Shown here piece by piece: positions 1-63,551 of a DNA stretch of 63,551 nt. The notes beneath the pieces were generated by a model. The model saw only the letters and a list, made by a program, of their open reading frames with translations. It did no database searches and was not told where the DNA came from. Where the stretch lies: NCBI GenBank assembly GCA_036521275.1, contig DATDIC010000124.1:1-63551 (forward strand), in the 5' to 3' direction. Both the position numbers and the translations under genes were made by a program. The stretch is from Acetobacteraceae bacterium. Lineage in GTDB: Bacteria; Pseudomonadota; Alphaproteobacteria; Acetobacterales; Acetobacteraceae. Every line of letters begins with the position of its first letter. The first letter of the stretch is position 1.

Positions 1-347
1 GCCAGCGTGAAGTCCACCGTGACATCGACCCGCGTACCGGGATCTTGTTCGACGAGGCCGAAGCGGATATCCGCACGCGCCCTGGAATTGTTCTTCTGAT
101 CGCGTCCTGTGCCGTGGATCGCACCCGACCATGCCGCGTCATCCATCCGCAACTCCGCCTCGCCGGCGAAGGCGGCGGTGATCGGACCCAGCTTGACCCG
201 CATCCGTCCGTGCAGCCGATCTCCGTCGTCCGTCCGCTCCAGCGACGCACCGGGCATGCAGCCTGCCACCAGATTCACGTCGTGAAACACCCGCCACACC
301 TCGGCACGGGGAAACGGAACGACGAAGCTCTGGGTCAGCTCGGGCAT
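1..347 (-). CDS. CoxG-like SRPBCC protein (Mo-hydroxylase accessory subunit G family), C-terminus cut by window edge
   Basis: Open frame on the minus strand running off the left edge, so absent from the ORF track. ATG at 345-347, 3 nt after the small-subunit stop. Translation MPELTQSFVVPFPRAEVWRVFHDVNLVAGCMPGASLERTDDGDRLHGRMRVKLGPITAAFAGEAEL resembles CoxG/SRPBCC proteins. Confidence 0.6.
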   Translation of the reverse strand, partial: MPELTQSFVVPFPRAEVWRVFHDVNLVAGCMPGASLERTDDGDRLHGRMRVKLGPITAAFAGEAELRMDDAAWSGAIHGTGRDQKNNSRARADIRFGLVEQDPGTRVDVTVDFTL

Positions 348-350
348 CAG

Positions 351-845
351 CTAACGATGTCCCTTGCGGTCGTCGAGCACACGCCGAATCGCCTCCACAA
401 TGCCCACGTAGCCGGTACAGCGGCACAGGTTCCCACTCATCTCGAGCCTGATACGGGCGTCGTCCGCGTCGGGCAGACGTCGCACCAGGTCCCACGCGGA
501 GATGAGCATCCCCGGCGTGCAGAACCCGCATTGCAAACCGTGTGCCGCCGAAAACGCCTCCCGCAACGCGGCGCCAATCTCGTCGTCGGCCAGCCCCTCC
601 ACCGTGGTCACCGACCGGCCCTCACAGGCCACGGCGTAGGTGATGCAGGACCGGACGGGTTCGCCATCCAGCAGCACCGTGCAGGCGCCGCAGACCCCGT
701 GCTCGCAGCCGAGATGGGTTCCGGTCAGCCGCTGCTGTTCCCGCAGGAAATCGGCAAGATGCGTGCGCGGCGTGGTGACGCCGACGAGTCTCCGGCCGTT
801 GACGGTCAGGCTGACCGATCGGGCATTGGATGGCGCGGCATTCAC
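351..845 (-). CDS. (2Fe-2S)-binding small subunit of a xanthine-dehydrogenase-family molybdenum hydroxylase (CoxS-like)
   Basis: 164-aa ORF. Plant-type cluster motif CEHGVCGACTV plus second cluster motifs CGFCTPGM and CRCTGY. 4-nt overlap with the upstream gene. Confidence 0.92.
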   Translation of the reverse strand: MNAAPSNARSVSLTVNGRRLVGVTTPRTHLADFLREQQRLTGTHLGCEHGVCGACTVLLDGEPVRSCITYAVACEGRSVTTVEGLADDEIGAALREAFSAAHGLQCGFCTPGMLISAWDLVRRLPDADDARIRLEMSGNLCRCTGYVGIVEAIRRVLDDRKGHR

Positions 846-1654
846 AGGCCGGCCCTTTCCAGGGCGCGGCGAAGCACCACCGCATGGGTGCGGACCGCGA
901 ACGGATCGTCACCCAGCGGCGTCGCCGACAACAGCTCGGTGACACGCTCGCTGCGCCCGCCCTCACGCATGAATTGCGGATCGTCGATCACGACGGGGCA
1001 GCCGGATGTCGCGCCGATGACGCAGCGCTGCACATCACGCGCGGGATCGCACAGCACCGCGGCGCTGGCCTGGGCAAACTCCCCCGCCTTGCGGCAGAAC
1101 TTGCAGTAGCCCCAGCGGGCACGCTCCGACAGCCAGGGCAGCCGCACTTCAACCAACACCTCGCCCGGCTGGAGCGCCGTCTCGAACGGGCCGACCATGA
1201 ACTCCGCCGCGGCCACGGTGCGCTGCCCGGCCTTGCTGGCGAGCAGCAGCTCGGCCCCGAGCGCGGCGGCGCAAACGACCCAATCGGCCGACGGATCGGC
1301 GTGGGCGAGGCTGCCGCCGATCGTGCCACGATTGCGCACCGCGCGATAAGCGATGCCACCGGCAATTGCGGCCAGGACTTCGCCGGTACGATCGCGCGCG
1401 GCGCCATCCTCCAGCCGCGCGTGGGTGACACAGGCGCCGACCGCAAGAGCCTGCTTCTCTCGGCGCACCGATGTCAGCTCCGCGATCGCGGTGATATCCA
1501 CCACCAGGTCGGGCTGCGCCAGCCGCAGGTTCAGCATCGGGCCGAGCGATTGCGCGCCCGCCATGACCCGCACCGCGCAGTCGTCACGCGCCAGCAGATC
1601 AAGCGCCGCGGCCAGGGACGTAGGCCGCTCATACGCGAAGTCGACCGGCTTCAC
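842..1654 (-). CDS. FAD-binding medium subunit of a molybdenum hydroxylase (CoxM-like)
   Basis: 270-aa ORF with the FAD-binding PCMH-type pattern (AGAQSLGPMLNLR, RNRGTIGGSLAHADP). Overlaps both neighbours by 4 nt. Confidence 0.88.
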   Translation of the reverse strand: MKPVDFAYERPTSLAAALDLLARDDCAVRVMAGAQSLGPMLNLRLAQPDLVVDITAIAELTSVRREKQALAVGACVTHARLEDGAARDRTGEVLAAIAGGIAYRAVRNRGTIGGSLAHADPSADWVVCAAALGAELLLASKAGQRTVAAAEFMVGPFETALQPGEVLVEVRLPWLSERARWGYCKFCRKAGEFAQASAAVLCDPARDVQRCVIGATSGCPVVIDDPQFMREGGRSERVTELLSATPLGDDPFAVRTHAVVLRRALERAGL

Positions 1655-3993
1655 CGCGTCGCCCCGGCAGCCTCGATCGCCGCCAGGATGCGACGCGGCG
1701 TGATCGGTGCGTCCGAAACGATCGCGCCGAGCGGCCGCAGCGCATCATTGATCGCATTGCACAGCGCGGCCGCCGGCGCGATCGCCCCGCCCTCGCCAAT
1801 CCCCTTCATGCCGAATTCGGTATATGGCGAAGGCGTATGCATGTGCTCGACCCGGATGTGCGGCACCTCGGTAAATCCGGGCACCAGGTAGTCCATGAAG
1901 GTCGAAGCCAGCGGCTGCCCCTCATTGTCATAGGGCGAGCACTCATAGAGTCCGGTACCGATGCCCTGCGCGACGCCGCCGTGGATCTGGCCCTCCACGA
2001 TCATCGGGTTGACCATCGTCCCGGCGTCCTCGACCACCAGGTAGTCGATTATGTCCACCAAGCCGAGTTCGGGATCGACCGCCACCACCGCGGCATGGGT
2101 GGCGTAGGAGAACGTGCCGTGGTCGCTTTTCGGCTTGTGGCCGCCGGTAACCTCCAGCCCGGCCGGATCGACGTCCAGCGGCAGAAGCTGCGGAGCGCGG
2201 TACCAGGTGTGGGCGATCTCGGCGATGGAGACTTCGGCGCCGCCGCTGCGCACGCACCCGCCTGCCAGCACCGAATCCTCGGGCGATGCCTGCAGCAGAT
2301 GCGCGCCGATGCGGCGCAGCCGCTGCGCCAGGATGCGGCACGACGTGGCGACCGCGCCGCCCGCCATGACCATGCTGCGCGATCCCCACGTGCCGGTGGA
2401 ATACGGGGTCAGCCCGGTATCGCCATGGATCAGCCGGATGCGCTCCAGCGGGATGCCCAGCACTTCGTGCGCGACCTGGGCGAACGTGGTTTCCATGCCC
2501 TGCCCGTGCGACTGCACGCCGACGCGAAGTTCCAGCCCGCCGTCCGGCGTGATGCGTGCCTGGGCCTGCTCGTGGCCGGGAACCATCGGGATGCCCCAAC
2601 CGTGATAGACTGCAGTCCCGTGCGCCCCCTGCTCGCAGTACGTCGCCAGCCCGACGCCGATCAGCCGCCCGTCCGGCTCGTTCTGCCGTTGCCGGGCGCG
2701 GACCCCCGCCAGATCGATGCCGGCCACCGCGCGGCGCACCGATTCCGGATAGTCGCCGCTGTCGAAATGCTTTCCAGTGATATTGTCGAACGGCATCTTC
2801 CCGGGCGGCACCAGGTTTTCGACCCGAACTTCCCAGCTTTCCCGTCCGACCGCCTGTGCGATGCCGTCAATGAGCTGCTCGATGACGAAACACACGTTCG
2901 GGCGCGCCACCCCGCGATAGGGCACGATCGGCGGCTTGTTGGTACACACCGAATAGGTACGGCAGTGATAATGCGAAAACTCATAGGGTCCGGGCAGGAT
3001 GCTGCCGACCTGCGCGGCTTCCAGGCACGCCGAGAACGGATAGATCGAATAGGCGCCGGCATCGACATGCGCGGTCGCCTCCACGCCCAGAAGCTTGCCG
3101 CGCGCGTCGGCATAGGCGGTCACCTCGTAATGGTGCTCGCGCGCATTGGCGGCCGCCACCAAATGCTCCCGCCGGTCCTCGATCCAGCGGACCGGCTGAT
3201 CCATCCGCATGGCAAGCCAGGCGGCCACAACCTCTTCCGGCTGCAGCAGCCCCTTCCAGCCGAAGCCGCCACCGACGTCGGGCGCGATGACGCGGATCGC
3301 GTCCTGCGGCACGCCGAGACACTCGGACAATCCACTGCGCACAATGTGCGGCATCTGCGTCGCCGTCTGCAGCACCAGTTGCTCGGTCTGGCGGTCCCAG
3401 CTCGCCACGACGCCCTTGCCCTCCAGCGGCAAGATGCACTGGCGCGCGGTGCGGATCGTGCGGCACACCTTCACCGGCGCGGCCGCGGCAACCGCCGGGA
3501 ATGGCGTCCCGACGCTGGTTTCCAGAAAGACGTTATCCTTCCAGTGCTCGTGCACACGGGATGCGCCGGCCTCGCAGGCGGCGAGCATATCGACGTTCAC
3601 CGGCAGCTCGTCGAATTCGGCGCTGACCAGCGCGGCGATGTCCTCGGCTTCGGCGCGGCTGTCGGCGACACAGACGGCAATCGGCTCGCCGACGAAACGC
3701 ACCTTGTCGCTCGCCATCGCCGGCTGCTCGGATACCTTGAACCCCGGCAGGCCGGACGCCGCGCGGATCGGCTTCACGCCGTCCTGCGCCAGGTCGGCCC
3801 AGGTGAAGACGGCGTGCCGCACCGCGTCGGGGATTTCGAACCCGCGCAGGCGGGCGTGGGCGACAGGGCTGCGGACGAACGCCAGCTCGCGCATGCCCAC
3901 CAGCGCGATATCGGCAACGAACCGGCCGCGCCCGCGCAGAAGGCGATCATCCTCCTTGCGACGAACTCTGGCGCCGACGCCGGTGCCCTGCAT
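1651..3993 (-). CDS. molybdopterin-binding large subunit of a xanthine-dehydrogenase-family hydroxylase (CoxL-like, not form-I CODH)
   Basis: ORF 1651..4086 trimmed to Met32 (MQGTGVGARVRRKEDDRLLRG, the usual N-terminus of this family). Active-site loop reads PYRGVAR (nt 2902-2922) rather than the CODH form-I AYRCSFR. Confidence 0.9.
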   Translation of the reverse strand: MQGTGVGARVRRKEDDRLLRGRGRFVADIALVGMRELAFVRSPVAHARLRGFEIPDAVRHAVFTWADLAQDGVKPIRAASGLPGFKVSEQPAMASDKVRFVGEPIAVCVADSRAEAEDIAALVSAEFDELPVNVDMLAACEAGASRVHEHWKDNVFLETSVGTPFPAVAAAAPVKVCRTIRTARQCILPLEGKGVVASWDRQTEQLVLQTATQMPHIVRSGLSECLGVPQDAIRVIAPDVGGGFGWKGLLQPEEVVAAWLAMRMDQPVRWIEDRREHLVAAANAREHHYEVTAYADARGKLLGVEATAHVDAGAYSIYPFSACLEAAQVGSILPGPYEFSHYHCRTYSVCTNKPPIVPYRGVARPNVCFVIEQLIDGIAQAVGRESWEVRVENLVPPGKMPFDNITGKHFDSGDYPESVRRAVAGIDLAGVRARQRQNEPDGRLIGVGLATYCEQGAHGTAVYHGWGIPMVPGHEQAQARITPDGGLELRVGVQSHGQGMETTFAQVAHEVLGIPLERIRLIHGDTGLTPYSTGTWGSRSMVMAGGAVATSCRILAQRLRRIGAHLLQASPEDSVLAGGCVRSGGAEVSIAEIAHTWYRAPQLLPLDVDPAGLEVTGGHKPKSDHGTFSYATHAAVVAVDPELGLVDIIDYLVVEDAGTMVNPMIVEGQIHGGVAQGIGTGLYECSPYDNEGQPLASTFMDYLVPGFTEVPHIRVEHMHTPSPYTEFGMKGIGEGGAIAPAAALCNAINDALRPLGAIVSDAPITPRRILAAIEAAGATR

Positions 3994-4220
3994 GGCTCCC
4001 CCCGCTGTGCCGATCCCGGACCCCAGCTTGGTTCCGTATCCAGGCGACCGGTTGGAAACTCTGCCGCCGCGCCCCCGGAAGATCAAGCTCCAAACAGCAC
4101 AGCGAAATTCGCCGCGGTAGGATGGACAGGCTGATGTACCATCTTTAGCATGTTAGTGGCCGAAAGGCGGCCTCTTGCGGTCGCACGCCAGCGCAGCGGA
4201 GCGGAATCGAGGACTGCAGC

Positions 4221-5174
4221 ATGACAGCCTATGAGCGGTTGAGGGCGGAGACGACCGAGCGCGACCGCAGCCTGCGGGAGAAAGTCATGTCGCTGGATGA
4301 AGCCGCCCGGCTGGTCCAGCCCGGCGCCCATGTCGCACTTGGCGGGTGCATGATGTCGCGCACGCCCATGGCCATGCTGTGGGCGCTGGTGCGCGCCGGC
4401 CGGCGGGACCTGACCTTCTCGCGCAGTATCGTTTCGTCTGATGGTGATATCATCTTCGCCTCCGGCCTCGGCCGCAAGATCATCACGAGCTGGTTCAGCC
4501 AGGGCATCGTCTGGGGTGTGTCGCGGGTGATGCGCCACTGGGTCGAGACCGGGCGCGCCGAGTTCGAGGAATGGAGCCACATGTCCATGGGCCTGCGCTT
4601 CCGCGCCGGCGCGATGGGGATCCCGTTCATGCCGATCCGCTCGATGATGGGATCGGACGTCCATAGCCGCGTCAGCGCACAGACCCACCCGATGACCTGC
4701 CCCTTCACCGGCGAGCCGCTGGTGCTGGTGCCGGCGCTGACGCCCGATGTCGCGCTGATACACGTGCAGCGCTGCGATCCCTATGGCAATGCCCAGCTCG
4801 ATGGGCTGCAGTTCATGGACATCGACCTGCCGATGGCGGCGAAACGGGTGATCGTGACCACCGAGCGGATCGTCTCCAACGAACGTATCCGCCGCACGCC
4901 CGACCAGACCAAGTTCCCGTTCTTCACCGTCGATGCCGTGGTGGAAGTGCCGTACGGCTGCGCGCCACACGAGTGCTACGGCCAGTACGAGCCGTTCTTC
5001 AAGCATATGGATATGTTCGCCGAAATGACCCGGCAGGACCCCGAACGCGGCAGCCAGGAATACCTGGAGCGCTTCTTTCACGAGCCGCCGTCGTGGAACC
5101 ACGCGCTGGAGCGGATGGGTCTGCAGGATCTGCTGACGGCGACGCGCGGCGGCAGGAGCATCCATGATGCCTGA
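4221..5174 (+). CDS. family-I CoA-transferase subunit A (glutaconate/3-oxoacid CoA-transferase-like)
   Basis: 317-aa ORF with size and N-terminal pattern (SLDEAARLVQPGAHVALGG) typical of alpha subunits. Alternative start at Met23 (4287). Confidence 0.85.
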   Translation: MTAYERLRAETTERDRSLREKVMSLDEAARLVQPGAHVALGGCMMSRTPMAMLWALVRAGRRDLTFSRSIVSSDGDIIFASGLGRKIITSWFSQGIVWGVSRVMRHWVETGRAEFEEWSHMSMGLRFRAGAMGIPFMPIRSMMGSDVHSRVSAQTHPMTCPFTGEPLVLVPALTPDVALIHVQRCDPYGNAQLDGLQFMDIDLPMAAKRVIVTTERIVSNERIRRTPDQTKFPFFTVDAVVEVPYGCAPHECYGQYEPFFKHMDMFAEMTRQDPERGSQEYLERFFHEPPSWNHALERMGLQDLLTATRGGRSIHDA

Positions 5175-5949
5175 ACGCTCCTGCACCGCCGGCACCTATA
5201 CCACCGCCGAGCTGCTCGCCGTGATGGCGAGCCGCGCGCTAAGCGACGGGTTGATCGTGTTTGCCGGCGTCGGCACCCCGCTGCTGGCAGCCACGTTGGC
5301 GCAGCGCCTCCACGCGCCGGGGCTGACCATCCTGTTTGAAGGCGGCGTCATCGGCCCGTTCATCGTGCCCGGGGAGCTGCCGCCGTCCACCAACGAACAG
5401 CGCTGCACCCGCCATGCCAACATGGTGTGCCCGATCACCGACGTGCTCCTGCTGTTGCAGCGCGGCTATGTCGATGTCGGCTTCCTCGGCGGCGCGCAGA
5501 TCGACCGCTATGGCAACCTCAACAGCTCCTTCATCGGCGATCCCGATCATCCGAAAACCCGGCTTCCCGGCACGGGCGGCGGCAATGATATCGCCAGCCT
5601 GTCGCATGTCATGGTGGTGATGAAGCACGAGAAGCGGCGCTTCGTGGAGCAGGTGGAGTTCATTACCAGCCCGGGCTATTTGCGGGGCGGCACCACGCGG
5701 CGTGACGCGGGACTGCTCGCCGGCGGACCGCAGTTGATCATCACCGACCTGGCGGAGCTTGGTTTTCATCCAGAAACCAAGCGGATGCAGATCCAGGCGC
5801 TGCACCCCGGCGTCAGCATCGAGCACGTGCAGGCCAATACGGGTTTCGTCCTCGACATCGCCGGCGATGTGCGGGTCACCGATAAGCCGTCCGAGCGCGA
5901 ACTGCACGTGTTGCGGCAGCTCGACCCGGATCGTCTCTACATCGCCTGA
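5164..5949 (+). CDS. family-I CoA-transferase subunit B
   Basis: 261-aa ORF overlapping subunit A by 11 nt. Candidate catalytic Glu lies in LTILFEGGVIG. The GTGGGNDIA loop is also present. Confidence 0.85.
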   Translation: MMPERSCTAGTYTTAELLAVMASRALSDGLIVFAGVGTPLLAATLAQRLHAPGLTILFEGGVIGPFIVPGELPPSTNEQRCTRHANMVCPITDVLLLLQRGYVDVGFLGGAQIDRYGNLNSSFIGDPDHPKTRLPGTGGGNDIASLSHVMVVMKHEKRRFVEQVEFITSPGYLRGGTTRRDAGLLAGGPQLIITDLAELGFHPETKRMQIQALHPGVSIEHVQANTGFVLDIAGDVRVTDKPSERELHVLRQLDPDRLYIA

Positions 5950-5999
5950 TCTCTGCTCGTCGGCCGGCTGTCTGCGCCGGGCAACACGAAAGGACCGCC

Positions 6000-6947
6000 A
6001 TGCCCGCCAGGATCGGTATTGCCATGCGCAACTTCACCCGGTTCCCGGAATTGCCGGACCCGAAGGCGCTGGTGGAATACGGCGTCTGGGTGGAGGAGCT
6101 GGGCTTCGAGTCGCTGTGGGTCTGGGACCATGTACTTCTCGGCACAGACCCGCATTTCCCGATCGTCGATGCGCTGACGATCCTGACGGCAGTGGCCGCA
6201 CGCACCAGCAAAATCAGGCTGGGTACCGGCGTCCTGGTGCTGCCACTGCGAAATCCGCTTCTGCTGGCCAAGCAGGTCGCGACGCTCGACCTACTCTCTG
6301 ATGGCCGTTTCGAGCTCGGCGCCGCCTCCGGCTGGTACAAGCGCGAGTTCGACGCGGTCGGTGTGCCGTTCAACCAGCGCGGCCGGATCATGGACCGCAA
6401 CCTCGACATCATGATCCGGCTATGGACCGAACCGGCGGTCACCGCCGAGATCCCACCGTACAACATGCGCCAGGCGGTGATGTTCCCGAAGCCGCGGTCG
6501 AAACCGCACCCCACCTTGCTGATCGGCGGCTATGTCGATGCGGTGCTGAAGCGCGCCGGCCAGAAAAGCGACGGCTGGCTGACCTATTTCTACACCCCGG
6601 ACTCGTTCGTACGGTCGTGGAAGAAAGTCTGCGACTACGCCGCGGAAGCGGGCAAGGATCCGTCCACCCTGCATAGCTGCAACCAGCTTCCCATCATGGT
6701 CGGCCCCAGCCGGCAGGCGGTGCAGGACAGGATGATGGAATGGTTGCACACCGAGTGGGACTTTGCCGGCTGGAGCGAGTCCACCGCCGACAGCGCCATC
6801 ATGGGAACGGCGGCAGAGTGCGTCGCGCAGCTTAAGCAGCACGAGCAGGTGGGCACCCAGCGCATCGTGCTGGTGCCTTACCGGTATGAGCGCGAGCAGA
6901 TCGCCGCCATCGCCAATGAGATACTGCCGCACTTCCGGCAGCCGTGA
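6000..6947 (+). CDS. LLM-class (luciferase-like) flavin/F420-dependent oxidoreductase
   Basis: 315-aa ORF with luciferase-like fold signatures (LGFESLWVWDHV, LGTGVLVLPLRNP). Confidence 0.85.
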   Translation: MPARIGIAMRNFTRFPELPDPKALVEYGVWVEELGFESLWVWDHVLLGTDPHFPIVDALTILTAVAARTSKIRLGTGVLVLPLRNPLLLAKQVATLDLLSDGRFELGAASGWYKREFDAVGVPFNQRGRIMDRNLDIMIRLWTEPAVTAEIPPYNMRQAVMFPKPRSKPHPTLLIGGYVDAVLKRAGQKSDGWLTYFYTPDSFVRSWKKVCDYAAEAGKDPSTLHSCNQLPIMVGPSRQAVQDRMMEWLHTEWDFAGWSESTADSAIMGTAAECVAQLKQHEQVGTQRIVLVPYRYEREQIAAIANEILPHFRQP

Positions 6948-6979
6948 TCGAGCCGCACGGGCAAGACGGAGGAAACCGC

Positions 6980-8167
6980 GTGAGTATCAGGATCACCGAA
7001 AACACCACAGCGCGGCGTCTGCAAGCCTACGATCTGCAGGAGGTGCTTTCGCACGAAGCCGCCGGCGCGGCGTTCGCAGCGATATCCGCGTGCCCGCTCT
7101 ATGCGCGGACGCCGCTGCGCCGTCTCGACCGCGTCGCTGCTTCAAGCCGCGTGGCGAATGTGTGGTACAAGGACGAGGCGGATCGGTTCGGGCTGGGCAG
7201 CTTCAAGGCACTCGGCGGCGCCTATGCTGTCGCTCGGCTGCTGCAGCACAAGCTGGCACAACGCCTCGGCCGAGATCTGGGATTGCCGGAGCTGGTCCAA
7301 GGCAACCTGCGCCAACAGACGCAACAGATCACCGTCACCTGCGCGACCGATGGCAATCACGGACGCTCCGTCGCCGCCGGTGCGCGTATTTTCGGCTGCC
7401 GCTGCGTGATCTTCCTGCACGCGGAGGTCAGCCAGGGACGAGAGGACGCGATCCGCGCCTATGGCGCGGACATCGAGCGCATCGCCGGCAATTATGACGA
7501 GTCCGTGCTGGCAGCCTCGCGGGCAGCCGAACGGAACGGCTGGGACGTTGTTTCTGATACGTCCTGGCCCGGCTACGAATCAGTCCCCCGCGACGTGATG
7601 CAGGGCTATACCGTCATGCTCATCGAGACGCTTCAGCAGCTTCAGGAACATGGCGCATCGCGGCCCACGCATGTGTTCGTCCAGGGCGGCGTCGGCGGCC
7701 TGGCAGCAGCGGTGTGCGCGCATCTGTGGGAAGCGATGGGCACCGCCGCGCCGATCACGACGGTGGTCGAGCCGGAGCGCGCGGACTGCCTGTTTCAATC
7801 GGCGCTGGCCGGCCAGCCCACGCCCGCGTCCGGCGATCTCTCCACCGTCATGGCGGGGTTGTCGTGCGGCGAAGTATCCAGCGAGGCATGGCGTGTCCTG
7901 AGCCGCGGCGCCCGGTTCTTCCTGACGATCGACGATGCGATGGCGATCGAGGCGATGCGCCTGCTCGCCCAGTGCGGCGCAAGCGAACAACCGATCATCG
8001 CCGGCGAATCCGCCACGGCCGGGCTCGCCGCACTGATCGCCACCGCGGCGGATCCCGCCCTGCGGCGGCAGATCGAGCTCACCCCCGATTCGTCCGTGCT
8101 GCTGATCGGCAGCGAGGGCGCGACCGATCCCGAGCTCTACCGCAAGCTTGTGGGCCAAGCCGCCTGA
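6980..8167 (+). CDS. diaminopropionate ammonia-lyase-like PLP-dependent enzyme
   Basis: ORF 6944..8167, with the start placed at GTG 6980, which is preceded by GGAGGA. PLP-lysine motif GSFKALGGAY and glycine loop GGVGGLAAAV, as in the DpaL/YgeX family. Confidence 0.8.
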   Translation: MSIRITENTTARRLQAYDLQEVLSHEAAGAAFAAISACPLYARTPLRRLDRVAASSRVANVWYKDEADRFGLGSFKALGGAYAVARLLQHKLAQRLGRDLGLPELVQGNLRQQTQQITVTCATDGNHGRSVAAGARIFGCRCVIFLHAEVSQGREDAIRAYGADIERIAGNYDESVLAASRAAERNGWDVVSDTSWPGYESVPRDVMQGYTVMLIETLQQLQEHGASRPTHVFVQGGVGGLAAAVCAHLWEAMGTAAPITTVVEPERADCLFQSALAGQPTPASGDLSTVMAGLSCGEVSSEAWRVLSRGARFFLTIDDAMAIEAMRLLAQCGASEQPIIAGESATAGLAALIATAADPALRRQIELTPDSSVLLIGSEGATDPELYRKLVGQAA

Positions 8168-8173
8168 CCAGCC

Positions 8174-8980
8174 TTATCCGGCGCCACCACCGCCTTCGCG
8201 TGCGCCATTGCGCAGCAGGTCGATATCGAACCGCACGCAGTCGCCGCGATAGACCACCTCCGCCACATAGGTCACCACGCCCTGCTGGTTGCGGACCAGG
8301 TAGCGCGCCTCCGCCGTCGGCGCGTTCAGCGGAATGCGCAGCCGCTCGCTGGTGTCCGGATGGGCGCTGCCGACGACGACCGTGAGCTGCGCATGATCGA
8401 CGTTCTCGCGCTCAAGCTCCAACAGCAGCGGCAGCGCAGTGCGCGAACGGAAATCCTCGGGAGACCGCTCAAAGATCGCGCGTTCCACGTGTACGCTGGC
8501 GACCGCAAAGGGCTCCCCGGCCCGGAACTGCACGCTGAGCAGGTATTGGTATTCGGCCGCCGCCTTGCCGTCGTCGGGGAACAGCCGCGGCAGCGGCGGC
8601 GGATTCTTCACCGCCAGGAAACGCGGAACATGGCCGCTGATCGACTGGGCGAGCGAATCGATATCGATGGTCAGATGCAACCAGCGGCGCTCCGGCATGT
8701 GCGGCGTGACGAACGTGCCGCGACCTTGCTGGCGATGGACGAGTCCTTCTTTCTCCAGCAGTTCGACGGCCTGGCGCACGGTCACCCGCGCCACGCCGAA
8801 TTCCTGCTCCAGCTCCTCCTGCGTCGGCATCTTCTGTCCGGCCCGGAAATGACCGTCGGCGATGCGATTGCGCAGCAACGTTGCAACCTGGATATAGAGC
8901 GGGATCGGGCTGCGCCTGAACATGTGCAGGCGGCTTTCGGGCGCCTGCCGGCGTGAGCGCTCTTTCATTGGCACAGTCAT
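8174..8980 (-). CDS. GntR-family transcriptional regulator, HutC/UTRA subfamily
   Basis: 268-aa ORF. N-terminal wHTH (LPTQEELEQEFGVARVTVRQAVELLEKEGLV) and a C-terminal UTRA-like effector domain. Divergent from the 9190 operon. Confidence 0.88.
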   Translation of the reverse strand: MTVPMKERSRRQAPESRLHMFRRSPIPLYIQVATLLRNRIADGHFRAGQKMPTQEELEQEFGVARVTVRQAVELLEKEGLVHRQQGRGTFVTPHMPERRWLHLTIDIDSLAQSISGHVPRFLAVKNPPPLPRLFPDDGKAAAEYQYLLSVQFRAGEPFAVASVHVERAIFERSPEDFRSRTALPLLLELERENVDHAQLTVVVGSAHPDTSERLRIPLNAPTAEARYLVRNQQGVVTYVAEVVYRGDCVRFDIDLLRNGAREGGGGAG

Positions 8981-9088
8981 GCTGCGAATCTTCCCCCGGG
9001 TCCCCGCCTGAGCCGACGCACCGCCGACGCTCTACCTCAATCGGCACCGCTACAGGAAGTCTGGCGGCTGCCGGCTGCGGCGGCGGGC

Positions 9089-9129
9089 GGTTGCATGGCA
9101 GGTCTGATTAACTGTAGGATGATGCAACC
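9089..9129. promoter_or_regulatory. inverted repeat, candidate GntR operator in divergent promoter region
   Basis: Perfect 8-nt arms GGTTGCAT-N25-ATGCAACC, 61 nt upstream of the 9190 start codon. It lies in the only sizeable intergenic gap between the regulator and the operon. Confidence 0.3.
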
Positions 9130-9189
9130 TCCTGAGGATGGCTCCCGGCCCGTCTTGGTCGAATCAATCGCGAGCAGAAGGAACAGGAC

Positions 9190-10464
9190 ATGACATCCGA
9201 CCTCCGCCGGAACGTACTCGGCCAGATCGAGGCGGATACCGACAAGGCGATCAAGTTCCTTCAGCAGATGGTTTCAATCCCCAGCGTCACCGGCGATGAG
9301 GCTGCCGTTCAGCGCTTTCTCGCCGATTACATGAACCGGATGGGGCTGACCGTGGACCAGTGGGAAACCGACTGGGAACAGCTCAAGCAACATCCGGGAT
9401 ACCGCCCGGTCGAGCGCGGCTATGAAGGGCGGCCCAATCTCGTCGCCACCTGGAAAGGCACCGGCGGCGGTAGGTCGCTCCTGTTGAACGGCCACTCCGA
9501 CGTGATCCCCGTCGGCAACGGCGAAGGATGGAGCGACAATCCGTGGTCCGCCGCGATCAAGGACGGCCGCATCTATGGACGCGGCGCCGCCGACATGAAA
9601 AGCGGCGTTGCCAGCCACATCATGGCGGTCGCCAGCCTGACGGCGCTCGGCGTCAAGCCAAAGGGCGACGTCTATATCAACATCGTCATCGACGAGGAGG
9701 TCAGCGGCCACGGCACGCTGGACACCGTGATCCGCGGCTACAAGGCCGACGCCGGCATCTCCGGCGAAACCAGCGACCTGGCGATCCAGCCGGCCTGCAT
9801 CGGACGCATCTGGTTCGAGATCGAGATCAGCGGCAAGGCCGCGGGCATCCAGCGGCGCTACGAAGGCGTCAGCGGCATCGAACTCGGCTACAAGATCGCC
9901 AAGGCGGTGGCGGCGCTCGAAGCCGAACGCGTGGCCACGGTGAAGCATCCGCTCTATCCCAGCGCGATCGACGCCATCCCCTGTGCGATCGGCAGCTTCC
10001 AGGCCGGCAATTACCCAAGCGCCTTCCCAGCCACCTGTCTTCTGAAAGGCAGCATCGCCACGGTCCCGGGCGAGGACCACGAAGGCGTCAAGCGGCGGCT
10101 GGTCGATTGGGTCGCGCGCGCCGCGGCCGAAGACCCCTGGATGAAGCTGCACCCGCCGAAAGTCCGTTTCGTCGGCTACGATGCGCAGGCATCGGAAATA
10201 CCCCGCGGTCACCCGATCACCGAAACGGTGTCCAGAGCGTACCGGGAGGTCACCGGACGCGACCCGGCGATCAGCGGCCGTCAGGGCGCGGCCGATACCA
10301 GGTTCCTGAACCAGTACGGCAACACGCCGACCGTGATCTTCGGCCCGGGCTCGACCGCCGTGATGCATTCCGACGACGAGTACGTGGCGATCGACGACTA
10401 CATCACCGCCATCAAGGTTATGGCTCTCAGCATCTGCGACTGGTGTGGGACCGAGACGACATAG
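9190..10464 (+). CDS. ArgE/DapE/ACY1-family M20 deacylase
   Basis: 424-aa ORF with M20 metal-binding motifs (LLLNGHSDVIPVG, GRGAADMKSG, DEEVSGHG). Confidence 0.88.
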   Translation: MTSDLRRNVLGQIEADTDKAIKFLQQMVSIPSVTGDEAAVQRFLADYMNRMGLTVDQWETDWEQLKQHPGYRPVERGYEGRPNLVATWKGTGGGRSLLLNGHSDVIPVGNGEGWSDNPWSAAIKDGRIYGRGAADMKSGVASHIMAVASLTALGVKPKGDVYINIVIDEEVSGHGTLDTVIRGYKADAGISGETSDLAIQPACIGRIWFEIEISGKAAGIQRRYEGVSGIELGYKIAKAVAALEAERVATVKHPLYPSAIDAIPCAIGSFQAGNYPSAFPATCLLKGSIATVPGEDHEGVKRRLVDWVARAAAEDPWMKLHPPKVRFVGYDAQASEIPRGHPITETVSRAYREVTGRDPAISGRQGAADTRFLNQYGNTPTVIFGPGSTAVMHSDDEYVAIDDYITAIKVMALSICDWCGTETT

Positions 10465-10502
10465 CGCCCAAACCGCCACGCCACAGGCAGACAGGAGATC
10501 CG

Positions 10503-11288
10503 ATGCCGCAAGATCTGGTCCTGTTGGAACGCTCGGACCGCATCGCGACCATCCGGCTCAACAACCCGCCGGTGAATGCCGCCTCGCTCGCCCTGCTGGA
10601 GGCGCTGCATTGCGTCCTTGACGACGTCGAGGCGGACACCGCCATACGATGCGTCATCCTGACCAGTACCGGGGAGAAGGCGTTCTGTGCCGGCGCCGAT
10701 CTGCGCGACGAATCCAGGTTGCGCGATCCAGCGGCGAGCGCCGCATTCCGCGCGCTGGGTCGCCGGACGCTGCAGCGCATCGAATCCTGCCGGAAGCCGA
10801 TCGTCGCCGCGATCCATGGCTATTGCATCGGCGGCGGCACCGCGATCGGCTGGGCCTGCGACATTCGGATCGCCGCCGACAACACCGTGTTCCGTGCCGG
10901 CGATGCCTATCTCGGCATCATCCCGAGCTGGGGGATGGGACTGCACCGGCTGCCGCGCTTGCTGGGACGCTCGCGCGCCCTGGACCTTCTTGTGCTGGGC
11001 GGGGATTTCGGCGCCCAGCGCGCGTACGAGCTCGGCCTGGTCACCACCGTGGTGCCGCGCGCCGCTTTGATGCAGGAGGCGACCCGCGCCGCCAGGCGGA
11101 TCGCCAGCGCATCACCCAACGCCATGCTGGCTATCCGCCAGGCGGTGAATTTCAATCTCCGCCATGGCTGGGACGAAATGGCGGACTACGAAGAAGAGCT
11201 CAGCCGCTCCGTTTTCGCGCATCCGGATGCGGCTGAAGGGATGGCGGCCATGCTGGAAAAGCGGACACCGGATTTCCGCGACCTGTAA
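10503..11288 (+). CDS. enoyl-CoA hydratase/isomerase (crotonase) family protein
   Basis: In-frame ATG at 10503 within ORF 9528..11288. Crotonase motifs RLNNPPVNA, FCAGADL and IAAIHGYCIGGG. Confidence 0.88.
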   Translation: MPQDLVLLERSDRIATIRLNNPPVNAASLALLEALHCVLDDVEADTAIRCVILTSTGEKAFCAGADLRDESRLRDPAASAAFRALGRRTLQRIESCRKPIVAAIHGYCIGGGTAIGWACDIRIAADNTVFRAGDAYLGIIPSWGMGLHRLPRLLGRSRALDLLVLGGDFGAQRAYELGLVTTVVPRAALMQEATRAARRIASASPNAMLAIRQAVNFNLRHGWDEMADYEEELSRSVFAHPDAAEGMAAMLEKRTPDFRDL

Positions 11289-11308
11289 TCACGCCGGAGG
11301 GGGCAACC

Positions 11309-12343
11309 ATGTCGGACCTGATCCACTCACAGCCAGTTAGACATCCGTCGGCATGGTTTGGACGTGACCTTGTCAACGACGCGAACTGGCTGGTCCGTCT
11401 TGACCGGGACGACCTGGCGGATATCGCAGCCGCGGTACGGAACGTCAGGGCGCAGGGCCTGAGCCTGGGGCAGGTCGGACGCAGCAGTTTTCCACTCCCC
11501 CACCTGGCACCGAAGCTGGCGCGATGGCTGGAAGAAATCCGCACCGGCCGCGGCTTTGTCGTGGTGCGCGGCCTCAATGCGGGTGATTACAGCGACGCGG
11601 ATGTCGGGCTGATCTTCTGGGGCATCGGCTGCTATCTCGGCGTCCCCGTCACCCAGAACCCGCAGGGCGACCTGCTGGGTCATGTCTTTGATCATGGCCG
11701 CCGCTATGGCGATATCGATGTGCGTGGTTATGAAACCAATGCGCATCTGCCGTTTCACAGCGACAGTTGCGACCTGGTGGGCCTGCTATGCCTGCGCCGC
11801 GCGAAAAGCGGCGGCCTGAGCAGCATCGTCAGCTCGGTCACGCTGCATAACGAGATCCTGCGCCAGCATCCGGAGTACCTGCCGCCGCTCTACAAGGGCT
11901 TCCACTACATCAAGCGCGAGGCGGCGCTGACCGATGATCCGGTCACCGCGTACCGGCTGCCGGTGTTCGGCGCCAAGGACGGCCATGTCAGCGCCCGGCT
12001 GGTTCGCAACCAGATCAACGCCGCGTGCGAGAAATCCGGCAAGCCGCTCGAACCGCTGGAACAGGCGTCGCTCGATTTCCTGGATAGTCTCGCCTACGAC
12101 CCGGGCATCCATCTGGATATGGATCTGCAGGTCGGGGACATGCAGCTCTGTAACAACTACACGATCCTGCACTCCCGCACCGGGTTTCAGGATTATCCCG
12201 AACCAGAGCGCCGGCGCCACATGATCCGGCTCTGGCTGACGTTCCGCGAGCGGCGTCCAATGGCGGACACCTTCCCGGCGCATCACGGTTACGGCCAGAA
12301 CCAGATTGCCGAGGTGGCCTTCCAATCCCCGGCCGCGGCGTGA
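11309..12343 (+). CDS. TauD/TfdA-family Fe(II)/2-oxoglutarate-dependent dioxygenase
   Basis: 344-aa ORF with an HxD facial-triad context (LPFHSDSCD) and a distal His (ILHSRTGF). Confidence 0.8.
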   Translation: MSDLIHSQPVRHPSAWFGRDLVNDANWLVRLDRDDLADIAAAVRNVRAQGLSLGQVGRSSFPLPHLAPKLARWLEEIRTGRGFVVVRGLNAGDYSDADVGLIFWGIGCYLGVPVTQNPQGDLLGHVFDHGRRYGDIDVRGYETNAHLPFHSDSCDLVGLLCLRRAKSGGLSSIVSSVTLHNEILRQHPEYLPPLYKGFHYIKREAALTDDPVTAYRLPVFGAKDGHVSARLVRNQINAACEKSGKPLEPLEQASLDFLDSLAYDPGIHLDMDLQVGDMQLCNNYTILHSRTGFQDYPEPERRRHMIRLWLTFRERRPMADTFPAHHGYGQNQIAEVAFQSPAAA

Positions 12344-14442
12344 ACGCACAGCCTCCACGCCTTTCGGTCCGGGAGATCCTGCAGCCCCGGTCCGTCGCCG
12401 TGTTTGGTGCGTCGGACGACCGCGACAAGTTCGGTGGCCGGATCATGCACTTCCTGGTCCGCCACGGTTTCGCCGGACAGATCGTGCCGATCAATCCGCG
12501 GCCACGGCAGATCCTCGGACGAACCGCATACGCATCGCTTGCCGATGCGCCGATCAAGGCCGAGGTCGCGATCCTTGCAGTGCCGGTGAACCATCTGCTG
12601 GGGGCGGTCGAGCAATGCGCGGCGGCCGGCGTCGGCTGCTGCGTGATCATCGCGACCGGATTTGCCGAAGCCAACGAAGCCGGCGCCGCACTGCAGCAGC
12701 GCATACTTGATGTCGCGCTGCCGGCGGGCATGCGGATCATCGGGCCGAACTGCATGGGGCTGATCAATCCGGGATGGCGGCTCGCGCTCTGTTCCTCCGT
12801 CGTGCTCGATAGCAGCGAGTTGCTGCTGGGCCACATCGGACTGGTCAGCCAGAGCGGCGCGCTGATGGTGTCGCTGTTCGACCGGGCGGTGTCGAACGGG
12901 ATCGGATTCAGCGCCTGCGTATCGCTCGGGAACCAGTCGGACCTGGAGATCTGCGACTTCCTGGACTATTTCATCGACGATCCCGGCACCGACGCGCTCT
13001 GTGTCTATATCGAGGGATTGCGGGACCCTGCCCGCTTCGTCCGTGCAGCCGCCGCGTGCCGGCGAGCCGGCAAGCCGATGGTGGTGGTCAAGACCGGCAA
13101 GACAAGCGACGGGGTGCGCGCGGCACGCTCCCACACGGCAAGCCTGGCCGGCGATTACGATGCATTCGCCGCGATATGCCGTGCGCATGGTGTCGTCCTC
13201 GCGGACGATCCGGTGACGATGGTGCGGATCGCCGATCTGCTGCTCCGCGAGCCGCTGCCACGGTCGGATGGGATCGGCATCCTGTCCGGCTCCGGCGGCG
13301 GTACCGGGCTGATGGTGGATCGGGTGGTCGGAGCGGGCCTTCGACTGGCGCGCCTGTCGCAGCCGGCGCGCGCCGCGCTGGGCGAATTGTTGCTTCCACC
13401 ACAGGCGGATAATCCGATCGATCTTGGCGGCCGCCTGCCCTCGCAGCCCGACGACATTGCCGCGCCGGCCATGCGCACACTCGCATCCGATCCCGATGTC
13501 GGGCTGTTGCTGCTGTATCTTACGTCGATGCCGTTTTTCGAAGCACGTGCACGAGTCCTGGCCCAAACCGCACTGGAGTCGGGAAAGCCCGTCATCGCCG
13601 TGATGCTGCCCGGCCCGGCCGCGGATCGCCCGCGTGCGGTGCTACGGGAACTCGGCTGCTCGTATTTCGATTCGACGGACGACATGCTGGCGGCCCTGCG
13701 CGGCGTGTACGAATACCGCGCCGGTCTGACAGCGCCGACCATATCGCCGCAGCGCCCCGACGACCTGCCAGCAGGACCTCCGCCCCTGAACGACGTGCCG
13801 GGGCTGGTCGCTGCGTACGGCATCGAGGTCCCGCGCGCGGTCGCTTGCGCGACGCCGCAACAGGCCCAGGCAGCCGCTGTGTCGATCGGGTTTCCGGTCG
13901 TCCTGAAGGGTCTGGTTAGCGGGGTAAGCCATAAGACGGAACTGCAGGCGGTCAAAACCGGGCTGGCCGACACAGCCGCCGTCAACACCGCCTGGAACGA
14001 CATCGCCGCGTCCATCGCGCGGCACGATTTGGCGGACGCGTTCACCGGCTGCCTGGCGCAGGAACAGGCGCCACCAGGACTGGAGCTGATCCTGTCCATC
14101 CGCAACGATCCCCAGTTCGGCCCGTTCGTGCTGGTGGGCGCCGGCGGCACGCTGGTCGAACTGTTGCACGACGTCGCATCAGCCCCGGCGCCGGTTTCGC
14201 GCCCGCAGGCGAGGCGATTGGTAAACGGCTTGCGTTGCGCCAGGCTGCTGGATTCCTGGCGCGGCGGACCGCCGCGCGACGTCGAAGCCGTCATCGACGC
14301 GCTCGAACGGCTGAGCTGGCTGGCGCACGACCTGGGCAAGCGCCTGGTGGACCTGGAGATCAACCCGCTGATAGCGGGAGAGGCCGGCGCGGGCGTACGT
14401 GCCGTGGACATACGCGCAGAGTGGGCGGAGTCATCATCATGA
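12340..14442 (+). CDS. ADP/NDP-forming acyl-CoA synthetase (acetate--CoA ligase family, fused alpha/beta)
   Basis: 700-aa ORF whose GTG start overlaps the previous stop (GTGA). N-terminal CoA-binding domain (SVAVFGASDDRDKFGG), a CoA-ligase domain and a C-terminal ATP-grasp domain. Confidence 0.85.
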   Translation: MNAQPPRLSVREILQPRSVAVFGASDDRDKFGGRIMHFLVRHGFAGQIVPINPRPRQILGRTAYASLADAPIKAEVAILAVPVNHLLGAVEQCAAAGVGCCVIIATGFAEANEAGAALQQRILDVALPAGMRIIGPNCMGLINPGWRLALCSSVVLDSSELLLGHIGLVSQSGALMVSLFDRAVSNGIGFSACVSLGNQSDLEICDFLDYFIDDPGTDALCVYIEGLRDPARFVRAAAACRRAGKPMVVVKTGKTSDGVRAARSHTASLAGDYDAFAAICRAHGVVLADDPVTMVRIADLLLREPLPRSDGIGILSGSGGGTGLMVDRVVGAGLRLARLSQPARAALGELLLPPQADNPIDLGGRLPSQPDDIAAPAMRTLASDPDVGLLLLYLTSMPFFEARARVLAQTALESGKPVIAVMLPGPAADRPRAVLRELGCSYFDSTDDMLAALRGVYEYRAGLTAPTISPQRPDDLPAGPPPLNDVPGLVAAYGIEVPRAVACATPQQAQAAAVSIGFPVVLKGLVSGVSHKTELQAVKTGLADTAAVNTAWNDIAASIARHDLADAFTGCLAQEQAPPGLELILSIRNDPQFGPFVLVGAGGTLVELLHDVASAPAPVSRPQARRLVNGLRCARLLDSWRGGPPRDVEAVIDALERLSWLAHDLGKRLVDLEINPLIAGEAGAGVRAVDIRAEWAESSS

Positions 14443-15311
14443 AGCGGTGTGGTTTCATAGTCTTCCTTGTCGCCGCACTCGCGGTGATGAGCGGGCGGGC
14501 AGCGCTCGCGCAAAGCACTTGCACGCCAAAGCTGGGGCAGCCGCCGCTGGTGCGCGCCGGGACGCTGATCGCGGCGATCAACCCGACCGTGGCCCCGATC
14601 CAGTATGTCGATGACAGCGGCAACATCATCGGTCTCGATGTCGATCTGGGCAACGAGATCGCCAAGCGCCTGTGCCTGAAAATGGTGTTTCAGAGCACGC
14701 AATTCGCGACGATGATCCCGCTGCTGAAGGAAGGCCGGATCGACATGATCAATTCCTTCATGTTCTACACGCCGGAGCGCGCCGCGCAGGTGCTGATGGT
14801 GCCTTACGGTGCTTCGACGATGTCGATCGTGGTGCCGAAGACCAACACCGACACCATCTCCGGCCCGGAATATTTCTCCGGCAAGAGCTTCGGCGTGGAG
14901 TTGGGGACGGTTGATTTAAGGGACGCCCAGGCCGCCAGCGAAGCTTTGCAGAAGGCCGGCAAGCCGCCGATCACCATCCGGACCTTCGACACCTATGCCA
15001 ATGTGCTGCAGGCGCTCTCGGCCGGACAGGTTGACGGTGCGTTCATCGGCACCGAGGAGTCATTCTACTATCGCAAGAAGGGCGTGAATTTCTTCCGCAT
15101 CGCCCTGACCGGCTATGATCCGCACGCCGAGGCGCTCGCCTTCAAGGACGCTGCCGTGGCCGATGCGGTCGCGGCTGTGATGAACGAGATGCACACCGAC
15201 GGAACCTTCGACAAAATCTTCAAGCCCTATGGTCACTGCGTGCTGCCAGGCCCCTACAAAGTAACTTCGGGCCCGCTGCCGACGCCGGACTGCCCGGCGC
15301 AAGCGCCATGA
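14439..15311 (+). CDS. ABC transporter substrate-binding protein, family 3 (polar amino acid/opine type)
   Basis: ATG 14439 overlaps the previous stop (ATGA). Signal peptide MKRCGFIVFLVAALAVMSGRAALA. Family-3 binding-protein pattern. Confidence 0.85.
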   Translation: MKRCGFIVFLVAALAVMSGRAALAQSTCTPKLGQPPLVRAGTLIAAINPTVAPIQYVDDSGNIIGLDVDLGNEIAKRLCLKMVFQSTQFATMIPLLKEGRIDMINSFMFYTPERAAQVLMVPYGASTMSIVVPKTNTDTISGPEYFSGKSFGVELGTVDLRDAQAASEALQKAGKPPITIRTFDTYANVLQALSAGQVDGAFIGTEESFYYRKKGVNFFRIALTGYDPHAEALAFKDAAVADAVAAVMNEMHTDGTFDKIFKPYGHCVLPGPYKVTSGPLPTPDCPAQAP

Positions 15312-15316
15312 TCGTT

Positions 15317-16639
15317 TCAGCGCCGCCGCGGATATGAAAGACCCAGATGGTCCCGCAGCATTGAACCCGCATACTCGGTCCTGAACAGGCCCCGGCGCTG
15401 CAACACCGGCACCACCTGTTCAACGAACACCGTTAGTTCGTCCGGGAACCAGGCCGGCATGATGTTGAAACCGTCGCATGCGCCGGAGTCCAGCCAGAGC
15501 TGCATATAATCGGCCAGCCCCTCCACGGTGCCGACGAACGTCCCGTGCGAACGCGACTTGGCCACGAGGTTGGCGCACGCATGCACGGTCAGGCCCTCGC
15601 GGTCCGCGCGGTCGAGCAGGCTGATCACCCGCGGCGTGAAGGACCCGCCCGAGGCGCGGATATCGCCGGTCGGCAGCTTCGCGTCGAGCGCGTAGTCATA
15701 GAGCCGGAACTGCATCTGCTCGCTCAACATCCACACGCCGACCGCCGGCAGGATAAGCTCGTCGAGCTCGGCCTCCTTGCGTCTCGCCTCCTGCTCTGTC
15801 GACCCGACGATGGGCGATAGCCCGGGCAATATCTTCAGCTCGTCGGCGCAGCGGCCGTACTCGGCCATCCGCCGCCTGACCGTGTCGCGAAAATTGCGCG
15901 CCTCATCGAGCTTGCTTTGCGCCGCGAAGATGGTTTCCGCCACCATCGCCGCAAACTCTATTCCCGCCGGCGACCCGCCCGCCTGCACCAGCACCGGCCA
16001 GCCTTGCGGCGGTCGTGGCAGCTCCAACGCGCCCCGGACGGAGAAGAACCGTCCCTGGTGGTCGATTGGATGGATGCGCGCCGGATCGGCGAACACGCCG
16101 CGCGCACGGTCGGCGACCACCGCATCATCGTCCCAACTGTCCCACAGGGCGATGCAGATATCGACGAACTCCTTTGCCCGCTCGTAACGGAGCGTCTTCT
16201 CCATGTGGCTCTTTTGTCCGAAATTATACGCCGCATCGTCATTCGCGGTGGTGATGATGTTCCATCCCGCCCGGCCATTGCTGATATGATCGAGGGACGC
16301 AAAGCGCTCGGCTATGTAATAGGGCTCGTTGTAGGTCGTTGACAGCGTCGCGATCAGTCCCAGGCACTCGGTCACTGCTGAAATCGCCGAGGTGATCGAG
16401 ATCGAATCGATGTTATTGAGCCCGCCCTCGCGGACGACGCGACCGTCTTTCTCACGGGCTGCAAGCATGTCGCCCACGAAGAACAGGTCGAACTTGCCGC
16501 GTTCGGCAATCTGCGCTGCCGTGCGATAGAAATCCATCCCGGCAATCCCGCGCGGGTCCACGGCGGGATGCCGCCAGCTCGCGATGTGATGGCCCGCTGG
16601 GTAAATGAAAAGGCCAAGATGCATCTGCGACCTGGTCAA
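15317..16639 (-). CDS. NtaA/SnaA/DszA-family flavin-dependent monooxygenase (LLM class)
   Basis: 440-aa ORF with signatures MHLGLFIYPAGHH, GRAGWNIITT and DGFNIMP. Confidence 0.9.
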   Translation of the reverse strand: MTRSQMHLGLFIYPAGHHIASWRHPAVDPRGIAGMDFYRTAAQIAERGKFDLFFVGDMLAAREKDGRVVREGGLNNIDSISITSAISAVTECLGLIATLSTTYNEPYYIAERFASLDHISNGRAGWNIITTANDDAAYNFGQKSHMEKTLRYERAKEFVDICIALWDSWDDDAVVADRARGVFADPARIHPIDHQGRFFSVRGALELPRPPQGWPVLVQAGGSPAGIEFAAMVAETIFAAQSKLDEARNFRDTVRRRMAEYGRCADELKILPGLSPIVGSTEQEARRKEAELDELILPAVGVWMLSEQMQFRLYDYALDAKLPTGDIRASGGSFTPRVISLLDRADREGLTVHACANLVAKSRSHGTFVGTVEGLADYMQLWLDSGACDGFNIMPAWFPDELTVFVEQVVPVLQRRGLFRTEYAGSMLRDHLGLSYPRRR

Positions 16640-17781
16640 CCCGAAATCTCCCTGTACTGGCTTGCCGGACGGGGCAACCCGAAATGGTCCCGCAGCGTCG
16701 CGCCGGCGTACTCAGCCCGGAATAGACCCTGAGCGCGTGCCAGCGGGATCACCGCATCGACAAGCAGGGCGACATCATCGGGCAACACGGCAGGAAGCAG
16801 ATTGAAACCATCGCACGCACCCGCTTCAGACCATTTCGTAAATAACTCAACCAACGCCTCCGGCGTGCCGACGAACCGCGGGATGGCCGACCCGGGTGCC
16901 ACCAGATAATCGAGACGTTCGGCGCGCTGGCGGGCTTCAGCGGCGGTGGGTGCAAGGACGATGCCCAGATCGGCCAGCACGCGAAACGAACTTGGATCAC
17001 GCGCCTGCATGGCCGCCAGCCTGTGCAGATCTTTGTAGCGGCCAGCCGCCTCCGCTAACGACGCGCAGCGGGTAAGGATGATATCGGCGGTCTCAACAAC
17101 CAGTCGCCGGCCGTCGGCGCTTGCCGGGTCGGACTGTATTAGAACAGGATATCCCTGCGGCGGGCGCGGTACGTTCAGCGGCCCCCGGATGGTGAAATAC
17201 CTGCCGTGATGGTCGATCCGGTGCACGCGGTCGGGGTCGACGAACATCCCGCTGGCCTTGTCCACCGCGAACGCTTCATCCTCCCAACTGTCCCACAGCT
17301 TTTCGACCGCACTGATGAATTCGCCCGCCCGCTCGCAATAGTCGGACAGCCCGTCGGTCCCGGGCGGTCGCCCGATGCGCGCTGCCAGCGCATCCGTGCC
17401 GAACATGTGTACCAGCCAGGCGGAACGCCCGTACGACAGATGATCCAGCGTCGCCAGCACGCGGGCAATATGAAACGGCTCGGTGAAATCGACCGTCCAG
17501 CCGGCGGCCACGCCGATTCGGGTAGTCCTGGCGATCAACGCTCCCGCCAGCGGCAATGGATCGAGCTGCATCGTGTTGGCCCGCCCGACTCCGCCGACGC
17601 GCAGGGCATCAGTGCCATGGCCCAGCAGGATCGCATCCAGGCAGCCCCGTTCCGCCGCCCGGACGATCGGGTAAAGATCCGCGGCGCCCGGCGATGGCGG
17701 CAAACCCGACGCCTGCCCCGACACCTGCCAGGAAGCCGGATGGTAGCCGCTGCCGGCGATCGACAAAGTAAGATGCAGCAT
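16636..17781 (-). CDS. NtaA/DszA-like LLM monooxygenase, shorter divergent paralogue
   Basis: ORF 16636..17937 trimmed to Met53 (MLHLTLSIAGSGYHP), which lies 4 nt after the ABC ATPase stop. Signatures GRSAWLVHMF and DGFNLLP. 4-nt overlap with the downstream paralogue. Confidence 0.82.
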   Translation of the reverse strand: MLHLTLSIAGSGYHPASWQVSGQASGLPPSPGAADLYPIVRAAERGCLDAILLGHGTDALRVGGVGRANTMQLDPLPLAGALIARTTRIGVAAGWTVDFTEPFHIARVLATLDHLSYGRSAWLVHMFGTDALAARIGRPPGTDGLSDYCERAGEFISAVEKLWDSWEDEAFAVDKASGMFVDPDRVHRIDHHGRYFTIRGPLNVPRPPQGYPVLIQSDPASADGRRLVVETADIILTRCASLAEAAGRYKDLHRLAAMQARDPSSFRVLADLGIVLAPTAAEARQRAERLDYLVAPGSAIPRFVGTPEALVELFTKWSEAGACDGFNLLPAVLPDDVALLVDAVIPLARAQGLFRAEYAGATLRDHFGLPRPASQYREISG

Positions 17782-17785
17782 GGGA

Positions 17786-18550
17786 TCAGACCTTGCCGGT
17801 GACCAGGCGCAGGAACTTCTGCGTGCGTTCGTTGCGCGGGTTGGCAACAAGCTCGTCCGGGCGCCCCTGCTCGACGATCTCGCCGTCTTCCATGAACAGG
17901 ATGCGGTCGGCCGCCTTGTTGGCGAACTGAATTTCATGCGTAACGATAATCATCGTCATTCCCTGCCGGGTGAGGTCCAGCATCACTTGCAGCACTTCGG
18001 CCACCATCTCCGGATCCAGCGCCGATGTGGGCTCGTCGAACAGCATGACCTTGGGGTGCATCGCCAGCGAGCGGGCGATGGCAACGCGTTGCTGCTGGCC
18101 GCCGGAAAGCTGGTCCGGATAGAAATCCGCCTTGTCTTCCAGCGCCACCAGCTCCAGCAGGCGCCGCGCCTCCCGGGCTGCTTCCTTCCTGGAATGCCGG
18201 AGCACCTGGACCGGCCCCGACATGATGTTTTCCAGCGCCGTCATGTGGCTGAACAGGTTGAACTGCTGAAACACCATCCCCACGTGGCGCCGCTGCGCCG
18301 ACAGCATCGCGTCGGACGCCGCAATCAAGCCGCCGCCGTTGCCGGGGCGATACCCGAGCAATGTCCCGTCGATCCTGACGCTGCCGCGATCCGGCACATC
18401 CAGACGATTGAGGGTCCGCAGAAAGGTGCTCTTGCCGCTGCCGCTCGGCCCGATGATGACGACGACTTCGCCGCGCGTGACTTCGATATCCACGCCGCGC
18501 AGCACGTGATTGGCCCCGAAGAACTTGTGGATGCCCTTCGCCTCGATCAT
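17786..18550 (-). CDS. amino acid ABC transporter ATP-binding protein
   Basis: Walker A GPSGSGKST, signature LSGGQQQRVAIAR, Walker B MLFDEPTSALD. Start is either 18550 (MIEAKGIHKFFG) or 18595. Confidence 0.92.
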   Translation of the reverse strand: MIEAKGIHKFFGANHVLRGVDIEVTRGEVVVIIGPSGSGKSTFLRTLNRLDVPDRGSVRIDGTLLGYRPGNGGGLIAASDAMLSAQRRHVGMVFQQFNLFSHMTALENIMSGPVQVLRHSRKEAAREARRLLELVALEDKADFYPDQLSGGQQQRVAIARSLAMHPKVMLFDEPTSALDPEMVAEVLQVMLDLTRQGMTMIIVTHEIQFANKAADRILFMEDGEIVEQGRPDELVANPRNERTQKFLRLVTGKV

Positions 18551-18581
18551 CCATCTCGCGGCGCTGCCGCCGCCGGCCACG

Positions 18582-19331
18582 TCAGGTGGAATCATGCGAC
18601 AGCACCACTTCGGAAAGCTCCAGCTTCGCCATTTCCGGGGCGGGCCCGCGCGATCGTGCCGACGCGGTAACCGAGCGGGAGAAATGCGCCTCCAGCCGGC
18701 GCTGCACGAACCCCCACAGGGTCGTCAGGATCAGGTAGTAGATCGCCGCAACGATGAAAATCTCCAGCACCTTGAACTGCACCTGGATCAAAAGCTCGGT
18801 GCGCCGCAGCAATTCTTCCATGGAGATGACGGACGCCAGCGAGGAGGTCTTCATCAGGCCGTTAAAGGAATTCCCGAGCGGCGGTATGATGATCCGCAGG
18901 GCCTGCGGCATGACGACGACGCGCATCGTCGTGGTGCGGGTCATCCCGATCGAACGGGCTGCCTCGAACTGGCCGCGCGGAACGGCAGAGATGCCGGCGC
19001 GGATGATCTCCGCCAGGTAGGCGCCTTCGTTCACGCCAAGGCCAATCAGCGCCGAGGCAAGCACGCCCAGCTTGATGCCAAGCTGCGGCAGGCCGGTGTA
19101 GATGATGATCAGTTGCACGAGCACGGGCGTGCCGCGAAACAACCACACGTAGAACGTCGCCGGCTGGCGCAGCAGCGGATTGCGGGACATGCGCATCAGT
19201 GCAGCGGCCAGGCCGCAGAGCAGTCCAATTCCCATCGCGCCGATCGAGAGCCCAAGCGAGACGCCGGCCCCTTCAATCAGATACAGGCTATGGAGGTAAT
19301 GGAAAAATGTGCTCCAGTCCCACATAGTCAT
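18582..19331 (-). CDS. amino acid ABC transporter permease (HisM/GlnP type)
   Basis: Polytopic ORF with an EAA-type loop (EAARSIGMTRTTTMRVVVMPQALR). The start is ambiguous among Met codons at 19340, 19331 and 19325. Confidence 0.88.
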   Translation of the reverse strand: MTMWDWSTFFHYLHSLYLIEGAGVSLGLSIGAMGIGLLCGLAAALMRMSRNPLLRQPATFYVWLFRGTPVLVQLIIIYTGLPQLGIKLGVLASALIGLGVNEGAYLAEIIRAGISAVPRGQFEAARSIGMTRTTTMRVVVMPQALRIIIPPLGNSFNGLMKTSSLASVISMEELLRRTELLIQVQFKVLEIFIVAAIYYLILTTLWGFVQRRLEAHFSRSVTASARSRGPAPEMAKLELSEVVLSHDST

Positions 19332-19478
19332 CGCCCCCATGGGCACAGCAGCGCCGTACGTGTTGGAAGCAATATCCAGACCGGTGTCAAGCCGCGACTT
19401 TGCTGATCGCGGCGCCACAGGGCGAACGCTGGCGCCATTCGTGCCACGACGGATCAATCACACCGAAGGGAACCAGAA

Positions 19479-20396
19479 ATGCGAAGGGTCATCGACTTGG
19501 AATGCGATTTGCCACCCGATGAAAACGGCAAGCCACGGAAACAGGAAGGCGCCGCCCATCCCCCGGGATACGGCGATCCGGAGCGGCTGGAACCGCTGCC
19601 GGGTCACGGATTCTCCAATTATCAGCGCATCTTTTCCCGCCGCGGCGAAGCTGCCGAAGCCCCCGGCCCAGACACCCCGCACGGAATGTCCATCGCCGAT
19701 TTCGTCGGCCTGATGGATCGCGCCGGTGTGCAGGTGGGCGTCCTGCGCGCGAGCAACGGGATGATCGCCGATATCCTCGCAAGTTTCCCCAAGCGATTCA
19801 TCGGACTGGCATCGATCAGTCCGCATGACGGCATGCGCGGCGTGCGGGAACTGGTCCGCCTGGTGAAAGAACGCGGGTTCGGCGCACTTCGCGTGTCGTC
19901 GCTCTACAACATGCTTCCAGCCAGCGACCGGCGTTACTACCCGCTCTATGCAAAATGCGTGGAGCTCGACATTCCGGTGCGGATCTACGCCAGCATGAAC
20001 TACGCCAACGACCGGGCGTACGATCTTGGACATCCGCGACACATCGATCAGATCGCGGTGGACTTCCCCGAGTTGCGGATCATCGCCGGGCTGGGTGGCT
20101 GGCCGTGGGTGAACGAGATGGTGGCCTTGTTGCGGCGCCATCCCAATCTCTATTGCGACACGGCGTCGCACCGCCCCAGGTATTTCGGTGTACGCGGTTC
20201 GGGATGGGAGCAGTTTTTGCAATTCGGCAACACGCTGCTGCAGGACAAGATCATGGTCGGCCTCTCGTGGGAGGCGTTCGGCGTACCAATGGAAGCGCTG
20301 ATAGAAGAATATGCCGCCTTGCCTCTCAAGGGACCGGTCCTCGACAAGTGGCTGTTCGGCAATGCGAGGAACTTCTTCCGCCTCGCTACCCTTTGA
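19479..20396 (+). CDS. amidohydrolase-2 family metal-dependent hydrolase/decarboxylase (ACMSD/LigI-like)
   Basis: 305-aa ORF with a TIM-barrel amidohydrolase_2-like pattern (RVIDLECDLP, PELRIIAGLGGWPW, YCDTAS). Confidence 0.75.
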   Translation: MRRVIDLECDLPPDENGKPRKQEGAAHPPGYGDPERLEPLPGHGFSNYQRIFSRRGEAAEAPGPDTPHGMSIADFVGLMDRAGVQVGVLRASNGMIADILASFPKRFIGLASISPHDGMRGVRELVRLVKERGFGALRVSSLYNMLPASDRRYYPLYAKCVELDIPVRIYASMNYANDRAYDLGHPRHIDQIAVDFPELRIIAGLGGWPWVNEMVALLRRHPNLYCDTASHRPRYFGVRGSGWEQFLQFGNTLLQDKIMVGLSWEAFGVPMEALIEEYAALPLKGPVLDKWLFGNARNFFRLATL

Positions 20397-20429
20397 AGGT
20401 CACGGCAAATCGTTACTGCAAAGCAGTGG

Positions 20430-21704
20430 TTAGCCGAACACCCGTCGTCCGGCTTTCCAGGTGCCCAGCACCCTGCCTTCCAGGGCACGTCCGTCGAACG
20501 GCGTGTTCTGCGCCTTGCCGGGCAGCCGCCCGGCTTCGACCCGCCAGATGCGCTCGGGGTGGAACAGGCAGACATCCGCCGCCGCGTTTTTCACCAGCCG
20601 GCCCGCATCGGCGCCCAGCAGCTTCGCCGGCCCGGCGGTAAGCAGCGCAAGCGCCTGCATGAGCGTCAGGGCGCCGTTATGGACATGAGCCAGCGTCACG
20701 CCGAGCAGCGTCGCCAGCCCGGCGCCGCCCGGCGCCGCCTGGGCGAACGGCAGCCGCTTGTCGTCGGCATCGCGCGGCTGGTGGTCGGACGCGATGGCGT
20801 CGATGGTGCCGTCCGCCAGCGCTGCGGAAACCGCCTGCCGATCCTCTTCCCGGCGCAGCGGCGGCGACAGCTTGGCATAGGTGCGGAAGTCGCCGATGGC
20901 GGTTTCGTTCAGATCGAAATAAGGCGGTGCGGTGTCGCAGGTGATCGCCAGCCCGTCCGCCTTGGCCCGGCGGATCAGCAGCAGCGCCTCGGCGGTGGAG
21001 ACATGGGCGAAATGCACCGCCCCGCCAGTAAGCGCCGCCAGCCGGATGTCGCGCGCGACCAGGATCGCCTCCGCGGCGGCGGGAATTGCCGGCAGGCCGA
21101 GCCGGGTGGCGAGTTCGCCTTCGGTTGCCGCACCGCCGGCGGCGAGCGACGGGTCTTCCGGATGCTGCACGATGCGGCCGCCGAACCCGCTGGCATAGGA
21201 TAGCGCCACACGCATCAGCCGCGCGGAGCCGAGCGCGCGGGCACCATCCGTGAACGCCACCGCGCCAGCTTCGCGCAGCAGGCCAAGCTCGGCCAGCTCC
21301 TCGCCCCGGCAGCCGCGGGTCAGCGCGGCGTAGGGCAGAATCGTCAGGCTGCCGGTTTCCTCGCCGCGCGCCCGCAGCAGCCGCACCAGGGCGGGATCAT
21401 CGATCGCCGGCTGTGTGTCGGGCAGCGCGGCCAGCGTGGTGATGCCGCCGGCTGCCGCCGCCTGCGCCGCCGAGGCGATGGTTTCACGATATTCGAAACC
21501 GGGCTCGCCCAGGGCCGCGCGCATATCGACCAGGCCCGGGCAGAGCACCGCGCCCGGTTCGTCGATGATGGCTGCGCCCTCGGGGCGGCCGAGGCCGGCA
21601 CCGAAATCGGCAATGCGGCCGTCGCGCACCAGCACCTCGCCCGGCTGATCAAGCCCGGAGCCCGGATCGATCAGGCGGACCCCGGTGAACAGCGTATCTC
21701 TCAC
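20430..21704 (-). CDS. pyrC: dihydroorotase-like protein, probably the non-catalytic PyrC-prime partner of ATCase
   Basis: 424-aa ORF overlapping pyrB by 4 nt. DHOase fold motifs are present ([17 protein letters not shown]), but the first metal motif DxHxH reads DMRAAL (nt 21510-21527). Confidence 0.85.
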
Positions 21705-22684
21705 CCAATATTCCCCGGCCCGCGCGAGAGCGTGTCCAGCACCGCCATGCGCACGGCGACGCCCATCTCCACCTGCTCGCGGATCAAGCTGCGGACCGGA
21801 TCGTCGGCCACCGCGCTGTCGATCTCCACGCCGCGATTCATCGGGCCGGGATGCATGACCAGCGCATCCGGTTTCGCGTGCGCCAGTTTTTCCATGTCCA
21901 GCCCGTAGAAGCGGAAATATTCGCGTGCGCTGGGCACCAGCCCGTGCTGCATCCGTTCCTTTTGCAACCGCAGCATCATCACGATATCCACGCCGGCCAG
22001 GCCAGCCTGCATGTCATGGAAGACTGTCACACCCATGCGGGCCACGTCCGCCGGAATAAGTGTCGGCGGGCCGACGACGCGCACCTGGCTGCCCATCGTG
22101 GTCAGCAGGTGAATGTTGGAACGCGCGACGCGGGAATGCGCGATGTCGCCGCAGATGGCGACCGTCAGGTTCTCCAGCCGGCCCTTCCGCCGGCGAATGG
22201 TGAGTGCATCGAGCAGCGCCTGGGTGGGATGTTCGTGCGTGCCGTCGCCGGCATTGATGACGGCGGCATCGACTTTCTGCGCCAGCAGGTTGGGCGCCCC
22301 GGACGCGGCGTGGCGCACCACCAGCAGATCGCAATTCATGGCGTTCAGCGTGCCGGCGGTGTCCAGCAGCGTCTCCCCCTTGTTCACCGAGGAGGTGGAG
22401 ACCGACATGTTGATCACGTCCGCCCCCAGCCGTTTGCCGGCCAGTTCGAAGCTGGTGCGGGTGCGCGTGGAATCCTCGAAGAACAGGTTGATCAGCGTGC
22501 GGCCGCGCAGCAGGTCGCGCTGGGTGTTGCCCGACCTGTTCAGCAGCACATAGCTCTCCGCGAGATCGAGCAGATGCCCGATTTCGGGCGGGTGCAGCCC
22601 TTCAATGGCCAACAGGTGCTTCTGCCGATACGACACGGCGCTTGGTTGCAGCAAGGGGTCGGTGGCGTCAACCGATCGGAGCAC
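21701..22684 (-). CDS. pyrB: aspartate carbamoyltransferase catalytic subunit
   Basis: 327-aa ORF with motifs [21 protein letters not shown] and [11 protein letters not shown] start. Confidence 0.95.
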
Positions 22685-22699
22685 CCGATGCGATTGCCC

Positions 22700-24550
22700 T
22701 CAATGCACAAACCCCGTCGACAACCACGGCACCGCCGCCACCACGATCAGCGCCGCCACCAGCGTCAGCATGTAAGGCCAGATCCGCCCCAGCGCCTGGT
22801 CGCTGGTCGTCCGCCCGATCAGGCAGCTCTGATAGAACCCCACGCCAAACGGCGGCGAAAACAGCCCGATCCCCATCGCCAGAATAGCCACGATCGCGTA
22901 GTGCACCTCGTTGACGCCGACTTGCTGGGCCACCGGAAACAGCAGCGGCCCGAACAGCACCATCGCCGGCAGCCCTTCCAGCACACTGCCGAGAATGATG
23001 AACACCACGATCGAAACCGCCATGAACCCGACCCTGCCGCCCGGCAGGTTCGTCATCATGGCGGTCAGCGATTGCGCGAACCCCGCCTGTGTCAGCGCCC
23101 ACGCCATCGCCGAGGCCGCGCCGATGATCAGCAATATCGCTCCGGATAGCGCTGCCGTTTCCACCAGGATCGGGAACACCCGCCGCCAGTCGAACACGCG
23201 ATAGATGAACAGCCCCACCAGCACCGAATAGACCGTGCCGATCGTCGCGACCTCGGTCGCAGTGGTGATCCCGGACAGCACGGCATAGCGGATCAGGAAC
23301 GGCAGGATCAGCGCCGGTATCGCCACGATGAACAGCCGCACGGTGTCGCGCGCGCGCACCCGTTCGTCCGATACATGGTCATCCCGGCTGCGGAAGAAGA
23401 TCAGTACCACCAGCGCCAGCGCCGCCACCGCCGCCGGCAGCAACCCGCCAGTGAACAGCGCCGAAGTCGACACGCCGGTCACCGCGCCGACGATGATCAG
23501 CACCAGGCTCGGCGGGATGGTTTCCGACATCGCCGCAGATGCCGCAAGCTGCGCCACCAGCTCCCCCGGATGCGCCCCGCGCCGCCGCATCTCCGGCAGC
23601 AGCACCGGTGCGATCGCCGCCTGGTCCGCCGCCTTCGATCCCGAAATGCCGGAGATCAGGTACATCGCGCCGATCAGCGAATACGACAGGCCGCCGCGCC
23701 TGTGGCCAACCAGCGCGGCCAGGCAATCGACCAGCGCCTTGGCGATGCCGGTCATCTCCAGCAGCAGCCCCAGCACCACGAACATCGGCACCGCAAGCAG
23801 CTCGATCGACGACATGCCCTGGTTCATCTGGCTGATCACGATCGCCAGCGGAATCGTCGTCGTGTAGAACATGTAGGCGATCGTCGAGATGCCGAAGCTG
23901 AACGCGATCGGCACGCCGCAAAAAATGCAAATGCCGACCATGCCGACGAAAAAGATCACCAGGTTGCCGTTGCCGGCCGCATCCAGCAGCGGTTCCGCCA
24001 GCCAGAGCCCGACCCCGATCACCAGCCCCACGCCAAATGTCAGCGCCAGCTCGCGCCAGGTCGCGCCCTCAAAAAGCTGCCGCAGCGCGGTGATCAGCAG
24101 CAGAACGAAGGCTGCCAGCTCGCCGGCCACCTCCCAGGAGCCGGGAAGTTGCAGCGTGGGCGTGGTGATCGCCTGCTGCTGCTGCATGTAATCGAAACCG
24201 GGCACCAACAGCTCGACAATGAAGATCATCACCACCAGCGCGGAGATCCGCGCCAGGAAACTCCCCGCCGGCGGCGAAAGCCGCGCCACGAACACGGTCA
24301 TGCGCATATGCTCGCCGCGGCGCAACGCGATCACCGCACCCAGGCTCACCAGCCAGAGGAACAGCATCTCCGCCAGCTCATCGACCCAGACGAGCGGATT
24401 ATCCAATACATAGCGCCAGATCACGCCGGCAAGCAGGATGGCGATCTCGATGACGACAAGCGCGGCGGCGACCGTTTCCGACACCACATCGACAACGCGA
24501 TCAATCCGGCGAAGCCCCCCCGCCGTCTCCGTCCCAGGTGCAGCGCGCAT
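22700..24550 (-). CDS. TRAP transporter fused small/large permease (DctQ-DctM fusion)
   Basis: 616-aa polytopic ORF. A DctQ-like N-terminal ~170 aa is followed by a DctM-like multi-TM domain. Confidence 0.9.
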   Translation of the reverse strand: MRAAPGTETAGGLRRIDRVVDVVSETVAAALVVIEIAILLAGVIWRYVLDNPLVWVDELAEMLFLWLVSLGAVIALRRGEHMRMTVFVARLSPPAGSFLARISALVVMIFIVELLVPGFDYMQQQQAITTPTLQLPGSWEVAGELAAFVLLLITALRQLFEGATWRELALTFGVGLVIGVGLWLAEPLLDAAGNGNLVIFFVGMVGICIFCGVPIAFSFGISTIAYMFYTTTIPLAIVISQMNQGMSSIELLAVPMFVVLGLLLEMTGIAKALVDCLAALVGHRRGGLSYSLIGAMYLISGISGSKAADQAAIAPVLLPEMRRRGAHPGELVAQLAASAAMSETIPPSLVLIIVGAVTGVSTSALFTGGLLPAAVAALALVVLIFFRSRDDHVSDERVRARDTVRLFIVAIPALILPFLIRYAVLSGITTATEVATIGTVYSVLVGLFIYRVFDWRRVFPILVETAALSGAILLIIGAASAMAWALTQAGFAQSLTAMMTNLPGGRVGFMAVSIVVFIILGSVLEGLPAMVLFGPLLFPVAQQVGVNEVHYAIVAILAMGIGLFSPPFGVGFYQSCLIGRTTSDQALGRIWPYMLTLVAALIVVAAVPWLSTGFVH

Positions 24551-24558
24551 TCAGCCGG

Positions 24559-25578
24559 TCAGGCGAGCTGACCGGCGTATTTCTCCAGCGCCGACCACAG
24601 GGTCGGGCCAAACTTCCCTTGCCATTCCTTGTAGAAACCCGATTGCACCAGCTTCTGGCGGAACGGAGCAGTATCCGGCGTGTTGAATGTCAGCCCCTGC
24701 TGGGTCAGCTTTGCCTGCAGCGAATCATCAAGCTGTTCGCTGGCCGTGCGCTGCTTCGCCGCTTGCCCGTCGAACGCGTCGGCGACGATCGTGCGATACT
24801 CGTCCGGCAGGCTTTTCCAATAGGCTCCGTTGATCAGCATCCAGTAGCCGACCCACATATGATTGGTCAGCGAGCAATATTTCTGCACCTGGTAGAATTT
24901 CTGCGTCTCGATCAGGCCCAGCGGGTTTTCTTGGCCATCCACCACGTGCGTCTGCAAAGCGGTGTAAAGCTCCGCCACGTTCAGCGTGGTCGGCGCGGCG
25001 CCCAGGTCCTTGAACAGCGACAGGGAAATCGGGCTCGGCGGCACGCGGATCTTGAAACCGTGCAGATCGTCCAGCGTGTTGATCGGCCTGGTGCTGGAAG
25101 TGATCTGCCGGAACCCTTCGTCCCACACGGCGCGCATCGGTTGCAGGCCAGTCTTCTGTATGTCGGCGCGCACGATATCGCCCACCGACCCGTCCAGCGC
25201 CGCCCAGGCGGTCTTCGCGTCCTTGAAGATGAAGCCGACATTGTCGATCGCCGCGGTCGGCACCAGCGTAGCCAGGATATTGTCGCCGATCCCCATCATC
25301 TGGATCGCGCCGACGCGCAGGTTGGACAGCATGTGGGTATCGTCGCCCAACTGGTTGCTGGGGAAGATCTGCACCTGCACAGCGCCGTTGCTCTTAGCCT
25401 TGATCTCCTCGGCCGCTGCCACTGCGTGCGTGGTCATCGGATGGTCGGGCGGCAGGTCGATGCCAAATTTGAGCACATACTGCTTGGCCGCCCGGGCCGA
25501 ACCGGAAACAAAAGCACCCGCGCCTGCCGCGGCAGCAGCGCCGGCAAGAAATTGTTTGCGAGACATCATAACCGGCAT
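24559..25578 (-). CDS. TRAP transporter substrate-binding protein (DctP family)
   Basis: 339-aa ORF with signal peptide MSRKQFLAGAAAAAGAGAFVSGSARA and a DctP-family pattern. Lies 8 nt upstream of the permease gene. Confidence 0.9.
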   Translation of the reverse strand: MPVMMSRKQFLAGAAAAAGAGAFVSGSARAAKQYVLKFGIDLPPDHPMTTHAVAAAEEIKAKSNGAVQVQIFPSNQLGDDTHMLSNLRVGAIQMMGIGDNILATLVPTAAIDNVGFIFKDAKTAWAALDGSVGDIVRADIQKTGLQPMRAVWDEGFRQITSSTRPINTLDDLHGFKIRVPPSPISLSLFKDLGAAPTTLNVAELYTALQTHVVDGQENPLGLIETQKFYQVQKYCSLTNHMWVGYWMLINGAYWKSLPDEYRTIVADAFDGQAAKQRTASEQLDDSLQAKLTQQGLTFNTPDTAPFRQKLVQSGFYKEWQGKFGPTLWSALEKYAGQLA

Positions 25579-25738
25579 CGAATCCTCCCTTTAACCAGCC
25601 GCAACCGCGCGCGCCCATATGCGGCCGATCTACTCGCCGGTACCGCAACGGTCAAATGAGCCCTCAATCATCAGGCGGACCAAGTCCCAAAGCCGTGATC
25701 CGCCGGCATACGGTCGTAACACATGATACCAACCAGGC

Positions 25739-26500
25739 TCACCGCGCCGCCATCCGCAATGCCCCGTCCAACCGGATCGTCTCCCCGTTCAGGAAACGAT
25801 TCGCCGCGATGTGCAGCACCAGCGCCGCATACTCGTCCGGCCGCCCCAGCCGCGCGGGGAACGGCACCGAAGCCGCCAGGCCGGTCCGCACATCATCGGG
25901 CAGACCGTTGAACATCGGTGTCTCGATCAGTCCTGGCGCGATGGTCACCACGCGAATGCCCGACCGCGCCAGTTCGCGTGCCGCCGGCAGCGTCAGGCCG
26001 ACCACCCCGGCCTTCGAGGCCGCGTACGCCGCCTGTCCAACCTGCCCCTCATAGGCGGCAATGGAGGCGGTGTTGACGATCACCCCGCGTTCGCCGTCTT
26101 CCATCGGCTCCAGCGTGCTCATCGCCGCGGCCGCCAGCCGCAGCATGTTGAAGGTGCCGATCAGGTTGATGCGGATCACCTGCTCGAAACGTTCCAGCGG
26201 CATGGCACCGTCGCGCCCGATGATCCGTGCCGCCGGCCCGATGCCGGCGCAGTTCACCAGCAGCCGCGCCGGCCCGTGCGCCGCGGCCCCCAGCGCCACA
26301 GCCGCGGTGGCCGCCGCCGCGTCTGCCACGTCACAGGTCGCGGCCAGCCCGCCGACCCGCGCCGCGACCGCCTCCGCCGCCGCGCGGTTGATGTCCATCA
26401 CCGTCACGCGTGCCCCGGCCGCCGCCAGCGCCTGCGCGGTTGCGGCGCCCAGTCCCGACCCGCCGCCCGTCACGATCGCCGCCTGTCCGCGCAGCTCCAT
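25739..26500 (-). CDS. short-chain dehydrogenase/reductase, 3-hydroxyacyl-CoA dehydrogenase type-2-like
   Basis: ORF 25739..27448 trimmed to Met317. Rossmann motif TGGGSGLG and catalytic YAASK. Confidence 0.88.
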   Translation of the reverse strand: MELRGQAAIVTGGGSGLGAATAQALAAAGARVTVMDINRAAAEAVAARVGGLAATCDVADAAAATAAVALGAAAHGPARLLVNCAGIGPAARIIGRDGAMPLERFEQVIRINLIGTFNMLRLAAAAMSTLEPMEDGERGVIVNTASIAAYEGQVGQAAYAASKAGVVGLTLPAARELARSGIRVVTIAPGLIETPMFNGLPDDVRTGLAASVPFPARLGRPDEYAALVLHIAANRFLNGETIRLDGALRMAAR

Positions 26501-26572
26501 CCCCTGCCCTCTTCCGCAATCCGTCGCGGTATCGAACAATGCGCAGCCAGGAACAAGCCGAGGGAATCGCAG

Positions 26573-28225
26573 ATGACCGAGAAGCAGCCCGCCAGCGGCA
26601 CCCGCGGCATGGTGGTGACGAATCACCCGCTCGCCTCCGCCGCCGGCGCCGAGATGCTGGCCGCCGGTGGCAATGCGATCGATGCCGCCATCGCCGCGCT
26701 GTTCACGCTGACCGTGGTGGAACCGATGATGGTGGGCATCCTCGGCGGCGGCATCGCGCATATCCGCCTGGCCGACGGCCAGCACGTGGTGATCGACAAT
26801 CAGAGCACGGCGCCCGCCGCCACCGGTCCCACCACCTACACCGCCGACCCCAACGCCGCGCCGGGCACCATGGACGCAGTCGGGCGCGCCAATGCCATCG
26901 GCCCAACCGCCGTCGCGTTGCCGGGCAATCTGAAAGGCTGGTGCGAGGCACTGGCGCGTTTCGGCACGTTTTCCCTGGCCGACGTCACGGAACCGGCAAT
27001 CCGCCATGCCGCACGCGGGTTCCGGGCGACCTCCTATCTTTCGGATTGCGTCGCCGACTGCGCCGCCGACCTGGCGCAGGACCCGGAGATCGCCCGCATC
27101 TTCATGCCGAACGGCCAACCGTTGCACCCCGGGGACCGCGTGCTCAACGGCGACTATGCCGAAACTCTGCGGCTGATCGCGCGCGAAGGCGCCGACGCCC
27201 TGTACCACGGCTCGCTCGGCCGGACTTACACCGAGCATATGGCGCAGACGGGCGGGTATGTGTCCCTCGCCGACCTGGCAGCGTATCGCACCAAGGAGCG
27301 CGTGGCGCTGCGCGGGTCTTATCGCGGGTTCGACATCGTCGGGCCGCCGCCGGCCAGCTCCGGCCCGCTGCACATCATCGAGATGCTGAATATTCTCGAA
27401 GGATACGACCTGCATGCGATGGGATTCGGCACGCCGGACACGCTGCACCTGCTGGCGGAAGTGCTGAAGATCGCTTTCGCCGACCGCGCCGCCGCCACCG
27501 CCGATCCGGACTTTGTCGCCGTCCCGGTCGAGCGGCTCACCTCCAAAAGCTATGCGGCGGAACGCCGTGCCGGCATCGACCTGTCACGCGCGCAACATTT
27601 CACCGCCGGAGTGGCGGCGGGCGAATCGGCCAACACCACGCACCTGACTGTTGCCGATGGCGCCGGCAACGTCGTGGCGAGCACGCAGACGATCAACAGC
27701 CTGTTCGGCGCCCGCTACATGGTGCCCGGGACCGGCATGATCCCCAACAACTACATGTATTTGTTCACGCCGCATCCGGGACGCGCCAATTCGGTGGCGC
27801 CCGGCAAGCGGGTGACATCCTCCATGTCGCCGATGATCGCGCTGCGCGATGGAAAGCCCGCCTATGCACTCGGCCTGCCGGGCGGATTGCGGATTTTCGG
27901 TTCGGCGATGCAGGGGCTGATCAACCTGATCGACCACCGCATGCCGGTGCAGCAGGCCGTCGAGGCTCCGCGGCTCTGGACCCAGGGCTACCAGGTGGAG
28001 ATCGAACGCGGCTTCGGCGCCGACACCGCCCAGGCCTTGCGCGACCGCGGCCACGATGTAGCGCTGATGCCCACGGTTGCCGGCGGCATGTCGGCCATCC
28101 AGTTCCACCCGGACGGCACGATGACCGGAGCGGCGTGCTGGCGGGCCGACGGCACGCCGATCGGGATTGGCGGCGGGCCGGCGCGTCCCGGCGTGCGATT
28201 CCGGCTGGAAGCGGGACGGAACTGA
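26573..28225 (+). CDS. ggt: gamma-glutamyltransferase family protein (no signal peptide)
   Basis: In-frame ATG 26573 in ORF 25811..28225. Nucleophile motif NTTHLTVAD. The N-terminus MTEKQPASGTRGMVVTNHPLASAAG has no hydrophobic leader. Confidence 0.88.
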   Translation: MTEKQPASGTRGMVVTNHPLASAAGAEMLAAGGNAIDAAIAALFTLTVVEPMMVGILGGGIAHIRLADGQHVVIDNQSTAPAATGPTTYTADPNAAPGTMDAVGRANAIGPTAVALPGNLKGWCEALARFGTFSLADVTEPAIRHAARGFRATSYLSDCVADCAADLAQDPEIARIFMPNGQPLHPGDRVLNGDYAETLRLIAREGADALYHGSLGRTYTEHMAQTGGYVSLADLAAYRTKERVALRGSYRGFDIVGPPPASSGPLHIIEMLNILEGYDLHAMGFGTPDTLHLLAEVLKIAFADRAAATADPDFVAVPVERLTSKSYAAERRAGIDLSRAQHFTAGVAAGESANTTHLTVADGAGNVVASTQTINSLFGARYMVPGTGMIPNNYMYLFTPHPGRANSVAPGKRVTSSMSPMIALRDGKPAYALGLPGGLRIFGSAMQGLINLIDHRMPVQQAVEAPRLWTQGYQVEIERGFGADTAQALRDRGHDVALMPTVAGGMSAIQFHPDGTMTGAACWRADGTPIGIGGGPARPGVRFRLEAGRN

Positions 28226-28426
28226 AGCCCCACGCCGTCAACGCCGGAATTGGCCTTCCCAATCCGGTTTGGTGGCGGGCAGAGCTTCTCCCAGCCAATC
28301 ATGCCTCGGCAATCCGCGGGGGAGCGAAATCTCGCCGCCATCGCCCTTTGCCGCGAAGACGAGCGCCCTATGAAACCCAACCCCCGCAGCCGGCGCTTTC
28401 GGCACTGTTGCATCCGGAGACAGATA

Positions 28427-28717
28427 ATGCCGATACGCGCTCACCTCGTGCTGGCCACGGCGGCGATCGGATTGGCGGGGTGCATCTATGCGCCGCCGCC
28501 TGTACCCGTTGCGTATAATCCCTACGATCCGGGTGACCGGGCAGCGGCGGGCGCGCTGGTGGGCGCCGGAGCGGGTGCGGCACTCGGCGGCATTGCCGGC
28601 GGCGGTCGCGGAGCAGCCATCGGCGCGCTCAGCGGCGGGGCGCTGGGGGCGATTGTCGGATCAAGCGCGACTCCACCCCCGCCGTATCCCTATGCACCCT
28701 ACGGATACGGCGACTGA
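28427..28717 (+). CDS. small glycine-zipper lipoprotein
   Basis: Met60 of ORF 28250..28717, with GGAG 7 nt upstream. Lipobox LAGC. Gly-zipper run GALVGAGAGAALGGIAGGGRGAAIGALSGGALGAIVG. Confidence 0.7.
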   Translation: MPIRAHLVLATAAIGLAGCIYAPPPVPVAYNPYDPGDRAAAGALVGAGAGAALGGIAGGGRGAAIGALSGGALGAIVGSSATPPPPYPYAPYGYGD

Positions 28718-28748
28718 CCCGAAACCTTTCGTCTGGCGTCGCCGGCCC

Positions 28749-29315
28749 TCACACGGTCGGCTGTTCGGCGCCCGGTTCGAACAGCATGGCAGCGTCGATC
28801 TCCGGCTGCTCTTCTTCCTCGACACCGACGCGTTCACCGCGCGCCTGTCGTTCGGCCTCCTCCTGGCTACGCGCCACATTGACGTTGACCGGGATCAACA
28901 CCTCTGGATGCAGCACGATGCGGACCGGTGAAAGCCCAAGCGTCTTGATCGGATGGCTCAGCACGACCTGGCCGCGATCGATGGTCAGCCCGGCGGCGGT
29001 GGTCGCTTCGGCAATGTCTCGCGCGGACACCGAGCCGTACAGGCTGCCGGATTCGCCGGCCTGGCGGATGATGACGACGGACAGGCCGCCAACGCGCTCG
29101 GCGACACGTTCGGCTTCCTCGCGGCGCTTCAGATTCTGCGCTTCCAACTGCGCGCGCTGCTGCTCGAAACGCTCGCGGTTATCCTTCGTGGCGCGCAGTG
29201 CCTTCTTTTGCGGCAGCAGGAAGTTGCGCGCATAACCGGGCTTCACGCGCACGATCTCGCCCATCTGGCCGAGATGCTCCACGCGCTGCAACAGGATCAA
29301 TTCCACGGCGGGCAT
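28749..29315 (-). CDS. rplI: 50S ribosomal protein L9
   Basis: 188-aa ORF containing [36 protein letters not shown]. Last gene of the rpsF-rpsR-rplI arrangement. Confidence 0.95.
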
Positions 29316-29326
29316 GGTGCTCTCCG

Positions 29327-29602
29327 TCAGGTCACGATGTAGGGCAGCAGCGCGAGGAAGCGGGCGCGCTTGATCGCCAGCGCCAGCTCACGCTGCTTCT
29401 TGGCCGAAACGGCGGTGATGCGCGACGGCACGATCTTGCCGCGTTCGGACAGGAAGCGCGACAGCAGCCGCACATCCTTATAGTCGATCTTCGGTGCGTT
29501 GGGGCCGGAGAACGGGCAGGATTTGCGGCGCCGGTAGAACGGACGGCGGGCGCCGATCGCGGCACGGCGGGCTGCGGGATTGACGTCTGTGGTGTCGGAC
29601 AT
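29327..29602 (-). CDS. rpsR: 30S ribosomal protein S18
   Basis: 91-aa ORF containing [37 protein letters not shown]. Confidence 0.95.
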
Positions 29603-29608
29603 CGGATC

Positions 29609-30073
29609 TTACTCCTCGGGGCCCGGGCGAAACTCTTCGATAACGCCTTCCCGGGCGCGGAATTCTTCACGATCGTCGTAGCCGCGGCGCCGGCCGCTGT
29701 CGAACCTTCCGGCCGGACGCGGACCACGGAAGGTGCGGTCGCGGTCATCGGACTTGCGCGACAGGATTGCCGAAGGGGCTTCCTCGATGTCGTTCACACG
29801 CAGCGTCATGTAGCGCAGCACATCTTCGTTCAGGCCGAGCTGCCGTTCCATTTCCGTGATGAAGGCCGGCCCGGCGTCGAGGCCCAGCAGCATATAGTGG
29901 CCTTTGCGGTTCTTCTTGATCCGGTAGGCCAGGCTGCGCAGGCCCCAATACTCGCGTTTCTTTACGCTGCCGCCCTCGGCCTCGAGCTGGGTGCCGATCT
30001 GGTCGGCGATGGCATCGACCTGCTGCTGCGTGACATCGTTGCGTGCGATCAGCACGCATTCATAAAGCGGCAT
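29609..30073 (-). CDS. rpsF: 30S ribosomal protein S6
   Basis: ORF 29609..30190 trimmed to Met40 (MPLYECVLIARNDVTQQQVD). Acidic/Arg-rich C-terminal tail. Confidence 0.92.
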   Translation of the reverse strand: MPLYECVLIARNDVTQQQVDAIADQIGTQLEAEGGSVKKREYWGLRSLAYRIKKNRKGHYMLLGLDAGPAFITEMERQLGLNEDVLRYMTLRVNDIEEAPSAILSRKSDDRDRTFRGPRPAGRFDSGRRRGYDDREEFRAREGVIEEFRPGPEE

Positions 30074-30230
30074 GATGACTCCCTCTGGCTGGTTCGGCCC
30101 TGGCCCGGGATGGGCCACATTCCGGGATGGAATGGCGGCATAGCCGGGGACGGCCGTCGTCCCCGGCAGGGAAGTCGCGGCGTTAAGCACGGATCGGCGG
30201 TTGCCGCAAGCTGCGGCGCGGCGCTTCCAG

Positions 30231-30935
30231 CTACGCGGCGACGTCCATCATGACCAGTTCGGCCGCTTCGTTCGCCCGGATGGTAACCTCATCCTCGTTG
30301 CGGATTTCGGCTCCGTCCCGCGTTCCCACCGGGGTCCCGTTCACCGTGACCGATCCGGTCGCGGCGACCAGGTAGCCGACGCGCCCGCGACCCATCGGCA
30401 CCCGCACCGTCTGCCCCGCGGCGAGCCTGCCCGCCAGCAGCGCCACATCCGCGTAGAGCGGCAATGCGCCCGCATCCGCGTCCTGCGGCCGCCCGCTGGC
30501 CAGCACCTGGAGACCACCTGAGGAGTCTCCGGGAAACTGCCGGGTGCCCCAGCCGGGCGTGACGCCGTGGCGGTCCGGCAGGACCCAGATCTGAAACAGC
30601 CGTGTCGGCACGCTCTCCTGGTTGTATTCCGCGTGCACGATACCGGTGCCGGCGTGCATCACCTGTATGTCGCCGGCCTCCGTGCGGCCTTCATTGCCCA
30701 GGTTGTCGCGATGGGTGATGGCGCCCTGGCGGACATAAGTGATGATCTCCATCTCCTTATGAGGATGCGGGTCGAACCCGGCCCCCGGGGCAATCTCGTC
30801 GTCGTTCCACACACGCAGGCGGCCAGCCCCCATCCGCGCCGCATCATGGTACTGGCCGAAGCTGAAGTGATGGCGGGCGTTCAGCCATTCGTTCTGGAAG
30901 CGCCCGAGGCCGGCAAACGGCCGAACTTCGATCAT
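30231..30935 (-). CDS. pirin family protein
   Basis: 234-aa ORF with a cupin metal motif context (HPHKEMEIITYV ... HAEYN). Confidence 0.9.
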   Translation of the reverse strand: MIEVRPFAGLGRFQNEWLNARHHFSFGQYHDAARMGAGRLRVWNDDEIAPGAGFDPHPHKEMEIITYVRQGAITHRDNLGNEGRTEAGDIQVMHAGTGIVHAEYNQESVPTRLFQIWVLPDRHGVTPGWGTRQFPGDSSGGLQVLASGRPQDADAGALPLYADVALLAGRLAAGQTVRVPMGRGRVGYLVAATGSVTVNGTPVGTRDGAEIRNEDEVTIRANEAAELVMMDVAA

Positions 30936-30985
30936 CGGGATACTCCTATATCATACCATTCACTATCGAATGGTTGGCGCTGCAA

Positions 30986-31477
30986 TTAGTGAGCGCCAGG
31001 CGTCTGCGCAAGAGGCTCGGGCTCGGCGGCCGCCATCCCCAGCTTGCGGAGCAGCTCCCCGAGCTGTGCCAGTTCAGCCGGGCTCAATCCGCTCATCGCC
31101 GCGGCGATCTTGCCGGCATGGGGCGGAAAGATCGCCTCGATCCGGCGCTGGCCCTCCGGTGTCAGCTCGACCCGGACAGCCCTTCGGTCGCCCGGTTTGC
31201 GGCTGCGGGACACCATGCCGCGGCGCTCGAGCTTGTCGATCACATCTGTCATGTTTCCGGCGCTGGTCAGCACTTTGCGGCCCAGCTCGCGCTGCGTCAG
31301 CGGCCCCTTGTGCAGGACCGCTTCCAGCACGCCGAGCTGGGTGAGTGTGAGTCCGGCATTCGCCAGCCCCGGCTCCAGGCGCGCGACAACGGCTTTCGCG
31401 GCGCGCAACAGCTTCACGTAAGCCCGCAGCGCCTCCACCACGGAACGATCATCCACACCGAACGGAGGTGCGGTCAA
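30986..31477 (-). CDS. MarR family transcriptional regulator
   Basis: 163-aa ORF with wHTH LTQLGVLEAVLHKGPLTQRELGRKVLTSAGNMTDVIDKLERRGMV. Lies immediately upstream of the pirin gene. Confidence 0.9.
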   Translation of the reverse strand: MTAPPFGVDDRSVVEALRAYVKLLRAAKAVVARLEPGLANAGLTLTQLGVLEAVLHKGPLTQRELGRKVLTSAGNMTDVIDKLERRGMVSRSRKPGDRRAVRVELTPEGQRRIEAIFPPHAGKIAAAMSGLSPAELAQLGELLRKLGMAAAEPEPLAQTPGAH

Positions 31478-31493
31478 AATTCCGCTCCCGCTT

Positions 31494-32360
31494 CTACCGG
31501 TTCATCATGACCGGCAGAGCCGCATTCTCCAGGACATGGCGGGTGACACCACCGAGAATGAGCTGGCGCAGACGCGAGTGCGAATAGGCTCCCATCGCCA
31601 GCAGGTCACAGCCGAACTCGCGCGCCGCAGCGAGCAGCCCGGCAGCAACGACCCCATTCACCGCCTTGAACATCATGATATCCGCATGGACACCGTGCAG
31701 CGCGAGATATGCAGCCAGCTCAGGCGCGCCCGGACCGCGCCGCTGATAGCCATCGGCTGAGAGGATGCGGACTGCCTCGGCCCGCTCCAGCCAAGGCAGC
31801 ACGCCGGCGACCGCGGAAGCGGACTCGGCGGTACCGTTCCAGCCGAGACAAATCCGGCTGCCGATGCTGCGCGGCGAGACTTGCGGAGAGAGCAGCACCG
31901 GCCGGCCGGAGTCGAACAGCACCGCATGCAATGCGTCTGACGAAGAAACATCCTCGCCTGCTTCGGGGTGCGGGACGACGGTAAGATCGGCAAGCCGGGC
32001 CTGTTGCGAAACCAGGTCCTCCTCCCGCCCGGTGACGGCGGCGAAGCTGGCTGTCGGCACATCGGCGATGCCATGCGGATCGCCGATGCGGATATCCTGC
32101 TGCGCCACGAACCGGTCGAACATGGCGCGCACGGCATGCGCGCGTTCGTTGCTTTCGCGCTCCGTGGCGGACATCATTTCCTCGATCATCGCGCCGGACA
32201 GGCCTTCACCGGCCAGCGGCGCGACGTCGCGGCTGTCGACGCGCACATGCAACGCGGTCACGTGCGCATTCCACAGGCGCGCGATCATCAGCGCGGTGGA
32301 CAATGCCGCCTCCCCGGCAGCCGTGCCGGTCAGCGGCAGCAGCAGCTTGCGGATTGCCAT
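31494..32360 (-). CDS. universal stress protein (tandem Usp domains)
   Basis: ORF 31494..32843 trimmed to ATG 32360 (MAIRKLLLPLTG). C-terminal ATP-binding-type motif GAYSHSRLRQLILGGVTRHV. Confidence 0.85.
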   Translation of the reverse strand: MAIRKLLLPLTGTAAGEAALSTALMIARLWNAHVTALHVRVDSRDVAPLAGEGLSGAMIEEMMSATERESNERAHAVRAMFDRFVAQQDIRIGDPHGIADVPTASFAAVTGREEDLVSQQARLADLTVVPHPEAGEDVSSSDALHAVLFDSGRPVLLSPQVSPRSIGSRICLGWNGTAESASAVAGVLPWLERAEAVRILSADGYQRRGPGAPELAAYLALHGVHADIMMFKAVNGVVAAGLLAAAREFGCDLLAMGAYSHSRLRQLILGGVTRHVLENAALPVMMNR

Positions 32361-32400
32361 AGCCTGCCTTCCCTTCTGTGCGCTGGTCTGGTTTGCGTTT

Positions 32401-33897
32401 CTAGCACGGCGGACGCGGTAACGACAGCGCCGTGCGAACGAGATCATGGGCGCGGGCAAGCAGCGCCGGATCGGTGGCGTCCAGGATATGCCAGTCGCGC
32501 GGCGGGATGGTGCGGACGCGCGCCGACGCCCGAAGCACCTTGGCCGTCGCATCCGAGGCATCGGCGGTACGAGCGGCAAGCCGTGCCTCCAGAACCGGGA
32601 GCGGCGCCTCCAGCCAGATCCCGACAAACGGCGTGCTGGACAGGCGTGCCGCTTCCCGAACTGCCCAACGGTGCGCCGGGTCGATAAACGTTGCGTCGGC
32701 GACGACAGCATGCCCGGCCGCAGCGGTTTCGCGAGCTGCCTCGGCCAACGAGGCGAACACCGCGGCGCTGGCCGCATCGGTGTAAGCGCCGGCGGGCAGG
32801 CGCTGCTCCGGCGGCGCACCATGCAGGCGCTTGCGTATCTCATCGCTGCGCAGCATCAGTGCGCCCGGCGCCCGGCCGAGGGTCGGCGCCAGGGCACGAC
32901 CCAGGGTGGATTTGCCGGTGCCTTGCAGGCCGCCGATGGCGACCATTACAGAAGGTGCGGGTCGCATATAATCAAGTGCGGCCTTCAGGTAGGATTGCGA
33001 CCGCTCAGGATTGCCACGGGATGCGTGCACGTGGGCGAGTATCATCGCTCGTTGCGACAGGTAAGCCGGCAGGGCGCGAATGAATCCGGCATCGCCTCGG
33101 CGAGCGATATAACGGTTGAAAACCCGGTTGGCGGCAGCGAGCGATGCTCGCTGGTCAAGGTCCATCAGCAGAAAAGCGACATCATAGCCAAGATCGATGG
33201 TCGCCATGCGCTCGTCGAACTCGAGCGCATCGAATGGAACGGGCCTGCCCCGCCAGAGACACAAATTGCCGAGGTGAAGGTCGCCATGGGCACGCCGCAC
33301 GAAGCCCCCGCGCGCACGTTCCTGCTGCCACGCGGAGAGCGAGTCGAGCGCGGTGGACACCGCCCGCTCCCATTCCGCGACCGGCTGGCTGGGCAGGCCC
33401 GCGTGCCGTGCGGAGCGCGCGTTGCCTCTGGTGACGTCCCGCATCGACCCGGCGACGTCCATGTCCGCAATCGGGCAGTGCGCATGGTATGCCGCCACGG
33501 CATCGGCGAGGGCATCGAGCATCTTGGGTTCAAGGGGCGCCGCCGCGGCCATGGCGTCGAGGAAATCACCCTTCGGTATGCGCGCCATGCGCAGCACCCA
33601 GTCGATCACCTCCGTGCCGGGCACCGCGATGTCGCCAAATCCCAATCGGCCATCGGCCTGCCGAACCACGGCAACAACATCGCGATAGAGGCCGGCGGCA
33701 GCCGGACCGTTCAGCACCAGTTCGCGCTCGGCGAAATGGCGGCGCGCCGCGACATCGGTAAAATCCAGGAACGGCAGCCGCACGGCCTTCTTGAGCTTCC
33801 AGACCGTGTCCGCCCCCACGAACACGAGCGAGATATGCGTCTCGACCGGCTCCGTGTCCGTCAGCCCGCTCAGGAACGCCACGACGTCCTGCTGCAT
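32401..33897 (-). CDS. fusion of an aminoglycoside-phosphotransferase-like kinase domain and a P-loop ATP-binding domain
   Basis: ORF trimmed to Met51 so that it starts after the pdxH stop. Kinase catalytic loop HGDLHLGNLC. Walker A GGLQGTGKST in the C-terminal third. Confidence 0.8.
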   Translation of the reverse strand: MQQDVVAFLSGLTDTEPVETHISLVFVGADTVWKLKKAVRLPFLDFTDVAARRHFAERELVLNGPAAAGLYRDVVAVVRQADGRLGFGDIAVPGTEVIDWVLRMARIPKGDFLDAMAAAAPLEPKMLDALADAVAAYHAHCPIADMDVAGSMRDVTRGNARSARHAGLPSQPVAEWERAVSTALDSLSAWQQERARGGFVRRAHGDLHLGNLCLWRGRPVPFDALEFDERMATIDLGYDVAFLLMDLDQRASLAAANRVFNRYIARRGDAGFIRALPAYLSQRAMILAHVHASRGNPERSQSYLKAALDYMRPAPSVMVAIGGLQGTGKSTLGRALAPTLGRAPGALMLRSDEIRKRLHGAPPEQRLPAGAYTDAASAAVFASLAEAARETAAAGHAVVADATFIDPAHRWAVREAARLSSTPFVGIWLEAPLPVLEARLAARTADASDATAKVLRASARVRTIPPRDWHILDATDPALLARAHDLVRTALSLPRPPC

Positions 33898-33917
33898 CGG
33901 CGGGGTATTCACTGCTG

Positions 33918-34520
33918 CTATGGAAACAGCTTGCCGACCGCCCAATGACCATCCGGCTGATGCGTGTAGGTCGTACGATCGTGCAGCCGGTAGGGCATCT
34001 CCTGCCAGAACTCGAACCGCTCGGGCACGACGCGATAGCCGGCCCAATGCGGCGGGCGGGGAATGTCGTCGCCTGAAAAACGCGCTTCACATTCGGCGAG
34101 CCGGCGCTCCAGCTCGGCGCGGTCAGCCAGTGGACGTGACTGGTCGGATGCCCAGGCGCCGAGTCGGGAAATCCGCGCCCGACTGGCGAAATAAGCATCC
34201 GCCTCGGCCGGCGAGGCCGGCTGAACGCGGCCCTCGATGCGGATTTGCCGAGCCAGAGATTTCCAATGGAACAACAAGGCGGCACGCGGGTTGGCAGACA
34301 GCTCGTCCGCCTTGCGGCTCTCGATATTGGTGTAGAAGACGAAGCCCCGCGGCTCGGCGCCGACCGGATCGACGCCTTTCAGCAGCACGATGCGCGCCGC
34401 TGGATGGCCGTCAGGTGTCGTGGTCGCCACCGTCATGGCGTTCGGCTCGTTGGGCTCCGCCGATTCAGCCTCCGCCATCCAGGCAAGAAACCGGTCAAAC
34501 GGGTCAGGTGTCTCCGGCAT
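33918..34520 (-). CDS. pdxH: pyridoxamine 5'-phosphate oxidase
   Basis: 200-aa ORF with RIVLLKGVD, FVFYTNIESRK and the C-terminal FEFWQEMPYRLHDR pattern. Confidence 0.93.
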   Translation of the reverse strand: MPETPDPFDRFLAWMAEAESAEPNEPNAMTVATTTPDGHPAARIVLLKGVDPVGAEPRGFVFYTNIESRKADELSANPRAALLFHWKSLARQIRIEGRVQPASPAEADAYFASRARISRLGAWASDQSRPLADRAELERRLAECEARFSGDDIPRPPHWAGYRVVPERFEFWQEMPYRLHDRTTYTHQPDGHWAVGKLFP

Positions 34521-34630
34521 CGGCGTAGGCTCCTGTTACCAAGAAGACGCTGGGCTCGCCAGGGCTCTGCCCCTGGACCCCGGCAAACGCAAGCCTTTGC
34601 AATCCATCCGTTTTGGATGGATCAGGGGCA

Positions 34631-34678
34631 TCGGCGGTGCCGACCGATCAGACCGTCGGCGGTGCCGACCGATCAGAC
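34631..34678. repeat. tandem direct duplication (period 25 nt) with internal GTCGGC/GCCGAC hairpins
   Basis: TCGGCGGTGCCGACCGATCAGAC occurs at 34631-34653 and again at 34656-34678. The second copy contains the stop codon of the 34673..35275 gene. Confidence 0.85.
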
Positions 34679-35275
34679 AGGGCGGCAAACGGGAGCTTGT
34701 TCGTCGATGCGGCGCCATCCGGTCAGAAGCCGGCGCGTCGTGGTCTCGAACCAGAACACATTGCCGCCTCCCCCAGCGGGCTGATCCTCTGTCCGGCTGA
34801 TCGGCACGCCCTTCAGATGACACAACAGGAGCGCGCCAACGCCGCCGTGCGAGATGATGGCTATGTCACCATCCTCCGGCGCCATGGAAATGGCCCGATC
34901 CACGGCTCCCACGATCCTGGCTTGAGCATCGATGGCTCGCTCCCATCCGCGTACGCTTTCCGCCGGACGTCCGAAGAATTGGTCTGCAACGACCTCAAAT
35001 TCGACCTTCTGCAGATAACCGGTCGCCGACCGTTCGTTCTCGCCTAGACCATCGATGACAACTGGCAACAGGGACAGATGATCGGCCATGATGCCTGCGG
35101 TGTCCCTGGCCTTTTGCTCGGCACTGCAGAAGATGGCACGCACTCTCGCGACCCAGGGTTGTCCAAGCATCATTCTCGTCCGGCGGATGCCCTCGGACGA
35201 TAGCGGCCACGCCGTTACTGGCACGGTCGGATCGATCACCACCTCCGGATGCGTAATGAAGTGGGCAATGGCCAT
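34673..35275 (-). CDS. histidine phosphatase (phosphoglycerate-mutase-like) family protein
   Basis: ORF 34673..35545 trimmed to Met91 (MAIAHFITHPEVVIDP). A later ISHGGV motif is present. The family assignment is tentative. Confidence 0.65.
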   Translation of the reverse strand: MAIAHFITHPEVVIDPTVPVTAWPLSSEGIRRTRMMLGQPWVARVRAIFCSAEQKARDTAGIMADHLSLLPVVIDGLGENERSATGYLQKVEFEVVADQFFGRPAESVRGWERAIDAQARIVGAVDRAISMAPEDGDIAIISHGGVGALLLCHLKGVPISRTEDQPAGGGGNVFWFETTTRRLLTGWRRIDEQAPVCRPV

Positions 35276-35507
35276 TACGCTGCTCTCGGCCAGGAATCGA
35301 TGCGCTTCACGGTACCGGCGACGGTCTTCCCGCCGCGCCCGTCTCCAGCTCGTCTCGCAAAAGCGCAATATCCGGGCCCGCGAGGCCAGCGAGTGAACCC
35401 CGTAGAGTGTCGGTGTGCCATAAAGCCATCTATCCTGACATATGCCATCAGCGTTCCTCGTATGCGCTGTGCAATGGATAGCGGCGGATTGTAAAGTGGG
35501 AACCGTT

Positions 35508-36317
35508 ATGGCCGTGATCACCGCTATCGCAACCTGGAGCCTCATCGCGTTTGGACTGCTGTTGCTTGTTGCCCAGCTCGCCGCGCATGAATTTGGCTAT
35601 CGGCTTGGCCGTCGCCGTGCCGCACGAAACGACGCAGACGGAGTTGGAACGATCGTCAGCGCCATGCTCGCGTTGCTGGCCTTCGTGCTCGCGCTCACCT
35701 TGTCCTTTGCAACGAACCGCTTTAGCGAGCGACGCGCAGGATCACTCGCTGAGGCCAACGCCATCGGCACCGCATGGCTGCGCGCCGAGGCAATCGGTAC
35801 CGCAGCGGGATTCGAGATCGCACGATTGCTGGAAGAATATACCAAGCTGAGGATGGCATTCGTCCGCAGCGGTAGAGATCCTGCCGCACTAAACGATATT
35901 GATCGACGCACCAACACATTACAGACCGCGATCTGGGGCCATGTCGCCGCCATCGTTCGGGAGCAGCCGAACCCTGCCGTGACGTCCCTGATGTCCGCCG
36001 TCAACAATACCTTTGATATGACGGCAGCCACACGCTTTGCCTATGATTACCGCATCCCCTCTCAGGTCATCTGGCTGCTCATCAGCATGGCGTTGTTGGG
36101 CATGGGAGCGCTAGGCTACCAATTGGGCCTCAAGGGCGGGTCGTTCCGCGTTCTGATAACATTGCTCACGGTGATGTGGACCGTCGTCATCGTCGATATC
36201 TTCGATCTCGCATCTCCAAGGATTGGCACCCTCCGCACCAGCACCGCAGTATATGAATGGACGCTGGAGGGGTTTAAGGGCAGTGTGCCTATCCCGCCTT
36301 CTCCCCATCCGCAGTGA
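35508..36317 (+). CDS. integral membrane protein of unknown function (possibly DUF4239/bestrophin-like)
   Basis: ORF 35442..36317 trimmed to Met23. Two N-terminal and two C-terminal hydrophobic helices flank a soluble middle segment. Confidence 0.6.
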   Translation: MAVITAIATWSLIAFGLLLLVAQLAAHEFGYRLGRRRAARNDADGVGTIVSAMLALLAFVLALTLSFATNRFSERRAGSLAEANAIGTAWLRAEAIGTAAGFEIARLLEEYTKLRMAFVRSGRDPAALNDIDRRTNTLQTAIWGHVAAIVREQPNPAVTSLMSAVNNTFDMTAATRFAYDYRIPSQVIWLLISMALLGMGALGYQLGLKGGSFRVLITLLTVMWTVVIVDIFDLASPRIGTLRTSTAVYEWTLEGFKGSVPIPPSPHPQ

Positions 36318-36412
36318 ACCCGCCTGGCACGGCACAGGAGCAAAACCCCTGGCTCTTGCCCCGCTGTGCGGCCCTGTGCCACCACGCTGAGCACAACCCC
36401 CAGGGAGCGCGC

Positions 36413-37243
36413 ATGCCCGATCTTCCATTGCCCGGTACGCTGATGCAAGGGCGCCGCGGCCTGATCATGGGGGTGGCGAACGATCGTTCGCTGGGATGGG
36501 GCATCGCGGCCGCCTGCGCCGCTCAAGGAGCCGAACTGGCGTTCACCTTTCAGGGTGACGCGCTGGAACGGCGGGTGCGTCCGCTGGCGGCGTCTGTCGG
36601 GTCCGCGCTGGTGTTTCCATGCGATGTTTCCGATGAATCGAGCATCGATACGGCTTTCGGCGCTCTGAAGGACGCATGGGGCCACCTGGACTTCCTGGTC
36701 CATGCCATCAGCTTTGCCGACAAGAACTATCTGCGCGGCCGATATCTCGACACGCCGAGGGCGGCATTCCTGTATTCCATGGATGTGTCCTGCTACTCAT
36801 TCACAGCCGTGGCCCAGCGCGCCGTGCCGATGATGCGCCCCGGCGGCAGCCTGCTGACGCTGACCTATCTCGGCGCCGAGCGCTGGACGCCGCACTACAA
36901 CGTCATGGGCGTGGCCAAGGCCGCGCTGGAGGCGTCGGTACGGTACATGGCGGCCGATCTCGGTTCCGACGGAATCCGCGTCAATGCGATCAGCGCCGGC
37001 CCGATCAAGACGCTGGCCGCTTCCGGGATTGGCGATTTCCGTTACATCCTGCGGTGGAACCAGTTGAACTCGCCGATGCGGCGCAACGTGACCATCGAAG
37101 AGGTCGGCGGCGCAGGCGTGTATCTCCTGTCCGACCTGTCGGCGGGCGTGACCGGCGAAGTGCACCACGTGGATTGCGGCTATCATATCGTCGGCATGAA
37201 GCACCCGGACGCGCCCGACATTGCGGTGGTGGAGGGATCATGA
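36413..37243 (+). CDS. fabI: enoyl-[acyl-carrier-protein] reductase (NADH)
   Basis: ORF trimmed to Met34. Motifs [13 protein letters not shown] and Tyr-x6-Lys ([12 protein letters not shown]). Alternative start at Met44 (36443). Confidence 0.92.
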
Positions 37244-37298
37244 GCGATCAGCCCTATACTTGCGAATCCAACGATATCCGCACCCCCGAAGCTCCGAC

Positions 37299-38402
37299 GT
37301 GAGCCATAACAGCTTCGGACACCTGTTCCGCGTCACCACCTGGGGCGAGAGCCACGGCCTCGCGATTGGCTGCGTGGTGGATGGCTGTCCGCCCCGCATC
37401 AAGCTGACCGAGTCGGATATCCAGCCCTGGCTGGATCGCCGCCGCCCCGGCCAGTCGCGCTTCACCACGCAGCGACAGGAGCCCGACCAGGTACGCATCC
37501 TGTCCGGCGTGTTTGACGGTGTGACCACCGGCACGCCGATCGCCCTGGTGATAGAGAACGTCGATCAGCGATCCCGCGATTATGGCGAGATCGCCGCCAA
37601 GTTCCGGCCAGGGCATGCCGACCTGACCTATGAGCTGAAATACGGCATCCGCGACTATCGCGGCGGCGGCCGATCCTCGGCACGCGAAACGGCTATGCGC
37701 GTCGCCGCCGGCGCGGTTGCACGCAAGGTGCTGGGTGCCGGGGTCCATATCCGCGGCGCATTGGTGCAGATGGGCCCGCACCAGGTCGACCGCGCCCGAT
37801 GGGATTGGGAATCGGTGGATCAGAACCCGTTCTTCTGCCCCGATCCGATCGCCGCAACGGAATGGGAGGGAATCCTTGCCGAGGTCCGCAAACAGGGCTC
37901 GTCGCTCGGGGCCGTGATCGAGGTGGTGGCAGAGGGTGTTCCGCCCGGGCTGGGAGCGCCGGTTTACGCCAAGCTGGACGCGGACATCGCCGCCGCCCTG
38001 ATGTCGATCAATGCCGTGAAAGGGGTGGAGATCGGCGACGGATTTGCCGCCGCTTCGCTGCGCGGGGAGCAGAACGCGGACGAGATGCGCATGGAGCACG
38101 GCGTGGTTGCGTTCGATTCCAACCACGCCGGCGGCATCCTGGGCGGCATCTCCAGCGGGCAGCCGATCGTGGCGCGTTTCGCAGTGAAGCCCACCAGCTC
38201 GATCCTGACCCCGCGGCGCACGGTGAACCGGGCGGGCGAGGAAACCGAGATCACCACCAAGGGCCGCCACGATCCTTGCGTCGGACTCCGTGCCGTGCCG
38301 GTGGGCGAGGCAATGCTGGCCTGCGTGCTGGCGGACCATCTGCTGCGCCATCGCGCCCAGAACCCGGACGCGCCGGAGACAGCGCGGTTGCCGCGCAATT
38401 AG
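37299..38402 (+). CDS. aroC: chorismate synthase
   Basis: GTG 37299 gives the canonical N-terminus [19 protein letters not shown]. Motif [11 protein letters not shown] is present. Confidence 0.93.
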
Positions 38403-40552
38403 GGCGACGCGCGACTGGCCGAAACATCGGGCGCCAGCAGCAGGCCGGCGAATGCAGCGCCTACGCGTGGCGCCGGACCATGAGCGCCAAGATCGTCCCG
38501 GGCGACGACGACGGAAACCAGCAAGAAGCCACCCTGAAGCTGCCCTACAACCGCGATGTGATAGGCACGGTTGTCGCTGTCGGTCGCCGTCGCCTGAACG
38601 CGCATGACCTGAGCCGTCCCGGACCTCGTCGAGTTCTCCGGCTGCTCCGTCCCCAGACTGAGATGCAGCATCCGGCTCAGCGAATCGCGCACCAGTTCTT
38701 CGACATTCGCCAACGAGCCCGCCGCACGTCCGATCAGCGCGATGTGCAATCCCGGTGCGTCCGGCGACACGAACAGGCACGCACCTTTATCCTCCGGACG
38801 GAGTTCGTGCTCCATTCCCCGTGGTATCAAAGCGATGTTGCCGGACGGAACCTGGGCCCAGACATCATATTGCACGTTGCTGATCGAATCGACTGAAACC
38901 TTCGTGGCATCCTGCACGGCGGCGGCCACCATCTTCGCCTCGGAATCGGCGGTCGCCAGCGGGCCGAGCCTAGGCACATCCGACATCAGCAGCATCGACC
39001 GGCCGCAGTGCAGGACGGTGTAGAATTTGGCACCGGTCGTCGGTGCCGTCTCGTCGCTCGCTTCCTCGTCCGACGGCGGGGTCTCTATATCGGTGGCCTG
39101 CGTCTGATCGGGTGGTGGAAAGCTCGACAGATCGAGTGCAACCAGCATGCGTGCCAGATCCAGGCGGGCCGCGGGCGAAAGCTGCTCGGCAGGCGTTTGC
39201 ACCAGGACACCCTCGGCAACGCTGACCTGCCGCCCATCCAGGTCCGCACGAAACAGGCGCGCGCCGCCGCGATCTTGCAATACAGCGTGATGGATCAGCG
39301 CGCCGTTGGCAACGAACTGACCTCGCCGATCGAGCAGGCGCCAGACAGGATGCTTTGGCGACCCGTCCGGGCGGCCAAACAGCCCGACGGCCTGCGATTT
39401 CGTGCGGCTGACGGCGAGCGCCCATTCCGGCGTGTCCGGATCGGCTGGCACCCGGTCCAGGCGGATCAACAGGCTTGCGTTGGGCTGCTGCGCATCCGCC
39501 CGACAGAATGAATCGGCAGGCTGCAGACTGAGTTCGGCCGGCAGGACGATGGCAGCACCAGATTGGGGTTCGACCCAAACCTGATAGGGCAGTGCCGCGA
39601 GGTCCGCGAGGCTCACCTGCTCATCCTGCGCGACCTGTTGGACGGCGTTCCTGGTGTCGACCGTCACCGCGAGCTGGGAAAGGGTACGCGCCCCGCGCGA
39701 CGTCAGGCCCAGCTTGCCGCACATCGTGGTTGGCGGGGCGCTGGGATGGACCGCCCCCTGGGCGGGCGCGCTCTGCATCGCATAAGCGAACAGCGAGCCG
39801 GCCATGCCCCCCGAGGGGAGGCTGTCGGCGGAGCTGAGAAGCTGCTCGAGGTAGAAACCACGCATGGCCCAACTGATCGAGGCAGCGCCCTGCTGCAGCC
39901 CCCCCGACCCGATTCCAACCACCCGGCCTGTTGCATCCACCACTGGTGCGCCGGAATCGCCCGGTTGCAGCGGCCCGCTCAGGTGCAGCACCTGGCTGGA
40001 CAAGTCGGGGAAATGCAGCGCCTGAAGTTGCGATCGTGCGGTGTCATCCAGCGTCGAGCTGAGCTGCGGGAACAGGTCGTTGGCGAAGGTCACCTGAAGT
40101 CGCGTGTCGGTGGGTGCCTCTATCCCGAGCGGAAACCCCCACGCCTCCACCCATTGCTCGGGACCCACCGGCTGCTCGGCGAGCTTCAGCGGCGGTGCGT
40201 CCGGCGGGTCGGTCACCGACAGCAGAACAAGGTCGGCCGAGCGCAGGACCTTGCTGACGGTCGCGTCACGCACGGTCTGCGTGATCGTGCTGCCGTTGCG
40301 GACGAAATAAAGCACGCTGAACGGCGGTTGGCAGCCGACGACCACATGCATGTCGGTCACCACCTGCCGCTCCGGACCCCAGACGAAGCCGGTGGCGACA
40401 CGGCTTTCGTTTGCCTGGCCGCACAGGCTGATCACCTTTACCAACGACGGCAAAATCCTGGCGCCGAGACCGCCCGACGGCTGATCATCGGCCGCGACCG
40501 GGCTGCCGACCGCCCACACGCAGGCGACGAGAATGATGGTCAGCCCGCGCAT
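38399..40552 (-). CDS. secreted trypsin-like (S1 family) serine protease with a large duplicated C-terminal region of unknown function
   Basis: 717-aa ORF with signal peptide [23 protein letters not shown]. Triad contexts TDMHVV (H69), SADLVLL (D107) and GDSGAP (S200). I cannot assign residues ~240-717 to any family. Confidence 0.8.
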
Positions 40553-41106
40553 TTCAGGCCTTTCATCAGCATCGCCTCCGGATCGGCGGACTTCGCCGAG
40601 GCGTCGGCCAACGCGGTATAGGCCGGGAACCGTCTGACGATGGCAAGCTGCTGGTCAACATCCTTGACCAGCCCAATGAGGTTGCAGATCGAGCGTGTAT
40701 CGGTCGCATAAAGTGCGCTCGCCTGCTGCTTCGCTTCCGGCGCTTCGGTGATAGTAAGGCCGGCGGGTTTCACGCCCAGCCGAAGAAAGGCGACATATGC
40801 CAGCGCGTCGTCCTTGGCGTATCCGGCCGCCTGCCATTGGGCGACTTCGTCCTTGACGCTGGGCGCAAGCAGCGACCCGCCACGGACAAGAAGACCGAGC
40901 GTGACCCCAACGACGCACAGGAAGCCGAACGCACCGATGCGCCAGGACTGACCCGATTCGCCCTGCTTCAGTCCGAGTACCGCGCCGAGCAGCCCGGTGA
41001 GGGCGACCACCACCCCTTGCACGACCGGCGATACCGACAAGCCGAGCAAGTAGCCGAGCAACAGACCGATACCGCCGCCCGCAACGATATCGGCGACAAT
41101 CGGCAT
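40540..41106 (-). CDS. membrane protein of unknown function (3 predicted TM helices plus soluble C-terminal domain)
   Basis: 188-aa ORF with genome-typical GC3. Hydrophobic segments span aa ~5-75. 13-nt overlap with the protease gene. Confidence 0.65.
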   Translation of the reverse strand: MPIVADIVAGGGIGLLLGYLLGLSVSPVVQGVVVALTGLLGAVLGLKQGESGQSWRIGAFGFLCVVGVTLGLLVRGGSLLAPSVKDEVAQWQAAGYAKDDALAYVAFLRLGVKPAGLTITEAPEAKQQASALYATDTRSICNLIGLVKDVDQQLAIVRRFPAYTALADASAKSADPEAMLMKGLKCAG

Positions 41107-41271
41107 CGTTCAGGTAACAGGGGGCTGCGGCGCCCGGGCCTCGACGACCCGCGGGACAAATCCAATCATCAGCATCGCTCGCTTGTTCCCGACCGCAGTA
41201 ACCTCACCTGTTCGACGGCCCGAGCCTGGAACTCGGTCCCGCCAATCTCGGACTGTTCGCGGCGCCGCAGC

Positions 41272-41589
41272 TCAATCCCCGCCCAGTGCCGCCTCCACCG
41301 TCCGCACCGCCTGCAGCGGCAGCGCCGCGCGCCCCACCACCTGGCCGCCGACACACGCCAGCCAGTCCGCCCCGTCCGGCGGTTTCGGGCGCAACTCGAT
41401 CACCTTGGCGTCATCATCCAGCGCCACCGCCCGATATTGCCGCCAGTTCGCCCACAGCGGTCCCGGCAAACGAACGACGCGGGCAATCGCCTTGCCCGCG
41501 TCGTCCAAACCGATCCATTCGAGGGCGCGGGAGACACCCGCCCCTTTGTCCGTGCGACCCCGCGTCCAGTGAAGGCGGGGCGCTGCCAT
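41272..41589 (-). CDS. hypothetical soluble protein (105 aa)
   Basis: ORF with high GC3 codon usage. Starts 35 nt after the EF-G stop on the same strand. I recognise no family. Confidence 0.5.
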   Translation of the reverse strand: MAAPRLHWTRGRTDKGAGVSRALEWIGLDDAGKAIARVVRLPGPLWANWRQYRAVALDDDAKVIELRPKPPDGADWLACVGGQVVGRAALPLQAVRTVEAALGGD

Positions 41590-41623
41590 CTAGTCGCCCA
41601 CCGTCATGGGAAATCCTTCGACA

Positions 41624-43723
41624 TCAGGCGCTTTTCGCCATGATTTCATCGGCGATATTGCGTGGCACCGGGTCGTAATGATGGAACTGCATCGTGAACG
41701 AGGCGCGTCCCTTGGTCATGCTGCGCAGATCCGAAATATACCCGAACATCTCCTTCAGGGGAACATGGGCCCGGACGATGACCGTGGACCCGGAACTCTC
41801 CTGGTTCTGGATCATCCCGCGCCGACGGTTAATATCTCCCACCACGTCGCCGACGTGATCCTGCGGCGTGGTGACCTCCACGTCCATGATCGGCTCCAGG
41901 ATGATCGGGCCGGCCTTCTTCATGCCGTCCCGGAAGCAGGCCTTGGCGGCAATCTCGAACGCCAGCGCGGAGCTGTCCACGTCGTGGTACTTGCCGTCGA
42001 TCAGCGTGTATTTGAAATCCACCGTCGGGAAGCCCGCCAACACGCCGGTATCCGCTTGCATCCGGATGCCCTTTTCCACCGCCGGGATGTACTCCCGCGG
42101 CACCGAGCCGCCGACCACGTCGTTCTCGAACACCACCCCGCCGTTCCGCTCCTGCGGCTCGAAGGTGATCTTCACCTCGGCGTACTGACCGGACCCGCCG
42201 GTCTGTTTTCGGTGGGTGTAGGTCTCGGTGTGGGGCCGGGTAATGGTCTCCCGATAGGCCACCTGCGGCGCACCGATATTCGCCTCCACCCCGTATTCGC
42301 GCCGCAGCCGGTCGATGATGATCTCCAGGTGCAGCTCGCCCATGCCCGACAGAATGGTCTGCCCGGACTCCTGGTCGGTGCGCAGCCGCAGGCTGGGGTC
42401 CTCACCGGCCAGCTTCTGCAGGCCGAGGCTCATTTTCTCGATCGACTCCTTGGTTTTCGGCTCGACCGAGATGTCGATCACCGGCACCGGGAACGCCATT
42501 CGCTCCAGCACGACCGGATCCTGCGCCGATGCCAAAGTGTCGCCGGTACCGGTATCCTTCAGCCCGACGAAGGCGGCGATGTCACCGGCCGAAACTTCCT
42601 TGATCTCCTGGCGCTTGTCCGCGTGCATCTGGAACATGCGCCCGATCCGCTCGCGATGCTCCCGGGTGGTGTTCTGCACCATGTCCCCGGACTTCAGCGT
42701 GCCGGCATAGACGCGCACGAACGTCAGGGTGCCGTACTTGTCGTTGATGATCTTGAACGCCAGCCCGGCAAACGGTGCGGCCGGATCTGCCTTGATGCGC
42801 CGACGGTCGGAATGCTCCCCGTCCTCCTCGCCTTCGCCGGCCGCCACGCTGATGCCCGGCACGTCGAGCGGGCTGGGCAGATAGTCGATGACCGCGTCCA
42901 GCAGCGGCTGCACGCCCTTGTTCTTGAACGCGGTGCCGCACAGCACCGGGCGGAACGCGCCGCTGATGGTGCCGGTCTTGATACAGCGCTTCAGCGTGTC
43001 TTCCGAGACGTCGCCCTTGTCGAAATACTCCTCCATGGCGGCGTCATCGACCGACAGCGCCGTGTCCAGCAGCACCTGGCGGTACTCCCGGGCACGCTCG
43101 ATCAGATCGGCCGGGATCTCCTCGTCGTGGAATTTCGCACCCAGCTCGCCGCCTTCCCAGACAATGGCCTTCATCCGCACCAGGTCGACGACCCCGATAA
43201 ACTTGTCCTCGATCCCGATCGGCAGTTGCAGCGGCAGCGCGACGATATCCAGCTTCTCTTTCAGCGTGCCCACCGCGCGGTAGAAATCGGCGCCGGTGCG
43301 ATCCAGCTTGTTGATGAAGATGATGCGCGGCACGTTGTAGCGGTCGGCCAGGCGCCAGTTGGTTTCCGATTGCGGCTGCACGCCGGCCACGCCCTCGATA
43401 ATGAATATCGCGCCGTCCAGAACACGCAGGCTGCGATTCACTTCGATGTTGAAATCGATATGGCCCGGCGTATCGATGATGTTGATGCGGTGGTCCTTCC
43501 ACTCGCACGTCACCGCGGCGGACGTGATGGTGATCCCCCGCTCCCGCTCCTGCTCCATGTAGTCGGTCGTGGTATTGCCGTCGTGCACCTCACCGATCTT
43601 ATGCGACATGCCGGTGTAATAGAGGATGCGCTCCGTCGTGGTCGTCTTGCCGGCATCGATATGCGCCGTGATGCCGATATTGCGGATACGCGCGAGGCCG
43701 GTGTGAGGGTCCTGGGCAGGCAT
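41624..43723 (-). CDS. fusA: elongation factor G family GTPase located outside a str operon (probable paralogue)
   Basis: G motifs [14 protein letters not shown] and NKLD, with full EF-G domain order. Start placed at the second ATG (43723), which is preceded by GGAG. The ORF extends to 43735. Confidence 0.92.
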
Positions 43724-43950
43724 AGGGGTCTCCATATATCACGACGGGCGCCGCAGGGTCCCCATCACCTCGATGAGCCCCCGCGCGCCCGCGGATGTCC
43801 GGCCGCGACAGGCCGGCTTCGTCCGCGGCTCATGTGCGTTAACAGAGCGCGATTTGCAAGCACCGAATAGTGAACATTGGGCTGACCCGACGCCGTTCCC
43901 CTTCACGCTTTGTCACGTTCGGCAACACACGAAGGCGGTAAACTGGCGGC

Positions 43951-45240
43951 ATGGACATCACCACGGCACAGGCGCTGGTGCGCTTCGGACTGGGACGGCG
44001 CGGGTCGGAGCCTGTCCCGACTGACCCGCATGCCTGGCTGCGCGCCCAGATACGCCAGCCTGACCCGGCCGCCGATCAGCCCGTCCCCGATCTAGGTGCC
44101 GCGATGCAGGGGCTGCGCGCGGACCGGCAGAACCGCATGTTCGGCGCCGAGTCGGCGGGCCACGGCAATTTCCGCCGCGATGCCCTCGCCATGCTGAGCT
44201 GGTCCCTGGTAACGCCGGCGCCGTTTCGTGAACGGCTGGTCTGGTTCTGGAGCAATCATTTCACCGTCTCCAGCCGCCGCCCGCAATGCGAAGGGCTGAT
44301 CGGCCCGTTCGTCGCCAATGCGATCCGTCCGCATGTCACCGGCCGGTTCGAAGACATGCTGCTCGCCGTGATCCGCCATCCGGCGATGCTCATCTACCTC
44401 GACAACGCCAACTCGGTCGGACCGCAAAGCCCCGCCGGCCGGAACGGCAAGCGGGGACTGAACGAAAACCTGGCCCGCGAATGCATGGAGCTGCACACCC
44501 TCTCCCCGGCCGCCGGCTATACCCAGGCGGATGTAACGAATTTCGCCCGCATCCTCACCGGCTGGTCGATCGATTTCGACGGCGGAAGCTACGGCTTCCG
44601 GTTTCGCCCCGCCGCACATGAACCCGGGCCGATCACCCTGATGGGCCGCACATTCCCGCCGGGCGAAGCGGGCGGGGTCGAGGCGCTGAGCTTCCTCGCC
44701 AACCATCCGGCCACCCACCACGAGCTCGCCGCCAAGCTGGCGCGTCACTTCATCGCCGACGCCCCCGCGGACGGCGATGTCCGGCAGATCGAGGGCGTGC
44801 TGCGCGACACGCGCGGAGATCTTGGCGCCGCGGCGGAGCTGCTGATCGGAATGGAGTCCGCCTGGCGGCCAGACGCCAAGCTGCGCTCACCGCTGGACTT
44901 TACGGTGGCGACGTTGCGCGCGCTGAACCCGCCTTCGATCACGCCACAAGCGCTGGGCGCACTCGGCCTGCTCGGGCAGCCTTTATGGTCGGCGCCGCAG
45001 CCGAACGGTTGGCCGGACCGTGCTGCGGACTGGGCCACCCCGGAGGGCATGTTGCGGCGCATCGATTTCGCCTACTCGATTGCCGGCCGGGCTGGCGGAC
45101 AGGCGGACCCGGTCGCGCTTGCCGACGCCACCCTGGGCCCCTTGCTGAGGCCCGCCACGCAGGACGCCATCCGGCGGGCCGGCTCCCGCCGCGACGCGGT
45201 CGCGCTGCTGCTCGCTTCACCCGAGTTCCAGAGGCGCTGA
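43951..45240 (+). CDS. DUF1800 domain-containing protein
   Basis: 429-aa ORF. Its pattern (e.g. FWSNHFTVS, LDNANSVGP, NENLARECMELHTLS) and its pairing with a DUF1501 gene 1 nt downstream match the DUF1800 family as I remember it. Confidence 0.8.
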   Translation: MDITTAQALVRFGLGRRGSEPVPTDPHAWLRAQIRQPDPAADQPVPDLGAAMQGLRADRQNRMFGAESAGHGNFRRDALAMLSWSLVTPAPFRERLVWFWSNHFTVSSRRPQCEGLIGPFVANAIRPHVTGRFEDMLLAVIRHPAMLIYLDNANSVGPQSPAGRNGKRGLNENLARECMELHTLSPAAGYTQADVTNFARILTGWSIDFDGGSYGFRFRPAAHEPGPITLMGRTFPPGEAGGVEALSFLANHPATHHELAAKLARHFIADAPADGDVRQIEGVLRDTRGDLGAAAELLIGMESAWRPDAKLRSPLDFTVATLRALNPPSITPQALGALGLLGQPLWSAPQPNGWPDRAADWATPEGMLRRIDFAYSIAGRAGGQADPVALADATLGPLLRPATQDAIRRAGSRRDAVALLLASPEFQRR

Positions 45241-45241
45241 C

Positions 45242-46450
45242 ATGAACCACTCCCCTGCCCTGGTGTCACGCCGATCCGCCCTGCTCGGGCTCACCTCGGC
45301 CGTTACCATGCTGGGCCTTGGCGGCCGGGCATCGCTGGCTCTGGCTGCGGCGGCGACGGAGCAGCGGCTGGTGGTGGTTATCCAGCGCGGCGCGATGGAT
45401 GGATTGGCCGCGGTGGTTCCGTACGGCGATCCGGCGCTGACCGGCCTGCGGGGCGAGGTCACGCCTTCGGGTCCAGGTCAAAACGGTGGCGTCCTGGAGC
45501 TGGGAGGATTCTACGGCCTGCATCCGGCGCTCACCGGCCTGCACGCGATGTATGCGGCGGGCGAGCTGCTGCCGATCCATGCCGTTGCCGGGCCGTATCG
45601 CGTGCGCAGCCATTTCGAGGCGCAGGACTGCATGGAATCCGGCTCCGATCACGTGCTGAGCAGCGGGTGGCTGAACCGCGCGGTCGGGCAGTTGGCCGCC
45701 GGGTCCGCAAGCCGCGAAGGTGCCGCGGTGGCGATCGGCGTCGCCATGCCGCTGCTCCTGCGCGGACCCGCCCGTGTCGGGAGCTGGGCGCCGCACGGGT
45801 TTGGGCCGGCCCCGACCGATATCTATACCGAAATCGCCGCGCTGACGGCGCCGGACAGCGTCATCGGGCCGGCGGTGCGCGAGGGCCTGCGCGCGCGAGG
45901 TTTCAGCGAGGAAGCATTGGCAGATGACCCGCGCCCGCATAGCCGTTCCGCCTTCGCCACGCTGGGAACCGTTGCCGGCGAGATGCTGGCGCGCGCCGAT
46001 GGTCCTCGGATCGCCGCGTTGGAGATCGGCGGATGGGACACCCACGCCAGCCAGGCGCCGCGACTGAAACCTGCGCTGGAGCAGCTCGACGCCGGGCTTG
46101 TGGCGCTGAAGGTGGCGCTCGGGCCGGTCTGGAAGAACACCGCCGTCCTGACGATGACCGAGTTCGGGCGCACGGTGCGGGTGAACGGGACGAAGGGGAC
46201 GGACCACGGAACCGCCTCCGTCGCGTTCGTGCTGGGCGGCGCGGTTGCCGGCGGACGCGTGGCCGGAACATGGCCCGGCCTCGGTCCCGGCAAACTGTTC
46301 GAGAACCGCGACCTGGCGCCCACGACGGATCTGCGGTCGGTGGCAAAAGGACTGCTGATCCAGCATCTCGGGCTGGATGGCGCCATGGTGGCAAAGGTGT
46401 TCCCGGCCAGCGAAGCAGCCAGCCCGATGAACCGCCTGTTGCGCGCCTAG
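45242..46450 (+). CDS. DUF1501 domain-containing protein (Tat-exported, sulfatase/phosphatase-like superfamily)
   Basis: 402-aa ORF with a twin-arginine signal (VSRRSALLGLTSAVTMLGLGG). C-terminal TEFGRT...NGTKGTDHG pattern. Confidence 0.82.
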   Translation: MNHSPALVSRRSALLGLTSAVTMLGLGGRASLALAAAATEQRLVVVIQRGAMDGLAAVVPYGDPALTGLRGEVTPSGPGQNGGVLELGGFYGLHPALTGLHAMYAAGELLPIHAVAGPYRVRSHFEAQDCMESGSDHVLSSGWLNRAVGQLAAGSASREGAAVAIGVAMPLLLRGPARVGSWAPHGFGPAPTDIYTEIAALTAPDSVIGPAVREGLRARGFSEEALADDPRPHSRSAFATLGTVAGEMLARADGPRIAALEIGGWDTHASQAPRLKPALEQLDAGLVALKVALGPVWKNTAVLTMTEFGRTVRVNGTKGTDHGTASVAFVLGGAVAGGRVAGTWPGLGPGKLFENRDLAPTTDLRSVAKGLLIQHLGLDGAMVAKVFPASEAASPMNRLLRA

Positions 46451-46725
46451 GGCGTGCGGGACGACGACGAGCTTCGTGCCGCCCGTCCCCCGCCCATCTG
46501 CCCCTTCAGGCGATAGGCCGCACAGAAACTATCGCCCCTCACCAGTTCAAGCTTGCGCTCGAGCATCAACGCACACCCCACGCTGTAGCGCAGGTGGGAC
46601 CCTTCATTGCTGAGTGCGATCGCAGAGATCACGAAATAGCGGCGCTGCGGGGAAGAGAAGCAATTGAGGTATCCCTTTCGCCGGATGGCGCGGATTGCGC
46701 CGGTCTCTGTCCAGATCCGTCCCAT
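46447..46725 (-). CDS. hypothetical protein (92 aa from second Met; ORF extends to 46743)
   Basis: The only long ORF in a lower-GC stretch. GC3 is about 75 percent, below the neighbours. GGGAG lies 8 nt before ATG 46725. The stop overlaps the DUF1501 stop (CTAG). No family recognised. Confidence 0.4.
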   Translation of the reverse strand: MGRIWTETGAIRAIRRKGYLNCFSSPQRRYFVISAIALSNEGSHLRYSVGCALMLERKLELVRGDSFCAAYRLKGQMGGGRAARSSSSSRTP

Positions 46726-46877
46726 ATCGCAATCTCCCGACATGACGGGTTATCCAGAATGGATCCTCTGTGGCAGATCGGCCCGGATGGAGATCACCCG
46801 CGACCAGCTACTGGAATGCACTCGTTCGCGATCTGCAACCAATCGCCTGAAGGCACCCCTATTCCCAGTCATCCCCC

Positions 46878-47056
46878 CTCTCCCGTCATTCCACCCTCTC
46901 TTGTCATTCCCGCGATAGCGGGAATCCAGCGACAGTCCGTGCAATCGCAACCGCGTCACTCTCCCCCCTCTCCCGTCATCCCGCCTCTCCCGTCATTCCC
47001 GCCCTCTCCCGTCATTCCCGCGAAAGCGGGAATCCAGCGACAGTCCATGCAATCGC
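46878..47056. repeat. REP-like repeat array: five ~15-nt CTCTCCCGTCATTCC units and two 46-nt palindromic units
   Basis: 46-nt copies at 46903-46948 and 47011-47056 differ at 2 positions. Each contains the hairpin ATTCCCGC-GAWA-GCGGGAAT (46906-46925, 47014-47033). Short units start at 46878, 46896, 46968, 46985 and 47004. Confidence 0.9.
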
Positions 47057-47270
47057 TCCCTCGTCATGCCCGCCGGCGCACGCACGACGATCGAGAATCA
47101 CCCTTTCAAACGGCTGGTTTTGACATCCTGGCCCCGGCCCCCTGATTCCATATTCTTGTGATAGGGATTCAGTCAGCCACAAAGACGGACAGACGTCAAC
47201 AAAGCTTTCGCTCTTTTAAGATACCACTTCAGTGAGCTGCTCGGCCGATGCTGTTCGACCTGAACCGCTG

Positions 47271-47298
47271 TTGACCTGCCGCCGGTACGGCTTATGTT
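47271..47298 (+). promoter_or_regulatory. putative sigma70-type promoter of the Rrf2 regulator gene
   Basis: TTGACC (47271-47276), 16-nt spacer, TATGTT (47293-47298), about 28 nt upstream of ATG 47326. Pattern match only. Confidence 0.3.
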
Positions 47299-47325
47299 GC
47301 GCTCAAGTCACATAGATTTATCACA

Positions 47326-47778
47326 ATGCTGTCGAGTCGCGCGAAGTATGCACTCCGAGCCTGCGTCTATCTTGCAACGCAGGATGATTCGGAAAAATGG
47401 GCCCTTACGTCCGAGATTGCCGCCGCTGAAGATATCCCCCGCAAATTTCTCGAAGCCATCCTGGTGGAATTACGCGATAGCGGTATCCTCGAAAGCCGGC
47501 GCGGCCGTTATGGAGGCCATCGCCTGGCTCGTTCACCGGAACGAATCGCCGCCGGCGAGCTTATCCGAATCGTCGATGGCCCGCTGGCACTGGCGCCATG
47601 CGCCAGCAAGACACAGTTCGGACAATGCGCCGACTGCCTGGACCTGAGAGCTTGCGCGCTTCGCTCGATGTTGCGCAAAGCGCGTGATGCCGTCGCCGGG
47701 GTGCTGGATGACTATTCGCTGGCCATGCTCGCCCGCAATGGCAAGCGGCGCGCAGCCCGGGCGATGGAACGCGGTTAG
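47326..47778 (+). CDS. Rrf2 family transcriptional regulator with a Cys cluster (possible Fe-S sensor)
   Basis: 150-aa ORF. N-terminal wHTH (SSRAKYALRACVYLA ... IPRKFLEAILVELRDSGILESRRGRYGG). Cysteines C92, C101, C104 and C110. Confidence 0.88.
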   Translation: MLSSRAKYALRACVYLATQDDSEKWALTSEIAAAEDIPRKFLEAILVELRDSGILESRRGRYGGHRLARSPERIAAGELIRIVDGPLALAPCASKTQFGQCADCLDLRACALRSMLRKARDAVAGVLDDYSLAMLARNGKRRAARAMERG

Positions 47779-48897
47779 CTACGCCCCAATCGCCGACGGC
47801 ACCAGCGACAGCATCCGCCCCTGAAGGTCCAGCGGTAGCAGCTTCATGCTTTCGACCGGGGATGCGGGAAAGATAACCCCGGCACGAACCTGCACCGAAA
47901 CCCGATCGCCCTCTCTTGCGCCGAGCGGCGCCACGCTATCGATGGGAATGGTAACATCGACGTTGCTGCCGGCAAGCTCCACGACCACCCGGGCCAGCGG
48001 GCCCGTGCGACGCGCATGCCGGACCAGCCCCGGACCCGACGCATCGCGCGACAGGACAATATCCTGCGGCCTAACATAGACCACGGCCGAGCCGATGCCG
48101 CGCTCCGCTCGCCCGATCGGCAGCGCGCCCAACAGCACGAAACCATGCTCGATGTGGCATTCCAGCCGGTTCGTTTCGCCCAGGAACTCGTGCACGAAGG
48201 CGCTGGCAGGCTGTGCATAGACCTCTGCTGGCGTGCCGATCTGCTCGATCCGGCCGGACGACAGCACCACCACCCGGTCGGCCAACTCCAGCGCCTCTTC
48301 CTGGTCGTGGGTAACGAACACGCTGGTAACGTTGAGGTTCCTGTGCAACTGCCGCAGCCACCGCCGCAGCTCCTTGCGAACTTTCGCATCCAGCACACCG
48401 AACGGTTCGTCGAGCAGGAGCATCCGCGGATCGATCGCCAGTGCGCGGCACAGCGCGATGCGCTGTCTCTGCCCGCCGGAAAGCTGAGCCGGATAGCGGT
48501 CAGCCAGCCATTCAAGCTGCACCAGCTCCAGCAATCTCTGGACGCGCTGCGCGATCTCCGCTTGCGACAGACGCTGTGCCCGCTTGCGCACGCGCAGACC
48601 GAAGGCGACGTTCTCGAACACCGTCATGTGCCGGAACAGGGCGTAGTGCTGGAACACGAACCCCACGCGCCGCTCGCGCATGGTGTGGATCGGCGCGTCC
48701 TCGTCGCCGAACAGGATCTGCCCGGCGTCCGGCGTGTCCAGGCCCGCAATGATCCGCAGCAACGTCGTCTTGCCGGATCCGGACGGTCCCAACAGCGCCA
48801 GCAGCTCACCCGGGCGCACCTGCAGGTCGATACTATCCAGTGCCACATGCGCGCCGAAGCGCTTGGAGATGCCCTTGATGGAAATGGCGGTGCTCAT
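47779..48897 (-). CDS. cysA: sulfate/thiosulfate ABC transporter ATP-binding protein
   Basis: 372-aa ORF with Walker [10 protein letters not shown], signature [14 protein letters not shown] and a C-terminal regulatory domain. Last gene of the cysPTWA order. Confidence 0.9.
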
Positions 48898-48911
48898 CGT
48901 CTGCCTCGTTC

Positions 48912-49775
48912 TCAGAACCGGTGGGTTGCGGTCAGCTCATCAGGGAAGCGCGATTCCAGCAGCAGCTTGGCAACCAGTGTAACCAGCGCCAGGCCAGCCA
49001 GCAGGGACGCGACGGCAAAGGCGGCCTCGGTCTGATAATCGTTGAACAGCGCTTCCACCTGCAACGGCATCGTATCCGTCGCGCCGCGTATATGGCCGGA
49101 CACCACCGAAACAGCCCCGAACTCGCCCATCGCCCGCGCATTGCACAGCAGCACGCCGTACAGCAGCCCCCAGCGGATCTTGGGTATGGTCACGCGCCAG
49201 AACGTGCTCCACCCCGAGGCACCCAGCGATACCGCCGCTTCCTCCTCCTCGGCACCCTGCTCTTCCATCAGCGGAATCAGCTCCCGCGCGACGAACGGCA
49301 GCGTGACGAAGATGGTGGCCAACACGATCCCCGGAGTTGCGAAAATCACCTGGACATCGCGGTCCCGCAGCCACGGCCCGAGCCAGCCATGCAACCCGAA
49401 CAGCATCACCTGGCAAAGTCCCGCAATGACCGGTGAAATGGAGAACGGCAGATCGATCAGCGTGACCAGAAAGCTCTTGCCGCGAAATTCGAACCGGGCA
49501 ACGCACCACGCCGCCGCAATACCGAACATCACGTTCAATGCCACCGCGATCACCGCGACGAACAGGGTCAACCGGATGGCGGACAGCGTGTCGGGATCGG
49601 CAAGCGCGTCAACATAGGCGCCAACACCCGAGCCGAACGCCTGCACCAGAACAACGGCCAGAGGCAGCAGCAGGAACAGCACCATCAGGCCGAGTGCGGC
49701 GGCGGTCAGAGCATGCCGTACCCAGCCGTTCGCATACATAGAAGAGATCGGCACGCCGAGCGTCTCAGTCGCCAT
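48912..49775 (-). CDS. cysW: sulfate ABC transporter permease
   Basis: 287-aa polytopic ORF ([22 protein letters not shown] loop), third in the operon. Confidence 0.88.
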
Positions 49776-50613
49776 GACGCACCCGCATCCAGTCCTGCAG
49801 ACGATTGATCGCCAGCAACAGCAGAAACGAGATCAGCAGCATCGTCGTACCCAGCGCCGTCGCGCCGGCATAATTGAACTGGTCGAGATCGATCACGATC
49901 AGCAGCGGCACGATTTCCGAGATCATCGGCTTGTTGCCGGCAATGAATATGACCGAGCCGTACTCCCCCAGGCCACGTGCGAGGGCCATGGTGAAGCCGG
50001 TCAGCAGCGCCGGGGTCAGCGCCGGGAAAATGACCCGCCGGAAGGTCTGCCAGCCGCTCGCGCCCAGCATGTGGGACGCCTCTTCCTGTTCGTGCTCCAG
50101 CTCCTGCAACACCGGCTGCACCGCGCGGACCACGAACGGAAGCCCGATGAACGTCAGTGCGACGACAATCCCAAGCGGCGTGAAGGCGACGCGAATGCCG
50201 AGCGGCGCGAGCAACGACCCGATCCAGCCGTTCGGCGCATAAAGCGACGTCAGGGCAATCCCGGCCACCGCCGTCGGCAATGCGAACGGCAGGTCCACGA
50301 ACGCGTCCATCAGGCGGCGGCCAGGAAACCGATGCCGCACCAGGACCCAGGCGATCAGCAGCCCGGCCGCCGCCGCTATTGCCGCCGACCCACCGGCGCA
50401 TGACAGCGTGACACGGAACGCCGCCAGTGCGCGTGGTTGCAGAACCGCATGCAAAAATGACTGCCACCCGCCGCCGATCGTCGTGAGCACCATCGCAGCC
50501 AGCGGGAGCAGCACGATCAAGGACAAATACGTGATGGTCAGCCCGAAGCTCGGCCCAAATCCCGGCAGCACGCTGGGCTTGCGCCACCCCGACAGGCTTG
50601 CGGCAACGGCCAT
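49765..50613 (-). CDS. cysT: sulfate ABC transporter permease
   Basis: 282-aa polytopic ORF ([21 protein letters not shown] loop), second in the operon. 11-nt overlap with cysW. Confidence 0.88.
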
Positions 50614-50616
50614 CGC

Positions 50617-51630
50617 TCAGCCTCCCGGACGATAGATCTGATCGAATATGCCGCCATCGGCGAAGAACCGTTGCTGCGCCTGCGTCCAGCCGCCGAACTG
50701 CTCGATGGTGCTTAGTTTCACCATAGGGAACTGATGCTGATATTTCTGCGCTACCGATTGCAGGCGCGGCCGGTAGAAATTCTGGGCGCAGATCTCCTGG
50801 CCGTCCGGCGTGTACAGATATTGCAGGTATGCCTCAGCCAGTTTCCTTGTGCCGCGCCGGTCCACGACCTGATCGACCACGGCAACCGGCGGCTCCGCGA
50901 GGATGCTCAGGCTCGGGACCACGACCTCGAATGTGCCCGGTTTGGCTTCCGCAATCGACAGGAACGCCTCATTTTCCCAGGCCAGCAGCACATCGCCGAT
51001 GCCGCGCTCCGTGAATGTGATCGTGGCACCGCGCGCACCCGTATCCAGCACCGGCACGTTCTTCAGCAGGTCGCGCGCATATGCCAGCGCCTTCGCGTCG
51101 CCACCTTCGTTCAGCGCCCAGGCATACGCGGCCAGGAAGTTCCATCGGGCGCCGCCCGAGGTCTTCGGGTTCGGCGTGATCACCTGGACCCCCCGACGCG
51201 TCAGGTCACTCCAGTCCTTGATCTGCTTCGGATTGCCCTTCCGAACCAGGAACACGATCGTGCTGGTGTAGGGCGTGCTGCCATCTGGCATTCGCGCCTG
51301 CCAGTCCCTGGCGAGCCGGCCGGCCGCGGCAATCGCGTCGATGTCATAGGCCAGCGCCAGCGTCACCACGTCCGCATTCAGGCCGTCGATCACCGATCGC
51401 GCCTGCGCGCCGGAACCGCCATGCGACATGCGGATGCCGATGTCGCCGCCTTCCTGATCCGTCCAATGCCGCGCAAACGCCGCATTGAATTTCTTGTACA
51501 ACTCCCGCGTCGGATCATACGACACGTTCAATATATCGACACGCGCTGCCGCCCGTCCGCGCAGTGGAAGCAGCGCCATCGTACCGGCCGCAAGCATCGC
51601 ACGACGAGCAGGGTTGGGGAGTCTCTCCAC
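50617..51630 (-). CDS. cysP: sulfate/thiosulfate ABC transporter substrate-binding protein
   Basis: 337-aa ORF with a signal peptide and the Sbp/CysP pattern (ILNVSYDPTRELY, SHGGSGAQARSVIDG). Confidence 0.88.
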   Translation of the reverse strand: MERLPNPARRAMLAAGTMALLPLRGRAAARVDILNVSYDPTRELYKKFNAAFARHWTDQEGGDIGIRMSHGGSGAQARSVIDGLNADVVTLALAYDIDAIAAAGRLARDWQARMPDGSTPYTSTIVFLVRKGNPKQIKDWSDLTRRGVQVITPNPKTSGGARWNFLAAYAWALNEGGDAKALAYARDLLKNVPVLDTGARGATITFTERGIGDVLLAWENEAFLSIAEAKPGTFEVVVPSLSILAEPPVAVVDQVVDRRGTRKLAEAYLQYLYTPDGQEICAQNFYRPRLQSVAQKYQHQFPMVKLSTIEQFGGWTQAQQRFFADGGIFDQIYRPGG

Positions 51631-51869
51631 GCCAACACTCCTGTTTTCAGTGATTCCAGCACCGCTGCCTGGGGTAGCTCCTGCCTTCCGGCATATTTCC
51701 TACCCTTCATATATGGATTGATGCATGCTGACCCTGGCACGTCAACAAAAAACAGCAGCCGCACCAACGAGGCGTCTCATATATTTCCTATTGACGGGAT
51801 ATGGTTTGATGTGATTGCCTCATCCTGCGGCGTGCCATCGGGGCACCCACCGAGCCAGGAGGCAGAGAG

Positions 51870-52004
51870 ATGACCCGTCCAGATCATCGCATCACCGCCC
51901 GTGCAGCCCAGGAAGAAGACCTTGGACCCGCCGAGGGTATCATCATCGCGCTTTTGATGGTCATACCGTTCTGGACGCTGGTGGCCTGCATCTGCTCCAG
52001 ATAA
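51870..52004 (+). CDS. candidate small membrane protein (44 aa), not in the supplied ORF track
   Basis: ATG 51870 is preceded by AGGAGG with an 8-nt spacing. Translation MTRPDHRITARAAQEEDLGPAEGIIIALLMVIPFWTLVACICSR has one clear TM helix. It lies in a 540-nt lower-GC intergenic region. Confidence 0.4.
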   Translation: MTRPDHRITARAAQEEDLGPAEGIIIALLMVIPFWTLVACICSR

Positions 52005-52170
52005 CGTTGCACATCACCTGAAACTTGCGCCCGACATTCGGGTGCAAAGGACGCCCAGGAAACCTTGGCAATTCCCGCGCACGCCGGACCGGCGTCACCC
52101 GGCGTCCAACCGGTTGCGGTACAGCGCATTCGATGCCACCACCATGATCCCAGTCGGCAAAGGATCGGTG

Positions 52171-53421
52171 ATGAGCAACAGCGGAGCGGTCGCCGCGGTC
52201 GATACGGCACGTCAGTGGGACCGCTTGATGGCGATGGCCCGGATCGGCGCCATCGCCAATGAAGGTGTGAACCGCGCCTGCCTGACGGACCTGGACCGCC
52301 AGGCCCGACGCTTGCTGATCGACTGGGCCGCCAGCATCGGCGCCACCGTGTCGGTCGATGCCGCAGCCAACCTGTTCCTGCGGTTCGACGGCACGCACCC
52401 GAACGCCGCACCCGTGCTGACCGGCAGCCACATGGATACGCAGCCGCAAGGCGGCCGGTTCGACGGCATCTACGGCGTCATTGCCGGCCTGGAGGCGCTG
52501 GCCGCGATCCGGCAGGCCGGCATCCGGCCTCGCCGGCCGATCGAGGTCGTTGCATGGACCAACGAGGAAGGCGGCCGCTTCGCCCCCGGTTGCATGGGCA
52601 GCATGGCCTGGAGCGGCGTGAAGCGCATCGAAGACTTCGGCGACATCACCGACCCCGAGGGACTCCGCTTCGCCGACGCGCTCGCGGATCATCTGTCCGC
52701 CGAATCCGATCTGCCGCGCCGCCCGCTCGGCGGGCAGCCGCACGCCTACCTGGAAGCGCATATCGAGCAGGGGCCGCGGCTGGAAGCCGAAGCGCTGGAT
52801 ATCGGGGTCGTCACCGGCATCCAGGGCAGCCGCTGGTTCACCGTCACCTTGTCCGGCGAAACCGCCCATGCCGGCACCACGCCCTTGGCATTACGGCACG
52901 ACGCAGTCCAGGACATGATTCGCGCCATTTCGGCGCTCAATCGGCTGATGCGGGATCCGTCCGACGTGCTTCGCTTCACCGTCGGGCGCGTGGTGGTGGA
53001 ACCGAACACATCCAATTCGGTCGCGAACCATGCCAGTTTTACCATCGACCTGCGGCACCCGGAAGCCGACGTGCTGCTGGCACGTGGGGACGCGGTGCGC
53101 GGGGTCGTTCAGTCGGCCATGCGCCGCTGCTCCGCCGACGTGCGGGAGACGTTTCACGCGCTGCCGGTTGCATTTGCGCCCTCCGTGATCGCCGCGGTCG
53201 AGCAGGCCGCAAACGGGTTGGGATTGCGGTCGACCCGGCTGCCGTCCGGTGCATTCCATGATGCGCAGTTCGTCGTGCCGGTGTGCCCCGCCGGCATGAT
53301 CTTCGTGCCCTGCCGCAAGGGGATCAGCCACAACCCCGCCGAATACGCCAGCCCAGAACAACTGGCCGGCGGCACCCGCGTGCTGACGGGCGCGCTGCTT
53401 GCGCTGGCCGGCGTTGGTTAG
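52171..53421 (+). CDS. M20-family Zn-dependent amidohydrolase (N-carbamoyl-amino-acid hydrolase/allantoate amidohydrolase type)
   Basis: ORF 52042..53421 trimmed to Met44, with AGGA 8 nt upstream. Pattern GSHMDTQPQGGRFDGIYGV, WTNEEGGRF and GETAHAGTTP. Confidence 0.85.
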   Translation: MSNSGAVAAVDTARQWDRLMAMARIGAIANEGVNRACLTDLDRQARRLLIDWAASIGATVSVDAAANLFLRFDGTHPNAAPVLTGSHMDTQPQGGRFDGIYGVIAGLEALAAIRQAGIRPRRPIEVVAWTNEEGGRFAPGCMGSMAWSGVKRIEDFGDITDPEGLRFADALADHLSAESDLPRRPLGGQPHAYLEAHIEQGPRLEAEALDIGVVTGIQGSRWFTVTLSGETAHAGTTPLALRHDAVQDMIRAISALNRLMRDPSDVLRFTVGRVVVEPNTSNSVANHASFTIDLRHPEADVLLARGDAVRGVVQSAMRRCSADVRETFHALPVAFAPSVIAAVEQAANGLGLRSTRLPSGAFHDAQFVVPVCPAGMIFVPCRKGISHNPAEYASPEQLAGGTRVLTGALLALAGVG

Positions 53422-54086
53422 ATCGGCTCCGCCTCCACGGCCGCGATATCCAGCAGCCGTTCGATCACCTCCGGCTCCTGCGCCCCGGCGATCGCGTGGC
53501 GGCCGGCAACCACGAAACACGGGACCCCGTTGATGCCCAGCCGGTGCGCGCGAAGATTTTCCGCATGCACCGCGTCGGTATCCTCCGTCCCAGCCAGGTA
53601 GCGCCGCACCGCCGGCCCATCCAGGCCGCAGGCACTGGCGATCACGGCCAGCATCGAAACGTCGCCGATATCCAGCCCATCAGTGAAATGCGCGGAAAAC
53701 AATGCCTCGATCAGCGCGTCGGCGCGTCCATGGCGGCCGGCATACCGCACCAGGCGATGGGCATCCACGCTCGACGGGGTGCGCCGGATCCGATCGAACC
53801 GGAACAGCACGCCCTCAGTCCGGCCGATCTCGGAGATCGAGGCATACAGCCGCCGCGCCCGGTCCTCGCCGCCGAATTTCCGCAGCACGTAATCCGGCCG
53901 CGACATCCCGGCGCGAGGCATGTCGGGATTGAGCAGGAAGGGCCGCCAGATCAGCTCGAACAGCAGGTCCGGGCGTCGGCGCAGCGTGCGCAGCATTCGC
54001 CGGACGCCGAGGAAGCACCACGGGCAGACCAGGTCGTGCACCACCTCGATCGACAGGCGCGCCTTGGGTGGGGCCAGGACGTTCAC
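53418..54086 (-). CDS. DsbA-family thioredoxin-fold oxidoreductase/isomerase (FrnE/HCCA-isomerase-like)
   Basis: 222-aa ORF with a CPWC active-site motif (HDLVCPWCFLG). Confidence 0.85.
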   Translation of the reverse strand: MNVLAPPKARLSIEVVHDLVCPWCFLGVRRMLRTLRRRPDLLFELIWRPFLLNPDMPRAGMSRPDYVLRKFGGEDRARRLYASISEIGRTEGVLFRFDRIRRTPSSVDAHRLVRYAGRHGRADALIEALFSAHFTDGLDIGDVSMLAVIASACGLDGPAVRRYLAGTEDTDAVHAENLRAHRLGINGVPCFVVAGRHAIAGAQEPEVIERLLDIAAVEAEPI

Positions 54087-54188
54087 GGTGCGACTCGCAA
54101 GGCCGGTCCGACAACTATCACCGTCGTATCATCCCCGAGAAGGACCGGGCACTGCAAGCCCGTACGCGACCCGTGCGCTACCCGTATG

Positions 54189-56240
54189 CTACCCTGGGTC
54201 AGCCTTCAGATGCATGGTCAGGTTGCCGAACGCATCCACCCGCAGATCGGCGGACGGGCCGACGACCGCGGTGGATTCCGCCTCTTCGATCAGCGCCGGC
54301 CCCTCGATCCGCGTGTCCGGCCGCAGCGCGGCGCGCGCATAGACCGGCGTATCCACGAACCCACCGGCCTCGGCGAAATAGGCCGGCCGACGCTCGATCA
54401 GCGGGTCCTGCCGCAGCGCGTTGCCGGCAAACCGGATTTCGCTCACCGGCGCCGGGGCGATCGAGCGCACCCGCCAGGATACGAGTTCCACCGGCATGCC
54501 GCCCAGGCTGCGGGCGAACCGCGCGCGGTACTCCGAATCGAACGCGCGTTGCAGCACGGCCGGGTCGCGGGAAGCGATCGCCGCGGCTGACAACGGCACG
54601 GTCACCTCGAACCCCTGCCCGGCGTAGCGCATGTCAGCCGCGGTTTCGAACGAGATCTCCGCGTCGGCTACACCACCCTGGCGCAGCACCTCCCGCCCGT
54701 GTTCTTCCAAGTCCGCCAGCACCGCGGCAGCCTGGTCCCAATCCAACCGGCTGAGCCCGACGACCAGGCTGCGGGTCAGCTCCACGCTGCGCGGCGCCAC
54801 CAGCATGCCGATCGCCGACGCCACCCCCGCCCCAAGCGGGAAGATCACCTCCCTGATGTCCAGCAGGCGCGCCAGCTCATAGGCGTGCACCGGGCCGGCG
54901 CCGCCAAACGCCACCATCCGGTAGCGTAATGGATCGGTGCCCGCTTCGGCAATATGCACGCGCGCCGCGGTGGCCATGTTGTTATCGACCACGCGGGCGA
55001 TGCCGTCCGCAGTCGCGACCGTGTCCAGATCGAGCCGGCGCCCGAGCCGGGCGATGGCGGCTTCGGCCCGCCGGCGGTCCAGCCGCATGCGCCCGCCCAG
55101 GAACCGATCGGGCGACAGGTAGCCGCGCAGCAGGTCCGCATCCGTGACGGTCGGGTCTTCTCCGCCGGCACCGTAACAGGCCGGCCCCGGCACTGCCCCG
55201 GCGCTGCGCGGCCCAACGCCCAGCAGCCCCAACTCATCGACCGCGGCGATGCTGCCGCCGCCGGCGCCGATCTCGATCAGCTCGATTGCCGGCAGCCGCA
55301 GGGGCAGGCCGCTGCCCTTCTTGAACCGCGCCAGCCGCGCGACTTCTAGCTCGTGCGTACGGTGCGGCTGGCCACCGTGGATCAGGCTGAGCTTCGCCGT
55401 CGTGCCGCCCATGTCGAAGGCGATCACGTCATCCCATCCTGCCTGGCGGGCCAGGAACGCAGCCCCCATGGTTCCCGCCGCCGGCCCGGATTCCACCAGC
55501 GCGATCGGCTGCGCGGTGGCGGCACGCGCCGTGGTGATGCCGCCATCGGACAGCATCACGAACAACGGCACCGCCAGCGACCGCTCCAGTTCCAACAGAT
55601 ACCGGTTGGCGATCGGCGAGATATACGCATTCGCCAGGCAGGTGGAAAACCGCTCGAACTCGCGTATCTCCGGGGCGATGCCGCTGGAGGTGCAGACCGC
55701 GATGCCCGGGCATTCGTCTTCCACGATGCGCTGCGCCTGCTGCTCGTGCGCCGGGTTGCGATAGGCGTTGAAAAACGCGATCGCGATGGATTGCACGCCG
55801 GCATCGCGCAGTGCGCGAGCGGCAACGCGCATTCCCGCCTCGTCCAGCGGCAGCACCGCTTCGCCGTCGGCGCCAAGCCGTTCGCGGACCGTCAGCCGCA
55901 AGCGCCGCTCCACCAGCGGCTCCGGCCGCTCGATCTGGAGGTCGAACGAATCGTAGCGCAGCTCCGAGCCGATCTCCAGCACATCGCGGTAACCTTCGGT
56001 GGTGATCAGGCCGGTCTTCACGCCGCGACGCTCGATCAGCGCGTTGGTCACCAGCGTCGTGCCATGCACCACCAGGCCGGCCCGCGCCGGCATCGCAGCC
56101 AGCCCGTCGATGATCGCGCGGCGCGGATCGTCCGGCGTGGTCAGCAGCTTGTGCAGCGCCAGCGTGCCGCTGGTCGTGTCGTACTGAACGATATCGGTGA
56201 AGGTGCCGCCGACATCGGCGCCCGCCAGGAACTGCATCAC
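54189..56240 (-). CDS. hyuA: hydantoinase A/oxoprolinase family protein (ATP-dependent)
   Basis: 683-aa ORF with the N-terminal ASKHA-type motif GADVGGTFTDIV. Confidence 0.9.
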   Translation of the reverse strand: MMQFLAGADVGGTFTDIVQYDTTSGTLALHKLLTTPDDPRRAIIDGLAAMPARAGLVVHGTTLVTNALIERRGVKTGLITTEGYRDVLEIGSELRYDSFDLQIERPEPLVERRLRLTVRERLGADGEAVLPLDEAGMRVAARALRDAGVQSIAIAFFNAYRNPAHEQQAQRIVEDECPGIAVCTSSGIAPEIREFERFSTCLANAYISPIANRYLLELERSLAVPLFVMLSDGGITTARAATAQPIALVESGPAAGTMGAAFLARQAGWDDVIAFDMGGTTAKLSLIHGGQPHRTHELEVARLARFKKGSGLPLRLPAIELIEIGAGGGSIAAVDELGLLGVGPRSAGAVPGPACYGAGGEDPTVTDADLLRGYLSPDRFLGGRMRLDRRRAEAAIARLGRRLDLDTVATADGIARVVDNNMATAARVHIAEAGTDPLRYRMVAFGGAGPVHAYELARLLDIREVIFPLGAGVASAIGMLVAPRSVELTRSLVVGLSRLDWDQAAAVLADLEEHGREVLRQGGVADAEISFETAADMRYAGQGFEVTVPLSAAAIASRDPAVLQRAFDSEYRARFARSLGGMPVELVSWRVRSIAPAPVSEIRFAGNALRQDPLIERRPAYFAEAGGFVDTPVYARAALRPDTRIEGPALIEEAESTAVVGPSADLRVDAFGNLTMHLKADPG

Positions 56241-57925
56241 AACCCGTATTCCTCGCCGGCCGTGCGCGCGGAGATGCGGCCCGCCTCCAGGTCGGCCCGC
56301 ACGGCGGCACGGTCACGCTCGCGCGGGTCGCCGAATCCGCCGCCGCCGGGATAGCGCACCACCAGCCGGTCACCGCCCTGCATGCGGCTGCGGCCCTTCA
56401 GCGGAAAGCCACTCTCGCGCCCATTCCAGGCAACCCGCGAAGGCGCCCCGGCACCGCCGCCCAATGCCCCAAGCGCGGGGTGCTGCATGCGTTCGACGAA
56501 CAGCGACAGGGTGGCGGGTTCCGCGGTGGTCAGTTCCAGCTCCACATCCTGCCCGAGCCCGCCGCGGAACTGCCCGGCGCCGCCGGAATCCGTCGCCAGC
56601 TCCTTGCGCCAGATGCGCAGCGGCGCCTGGGTTTCGATGATCTCCATCGAGCCGCAGATCACGCTGGACGGAAAGCACGTCGCCGACAGCCCATCCCGCC
56701 GCGCTCGCGCGCCCATGCCGCCGTTGATGAACAGGATCGCGCCGTAGCGGCGCCGGTCCTCCCGCCGGCCGGTGATCACCACGCGCAGGGTTGGCGCGCT
56801 GCCGGACTCGGCCAGGATCCTGTCCCCCAGCACCGGCGCAAGTGCCTTGTAGATCAACGCTGAAAGGCAGTGACCAACCAATTGACGCGCATTCACCGGT
56901 GCCGGGAAGCGCGGGTTCAGAATGCAACCTTCGGGCGCCTGCACATGGATCGGACGATAGGACCCTTCGTTGCGCGGCGTCCCCGGATCCAGCGCGCATT
57001 TCAGCGGGTAGCAGGAATATGCAACCGTATAGTTGGTTACCACGTTCAGCGCGCGTCCGACCTCGGGCGAGGTGCCGGTATAGTCCAGCAGCAGCTCCTC
57101 GCCCCGCTTGCTGATCTTCAGCGCGAGATGGATATCCTCCTCGCCAGTCCCATCGAGGTCGATGGCCGCCTGGTAGTCTCCGTCCGGGATCCCGCTGATC
57201 GCCCGGCGCATGGCGCGCTCGGACCGCTCGCATACCGCATGCGAGACGGGCGCCAGGTCAGCGATTGCCTCGCGCCGCAGCAGGTCGCGCAACCCGCGTC
57301 CCGCAGCATCCCCGGCCGCCACCTGCGCGGCGATGTCGCCCAGCACCTGATCGGGCAGCCGCGAATTCGCGCGCAGGAACTGATCCACCTCCGGCACCAC
57401 CACGCCGGCCTTCATGAACAGCAGCGGCGGGATGCGGATGCCTTCCTCGAACACGTCGCGCGCGTCCGCCGCCCACCCGATCCCGCCAAGGTCAGCCTGG
57501 TGCGCGACGCTGCCGGTCCAGCCGACCAGCCGCCGCTGATGAAACACGGGTGCAACCACCGTGATGTCCGGCAGGTGCCCCGATGTCAGCCACGGGTCAT
57601 TGCAGATGCCGACATCGCCGTCCTGCCAGTCGCCGGCGGGGCGGATCGACAGGAAATGCGCGAGCGTGCGCGACAGCGTCATGTTGAACGACGGAATGCC
57701 GATCGTGTTTTCCGCCATCGCATTCCCCGCCGCATCGAATATGACGCAGGCAAAGTCGTTCGACTCCCGCACTGTGGGCGAAAACGAGGTGCGGCGAAGC
57801 GTTGCCGCCGCTTCGTCCGCGATGGCGATCAGCCGCCGCCAGACCACCTGCAGAGCGATCGGATCCCCGGCAATGGCTTGCGCCCGTCCGTCCACGGTCT
57901 GATCCAGTGCGTTTGCTTCCACCAC
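56237..57925 (-). CDS. hyuB: hydantoinase B/oxoprolinase family protein
   Basis: 562-aa ORF with the HyuB pattern (TLRRTSFSPTVRESNDFACVIFD, GGGGFGDP). 4-nt overlap with hyuA. Confidence 0.9.
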   Translation of the reverse strand: MVEANALDQTVDGRAQAIAGDPIALQVVWRRLIAIADEAAATLRRTSFSPTVRESNDFACVIFDAAGNAMAENTIGIPSFNMTLSRTLAHFLSIRPAGDWQDGDVGICNDPWLTSGHLPDITVVAPVFHQRRLVGWTGSVAHQADLGGIGWAADARDVFEEGIRIPPLLFMKAGVVVPEVDQFLRANSRLPDQVLGDIAAQVAAGDAAGRGLRDLLRREAIADLAPVSHAVCERSERAMRRAISGIPDGDYQAAIDLDGTGEEDIHLALKISKRGEELLLDYTGTSPEVGRALNVVTNYTVAYSCYPLKCALDPGTPRNEGSYRPIHVQAPEGCILNPRFPAPVNARQLVGHCLSALIYKALAPVLGDRILAESGSAPTLRVVITGRREDRRRYGAILFINGGMGARARRDGLSATCFPSSVICGSMEIIETQAPLRIWRKELATDSGGAGQFRGGLGQDVELELTTAEPATLSLFVERMQHPALGALGGGAGAPSRVAWNGRESGFPLKGRSRMQGGDRLVVRYPGGGGFGDPRERDRAAVRADLEAGRISARTAGEEYGL

Positions 57926-58030
57926 CTTCTCTGTCCTTGCATGAACGGAAAATAGGGAGTGGCTGGCCCGCTTGTGTCAAGCGAGCGTCCGCGCCAAACT
58001 GCCCGCAACAAACAAACAGGGAGACTTGGG

Positions 58031-59263
58031 ATGCCGAACGTCGCCAGGCGCGAGACATTCGTTCTCGCCGCCGCCGCGCTGGCGGTGCCTTTCATCGGCG
58101 CACGGGCAGACGAAAAAACGCTGTCCATCGGCATGAGCATACCGCTCACCGGTGAACTGGCTCAGCAGTCGCGGATCGTGCGGGATGCCACGCAATTCGC
58201 CATCAATGAAGCGAACGCACAGGGCGGCGTCGGCGGCTACAAGATCGGGTTCTTGCTGCTGGACGACGGATCGCCGACGACCGGCCAATACGACCCCGCG
58301 CTGGCTGCGACGAACGCGCGCCGGATGGTCGCCGATCCTTCGGTGATCGCCGCGGTCGGCCCGCTGAATAGCGGTTCGGCAAAAGCCGCAGTCCCGATCC
58401 TCAGTCAGGCCGGCATGGCGACGATCAGCGGCAGTGCCACCAGCCCCGACCTGAACGATCCCAAATTCGCCGGCGTCTATCATCCGGGCGGGAAGCCGAA
58501 CTTTTTCCGTACCGTTACCACCGATGCATATCAGGGACCTGGACTGGCGAACTATTTCGGCAAAGTCCTGAAGGTGCAGAAGGTGGTGGTGCTGGACGAT
58601 ACCGGCGCCTACGGCGTCGGGATGGCCAACGCGTTCGCCGCGCAGGCAGCGAAGATCGGCATGACAGTGGTGATCCGCGACCGGCTCGATCCGCTGAACG
58701 CCGACTACAGCGCCGTGATGACCCGCGCCAAGAGCCTCGACACGCAAGGCCTGTATTACGGTGGCGATCCGATGGCCGGCGCCAAGGTTGCCAAGCAATC
58801 GTACGATATCATCCCGAATGCCGTCAAAGGCGGCGGCGACGGCGTGCATACCCCCGACATGCTGACCGGTAGCGCCATGCCGGCCATCCAGGGGTGGTAT
58901 GCCACCTCCGCGGCGACCCACGTCCTCGACCAGCCGGATGTGCAGCCCTGGGTGGAGAAGTTCAAGGCCACGATGAAGCAGAACCCGGCCGACTATTCGG
59001 TGACCTATTATGACGCGACGCGGGTCGTCCTGGACGCGATCCGACGAGTGGCCGCGTCCGGCAAGCCGGTCACCCGCGACGCAGTGCGAGAGGCGATGCT
59101 GTCCACCCATCTCAAGCTGCCGCAGGGCGAGGTCTCGTTCGACGCGCGGGGGGATCTTGCTTCAACGGCAGTGTCGATCTTCCAGGTACAGTACAACCCC
59201 GCCTATCCGATCGGCGACGCGACGCATCAGTTCCATTACGTCGGTGCTGCGCCCGAGGTTTAG
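58031..59263 (+). CDS. branched-chain-amino-acid-type (LivK/family 4) ABC substrate-binding protein, orphan
   Basis: ORF 57959..59263 trimmed to Met25 (MPNVARRETFVLAAAALAVPFIGARA signal). Type-I periplasmic binding fold pattern. Confidence 0.85.
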   Translation: MPNVARRETFVLAAAALAVPFIGARADEKTLSIGMSIPLTGELAQQSRIVRDATQFAINEANAQGGVGGYKIGFLLLDDGSPTTGQYDPALAATNARRMVADPSVIAAVGPLNSGSAKAAVPILSQAGMATISGSATSPDLNDPKFAGVYHPGGKPNFFRTVTTDAYQGPGLANYFGKVLKVQKVVVLDDTGAYGVGMANAFAAQAAKIGMTVVIRDRLDPLNADYSAVMTRAKSLDTQGLYYGGDPMAGAKVAKQSYDIIPNAVKGGGDGVHTPDMLTGSAMPAIQGWYATSAATHVLDQPDVQPWVEKFKATMKQNPADYSVTYYDATRVVLDAIRRVAASGKPVTRDAVREAMLSTHLKLPQGEVSFDARGDLASTAVSIFQVQYNPAYPIGDATHQFHYVGAAPEV

Positions 59264-59293
59264 GCGGGCGCTGACCTGGCCAATCGGCGGTGG

Positions 59294-60145
59294 TCAGCCT
59301 TTGACCGCCGCCGCGGTCAGGCCCTTGATGAAGTACCTCTGAAAGAACGCAAACAGGCAGGCGATGGGCAGCGTCGCCACGGTGGAGGCAGCCATTGCCG
59401 CGCCCCACATGGGTGGCCGCGAATAGCTTTGGCTGTAGTCGGTCAGGCCGACAGCCAGCACTTGCAGGCTCCGATCCTGCACGACCACCAGTGGCCAGAG
59501 AAACGCGCCCCAACTCCAGATGAACACAAGAATGCCAAGACTTGTCATGGCGGGGGCGAGCAGCGGCAGAATGATGCGGATGAACATGTGGAACTCGCCG
59601 GCACCATCAACGCGGCCGGCCTCAAGCAGCTCGTCGGGAAGGTCCGCCGCATATTGCCGCATCATGAACACGCCAAAGGCGTTCATCATGCCGGGGACGA
59701 TGAGGCCAACATAGCTATTCTCCCAGCCGAAGGCATGAATCTCCATGAAAAGAGGAACGACCAGTATCTGAAACGGGATCATCATGGTCGAAATAACCAG
59801 GAAGAACAGAAGTCGATGGAACCGAAACCTATACTTGGCAAAACCGAACCCGGCGAGTGCTCCAAAGAACACGGTCACTGCCACCTGTATGCTGGACACA
59901 AGCGCGCTGTTGAACAGATAGCGCCAGAGCGGCGAGACCGACGCCGCGTTGCGAAACTGCTCCCATCCCTGAAAATCATGCGGCAGCCAATGAATTGGCA
60001 CCTCCATGATCTCGTTTTCCGCTTTGAACGCGGACGAGACCATGAACCATAGCGGGAAGGCGAACACCACCGCCAGCACCACGGCAACGACGAAGAACAC
60101 CAATTTTGCTGCGCCTCGGGCGCGGGACGGGTGCCTAATGCGCAC
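59294..60145 (-). CDS. carbohydrate ABC transporter permease (CUT1, MalG-like)
   Basis: 283-aa polytopic ORF with an EAA loop (ELLEAGRVDGAGEFHMFIRIILP). Confidence 0.9.
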   Translation of the reverse strand: MRIRHPSRARGAAKLVFFVVAVVLAVVFAFPLWFMVSSAFKAENEIMEVPIHWLPHDFQGWEQFRNAASVSPLWRYLFNSALVSSIQVAVTVFFGALAGFGFAKYRFRFHRLLFFLVISTMMIPFQILVVPLFMEIHAFGWENSYVGLIVPGMMNAFGVFMMRQYAADLPDELLEAGRVDGAGEFHMFIRIILPLLAPAMTSLGILVFIWSWGAFLWPLVVVQDRSLQVLAVGLTDYSQSYSRPPMWGAAMAASTVATLPIACLFAFFQRYFIKGLTAAAVKG

Positions 60146-61067
60146 GCCGGCTCAGCTTTAGCTGGATAAGGGTAACGGCAAGGATCATGGCGAACAGTAC
60201 GACCGAGAGCGCGGCGGCGTAGCCCATACGGAAGAACTGAAAGCCTTGCTTGAAGATCAGCAGTCCGAGAACCAGCGTGGAGTTGACCGGGCCCCCCTGG
60301 TCGTTGCTGAGCACGTACTGCAGCGTGAAGGTCTGAAAGGCACCGATCGAGCTGAGTGCGCAAACCAACACAACCGTTCCGCGCAGTTGCGGCAGTTCAA
60401 CATGCCAGAACGTCCGCGCCGGCCCGGCGCCATCGATATGCGCAGCCTCGCTGATTTCCGACGACAGCGTCGCCAGTCCGGCGAGCCATATCATCATGTA
60501 GAACGGAATAGCCGCCCAATCGTGCACAACAATCATCACCATCGGGGCGAGGGTCGTGTTATAGAGCCAGGAGATCTCACCCTGGCCCCAGATCCACCCG
60601 ACGAGCCATGTCATCACCCCGATCGGATTCAGCAGCACTTTCCAGACCACGGCGACGACAACAAGCGGCGGCAGCACAGGCAAAAAGAACAGCGTCTTGA
60701 GGATATCGCGGCCTGGAAAAGTCTGGTGAAACAGCAACGCCGCGCCGAGCGACGCGAACCACACCGGAACCGTGCTCCCCAGCACGAAAACAAGGGTATT
60801 CCCGAGCGCCAGCCGGAACAGCGGGTCCGAGTGAAGCGCCAGGAAATTATCCAGGCCGGTCCAGCGTGGCGGCGTGAGCAGGCTTGCCCGCGTCAGGCTG
60901 AGATAAAGACCATACAGAACCGGGAAGACATTGAACACCGCGAAGAAGGCAACCACCGGCAGGACGAATGCCAAGCCCCAGCTCCGCGGCTTCAGTGCGC
61001 GACGTCGCCCCGCTCTCGCAATCCGCAAACGCGCCGCCGGCGCGATCGAGGACTGATTGCTCACCAA
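60135..61067 (-). CDS. carbohydrate ABC transporter permease (CUT1, MalF-like)
   Basis: 310-aa polytopic ORF with an EAA loop (EISEAAHIDGAGPARTFWHVELP). 11-nt overlap with the next permease. Confidence 0.9.
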   Translation of the reverse strand: MVSNQSSIAPAARLRIARAGRRRALKPRSWGLAFVLPVVAFFAVFNVFPVLYGLYLSLTRASLLTPPRWTGLDNFLALHSDPLFRLALGNTLVFVLGSTVPVWFASLGAALLFHQTFPGRDILKTLFFLPVLPPLVVVAVVWKVLLNPIGVMTWLVGWIWGQGEISWLYNTTLAPMVMIVVHDWAAIPFYMMIWLAGLATLSSEISEAAHIDGAGPARTFWHVELPQLRGTVVLVCALSSIGAFQTFTLQYVLSNDQGGPVNSTLVLGLLIFKQGFQFFRMGYAAALSVVLFAMILAVTLIQLKLSRRAH

Positions 61068-61084
61068 ACCAGACCGTTAGCGCG

Positions 61085-62386
61085 TCAAGTCTTCAGCTCC
61101 TGTTGAATAATCGCGTTCACTTGCGCATTCAGATCTTTCAGCACCGGCCCAACCGGCTGGCCGGCTTCGATGATCTGGTCGCGGGCGGCGACCAGCGCGC
61201 CCACCACCTGGTCGAAGCCGACGAGCCGGGGCGAGAATTTCGCCAACTTCAACTCATCCATGAACACAGAAACCCACGGGTCGGACTTGAACGCCTCGGT
61301 CGCCATAACGTCCTCGCGCGGGACAAACAGCCCCGCCGCCTGGAACAACTCGGGCGCGTGATCGACATAGGCTCGGGCCAACTTCCATGCCGCATGCTGG
61401 GCCGGCGCCGGCGTCCGGGCGTTCACCATCATGTAGAAAGCATAAGCGTCAAAACCGCGGTTGGTGCCGCCAGTCCAGCGCGGGGCGGGGCTGACACTGA
61501 AATCGAGTTTTGCCGTGTGCATCTGCGGAATTCCCCAGACGCCGAAACTGCCCTCGCTGCCCAATTTGCCGTCGAGGAAGGCGATCCGCGATTCGATGTA
61601 TTGCGGACCACCAAGCCGCAACTTTCTCACCCACTCGGCGTAGTATTGCATCACTTGCCGTGCGGCATCGGTATCGAGGTTGGCGCGGCCGGTTGCCTCG
61701 TCCACCACGTCAACGCCCAACTGATGCATCATGGTGCTTAAAGTCAGGTAGTAGATGTTCGGGCTGGACCAGTCGAAATCGTAGCCGCGCCTGACCGGCA
61801 CACCAGAATGATCACGCATCGTCAGCGTATCGGCGACCTTGGTCAGTTCTTCCCAGGTCTTTGGGAAGTCCTTCATCGGGTCGAGATGGGCGGACCCCCA
61901 GATTTGGTTATTGCTGTAACAGGCATAGTTGCTCACCTCGCTCGGCACGCCAAACAGCTTGTTGTCGAAGCGAGCTCCCTGGAACCCGGCCGCGTACTGG
62001 CTGGTCAGCGCATGTTCATCCGGATACCCCATCGCGGCGAAATCAACCGGCGCAATGATGCCGGAATGATGATACTCCGCGGTATAAGACGAGCTCCAGT
62101 TGAAGAAATCCGGCCCGGCGCCGGCCGCGAAGGCCGTGAGCAGCTTGGTCCCATACTCAGACGGCGGGAAGACTTCGTACTGCACCGTCACATCCGGGTT
62201 GGCTTGCTCGAAAGCAGCGATGATCCGCTTGTCAACAGGAAGCCGCGGTGGGTGCAGATGCATCCACATTTTCAACGTGACAGGCTTCGCCTCAGCCCGC
62301 CTCGCCGTCAATCCAGTTGCTGCCGCCACGCCGGCGATTCCGCGGCCAAGATCCCGACGGGTCAGCCGCCCGGTGATTTTCGCCAT
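61085..62386 (-). CDS. ABC transporter substrate-binding protein, family 1 (sugar type), Tat signal
   Basis: 433-aa ORF with N-terminal LTRRDLGRGIAGVAAATGLTARRAEA. First gene of the SBP-permease-permease operon. Confidence 0.88.
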   Translation of the reverse strand: MAKITGRLTRRDLGRGIAGVAAATGLTARRAEAKPVTLKMWMHLHPPRLPVDKRIIAAFEQANPDVTVQYEVFPPSEYGTKLLTAFAAGAGPDFFNWSSSYTAEYHHSGIIAPVDFAAMGYPDEHALTSQYAAGFQGARFDNKLFGVPSEVSNYACYSNNQIWGSAHLDPMKDFPKTWEELTKVADTLTMRDHSGVPVRRGYDFDWSSPNIYYLTLSTMMHQLGVDVVDEATGRANLDTDAARQVMQYYAEWVRKLRLGGPQYIESRIAFLDGKLGSEGSFGVWGIPQMHTAKLDFSVSPAPRWTGGTNRGFDAYAFYMMVNARTPAPAQHAAWKLARAYVDHAPELFQAAGLFVPREDVMATEAFKSDPWVSVFMDELKLAKFSPRLVGFDQVVGALVAARDQIIEAGQPVGPVLKDLNAQVNAIIQQELKT

Positions 62387-62490
62387 TGCCTGAGCCCCTC
62401 TTGAACGTCGTCGTTCCGATCGTTGCTCCGATGCTTGCGCTTCCTATCAAACCGGTCAAGATCATATATGACCGAGGTCATGGAGGTCGT

Positions 62491-63171
62491 GTGCGGCGAC
62501 AGCAGGATCGGCTACCGGAGACTGGCTACCGGCGTGTCGCCGAGCGGCTCCGGCACGAGATACTCGAAGCGGCGATCGAGCCCGGAAGCTGGGTTCGCAT
62601 GCAGGCGGTGGCCGATCGGCTCGGAGTGAGCGTTCAGCCAGTGCGGGAAGCGCTTCAGCTTCTGGAAGGCGAAGGACTGGTTGAGATTTTCCCCAATCGC
62701 GGCGCGCGCGTCCATGGGCTTGACCGCGCGCGGCTGTTCCACATCTACGAGTTTCGTGAGGCGCTCGAATCATACATGGCGCGCCGCTTCGCCGAGGATG
62801 CGCGCCCTTCGGAACTGCGCCACCTGGAACAGATCCAAGCCCGCCATGAGCAGGCCGCGGAGGCCGCCGACATGCAGTCGGTCTCGTTGGCCAACCGCGA
62901 CTTTCACCGCTTCATCAACACCAGCAGCAACAATCCGCTGATCATTGATCCGGTATCACGATACATCGATTTCGGACGCATGCTGGTGCGTCTGGTCGGT
63001 CATGAACCTGGTTATCTGAGGCGGGTGGTGCGCGAGCACCGCGCATTGCTCGCGGCGTTTCGCAAGCGTGACGCCAGTCGGGCCGCCGATCTCGGCGCCG
63101 CGCATGTGCGCGTCACGCGAGACGTTATGCTGGCGCGGCTCGATAGGGCACGCGAACCGCACGCCGCCTGA
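62491..63171 (+). CDS. GntR-family transcriptional regulator, FadR/FCD subfamily
   Basis: ORF 62386..63171, with the start set at GTG 62491, 4 nt after GGAGG. wHTH MQAVADRLGVSVQPVREALQLLEGEGLVEIFPNRGARV and a helical FCD domain. Divergent from the sugar ABC operon. Confidence 0.82.
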   Translation: MRRQQDRLPETGYRRVAERLRHEILEAAIEPGSWVRMQAVADRLGVSVQPVREALQLLEGEGLVEIFPNRGARVHGLDRARLFHIYEFREALESYMARRFAEDARPSELRHLEQIQARHEQAAEAADMQSVSLANRDFHRFINTSSNNPLIIDPVSRYIDFGRMLVRLVGHEPGYLRRVVREHRALLAAFRKRDASRAADLGAAHVRVTRDVMLARLDRAREPHAA

Positions 63172-63195
63172 CAACGTGGCGCAACCCGCTTCGGA

Positions 63196-63551
63196 TCAGC
63201 ACTGAACCCGCTCCGCCCCGTCGTCGCCGCTCGAAAGACCCGATGCCTGCCGGGCGAGTTCCGCGAGGCAGGCCGCCCGCTCGGGGGTGCAGCCACGTTG
63301 CAGCCACCAATGTCGCGTGGACCGAAGCAATGCGCCAACGCGCGGACCGGGCGCCAGGCCCAGCGCCAGAACGTCACGTCCTTCCAAAGGAAACACCGGC
63401 AGCGGAAGCGCCGCGATCCGTTTCCGCAATCGTTCCCAATCAGGCTGACTGTCACCAGCCAGCCAGGCGCGATCGATCAGGATCGTCCGATCATTGTCGG
63501 CCAGCATCCGACGCAACGCGTCATCATCATCCGGCGGCCGCGGCACGGGGC
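63196..63551 (-). CDS. cca: C-terminal part of a CCA tRNA nucleotidyltransferase-like protein, N-terminus outside window
   Basis: The frame stays open to the right edge. The tail PVFPLEGRDVLALGLAPGPRVGALLRSTRHWWLQRGCTPERAACLAEL resembles the C-terminal domain of alphaproteobacterial CCA-adding enzymes, judged from memory. Confidence 0.5.
   Translation of the reverse strand, partial: PVPRPPDDDDALRRMLADNDRTILIDRAWLAGDSQPDWERLRKRIAALPLPVFPLEGRDVLALGLAPGPRVGALLRSTRHWWLQRGCTPERAACLAELARQASGLSSGDDGAERVQC

What the first reader, a model, noticed from the sequence alone, without database searches (positions are those of the whole stretch)
4221..20396. ~16 kb accessory island mixing C-N-cleaving oxygenases, deacylase/lyase steps and CoA chemistry: candidate undescribed catabolic pathway
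Seen in the sequence: tightly packed, often overlapping genes forming three transcription units around a GntR/HutC regulator. Unit 1 (+) holds the GctAB-like CoA-transferase, an LLM oxidoreductase and a DpaL-like PLP lyase. Unit 2 (+) holds an M20 deacylase, a crotonase, a TauD-like dioxygenase, an ADP-forming acyl-CoA synthetase and a family-3 binding protein. Unit 3 (-) holds a permease, an ATPase and two NtaA/DszA-type monooxygenases. An amidohydrolase-2 gene follows. Established knowledge: NtaA/EmoA-type enzymes cleave C-N bonds of aminopolycarboxylates, family-3 PAAT transporters import amino acids and opines, and DpaL degrades 2,3-diaminopropionate. Inference: the island probably imports an N-substituted or N-acylated amino acid (opine-like, aminopolycarboxylate, or a diaminopropionate conjugate). 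It would then strip substituents oxidatively and hydrolytically and feed an organic-acid fragment in as a CoA thioester. I know of no described pathway with this enzyme set. The substrate is a guess.
Basis: inference. Interest (0 to 1): 0.65.

Follow-up and report, generated by a model that had tools for sequence, protein, structure and literature searches.

The report
Two fused catabolic gene modules, substrate unknown
But the "island" is two catabolic gene modules that are inherited separately elsewhere and joined in one clade of soil bacteria, and one of them, in other bacteria, sits inside the genes that make cofactor F420; what either module breaks down is still unknown.

Summary
All 15 genes and their family assignments are confirmed. 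The system also extends left of the stated start, to a CoxLMS(G)-type molybdenum hydroxylase at 3-4086.

The 14-gene set is not one conserved block. The full arrangement occurs only in four closely related soil MAG species. It splits into two modules.

- **Module A:** CoxGSML, GctAB-like CoA-transferase, TIGR03619 LLM, DpaL, HutC-type GntR and M20. It recurs without module B in Sinorhizobium meliloti pSymA, Azospirillum, Rhodospirillaceae and Xanthobacteraceae. In all four it is interleaved with F420 biosynthesis genes and Fno, and in S. meliloti also with PntAB.
- **Module B:** crotonase, TauD-like dioxygenase, ADP-forming CoA ligase, ABC importer, an NtaA-type LLM pair and amidohydrolase-2. 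It recurs without module A in at least 11 other species.

Both modules are repeatedly next to the same CoxL orthologue group. In this clade M20 and half of module B form one operon. The unit 1 and unit 2 promoters share a conserved element, GTAGGATG, found nowhere else in the window.

The second NtaA-type gene is a degenerate copy and is probably non-catalytic. I found no characterised pathway that matches. Gene contexts point to N-heterocycle or lactam breakdown rather than opines or aminopolycarboxylates, but the substrate is unresolved.

The parts
3..347 (-). CoxG-like gene, last gene of the CoxLMSG operon, cut by the window start
   Evidence: Pfam COXG. tblastn to the CoxS-CoxG fusions of L083/L089. 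Not listed as a complete ORF.
351..845 (-). CoxS: [2Fe-2S] small subunit of a molybdenum hydroxylase
   Evidence: NCBIfam hits to the XdhC/PucE/glyceraldehyde-DH gamma family, 150-167 bits. 61-74% identity to module-linked CoxS elsewhere.
842..1654 (-). CoxM: FAD-binding medium subunit
   Evidence: NCBIfam. 48-62% identity to homologues in L083, L089, L090, L092 and L093.
1651..4086 (-). CoxL: molybdopterin-binding large subunit (xanthine dehydrogenase/CO dehydrogenase family, no specific subfamily reached)
   Evidence: Pfam Ald_Xan_dh_C + MoCoBD_1/2. Below every NCBIfam cut-off. Orthologue group at 59-82% identity, adjacent to module A or module B in many genomes.
4087..4220 (.). Divergent control region between the CoxL and CoA-transferase operons. 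Predicted promoter TGGACA-17-TAGCAT at 4123-4151; conserved element GTAGGATG at 4117-4124.
   Evidence: Promoter scan. Block conserved in 4 of 5 species. GTAGGATG occurs only twice in the window.
4221..5174 (+). CoA-transferase subunit A (GctA-like, family I)
   Evidence: PF01144. 153 bits to 1POI_A. 61-82% identity to module A homologues.
5164..5949 (+). CoA-transferase subunit B (GctB-like), catalytic Glu retained
   Evidence: 176 bits to 1POI_B. 'ILFEGG' aligns with 'IIVESG' of GctB, whereas the AibB decarboxylase has no Glu there.
6000..6947 (+). TIGR03619-family luciferase-like oxidoreductase (predicted F420-dependent)
   Evidence: 199 bits, cut-off 166.9. Orthologues at 57-85% identity lie inside or next to F420 biosynthesis/Fno genes.
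6944..8167 (+). Diaminopropionate ammonia-lyase family PLP enzyme (DpaL/YgeX-like)
   Evidence: NF006058, 504 bits. 245 bits to 5YGR/4D9G with the FK(A/G)LGG lysine and the TDGNHG motif conserved. Absent from L001. A 43% homologue lies in the S. meliloti cluster.
8174..8980 (-). GntR/HutC-type regulator with UTRA effector domain
   Evidence: PF00392 + PF07702. 42-61% homologues sit next to module A in five lineages.
8981..9189 (.). Divergent control region between GntR and M20. Putative promoter TTGCAT(9091-9096)-18-TAGGAT(9115-9120); GTAGGATG at 9114-9121.
   Evidence: A roughly 50 nt block is nearly invariant in five species while the flanks diverge. Second and last GTAGGATG in the window.
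9190..10464 (+). M20 ArgE/DapE-family deacylase, first gene of unit 2. By inheritance it belongs to module A.
   Evidence: TIGR01910, 263 bits. 77-88% identity to the M20 of module A in L083-L086, L090 and S. meliloti.
10497..11288 (+). Crotonase-fold enoyl-CoA hydratase/isomerase
   Evidence: PF00378, 195 bits. Orthologues immediately upstream of TauD in L008 (84%) and L019 (72%), and in the Geminicoccaceae plasmid operon (46%).
11309..12343 (+). TauD/TfdA-family Fe(II)/2-oxoglutarate dioxygenase of an unnamed subfamily
   Evidence: PF02668. No NCBIfam model. Best PDB hits FrbJ 5EQN and 7N7V, about 167 bits. H150, D152, H288 and R303 invariant in 21 homologues.
12340..14442 (+). Fused alpha/beta ADP-forming acyl-CoA synthetase
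   Evidence: CoA_binding_2 + Succ_CoA_lig + ATP-grasp_5. 303 bits to 4-hydroxybutyrate-CoA ligase 8WZU and 249 bits to DMSP lyase DddX 7CM9. The sequence contains SHTASLAG; that this is the phosphohistidine motif of the family is from memory.
14439..15311 (+). Periplasmic binding protein, family 3 (polar amino acid type)
   Evidence: PF00497. Best PDB hits are Gln/Arg-type binders; the carboxylate-binding Arg position aligns.
15317..16639 (-). N1: full-length NtaA/DmoA-family FMNH2-dependent monooxygenase (presumed catalytic subunit)
   Evidence: TIGR03860, 516 bits. 314-325 bits to DszA, NTA monooxygenase 3SDO and YtnJ.
16636..17784 (-). N2: degenerate NtaA-family paralogue (presumed non-catalytic partner), translationally coupled to N1
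   Evidence: 279 bits, under cut-off. Lacks N1 residues 300-362 and 26 of 81 family-conserved positions, including QAGxS. Orthologues are 42-61% identical where N1 orthologues are 66-86%.
17786..18595 (-). ABC transporter ATPase (polar amino acid type)
   Evidence: PF00005. Best models GlnQ/EhuA/TcyN, all below cut-off.
18582..19340 (-). ABC permease (start either ATG 19340 or TTG 19457)
   Evidence: PF00528. Best model is cystine permease, 216 bits, below the cut-off of 300. The region upstream of 19340 is conserved at DNA level.
19479..20396 (+). Amidohydrolase-2 family protein with a non-canonical N-terminal motif
   Evidence: PF04909. Best PDB hit is the uncharacterised BB4693, 3IRS. 'IDLEC' is conserved in 25 homologues at the N-terminus; that the family normally carries IDxHxH there is from memory. 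Sits directly upstream of TauD in module-B-only genomes.

Best explanation
The locus (3-20396) is a chromosomal catabolic region made of two modules that are inherited independently elsewhere and became physically and regulatorily joined in one clade of soil Alphaproteobacteria (probably Acetobacteraceae).

**Module A.** It comprises CoxGSML, the GctAB-like CoA-transferase, the TIGR03619 LLM, DpaL, the HutC-type GntR and M20. It is the local version of a widespread but uncharacterised alphaproteobacterial cluster. Elsewhere that cluster is interleaved with F420 biosynthesis genes and Fno, and in S. meliloti also with PntAB.

Inferred mechanism, by analogy with hydroxylate-reduce-hydrolyse routes for N-heteroaromatic acids:
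1. The Mo-hydroxylase oxidises a ring carbon next to N to a lactam.
2. The CoA-transferase makes the thioester.
3. The LLM delivers a hydride (F420H2 where F420 is made) to the activated ring.
4. M20 opens or deacylates the amide. PxpABC-like or DHOase-like enzymes take this place in other lineages.
5. DpaL removes the nitrogens of a 2,3-diamino acid fragment, giving a 2-oxo acid and ammonia.

**Module B.** It comprises ECH, TauD-like, ADP-forming ACS, the family-3 ABC importer, the N1/N2 LLM pair and AH2.

Inferred mechanism:
1. The importer takes up an amino-acid-like carboxylate.
2. ACS activates it as a CoA thioester, which ECH then processes.
3. The TauD-like enzyme hydroxylates it.
4. 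An FMNH2-dependent N1/N2 heterodimer (one catalytic subunit, one degenerate) cleaves a C-N or C-heteroatom bond oxidatively.
5. AH2 hydrolyses or decarboxylates the product.

**Joining.** In this clade M20 heads an operon that continues into module B. The unit 1 and unit 2 promoters carry the same conserved element, so the GntR probably controls both. The only importer present is that of module B.

**Shown:** gene families, modular distribution, synteny, promoter conservation, degeneracy of N2. **Inferred:** every chemical step, F420 use in this organism, and the substrate class (N-heterocyclic or lactam-type carboxylate).
For: **Families:**

**Full block** only in L001, L002, L014 and L015.

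**Module B alone:** L003, L004, L006-L013, L075 and L081. Module B with CoxLMS in Reyranella/Enhydrobacter and on the plasmid of cultured Geminicoccaceae SCSIO 64248.

**Module A alone:**
- Xanthobacteraceae L083-L086
- Azospirillum L089, an 8.3 Mb contig L090, and Rhodospirillaceae L091
- S. meliloti pSymA, including DpaL and GntR homologues, where a GWAS flagged the same gene set (PMC8407117)

F420 genes and Fno are interleaved in L083, L086, L089, L091 and L092.

**CoxL orthologue group:** 59-82% identity, linking both modules.

**N-heterocycle hints:**
- TauD-like homologues (56-59%) sit next to a xanthine permease and a PuuD urate oxidase.
- Cyclic amidohydrolases, DUF1989 and PxpABC-like genes are neighbours.

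**Regulatory joining:**
- Conserved promoter blocks.
- GTAGGATG occurs only at 4117 and 9114.
- A related ATAG(A/T)ATGAT element appears at module A promoters in other genera, and is duplicated at two S. meliloti promoters.

**N2 degeneracy:**. Precedent for a heterodimer: StmO1/O2, PDB 7E36.
Against: - No substrate, transcript or enzyme activity was observed.
- No F420 biosynthesis gene or Fno lies in the 63.5 kb window or within 10 kb of module A in L090, so F420 use here is unproven.
- No flavin reductase for N1 is in the island.
- DpaL is missing from L001 and L090, and is replaced by an unrelated CysK-like PLP enzyme in other lineages. DAP may therefore not be an obligatory intermediate.
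- Unit 3 and AH2 show no shared promoter element.
- The units 1/2 similarity is not significant as a plain local alignment (39 of 300 shuffles).
- Module independence elsewhere also fits two unrelated pathways lying side by side.
- CoxLMS paralogues are numerous in these genomes, so 60-66% identity does not prove the same substrate.
- Module-alone statements hold only within 10 kb flanks.
Confidence: 0.5

Rival explanations
1. One dedicated pathway imports an N-substituted or N-acylated amino acid (opine, aminopolycarboxylate or DAP conjugate), strips substituents with the NtaA-type and TauD-type oxygenases and M20, deaminates DAP with DpaL, and feeds the acid part in as a CoA thioester.
For: - NtaA-family N1.
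- Polar-amino-acid ABC system.
- Bona fide DpaL and M20.
- M20 and the TauD/ACS/SBP genes lie in one operon, and the block is conserved in four species.
- More distant TauD homologues sit with Dpp/Opp-type family-5 binding proteins; that this family includes opine binders is from memory.
Against: - The gene set is not co-inherited.
- N1 is no closer to NtaA or EmoA than to DszA or YtnJ.
- There is no NtaB/EmoB-type reductase, iminodiacetate oxidase or EDDS lyase.
- The model ignores the conserved Mo-hydroxylase and the F420 link.
- DpaL is dispensable in L001 and L090.
Confidence: 0.15
2. Two or three unrelated catabolic operons that merely lie side by side. Module A and module B act on different substrates, and their adjacency and the M20-ECH junction have no functional meaning.
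For: - Each module exists alone in many genomes, with its own transporter (Liv-type for A; family 3, family 5 or TctC for B).
- No shared motif with unit 3 or AH2.
Against: - The M20-ECH gap is 32 nt and lacks a predicted terminator.
- The arrangement is kept in four species.
- GTAGGATG sits at both promoters only.
- Module A here lacks its usual Liv-type importer.
- The same CoxL orthologue group neighbours both modules in separate lineages.
Confidence: 0.25
3. Module B is a sulfur-scavenging system for organosulfur amino acids or sulfonates. It would be comparable to the B. subtilis ytmI and yxeK operons (from memory) and to TauD/SsuD systems, and would be induced by sulfate starvation.
For: - TauD family.
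- N1 scores 314 bits to YtnJ.
- The best transporter models are the cystine permease and TcyN.
- An M20 deacylase is present.
Against: - All transporter hits are below cut-off.
- The TauD-like protein matches no TauD or AtsK model.
- No N-acetyltransferase, CysB/Cbl-type regulator or flavin reductase is present.
- CoA ligase and crotonase chemistry is alien to sulfur scavenging.
- Island proteins are not depleted in Cys+Met (3.86% against 3.13% for the rest of the window).
Confidence: 0.08

Closest known systems
Accessory 'fbi' (F420) region of Sinorhizobium meliloti pSymA (strains GR4, KH35c, KH46, R28), flagged by a GWAS for nodule competitiveness (PMC8407117); function unknown
   Same: It holds homologues of CoA-transferase A/B (62/67%), the TIGR03619 LLM (57%), M20 (77%), CoxL/M/S/G (63/52/64/46%), DpaL (43%) and a HutC-type GntR (42%) in one cluster.
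   Different: The S. meliloti cluster also carries npdG, cofD/cofC/fbiC, PntAB, a DHOase-like pyrC and a Liv-type ABC importer. It has no TauD, NtaA-pair, ACS, ECH or AH2 genes. The window has none of the F420, Fno or Pnt genes.
Hydroxylate-reduce-hydrolyse route of nicotinate catabolism via tetrahydro-6-oxonicotinate (Eubacterium barkeri; Azorhizobium caulinodans), as summarised in PMC3511419
   Same: The logic proposed for module A is the same: a Mo-hydroxylase makes a lactam, a low-potential reductase saturates the ring, an amidohydrolase opens it, and a dicarboxylate enters metabolism through CoA chemistry.
   Different: This is not the same set of genes. [quoted passage not shown] It is an analogy only.
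NtaAB / EmoAB aminopolycarboxylate monooxygenase systems
   Same: N1 belongs to the same TIGR03860 family (516 bits). A binding-protein-dependent importer is adjacent.
   Different: N1 is equidistant from DszA, the 3SDO NTA monooxygenase and YtnJ (314-325 bits), and scores only 216 bits to EmoA. There is no NtaB/EmoB reductase. The partner is a degenerate LLM paralogue instead.
Heterodimeric luciferase-like enzymes: StmO1/StmO2 (PDB 7E36, PMC8027225); SnaA/SnaB and LuxAB (from memory)
   Same: Two adjacent, translationally coupled LLM paralogues, one full and one reduced. Both N1 and N2 hit both 7E36 chains.
   Different: Those enzymes act in antibiotic biosynthesis or light emission. Here the pair sits in a catabolic or transport operon. 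Dimer formation was not tested.
E. coli ygeX (DpaL)-ygeY (M20)-xdh region linked to purine breakdown (from memory)
   Same: Co-occurrence of a DAP ammonia-lyase, an M20 hydrolase and xanthine-dehydrogenase-family enzymes.
   Different: M20 here is of ArgE/DapE type (YgeY model 119 bits against a cut-off of 321). No carbamoyltransferase, carbamate kinase or selenium-linked genes are present. The CoA-transferase and LLM have no counterpart there.
ADP-forming short-chain acid CoA ligases and the DMSP lyase DddX
   Same: Same fused alpha/beta architecture. 303 bits to 4-hydroxybutyrate-CoA ligase and 249 bits to DddX.
   Different: It scores far below the equivalog cut-offs (331-355 bits against 1200-1300). 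The acid it activates is unknown.

Membership tests
Diaminopropionate ammonia-lyase (DpaL/YgeX) | Scores above the curated equivalog model cut-off | tested here: met
   NF006058, 504 bits against a cut-off of 276. TIGR03528 is below cut-off (350 against 532).
Diaminopropionate ammonia-lyase (DpaL/YgeX) | PLP-binding lysine and the TDGNHG aspartate conserved (their roles are recalled from memory) | tested here: met
   The alignment to 5YGR shows FKALGG and ATDGNHGR conserved.
Diaminopropionate ammonia-lyase (DpaL/YgeX) | Converts D- or L-2,3-diaminopropionate to pyruvate and ammonia | not testable with these tools
   Needs an enzyme assay.
Glutaconate CoA-transferase (GctAB, family I) | Two subunits homologous to GctA and GctB | tested here: met
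   153 bits to 1POI_A and 176 bits to 1POI_B.
Glutaconate CoA-transferase (GctAB, family I) | Catalytic glutamate of the beta subunit (lost in the non-transferase relative AibAB) | tested here: met
   'ILFEGG' aligns with 'IIVESG'; AibB has Asn/Ser-Val there. Identification of this Glu as the catalytic residue is from memory.
Glutaconate CoA-transferase (GctAB, family I) | Glutaconate or glutarate as the CoA acceptor | not testable with these tools
   Needs an assay. No NCBIfam equivalog was reached.
TIGR03619 F420-dependent LLM oxidoreductases | Scores above the family cut-off | tested here: met
   199 bits against 166.9.
TIGR03619 F420-dependent LLM oxidoreductases | The organism can make F420 (fbiC/cofCDE) and reduce it (Fno/Fgd) | tested here: inconclusive
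   None of these genes lies in the 63.5 kb window; the rest of the genome is unavailable. Orthologues in five other lineages sit among these genes.
NtaA/EmoA two-component aminopolycarboxylate monooxygenases | Catalytic subunit in TIGR03860 | tested here: met
   N1 516 bits. N2 278.6 bits, just under the cut-off of 279.7.
NtaA/EmoA two-component aminopolycarboxylate monooxygenases | Specific relatedness to NtaA or EmoA rather than to other family members | tested here: not met
   DszA 325, 3SDO 322, YtnJ 314, EmoA 216 bits.
NtaA/EmoA two-component aminopolycarboxylate monooxygenases | Adjacent NAD(P)H:FMN reductase (NtaB/EmoB) | tested here: not met
   None of the 15 island genes or the CoxLMSG genes carries a flavin reductase domain.
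TauD (taurine dioxygenase) proper | 2-His-1-carboxylate triad and 2-oxoglutarate-binding Arg | tested here: met
   H150, D152, H288 and R303 are invariant in 21 homologues. Assignment of these residues to those roles is by inference.
TauD (taurine dioxygenase) proper | Orthology to characterised TauD, AtsK or TfdA | tested here: not met
   No NCBIfam model matches. The only PDB hits are FrbJ and 7N7V at about 167 bits.
S. meliloti-type F420-linked module A cluster | Co-localised CoxLMS, GctAB-like, TIGR03619 LLM, M20 or other amide hydrolase, and HutC-type GntR | tested here: met
   All are present at 3-10464, with 42-88% identity to cluster members elsewhere.
S. meliloti-type F420-linked module A cluster | F420 biosynthesis genes and Fno interleaved | tested here: not met
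   Absent from the window, and also absent around L090.

The most novel reading that the evidence does not exclude
Module A would be the missing physiological use of cofactor F420 in Alphaproteobacteria. It would be an inducible, GntR-controlled pathway in which NADPH feeds Fno to make F420H2 (in S. meliloti PntAB may supply the NADPH). The TIGR03619 LLM then uses F420H2 to reduce a CoA-activated N-heterocyclic lactam made by the CoxLMS hydroxylase. The ring is opened by M20, PxpABC or a DHOase-like enzyme, and a 2,3-diaminopropionate-type fragment is deaminated by DpaL. Candidate substrates whose ring contains N-C(COOH)-C-N include imidazole-4-carboxylate and pyrazine-2-carboxylate. In the window's clade this pathway has been fused with, and is fed by, a TauD/NtaA-pair module that uses a catalytically dead LLM as a partner subunit.
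Probability: 0.15. Interest if true: 0.8.

Novelty: new variant of a known kind. Interest (0 to 1): 0.55.

Why it matters
- **F420 in Proteobacteria.** A 2021 review states that no F420-dependent enzyme has been studied in Proteobacteria and that the reason they make F420 is unknown (PMC8498797). Module A gives a concrete gene set to test in cultured bacteria (S. meliloti GR4/KH35c/KH46, Azospirillum sp. sgz301742).
- **A link to symbiosis.** The same genes were statistically tied to nodule competitiveness in S. meliloti without any proposed function (PMC8407117).
- **A missing piece of soil nitrogen turnover.** Module B is widespread in soil Acetobacteraceae and Reyranella, with its TauD/ACS/AH2 core also in Rokubacteria, and has no assigned substrate.
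- **Annotation practice.** The case shows that a tidy-looking "island" can be a recent fusion of separately inherited modules.

Tried and rejected
- **Nicotinate pathway.** I considered that module A might be the Azorhizobium nicotinate (THON) pathway. Rejected as membership: that pathway is encoded by E. barkeri-like reductase and enamidase genes (PMC3511419). Kept only as an analogy.
- **Sulfur scavenging.** Rejected as the main reading.
- **A motif shared by all three promoter regions.** None exceeded background in an ungapped 14-mer search or in local alignments against shuffles.
- **The CAGG(N)CTGAT pattern.** Not found in the module A loci of other genera.
- **Rfam scan.** The window and four loci gave no match, so no xanthine (NMT1) riboswitch reached its gathering score.
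- **Expression data.** No expression evidence was obtained.
- **AlphaFold model of the TauD-like protein.** From a 21-sequence alignment it reached mean pLDDT 60, with the active-site segments below 50. No fold search was run on it.
- **DpaL context in Skermanella.** It stands alone there and is uninformative.
- **Literature.** Searches for a described cluster with this enzyme set found nothing relevant. Ney et al. 2017 was not available.
- **XanA analogy.** The link between the TauD-like protein and fungal xanthine dioxygenase XanA rests on memory and gene context only. No XanA sequence was available to compare.

Full report

Yes. ORF listing and codon-position GC show 15 tightly packed genes between 4221 and 20396, with GC3 of 0.75-0.87.

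- A two-subunit family I CoA-transferase. It is closest to Acidaminococcus GctA/GctB (153 and 176 bits), and the beta-subunit glutamate is retained.
- A TIGR03619 luciferase-like oxidoreductase (199 bits, cut-off 167).
- A diaminopropionate ammonia-lyase family enzyme (NF006058, 504 bits). Its PLP lysine and TDGNHG motif align to 5YGR.
- A GntR with a UTRA domain, and an ArgE/DapE-type M20.
- A crotonase, and a TauD-family dioxygenase that matches no curated subfamily.
- A fused ADP-forming acyl-CoA synthetase, closest to 4-hydroxybutyrate-CoA ligase and DddX.
- A family-3 binding protein, two NtaA/DmoA-family LLMs, an ATPase, a permease and an Amidohydro_2 protein.

Junctions are overlaps of 4-14 nt or short gaps, so the three-unit layout is sound.

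No tRNA gene is present, and I saw no integrase or transposase among the genes scanned. GC is only 2-4 points below the flanks. The rest of the window is housekeeping: pyrB, rpsF, rplI, fusA, aroC and fabI. 'Accessory island' is therefore weakly supported. Near-identical sequence is found in soil metagenomes.

**2. The block is not one unit**

I anchored a search on the TauD-like gene and fetched 77 loci from one genome per GTDB species, with 10 kb flanks. I then mapped all window proteins onto them.

The complete arrangement occurs only in four closely related MAG species: L001, L002, L014 and L015. The TauD-like protein is 89-95% identical there. L001 lacks DpaL.

Eleven further species (L003, L004, L006-L013, L075; five labelled Acetobacteraceae) and contig L081 keep only AH2>TauD>ACS>SBP3> and <N1<N2<ATPase<permease. 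I call this set module B.

Its relatives in more distant groups look like this:
- **Reyranella/Enhydrobacter** have CoxSML, a cyclic amidohydrolase, TauD, (SBP3), N1, N2 and the ABC genes.
- **A plasmid of the cultured Geminicoccaceae SCSIO 64248** carries CoxSML, an alpha/beta hydrolase and an amidohydrolase, placed divergently from TPP enzyme>N2-like>N1-like>ECH>ACAD>ACS>Dpp-type ABC>TauD>MarR.
- **Rokubacteria/Methylomirabilota** pair the TauD-like gene with a family-5 ABC system, a PhyH dioxygenase, and either the ACS or a two-domain family III CoA-transferase plus AH2.

Crotonase orthologues accompany TauD in a minority of loci (L008 at 84%, L019 at 72%, and the Geminicoccaceae operon at 46%).

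**3. Unit 1, GntR, M20 and the upstream Mo-hydroxylase form a different, widespread module**

The M20 has about 80% identical homologues in many Xanthobacteraceae and Rhizobiales contigs. The contexts are as follows.

| Source | Gene order |
|---|---|
| Xanthobacteraceae (L083-L086) | (L083-L085) CoxL-CoxM-CoxS/G, GntR/UTRA, M20, Fno, FbiC, a CysK-like PLP enzyme, CoA-transferase A/B, LLM; L086 has no CoxLMS in range and carries separate CofE/CofD/CofC/CofG/CofH |
| Azospirillum sp. sgz301742 (L089) | adds PxpABC-like genes, F420 genes and Fno |
| Rhodospirillaceae isolate (L091) | adds PxpABC-like genes, F420 genes and Fno |
| 8.3 Mb MAG contig (L090) | Liv-type ABC, CoA-transferase A/B, LLM, M20, CoxSML, with no module B |
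| S. meliloti pSymA | pyrC-Liv ABC-npdG-cofD-cofC-fbiC-CoAT_A-CoAT_B-LLM-M20-PntAB-CoxLMS/G-SBP-DpaL-GntR |

Identities to the window are 57-90% for the CoA-transferase and LLM, 77-88% for M20, 63-80% for CoxL and 42-61% for GntR. The window's CoxG/S/M/L at 3-4086 therefore belongs to the system. I call this set module A.

A GWAS paper listed exactly this S. meliloti gene set as associated with nodule competitiveness, without assigning a function (PMC8407117). The set comprises the fbi genes, GctAB, a 'caffeine dehydrogenase', a deacylase, DAP ammonia-lyase, PntAB, PyrC, Liv and GntR.

A review states that no F420 enzyme has been studied in Proteobacteria and that the role of the cofactor there is unknown (PMC8498797).

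No F420 gene or Fno is in the window.

**4. What links the modules**

1. CoxL proteins next to module A and next to module B fall in one 59-82% identity group. The window's is 80% identical to the Azospirillum one, and L090 and L009 are 82% identical to each other.
2. In the window's clade, M20 (module A by descent) is the first gene of an operon that continues into ECH-TauD-ACS-SBP3 (module B). The gap is 32 nt and has no predicted terminator.
3. Phylogenetic footprinting shows a near-invariant block of about 50 nt in the GntR-M20 spacer and a conserved block in the CoxL-CoAT_A spacer. Each overlaps a plausible sigma-70 promoter (for the latter).
4. The octamer GTAGGATG occurs exactly twice in 63.5 kb, once in each block and in the same orientation. 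A related ATAG(A/T)ATGAT element marks module A promoters in other genera. In S. meliloti it lies within a near-identical 21-mer upstream of both the CoA-transferase and the CoxL operons.
5. Module A here lacks the Liv-type importer it has elsewhere. The only importer present is module B's.

No such element is seen at the permease/AH2 spacer, so co-regulation of unit 3 remains open.

**5. Refinements of single genes**

- **N2** lacks N1 residues 300-362. It has lost 26 of 81 positions that are at least 95% conserved in N1 orthologues and paralogues, including the QAGxS motif (VQAGGS becomes IQSDPA). It also evolves about twice as fast. With StmO1/O2 (7E36) as structural precedent, a heterodimer of catalytic N1 and non-catalytic N2 is the likeliest reading.
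- **AH2** and its 24 homologues carry a conserved IDLEC at the N-terminus, where, from memory, the family has its metal-binding HxH. Its best solved relative is the uncharacterised BB4693.
- **The TauD-like protein** keeps the iron and 2-oxoglutarate residues. Homologues at 56-59% identity sit between a bona fide xanthine permease plus PuuD urate oxidase and an ArgE/DapE M20 in three species.

**6. Mechanism**

The chemistry below is inferred, not shown.

*Module A.* Three features suggest a hydroxylate-reduce-hydrolyse route for an N-heteroaromatic or lactam-type carboxylate, run on a CoA thioester. These are the conserved pairing of a Mo-hydroxylase with a CoA-transferase; a hydride-transfer LLM embedded in an F420H2 supply chain (Fno in four lineages, plus PntAB in S. 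meliloti); and interchangeable amide or lactam hydrolases (M20, PxpABC-like or DHOase-like). A PLP beta-family enzyme (DpaL here and in S. meliloti, CysK-like elsewhere) would remove nitrogen from a 3-substituted alanine fragment. The logic parallels the THON route of nicotinate catabolism, but the genes differ.

*Module B.* Import, CoA activation, hydroxylation and crotonase chemistry, FMNH2-dependent oxidative cleavage, then hydrolysis or decarboxylation.

*Confidence.* I put about 0.8 on the modular, fused architecture. I put about 0.5 on the two modules being regulatorily and functionally coupled in this clade. I put about 0.3 on the substrate being an N-heterocycle or lactam.

**7. Rivals**

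- Mere juxtaposition of unrelated operons.
- Sulfur scavenging. This is disfavoured: there is no Cys/Met depletion, no matching subfamily models, and the locus contains CoA chemistry.

**8. Novelty**

All parts belong to known enzyme families. Neither module corresponds to a characterised pathway that I could find. Module A's tie to F420 biosynthesis has been noticed only as a list of co-occurring genes. I rate the locus a new variant of a known kind (a catabolic gene cluster), of moderate interest. The interest would rise if the F420 link proves functional.

**9. Limits**

- There are no expression data.
- The structure model was too poor to use.
- Flanks were limited to 10 kb.
- MAG loci from long-read assemblies contain frameshifts that fragment some tblastn hits.
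- Several analogies rest on memory and are marked as such: the B. subtilis ytmI/yxeK operons, the E. coli ygeX region, XanA, SnaAB and the isonicotinate pathway.

Noticed in passing
L083, L086, L089, L091, L092 (S. meliloti pSymA CP130049.1 about 49.5-70.8 kb): F420 biosynthesis genes (fbiC or cofG/H, cofC, cofD, cofE) and Fno lie interleaved with the CoxLMS / GctAB-like / TIGR03619 LLM / amide-hydrolase cluster in at least four alphaproteobacterial families; S. meliloti also has PntAB there. This is a candidate physiological role for F420 in Proteobacteria.
   Followed up: partly
L050 7390-12396; same layout in L056 and L064: Homologues of the TauD-like protein (56-59% identity) sit in the order xanthine permease (TIGR03173, 532 bits) - PuuD-type urate oxidase - TauD-like - ArgE/DapE M20 - TctC. 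This suggests some members of this dioxygenase family act on oxidised purines.
   Followed up: partly
window 16636-17784: The second NtaA-type LLM is a degenerate paralogue with a 63-residue deletion and a lost QAGxS motif. It is conserved as a partner of N1 from Acetobacteraceae to Reyranella and Geminicoccaceae.
   Followed up: yes
window 19479-20396: In this Amidohydro_2 protein and its 24 homologues the N-terminus carries a conserved IDLEC, where (from memory) the family has its HxH metal motif. This points to an unusual active site.
   Followed up: partly
window 47779-59263: A second nitrogen-compound cluster: an ABC system (ATPase 47779-48897, SBP_bac_11 50617-51630), another M20 (52042-53421), ATP-dependent hydantoinase/oxoprolinase A and B (54189-57925) and a Liv-type binding protein (57959-59263).
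   Followed up: no
window 25811-28225: A gamma-glutamyltranspeptidase of 804 aa with about 280 N-terminal residues that match no Pfam domain. It lies next to a TRAP transporter (DctP 24559-25578, fused DctQM 22700-24550).
   Followed up: no
window 43951-46450: An adjacent DUF1800/DUF1501 gene pair of unknown function.
   Followed up: no
L014 2660-2910 against window 4087-4220: In L014 the CoxL-CoAT_A spacer is longer. The conserved promoter block is replaced by unrelated sequence, possibly an inserted repeat element, although the flanking genes are 95-98% identical.
   Followed up: no
L092 10009-10273 and 17468-17640: Two S. meliloti promoters, upstream of the CoA-transferase operon and of the CoxL operon, share a near-identical 21-mer: CATACTATAAATA(G/A)(A/G)ATGATA. 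It has imperfect dyad symmetry and is a candidate GntR operator.
   Followed up: partly
That is odd for a soil bacterial contig, and the cause was not identified.
   Followed up: no

Follow-up and report, generated by a model that had tools for sequence, protein, structure and literature searches.

The conserved unit in the region described here is a self-contained two-gene cassette, in which gene A encodes a small protein with three transmembrane (TM) helices and gene B encodes a predicted secreted serine protease with a C-terminal tail of predicted PsbP-like domains. The cassette was found in a 63,551-nt stretch of DNA from an Acetobacteraceae bacterium (hereafter, the window). An earlier note on this DNA had proposed a proteolytic module of the envelope, so far uncharacterised, in which the translation of a secreted protease is coupled to that of a 3-TM protein; the analysis supports this proposal. 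High confidence attaches to the descriptive core: the architecture, the conserved pairing of the genes, the action of purifying selection, the integrity of the triad, and the fold predicted for the tail. The cassette reading as a whole, including a roughly 1:1 complex that tethers the protease in the periplasm, is tentative and falls just short of an even chance.

Quality control and stress signalling in the envelope depend centrally on periplasmic S1 proteases such as HtrA, DegS, and MarP, whose specificity resides in accessory domains and membrane tethers. In the gene B family, predicted PsbP/DcrB-like domains stand in the place of PDZ domains, a combination that is unrecorded in the libraries and papers searched, and membrane attachment is proposed to be handed over to a separate, coupled glycine-zipper protein that belongs to no known family. 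An adaptor role for gene A, if true, would constitute a new accessory-domain solution for the protease-plus-adaptor theme and would tell what two orphan families do; should it prove wrong, A and B nonetheless make up a clean two-component system that lends itself to testing. The cassette is uncharacterised, and it represents no paradigm shift.

Organisation and conservation of the two-gene cassette

Both genes are encoded on the minus strand. Gene A (40540-41106) specifies 188 amino acids and gene B (38399-40552, stop codon included) specifies 717. The 13-nt overlap between them that had been described earlier was confirmed (40540-40552, minus strand; AAATGCGCGGGCTGA); the same 13 nt are read twice, as the end of gene A (KCAG and the stop codon) and as the start of gene B (MRGL). 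A Shine-Dalgarno-like GAAAGG is located 7-12 nt 5' of the gene B ATG. Together with a neighbouring 105-aa frame, these are the three same-strand ORFs of the earlier note. All three are present and evolve under purifying selection (dN/dS 0.01-0.20, in comparison with a relative with 80-100% identity), and such codon-level selection confirms that all the genes are real.

A gene A homologue lies directly 5' of a Trypsin_2 protease gene in ~16 of the ~16 distinct loci with enough flanking sequence. The pairing persists down to 28-30% identity; it is kept in the most distant gene A homologues (28-35% identity) and is also present at proteases that were found independently, with a profile of the C-terminal domain. 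In almost all of these loci the two genes overlap by 4-16 nt; in L022 they are separated by a 26-nt gap. Moreover, the genes around the pair differ at nearly every locus, so that it is in varied surroundings that a 3-TM gene overlaps or abuts a gene for a Trypsin_2 protease with PsbP-like domains. The identities of gene A and of the protease domain are strongly correlated (r = 0.95, 14 pairs). The relevant spacers yielded neither a sigma-70-like promoter nor a terminator, no ECF-type (GGAAC...) or other common motif was detected 5' of gene A at 14 loci, and an Rfam scan of the whole window returned zero matches.

Protease domain of gene B

The gene B product begins with a predicted Sec signal peptide (aa 1-21; 40490-40552, minus strand), which consists of MR, a hydrophobic core, and P18-V-A-A followed by DD. 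The signal peptide of the earlier note was thus recovered, as judged solely by the (-3,-1) rule (V19-A20-A21 / D22), and a signal-peptide-like N-terminus is present in all gene B homologues (alignment A1). A lipobox-like LVAC (aa 8-11) was also considered; the motif is not kept in homologues, and a lipoprotein reading was therefore rejected.

The catalytic domain (aa 22-262; 39767-40489, minus strand) is matched by the Trypsin_2 model PF13365 over aa 53-214 (E 1.2e-18; 68.7 bits versus a cut-off of 27.6; model positions 1-144 of 144). The S1 triad already recognised in the earlier note, namely, H69 (TDMHVV; 40346-40348), D107 (ADLVLL; 40232-40234), and S200 (GDSGAP; 39953-39955), all on the minus strand, is invariant in 17 homologues. 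In particular, the catalytic Ser is retained even where the preceding Asp varies, including in distant single-domain relatives. The dN/dS value is 0.10 for the protease domain and 0.20 for the whole of gene B. As judged from its sequence, the protease is catalytically intact. It lacks an Asp at the S1 position, for which reason an aliphatic P1 residue is expected. C44 and C74 are invariant in the protease domain; the gene A tail and both C-terminal domains likewise have invariant Cys pairs, and all of these pairs, together with the signal-peptide-like N-termini, support a periplasmic location.

C-terminal PsbP-like domains

The tail of gene B is predicted, from an AF2 model, Foldseek searches, and hhalign comparison, to consist of two Mog1/PsbP/DcrB-like alpha/beta domains. 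Domain 1 comprises aa 270-482 (39107-39745, minus strand) and domain 2, a diverged second copy of it, aa 509-717 (38402-39028, minus strand). The acidic Pro/Thr-rich linker between them (aa 483-508; 39029-39106, minus strand) is as described earlier and is predicted to be disordered (pLDDT <50, model residues 220-247). The suspected internal duplication was borne out: self-alignment of the two halves is marginal by pairwise BLASTP (E 3e-4, 28% over 94 aa) and significant by profile-profile comparison (hhalign Prob 96%, E 1.8e-9, 93 columns), and C278/W326/C350 of domain 1 and C516/W565/C592 of domain 2 are invariant and in register. The AF2 model of the tail (pLDDT 83, pTM 0.82) contains two alike alpha/beta domains with the disordered linker, at aa ~481-508 in the model, between them; the pTM value implies that the modelled domains are set in a defined position relative to each other.

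Foldseek comparison with the PDB gave 22 matches of E <= 1e-3, for the most part to PsbP, CyanoP, Apa, and Eag; the target-normalised TM scores are 0.48-0.58. Across the fold group, E values run from 1.7e-6 (PsbP) to 3e-3, with a probability of 1.0. Further fold neighbours are DcrB, the Eag chaperones EagT6/SciW, the immunity protein Tsi3, and PA94. Each tail domain is therefore predicted to adopt the fold, an alpha-beta-alpha sandwich, shared by PsbP, CyanoP, DcrB, Eag/DUF1795, Apa, Tsi3, and PA94, and its structural similarity to PsbP is moderate (TM 0.57, target-normalised; 10-16% identity). Many members of this fold group are extracytoplasmic protein-binding modules. In contrast to the fold, no similarity of sequence between the tail domains and these families was detectable: aa ~262-717 matched no family, including PsbP, DcrB (DUF1795), and Mog1, in Pfam (E <= 1) or NCBIfam, and a sequence profile of the tail had no match in the PDB. 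The term orphan that the earlier note applied to these domains is thus apt for their sequence but not for their predicted fold, which is a known one.

The duplication is not a hallmark of the family. Most relatives match the domain 1 half in hmmsearch, and a single tail domain, found in ~200 relative clusters, is the majority form. LSSFPP closes domain 1, and the same motif forms the protein end in single-domain relatives. The double-domain form is a small subfamily that has so far come from Acetobacteraceae-like metagenome-assembled genomes (MAGs) only. The family as a whole is small, since 1.8 billion representatives contain only ~200 of its clusters at 50% identity, and the recovered genome loci are all from Acetobacteraceae-like or unclassified proteobacterial MAGs. 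Matches of 230-270 aa that resembled stand-alone copies of the C-terminal domain proved to be N-terminally truncated gene fragments.

The membrane protein encoded by gene A

The three hydrophobic helices noted earlier in the 188-aa protein correspond to aa 2-23, 27-46, and 53-75 of the AF2 model (pLDDT 78) and are rich in glycine. Beyond them, aa 84-110 form two short helices that are conserved, aa ~111-133 a loop without order, and aa 134-184 a small bundle of helices. W91, G95, and P114, as well as C141 and C186, are invariant (alignment A3), and the dN/dS value of the gene is 0.09. The positive-inside rule is ambiguous because TM3 has an invariant Arg on both sides; most likely, the helical tail of ~110 residues faces the periplasm, where it is probably stabilised by a disulfide.

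Gene A matches no family in Pfam or NCBIfam, and none of 41 homologues carries a Pfam domain; member-by-member Pfam scans of 36 homologues returned at most faint Gly-zipper/DUF noise. A search of the PDB with the gene A model yielded nothing recognisable (best E 3.2), and the gene A profile had no match among PDB sequences. Since gene A lacks a recognisable fold or family, it provides no independent pointer to an anchor function.

Comparison with known systems

The closest sequence neighbour of the protease domain is MarP (Rv3671c), which is matched by NF033740 (E 9.5e-12) and by PDB entries 3k6y/3k6z/3lt3 (E 4e-5). Gene B is not a MarP member, since NF033740 scores 44.6 bits versus a cut-off of 250 and aligns over model positions 191-350, the protease part, alone. 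MarP resembles the predicted gene B product in being a chymotrypsin-fold protease that works on the periplasmic side of the inner membrane, is tied to TM helices, and has a disulfide-containing protease domain. However, the four TM helices of MarP are N-terminal and in cis, whereas here they would be replaced by a separate, unrelated 3-TM protein. Moreover, MarP has no C-terminal domain, whereas gene B has a predicted cleavable signal peptide and, across the family, one or two PsbP-like domains.

HtrA proteases carry one or two PDZ domains. HtrA, DegP, DegQ, and DegS share with the predicted gene B product the layout of a periplasmic trypsin-fold protease that bears, at its C-terminal end, one or two regulatory domains for protein binding, and DegS, which is membrane-tethered and cuts the membrane protein RseA, is the functional analogy favoured for the A-B pair. 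In contrast to gene B, which has conserved predicted disulfides and an obligatory partner, HtrA proteases have neither disulfides nor a separate TM partner. The HtrA/DegP/DegS models TIGR02037, NF041521, and NF047968 score gene B at 10.6-21.9 bits, where their cut-offs are 416-650; no PDZ domain was matched in Pfam at E <= 1.

PADLOC gave only domain-level matches of the protease domain (RT-Protease_XI, Avs1b) and zero matches for the other two proteins. The literature searched on PsbP-like domains and periplasmic serine proteases contained nothing relevant, and neither the protease with PsbP-like domains nor the gene A partner is described in the libraries and papers searched.

Proposed mechanism and alternative explanations

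It is proposed that gene A is a small inner-membrane protein whose tail projects into the periplasm and that gene B is a Sec-exported protease made by translational coupling to gene A. The PsbP-like domains would act as a non-catalytic recognition module, in the role played by PDZ in HtrA and DegS, and would bind the periplasmic tail of gene A to form a roughly 1:1 complex. Such a complex may keep the protease on the outer side of the inner membrane, as a 'split' equivalent of MarP or DegS, and allow for limited proteolysis of envelope proteins. A single PsbP-like domain would be the ancestral form and two domains that of this subfamily, in which they probably form an intramolecular pseudo-dimer replacing a homodimer of the single-domain forms. 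The binding-module reading is supported by the fold neighbours PsbP, DcrB, EagT6/SciW, and Tsi3, which are protein-binding proteins, by the parallel between one or two tail domains here and one or two PDZ domains in HtrA, and by the defined relative position of the two domains in the model (pTM 0.82); an active enzyme is supported by the invariant triad and the low dN/dS of the protease domain. The anchor/adaptor mechanism itself is held a little more loosely than the cassette reading as a whole. As a counterpoint to it, close coupling to a small gene on the 5' side is just as characteristic of inhibitor- or antitoxin-enzyme pairs.

Gene A might instead be a substrate of the protease, which would clip the loop at aa ~111-133 or the C-terminus of the tail on an envelope cue, whereupon the glycine-zipper membrane domain would change state, e.g., as a channel or stress protein. 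The low-confidence Pro/Ala-rich loop that parts the helices from the bundle, beside an invariant LGVKP, is consistent with this, as are faint Gly-zipper matches in some gene A homologues. Site-specific cleavage in the periplasm has precedents in DegS-RseA and MarP-RipA; MarP is reviewed in PMC12183614. However, gene A is nearly devoid of a cytoplasmic part, which leaves no anti-sigma-factor-like relay of a signal, and translational coupling points to stoichiometric use, not to a catalytic one. On balance, a substrate role is unlikely, if still worth weighing.

An inhibitor or immunity pair, in which gene A would be a membrane-bound neutraliser, in the periplasm of the producer, of a protease that is potentially self-harmful or else exported and directed at competitors, is less probable again, and we give it little credence. 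The order of the genes, with a small upstream gene overlapping an enzyme gene, resembles that of antitoxin-toxin pairs, Eag chaperones and Tsi3, an immunity protein of the T6SS, are among the fold neighbours, and evolution is ~2.5 times faster in the tail domains (dN/dS 0.25-0.27) than in the catalytic domain (0.10). Nevertheless, dN/dS is far below 1 throughout, the pair is single-copy and chromosomal amid housekeeping genes, and at no locus does it adjoin genes of a secretion system, Rhs/PAAR, CDI, or a mobile element; PADLOC matches, moreover, are confined to the protease domain.

Eag chaperones bind the TM helices of effectors (PMC7773334). By analogy, the PsbP-like domains, as a dimer or a tandem pseudo-dimer, could conceivably clamp hydrophobic or glycine-rich helices and, from the periplasm, feed the gripped helices or tail of the dedicated membrane partner, or other membrane proteins, to the attached protease. 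A link of such a clamp to acid or envelope stress might be considered because the carriers are Acetobacteraceae-like and MarP is an acid-resistance factor. This reading is very improbable; if true, it would amount to an undescribed, ATP-independent way of surveying or remodelling inner-membrane proteins from outside.

That gene B is an ordinary stand-alone HtrA/S1-C housekeeping protease with a fortuitous neighbour, as the source annotation of its homologues as 'S1-C subfamily serine protease' would have it, is already contradicted by the synteny, since all the divergent loci show the pairing with gene A. In addition, HtrA/DegP models score 12-22 bits versus 416-650, and PDZ is absent.

The 105-aa gene and EF-G

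The earlier note had placed a third gene in the module, possibly linked to EF-G. The 105-aa gene (41272-41589, minus strand) follows the EF-G gene (41624-43735) closely, as had been noted, with 34 nt from the EF-G stop to its start, and its product matches no family in Pfam or NCBIfam. In the window and in the close relative L010, the three genes lie on one strand at short distances, and no terminator-like site was detected from the 105-aa gene to gene A, so that read-through transcription is possible in this genome. As a conserved module, however, the three-gene reading is already refuted. The trio is confined to the window and L010, and the 105-aa gene is absent from 15 of the 15 other loci that carry the A-B pair. 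Adjacency restricted to very close relatives, which the earlier note had named as grounds for giving up its proposal, thus applies to the trio but not to the A-B pair.

The 105-aa family, with 274 homologues, has a much wider distribution than the A-B pair. Two further contexts (L015-17 and L023-24) have a homologue 13-30 nt 3' of EF-G, and no TM/protease pair comes after it; as it follows EF-G in genomes without the pair, the 105-aa gene is a conserved companion of EF-G that lies outside the cassette. The 165-nt spacer between it and gene A (41107-41271) is unconserved even in comparison with L010, whereas the 105-aa protein and its L010 counterpart are 100% identical, even though their genes differ by ~28 synonymous changes.

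Gene organization and conservation of the pair

The region contains four consecutive minus-strand ORFs, which encode EF-G (41624-43735), a 105-aa protein (41272-41589) whose start lies 34 nt past the EF-G stop codon, a 188-aa membrane protein (40540-41106; hereafter, the partner), and a 717-aa protease (38399-40552). The last two ORFs overlap by 13 nt: AAATGCGCGGGCTGA is read as KCAG and a stop codon in one frame and as MRGL in the second. Immediately 5' of this overlap lies a Shine-Dalgarno-like GAAAGG motif. A divergent DUF1800 gene lies upstream of EF-G, the chorismate synthase (aroC) and FabI genes downstream of the protease gene are convergent to it, and GC content is even throughout. The protease and aroC stop codons overlap by 4 nt (38399-38402), leaving no space for an intervening terminator; the same convergent overlap is found in the locus of a close relative, L010 (10151-10154), which also carries a MazE-like/PemK toxin-antitoxin pair past fabI (12442-13017).

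A partner homologue is found directly upstream of the protease gene in 8 of 9 genome loci and in the metagenome loci L010, L011-13, and L014. The most distant partner homologues (30-42% identity), found by a separate look-up, likewise lie upstream of single-domain proteases (L018-19, L020-21, and L022), as do those in L025-26 and L027, whose proteases were found via the C-terminal profile. The partner stop and protease start usually overlap by 4, 10, 13, or 16 nt, and the genes flanking the pair differ at nearly all loci. Comparison of these loci indicates that the partner is obligatory and translationally coupled to the protease, that the pair is independent of neighbouring genes, and that the conserved unit comprises two genes, not three. 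Pairwise identities of partners and protease domains correlate at r = 0.95, which demonstrates co-inheritance but is confounded by phylogeny. The ninth genome locus (L008, 8001-9062) lacks an upstream partner gene and holds a frameshifted, internally deleted protease remnant, in which tblastn segments fall in three frames, aa ~329-570 are missing, and no ORF is intact; it reflects either cassette decay in that lineage or long-read assembly errors.

The protease and its C-terminal domains

Pfam Trypsin_2 matches protease aa 53-214 over the full length of the model (E 1.2e-18), which places the catalytic domain in a well-known superfamily; its closest curated model is MarP, and the closest solved sequences are those of the Rv3671c protease domain. 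Across 17 aligned homologues, which are 30-80% identical to the window protein, the triad H69, D107, and S200 never varies; C44/C74 and two Cys-Trp-Cys triplets, C278/W326/C350 and C516/W565/C592, are likewise invariant. The protein is a catalytically intact S1-fold protease, and the observations of the earlier note, among them the ORFs, 13-nt overlap, and triad, are borne out. By rule, its N-terminus fits a type-I signal peptide (MR, a hydrophobic core, and P-V-A-A|DD), which, together with the conserved Cys pairs, suggests export to the periplasm. A lipobox-like LVAC in the N-terminus is not conserved among homologues.

The same note had described the tail as an internally duplicated orphan domain. 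BLASTP between the two halves gives only a marginal match (E 3e-4); however, profiles of the halves, derived from the alignment of 17 sequences, match over 93 columns (Prob 96%, E 1.8e-9). AlphaFold2, run on aa 262-717 with 14 aligned sequences, places two similar alpha/beta domains at aa ~275-475 and ~513-715, with a disordered acidic stretch linking them at aa ~481-508 (pLDDT 82.9, pTM 0.82), so the duplication is upheld. The orphan status holds for sequence, as the tail has no match in Pfam, NCBIfam, or PDB, but not for the predicted fold, which is Mog1/PsbP/DcrB-like. In particular, the top Foldseek PDB matches are PsbP/CyanoP (E 1.7e-6, TM 0.57 on target), followed by Apa, BT_1490, the Eag chaperones SciW and EagT6, PA94, DcrB, and Tsi3; among viral models, phage lipoproteins match best.

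Whole-protein relatives number only 17 (word-indexed search of 5.8 billion proteins), and the C-terminal profile has 214 matches at E <= 1e-3 in a full HMMER pass over 1.84 billion representatives. The majority of the latter are 470-520 aa long, with Trypsin_2 followed by a single domain copy, and terminate directly past LS(S/T)FP, the motif at the end of domain 1 of the window protein. The doubled form comprises about 10-15 clusters; every genome match to it is a MAG carrying the label Rhodopila, Acetobacteraceae, Alphaproteobacteria, or (uncultured) Proteobacteria. Family members are named 'hypothetical protein' or 'S1-C subfamily serine protease'.

Every gene or region compared between the window and L010 is under purifying selection, with dN/dS of 0.04 for EF-G, 0.08 for aroC, 0.09 for the partner, and 0.20 for the whole protease. 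Within the protease, the catalytic domain has a value of 0.10, and the PsbP-like domains (0.25-0.27) evolve fastest of all regions compared. The Pro/Thr-rich linker (39029-39106, aa 483-508; 93% identity, dN/dS 0.055) is more conserved than the flanking folded domains, possibly by chance, as only 29 codons are involved.

The membrane partner

None of the 41 partner homologues has a Pfam domain, and fold, PDB-sequence, and Pfam searches returned no relative, only faint Gly-zipper noise. In the AF2 model (pLDDT 78), three TM helices are followed by a pair of conserved short helices, then by a disordered loop and a small bundle of helices. Among the invariant residues are R56 and R75, one on either side of TM3, as well as W91, G95, P114, C141, and C186. 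The topology is probably N-in/C-out, since the protease is predicted to be exported and an invariant pair of Cys residues in the tail is retained in whichever register the partner gene overlaps the start codon of the protease.

Possible mechanism

The predicted structure indicates that the protease carries one or two PsbP-like domains. These might serve as a substrate/partner-recognition module, the role played by PDZ domains in HtrA/DegS, and bind the periplasmic tail of the partner. The result would be a stoichiometric, membrane-tethered protease, functionally comparable to MarP or DegS but split over two chains. The tandem domains probably pair within one chain as a pseudo-dimer, given the pTM of 0.82 for the tail model and the dimeric state of Eag and DcrB. 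This docked-protease mechanism is proposed tentatively. It is rather unlikely that the partner is a regulated substrate of the protease, and less likely still that the two form a membrane-bound inhibitor/immunity pair. An ordinary stand-alone HtrA is scarcely credible: scores with HtrA/DegP models reach only 10-22 bits where the cut-offs exceed 400, and Pfam/NCBIfam profiles detect no PDZ domain. The catalytic domain is of a known type, but neither this kind of accessory domain, nor its joining to a protease, nor the dedicated partner in the membrane is recorded in Pfam-A (2025), NCBIfam 20, PADLOC, the sequences of the PDB, or the papers searched.

A connection with acid stress or with the control of cell-wall hydrolases is only a lead, drawn from the MarP-RipA analogy (PMC12183614), Acetobacteraceae-like carriers, and occasional neighbour genes. 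A Glyco_hydro_19 (GH19) and PG_binding_1 gene lies directly upstream of the cassette in L011 (6460-7266), and a FemAB-like gene in L014 (6164-7321). Such peptidoglycan-related neighbours offer a weak hint as to substrates, and the pattern is inconsistent among loci.

The EF-G-linked small protein

The 105-aa ORF is a real gene: its product is 100% identical in L010 across about 28 synonymous differences (dN/dS 0.01, dS ~0.44), and similarity vanishes in the spacer past the stop codon. It has 274 homologues at E <= 1e-3, far more than the pair. The earlier proposal of a three-gene module including this gene has very little probability left; partner and protease co-occur across diverse loci, and the trio does not. 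The 105-aa gene is absent from pair-carrying loci other than the window and L010, and in L015-17 and L023-24 a homologue lies 13-30 nt past EF-G, followed by very different genes and without the pair. The gene therefore belongs with EF-G, and the pair merely sits between it and aroC in the window's lineage.

A 103-106-aa protein is encoded 13-35 nt after a stand-alone EF-G gene, outside the rpsL-rpsG-fusA-tuf context, in three different genomic surroundings (window, as well as L010 4709-7169, L015 3889-6321, and L023 2692-5101). With no match in Pfam, NCBIfam, or PDB, it is an undescribed EF-G-linked small protein under extreme purifying selection.
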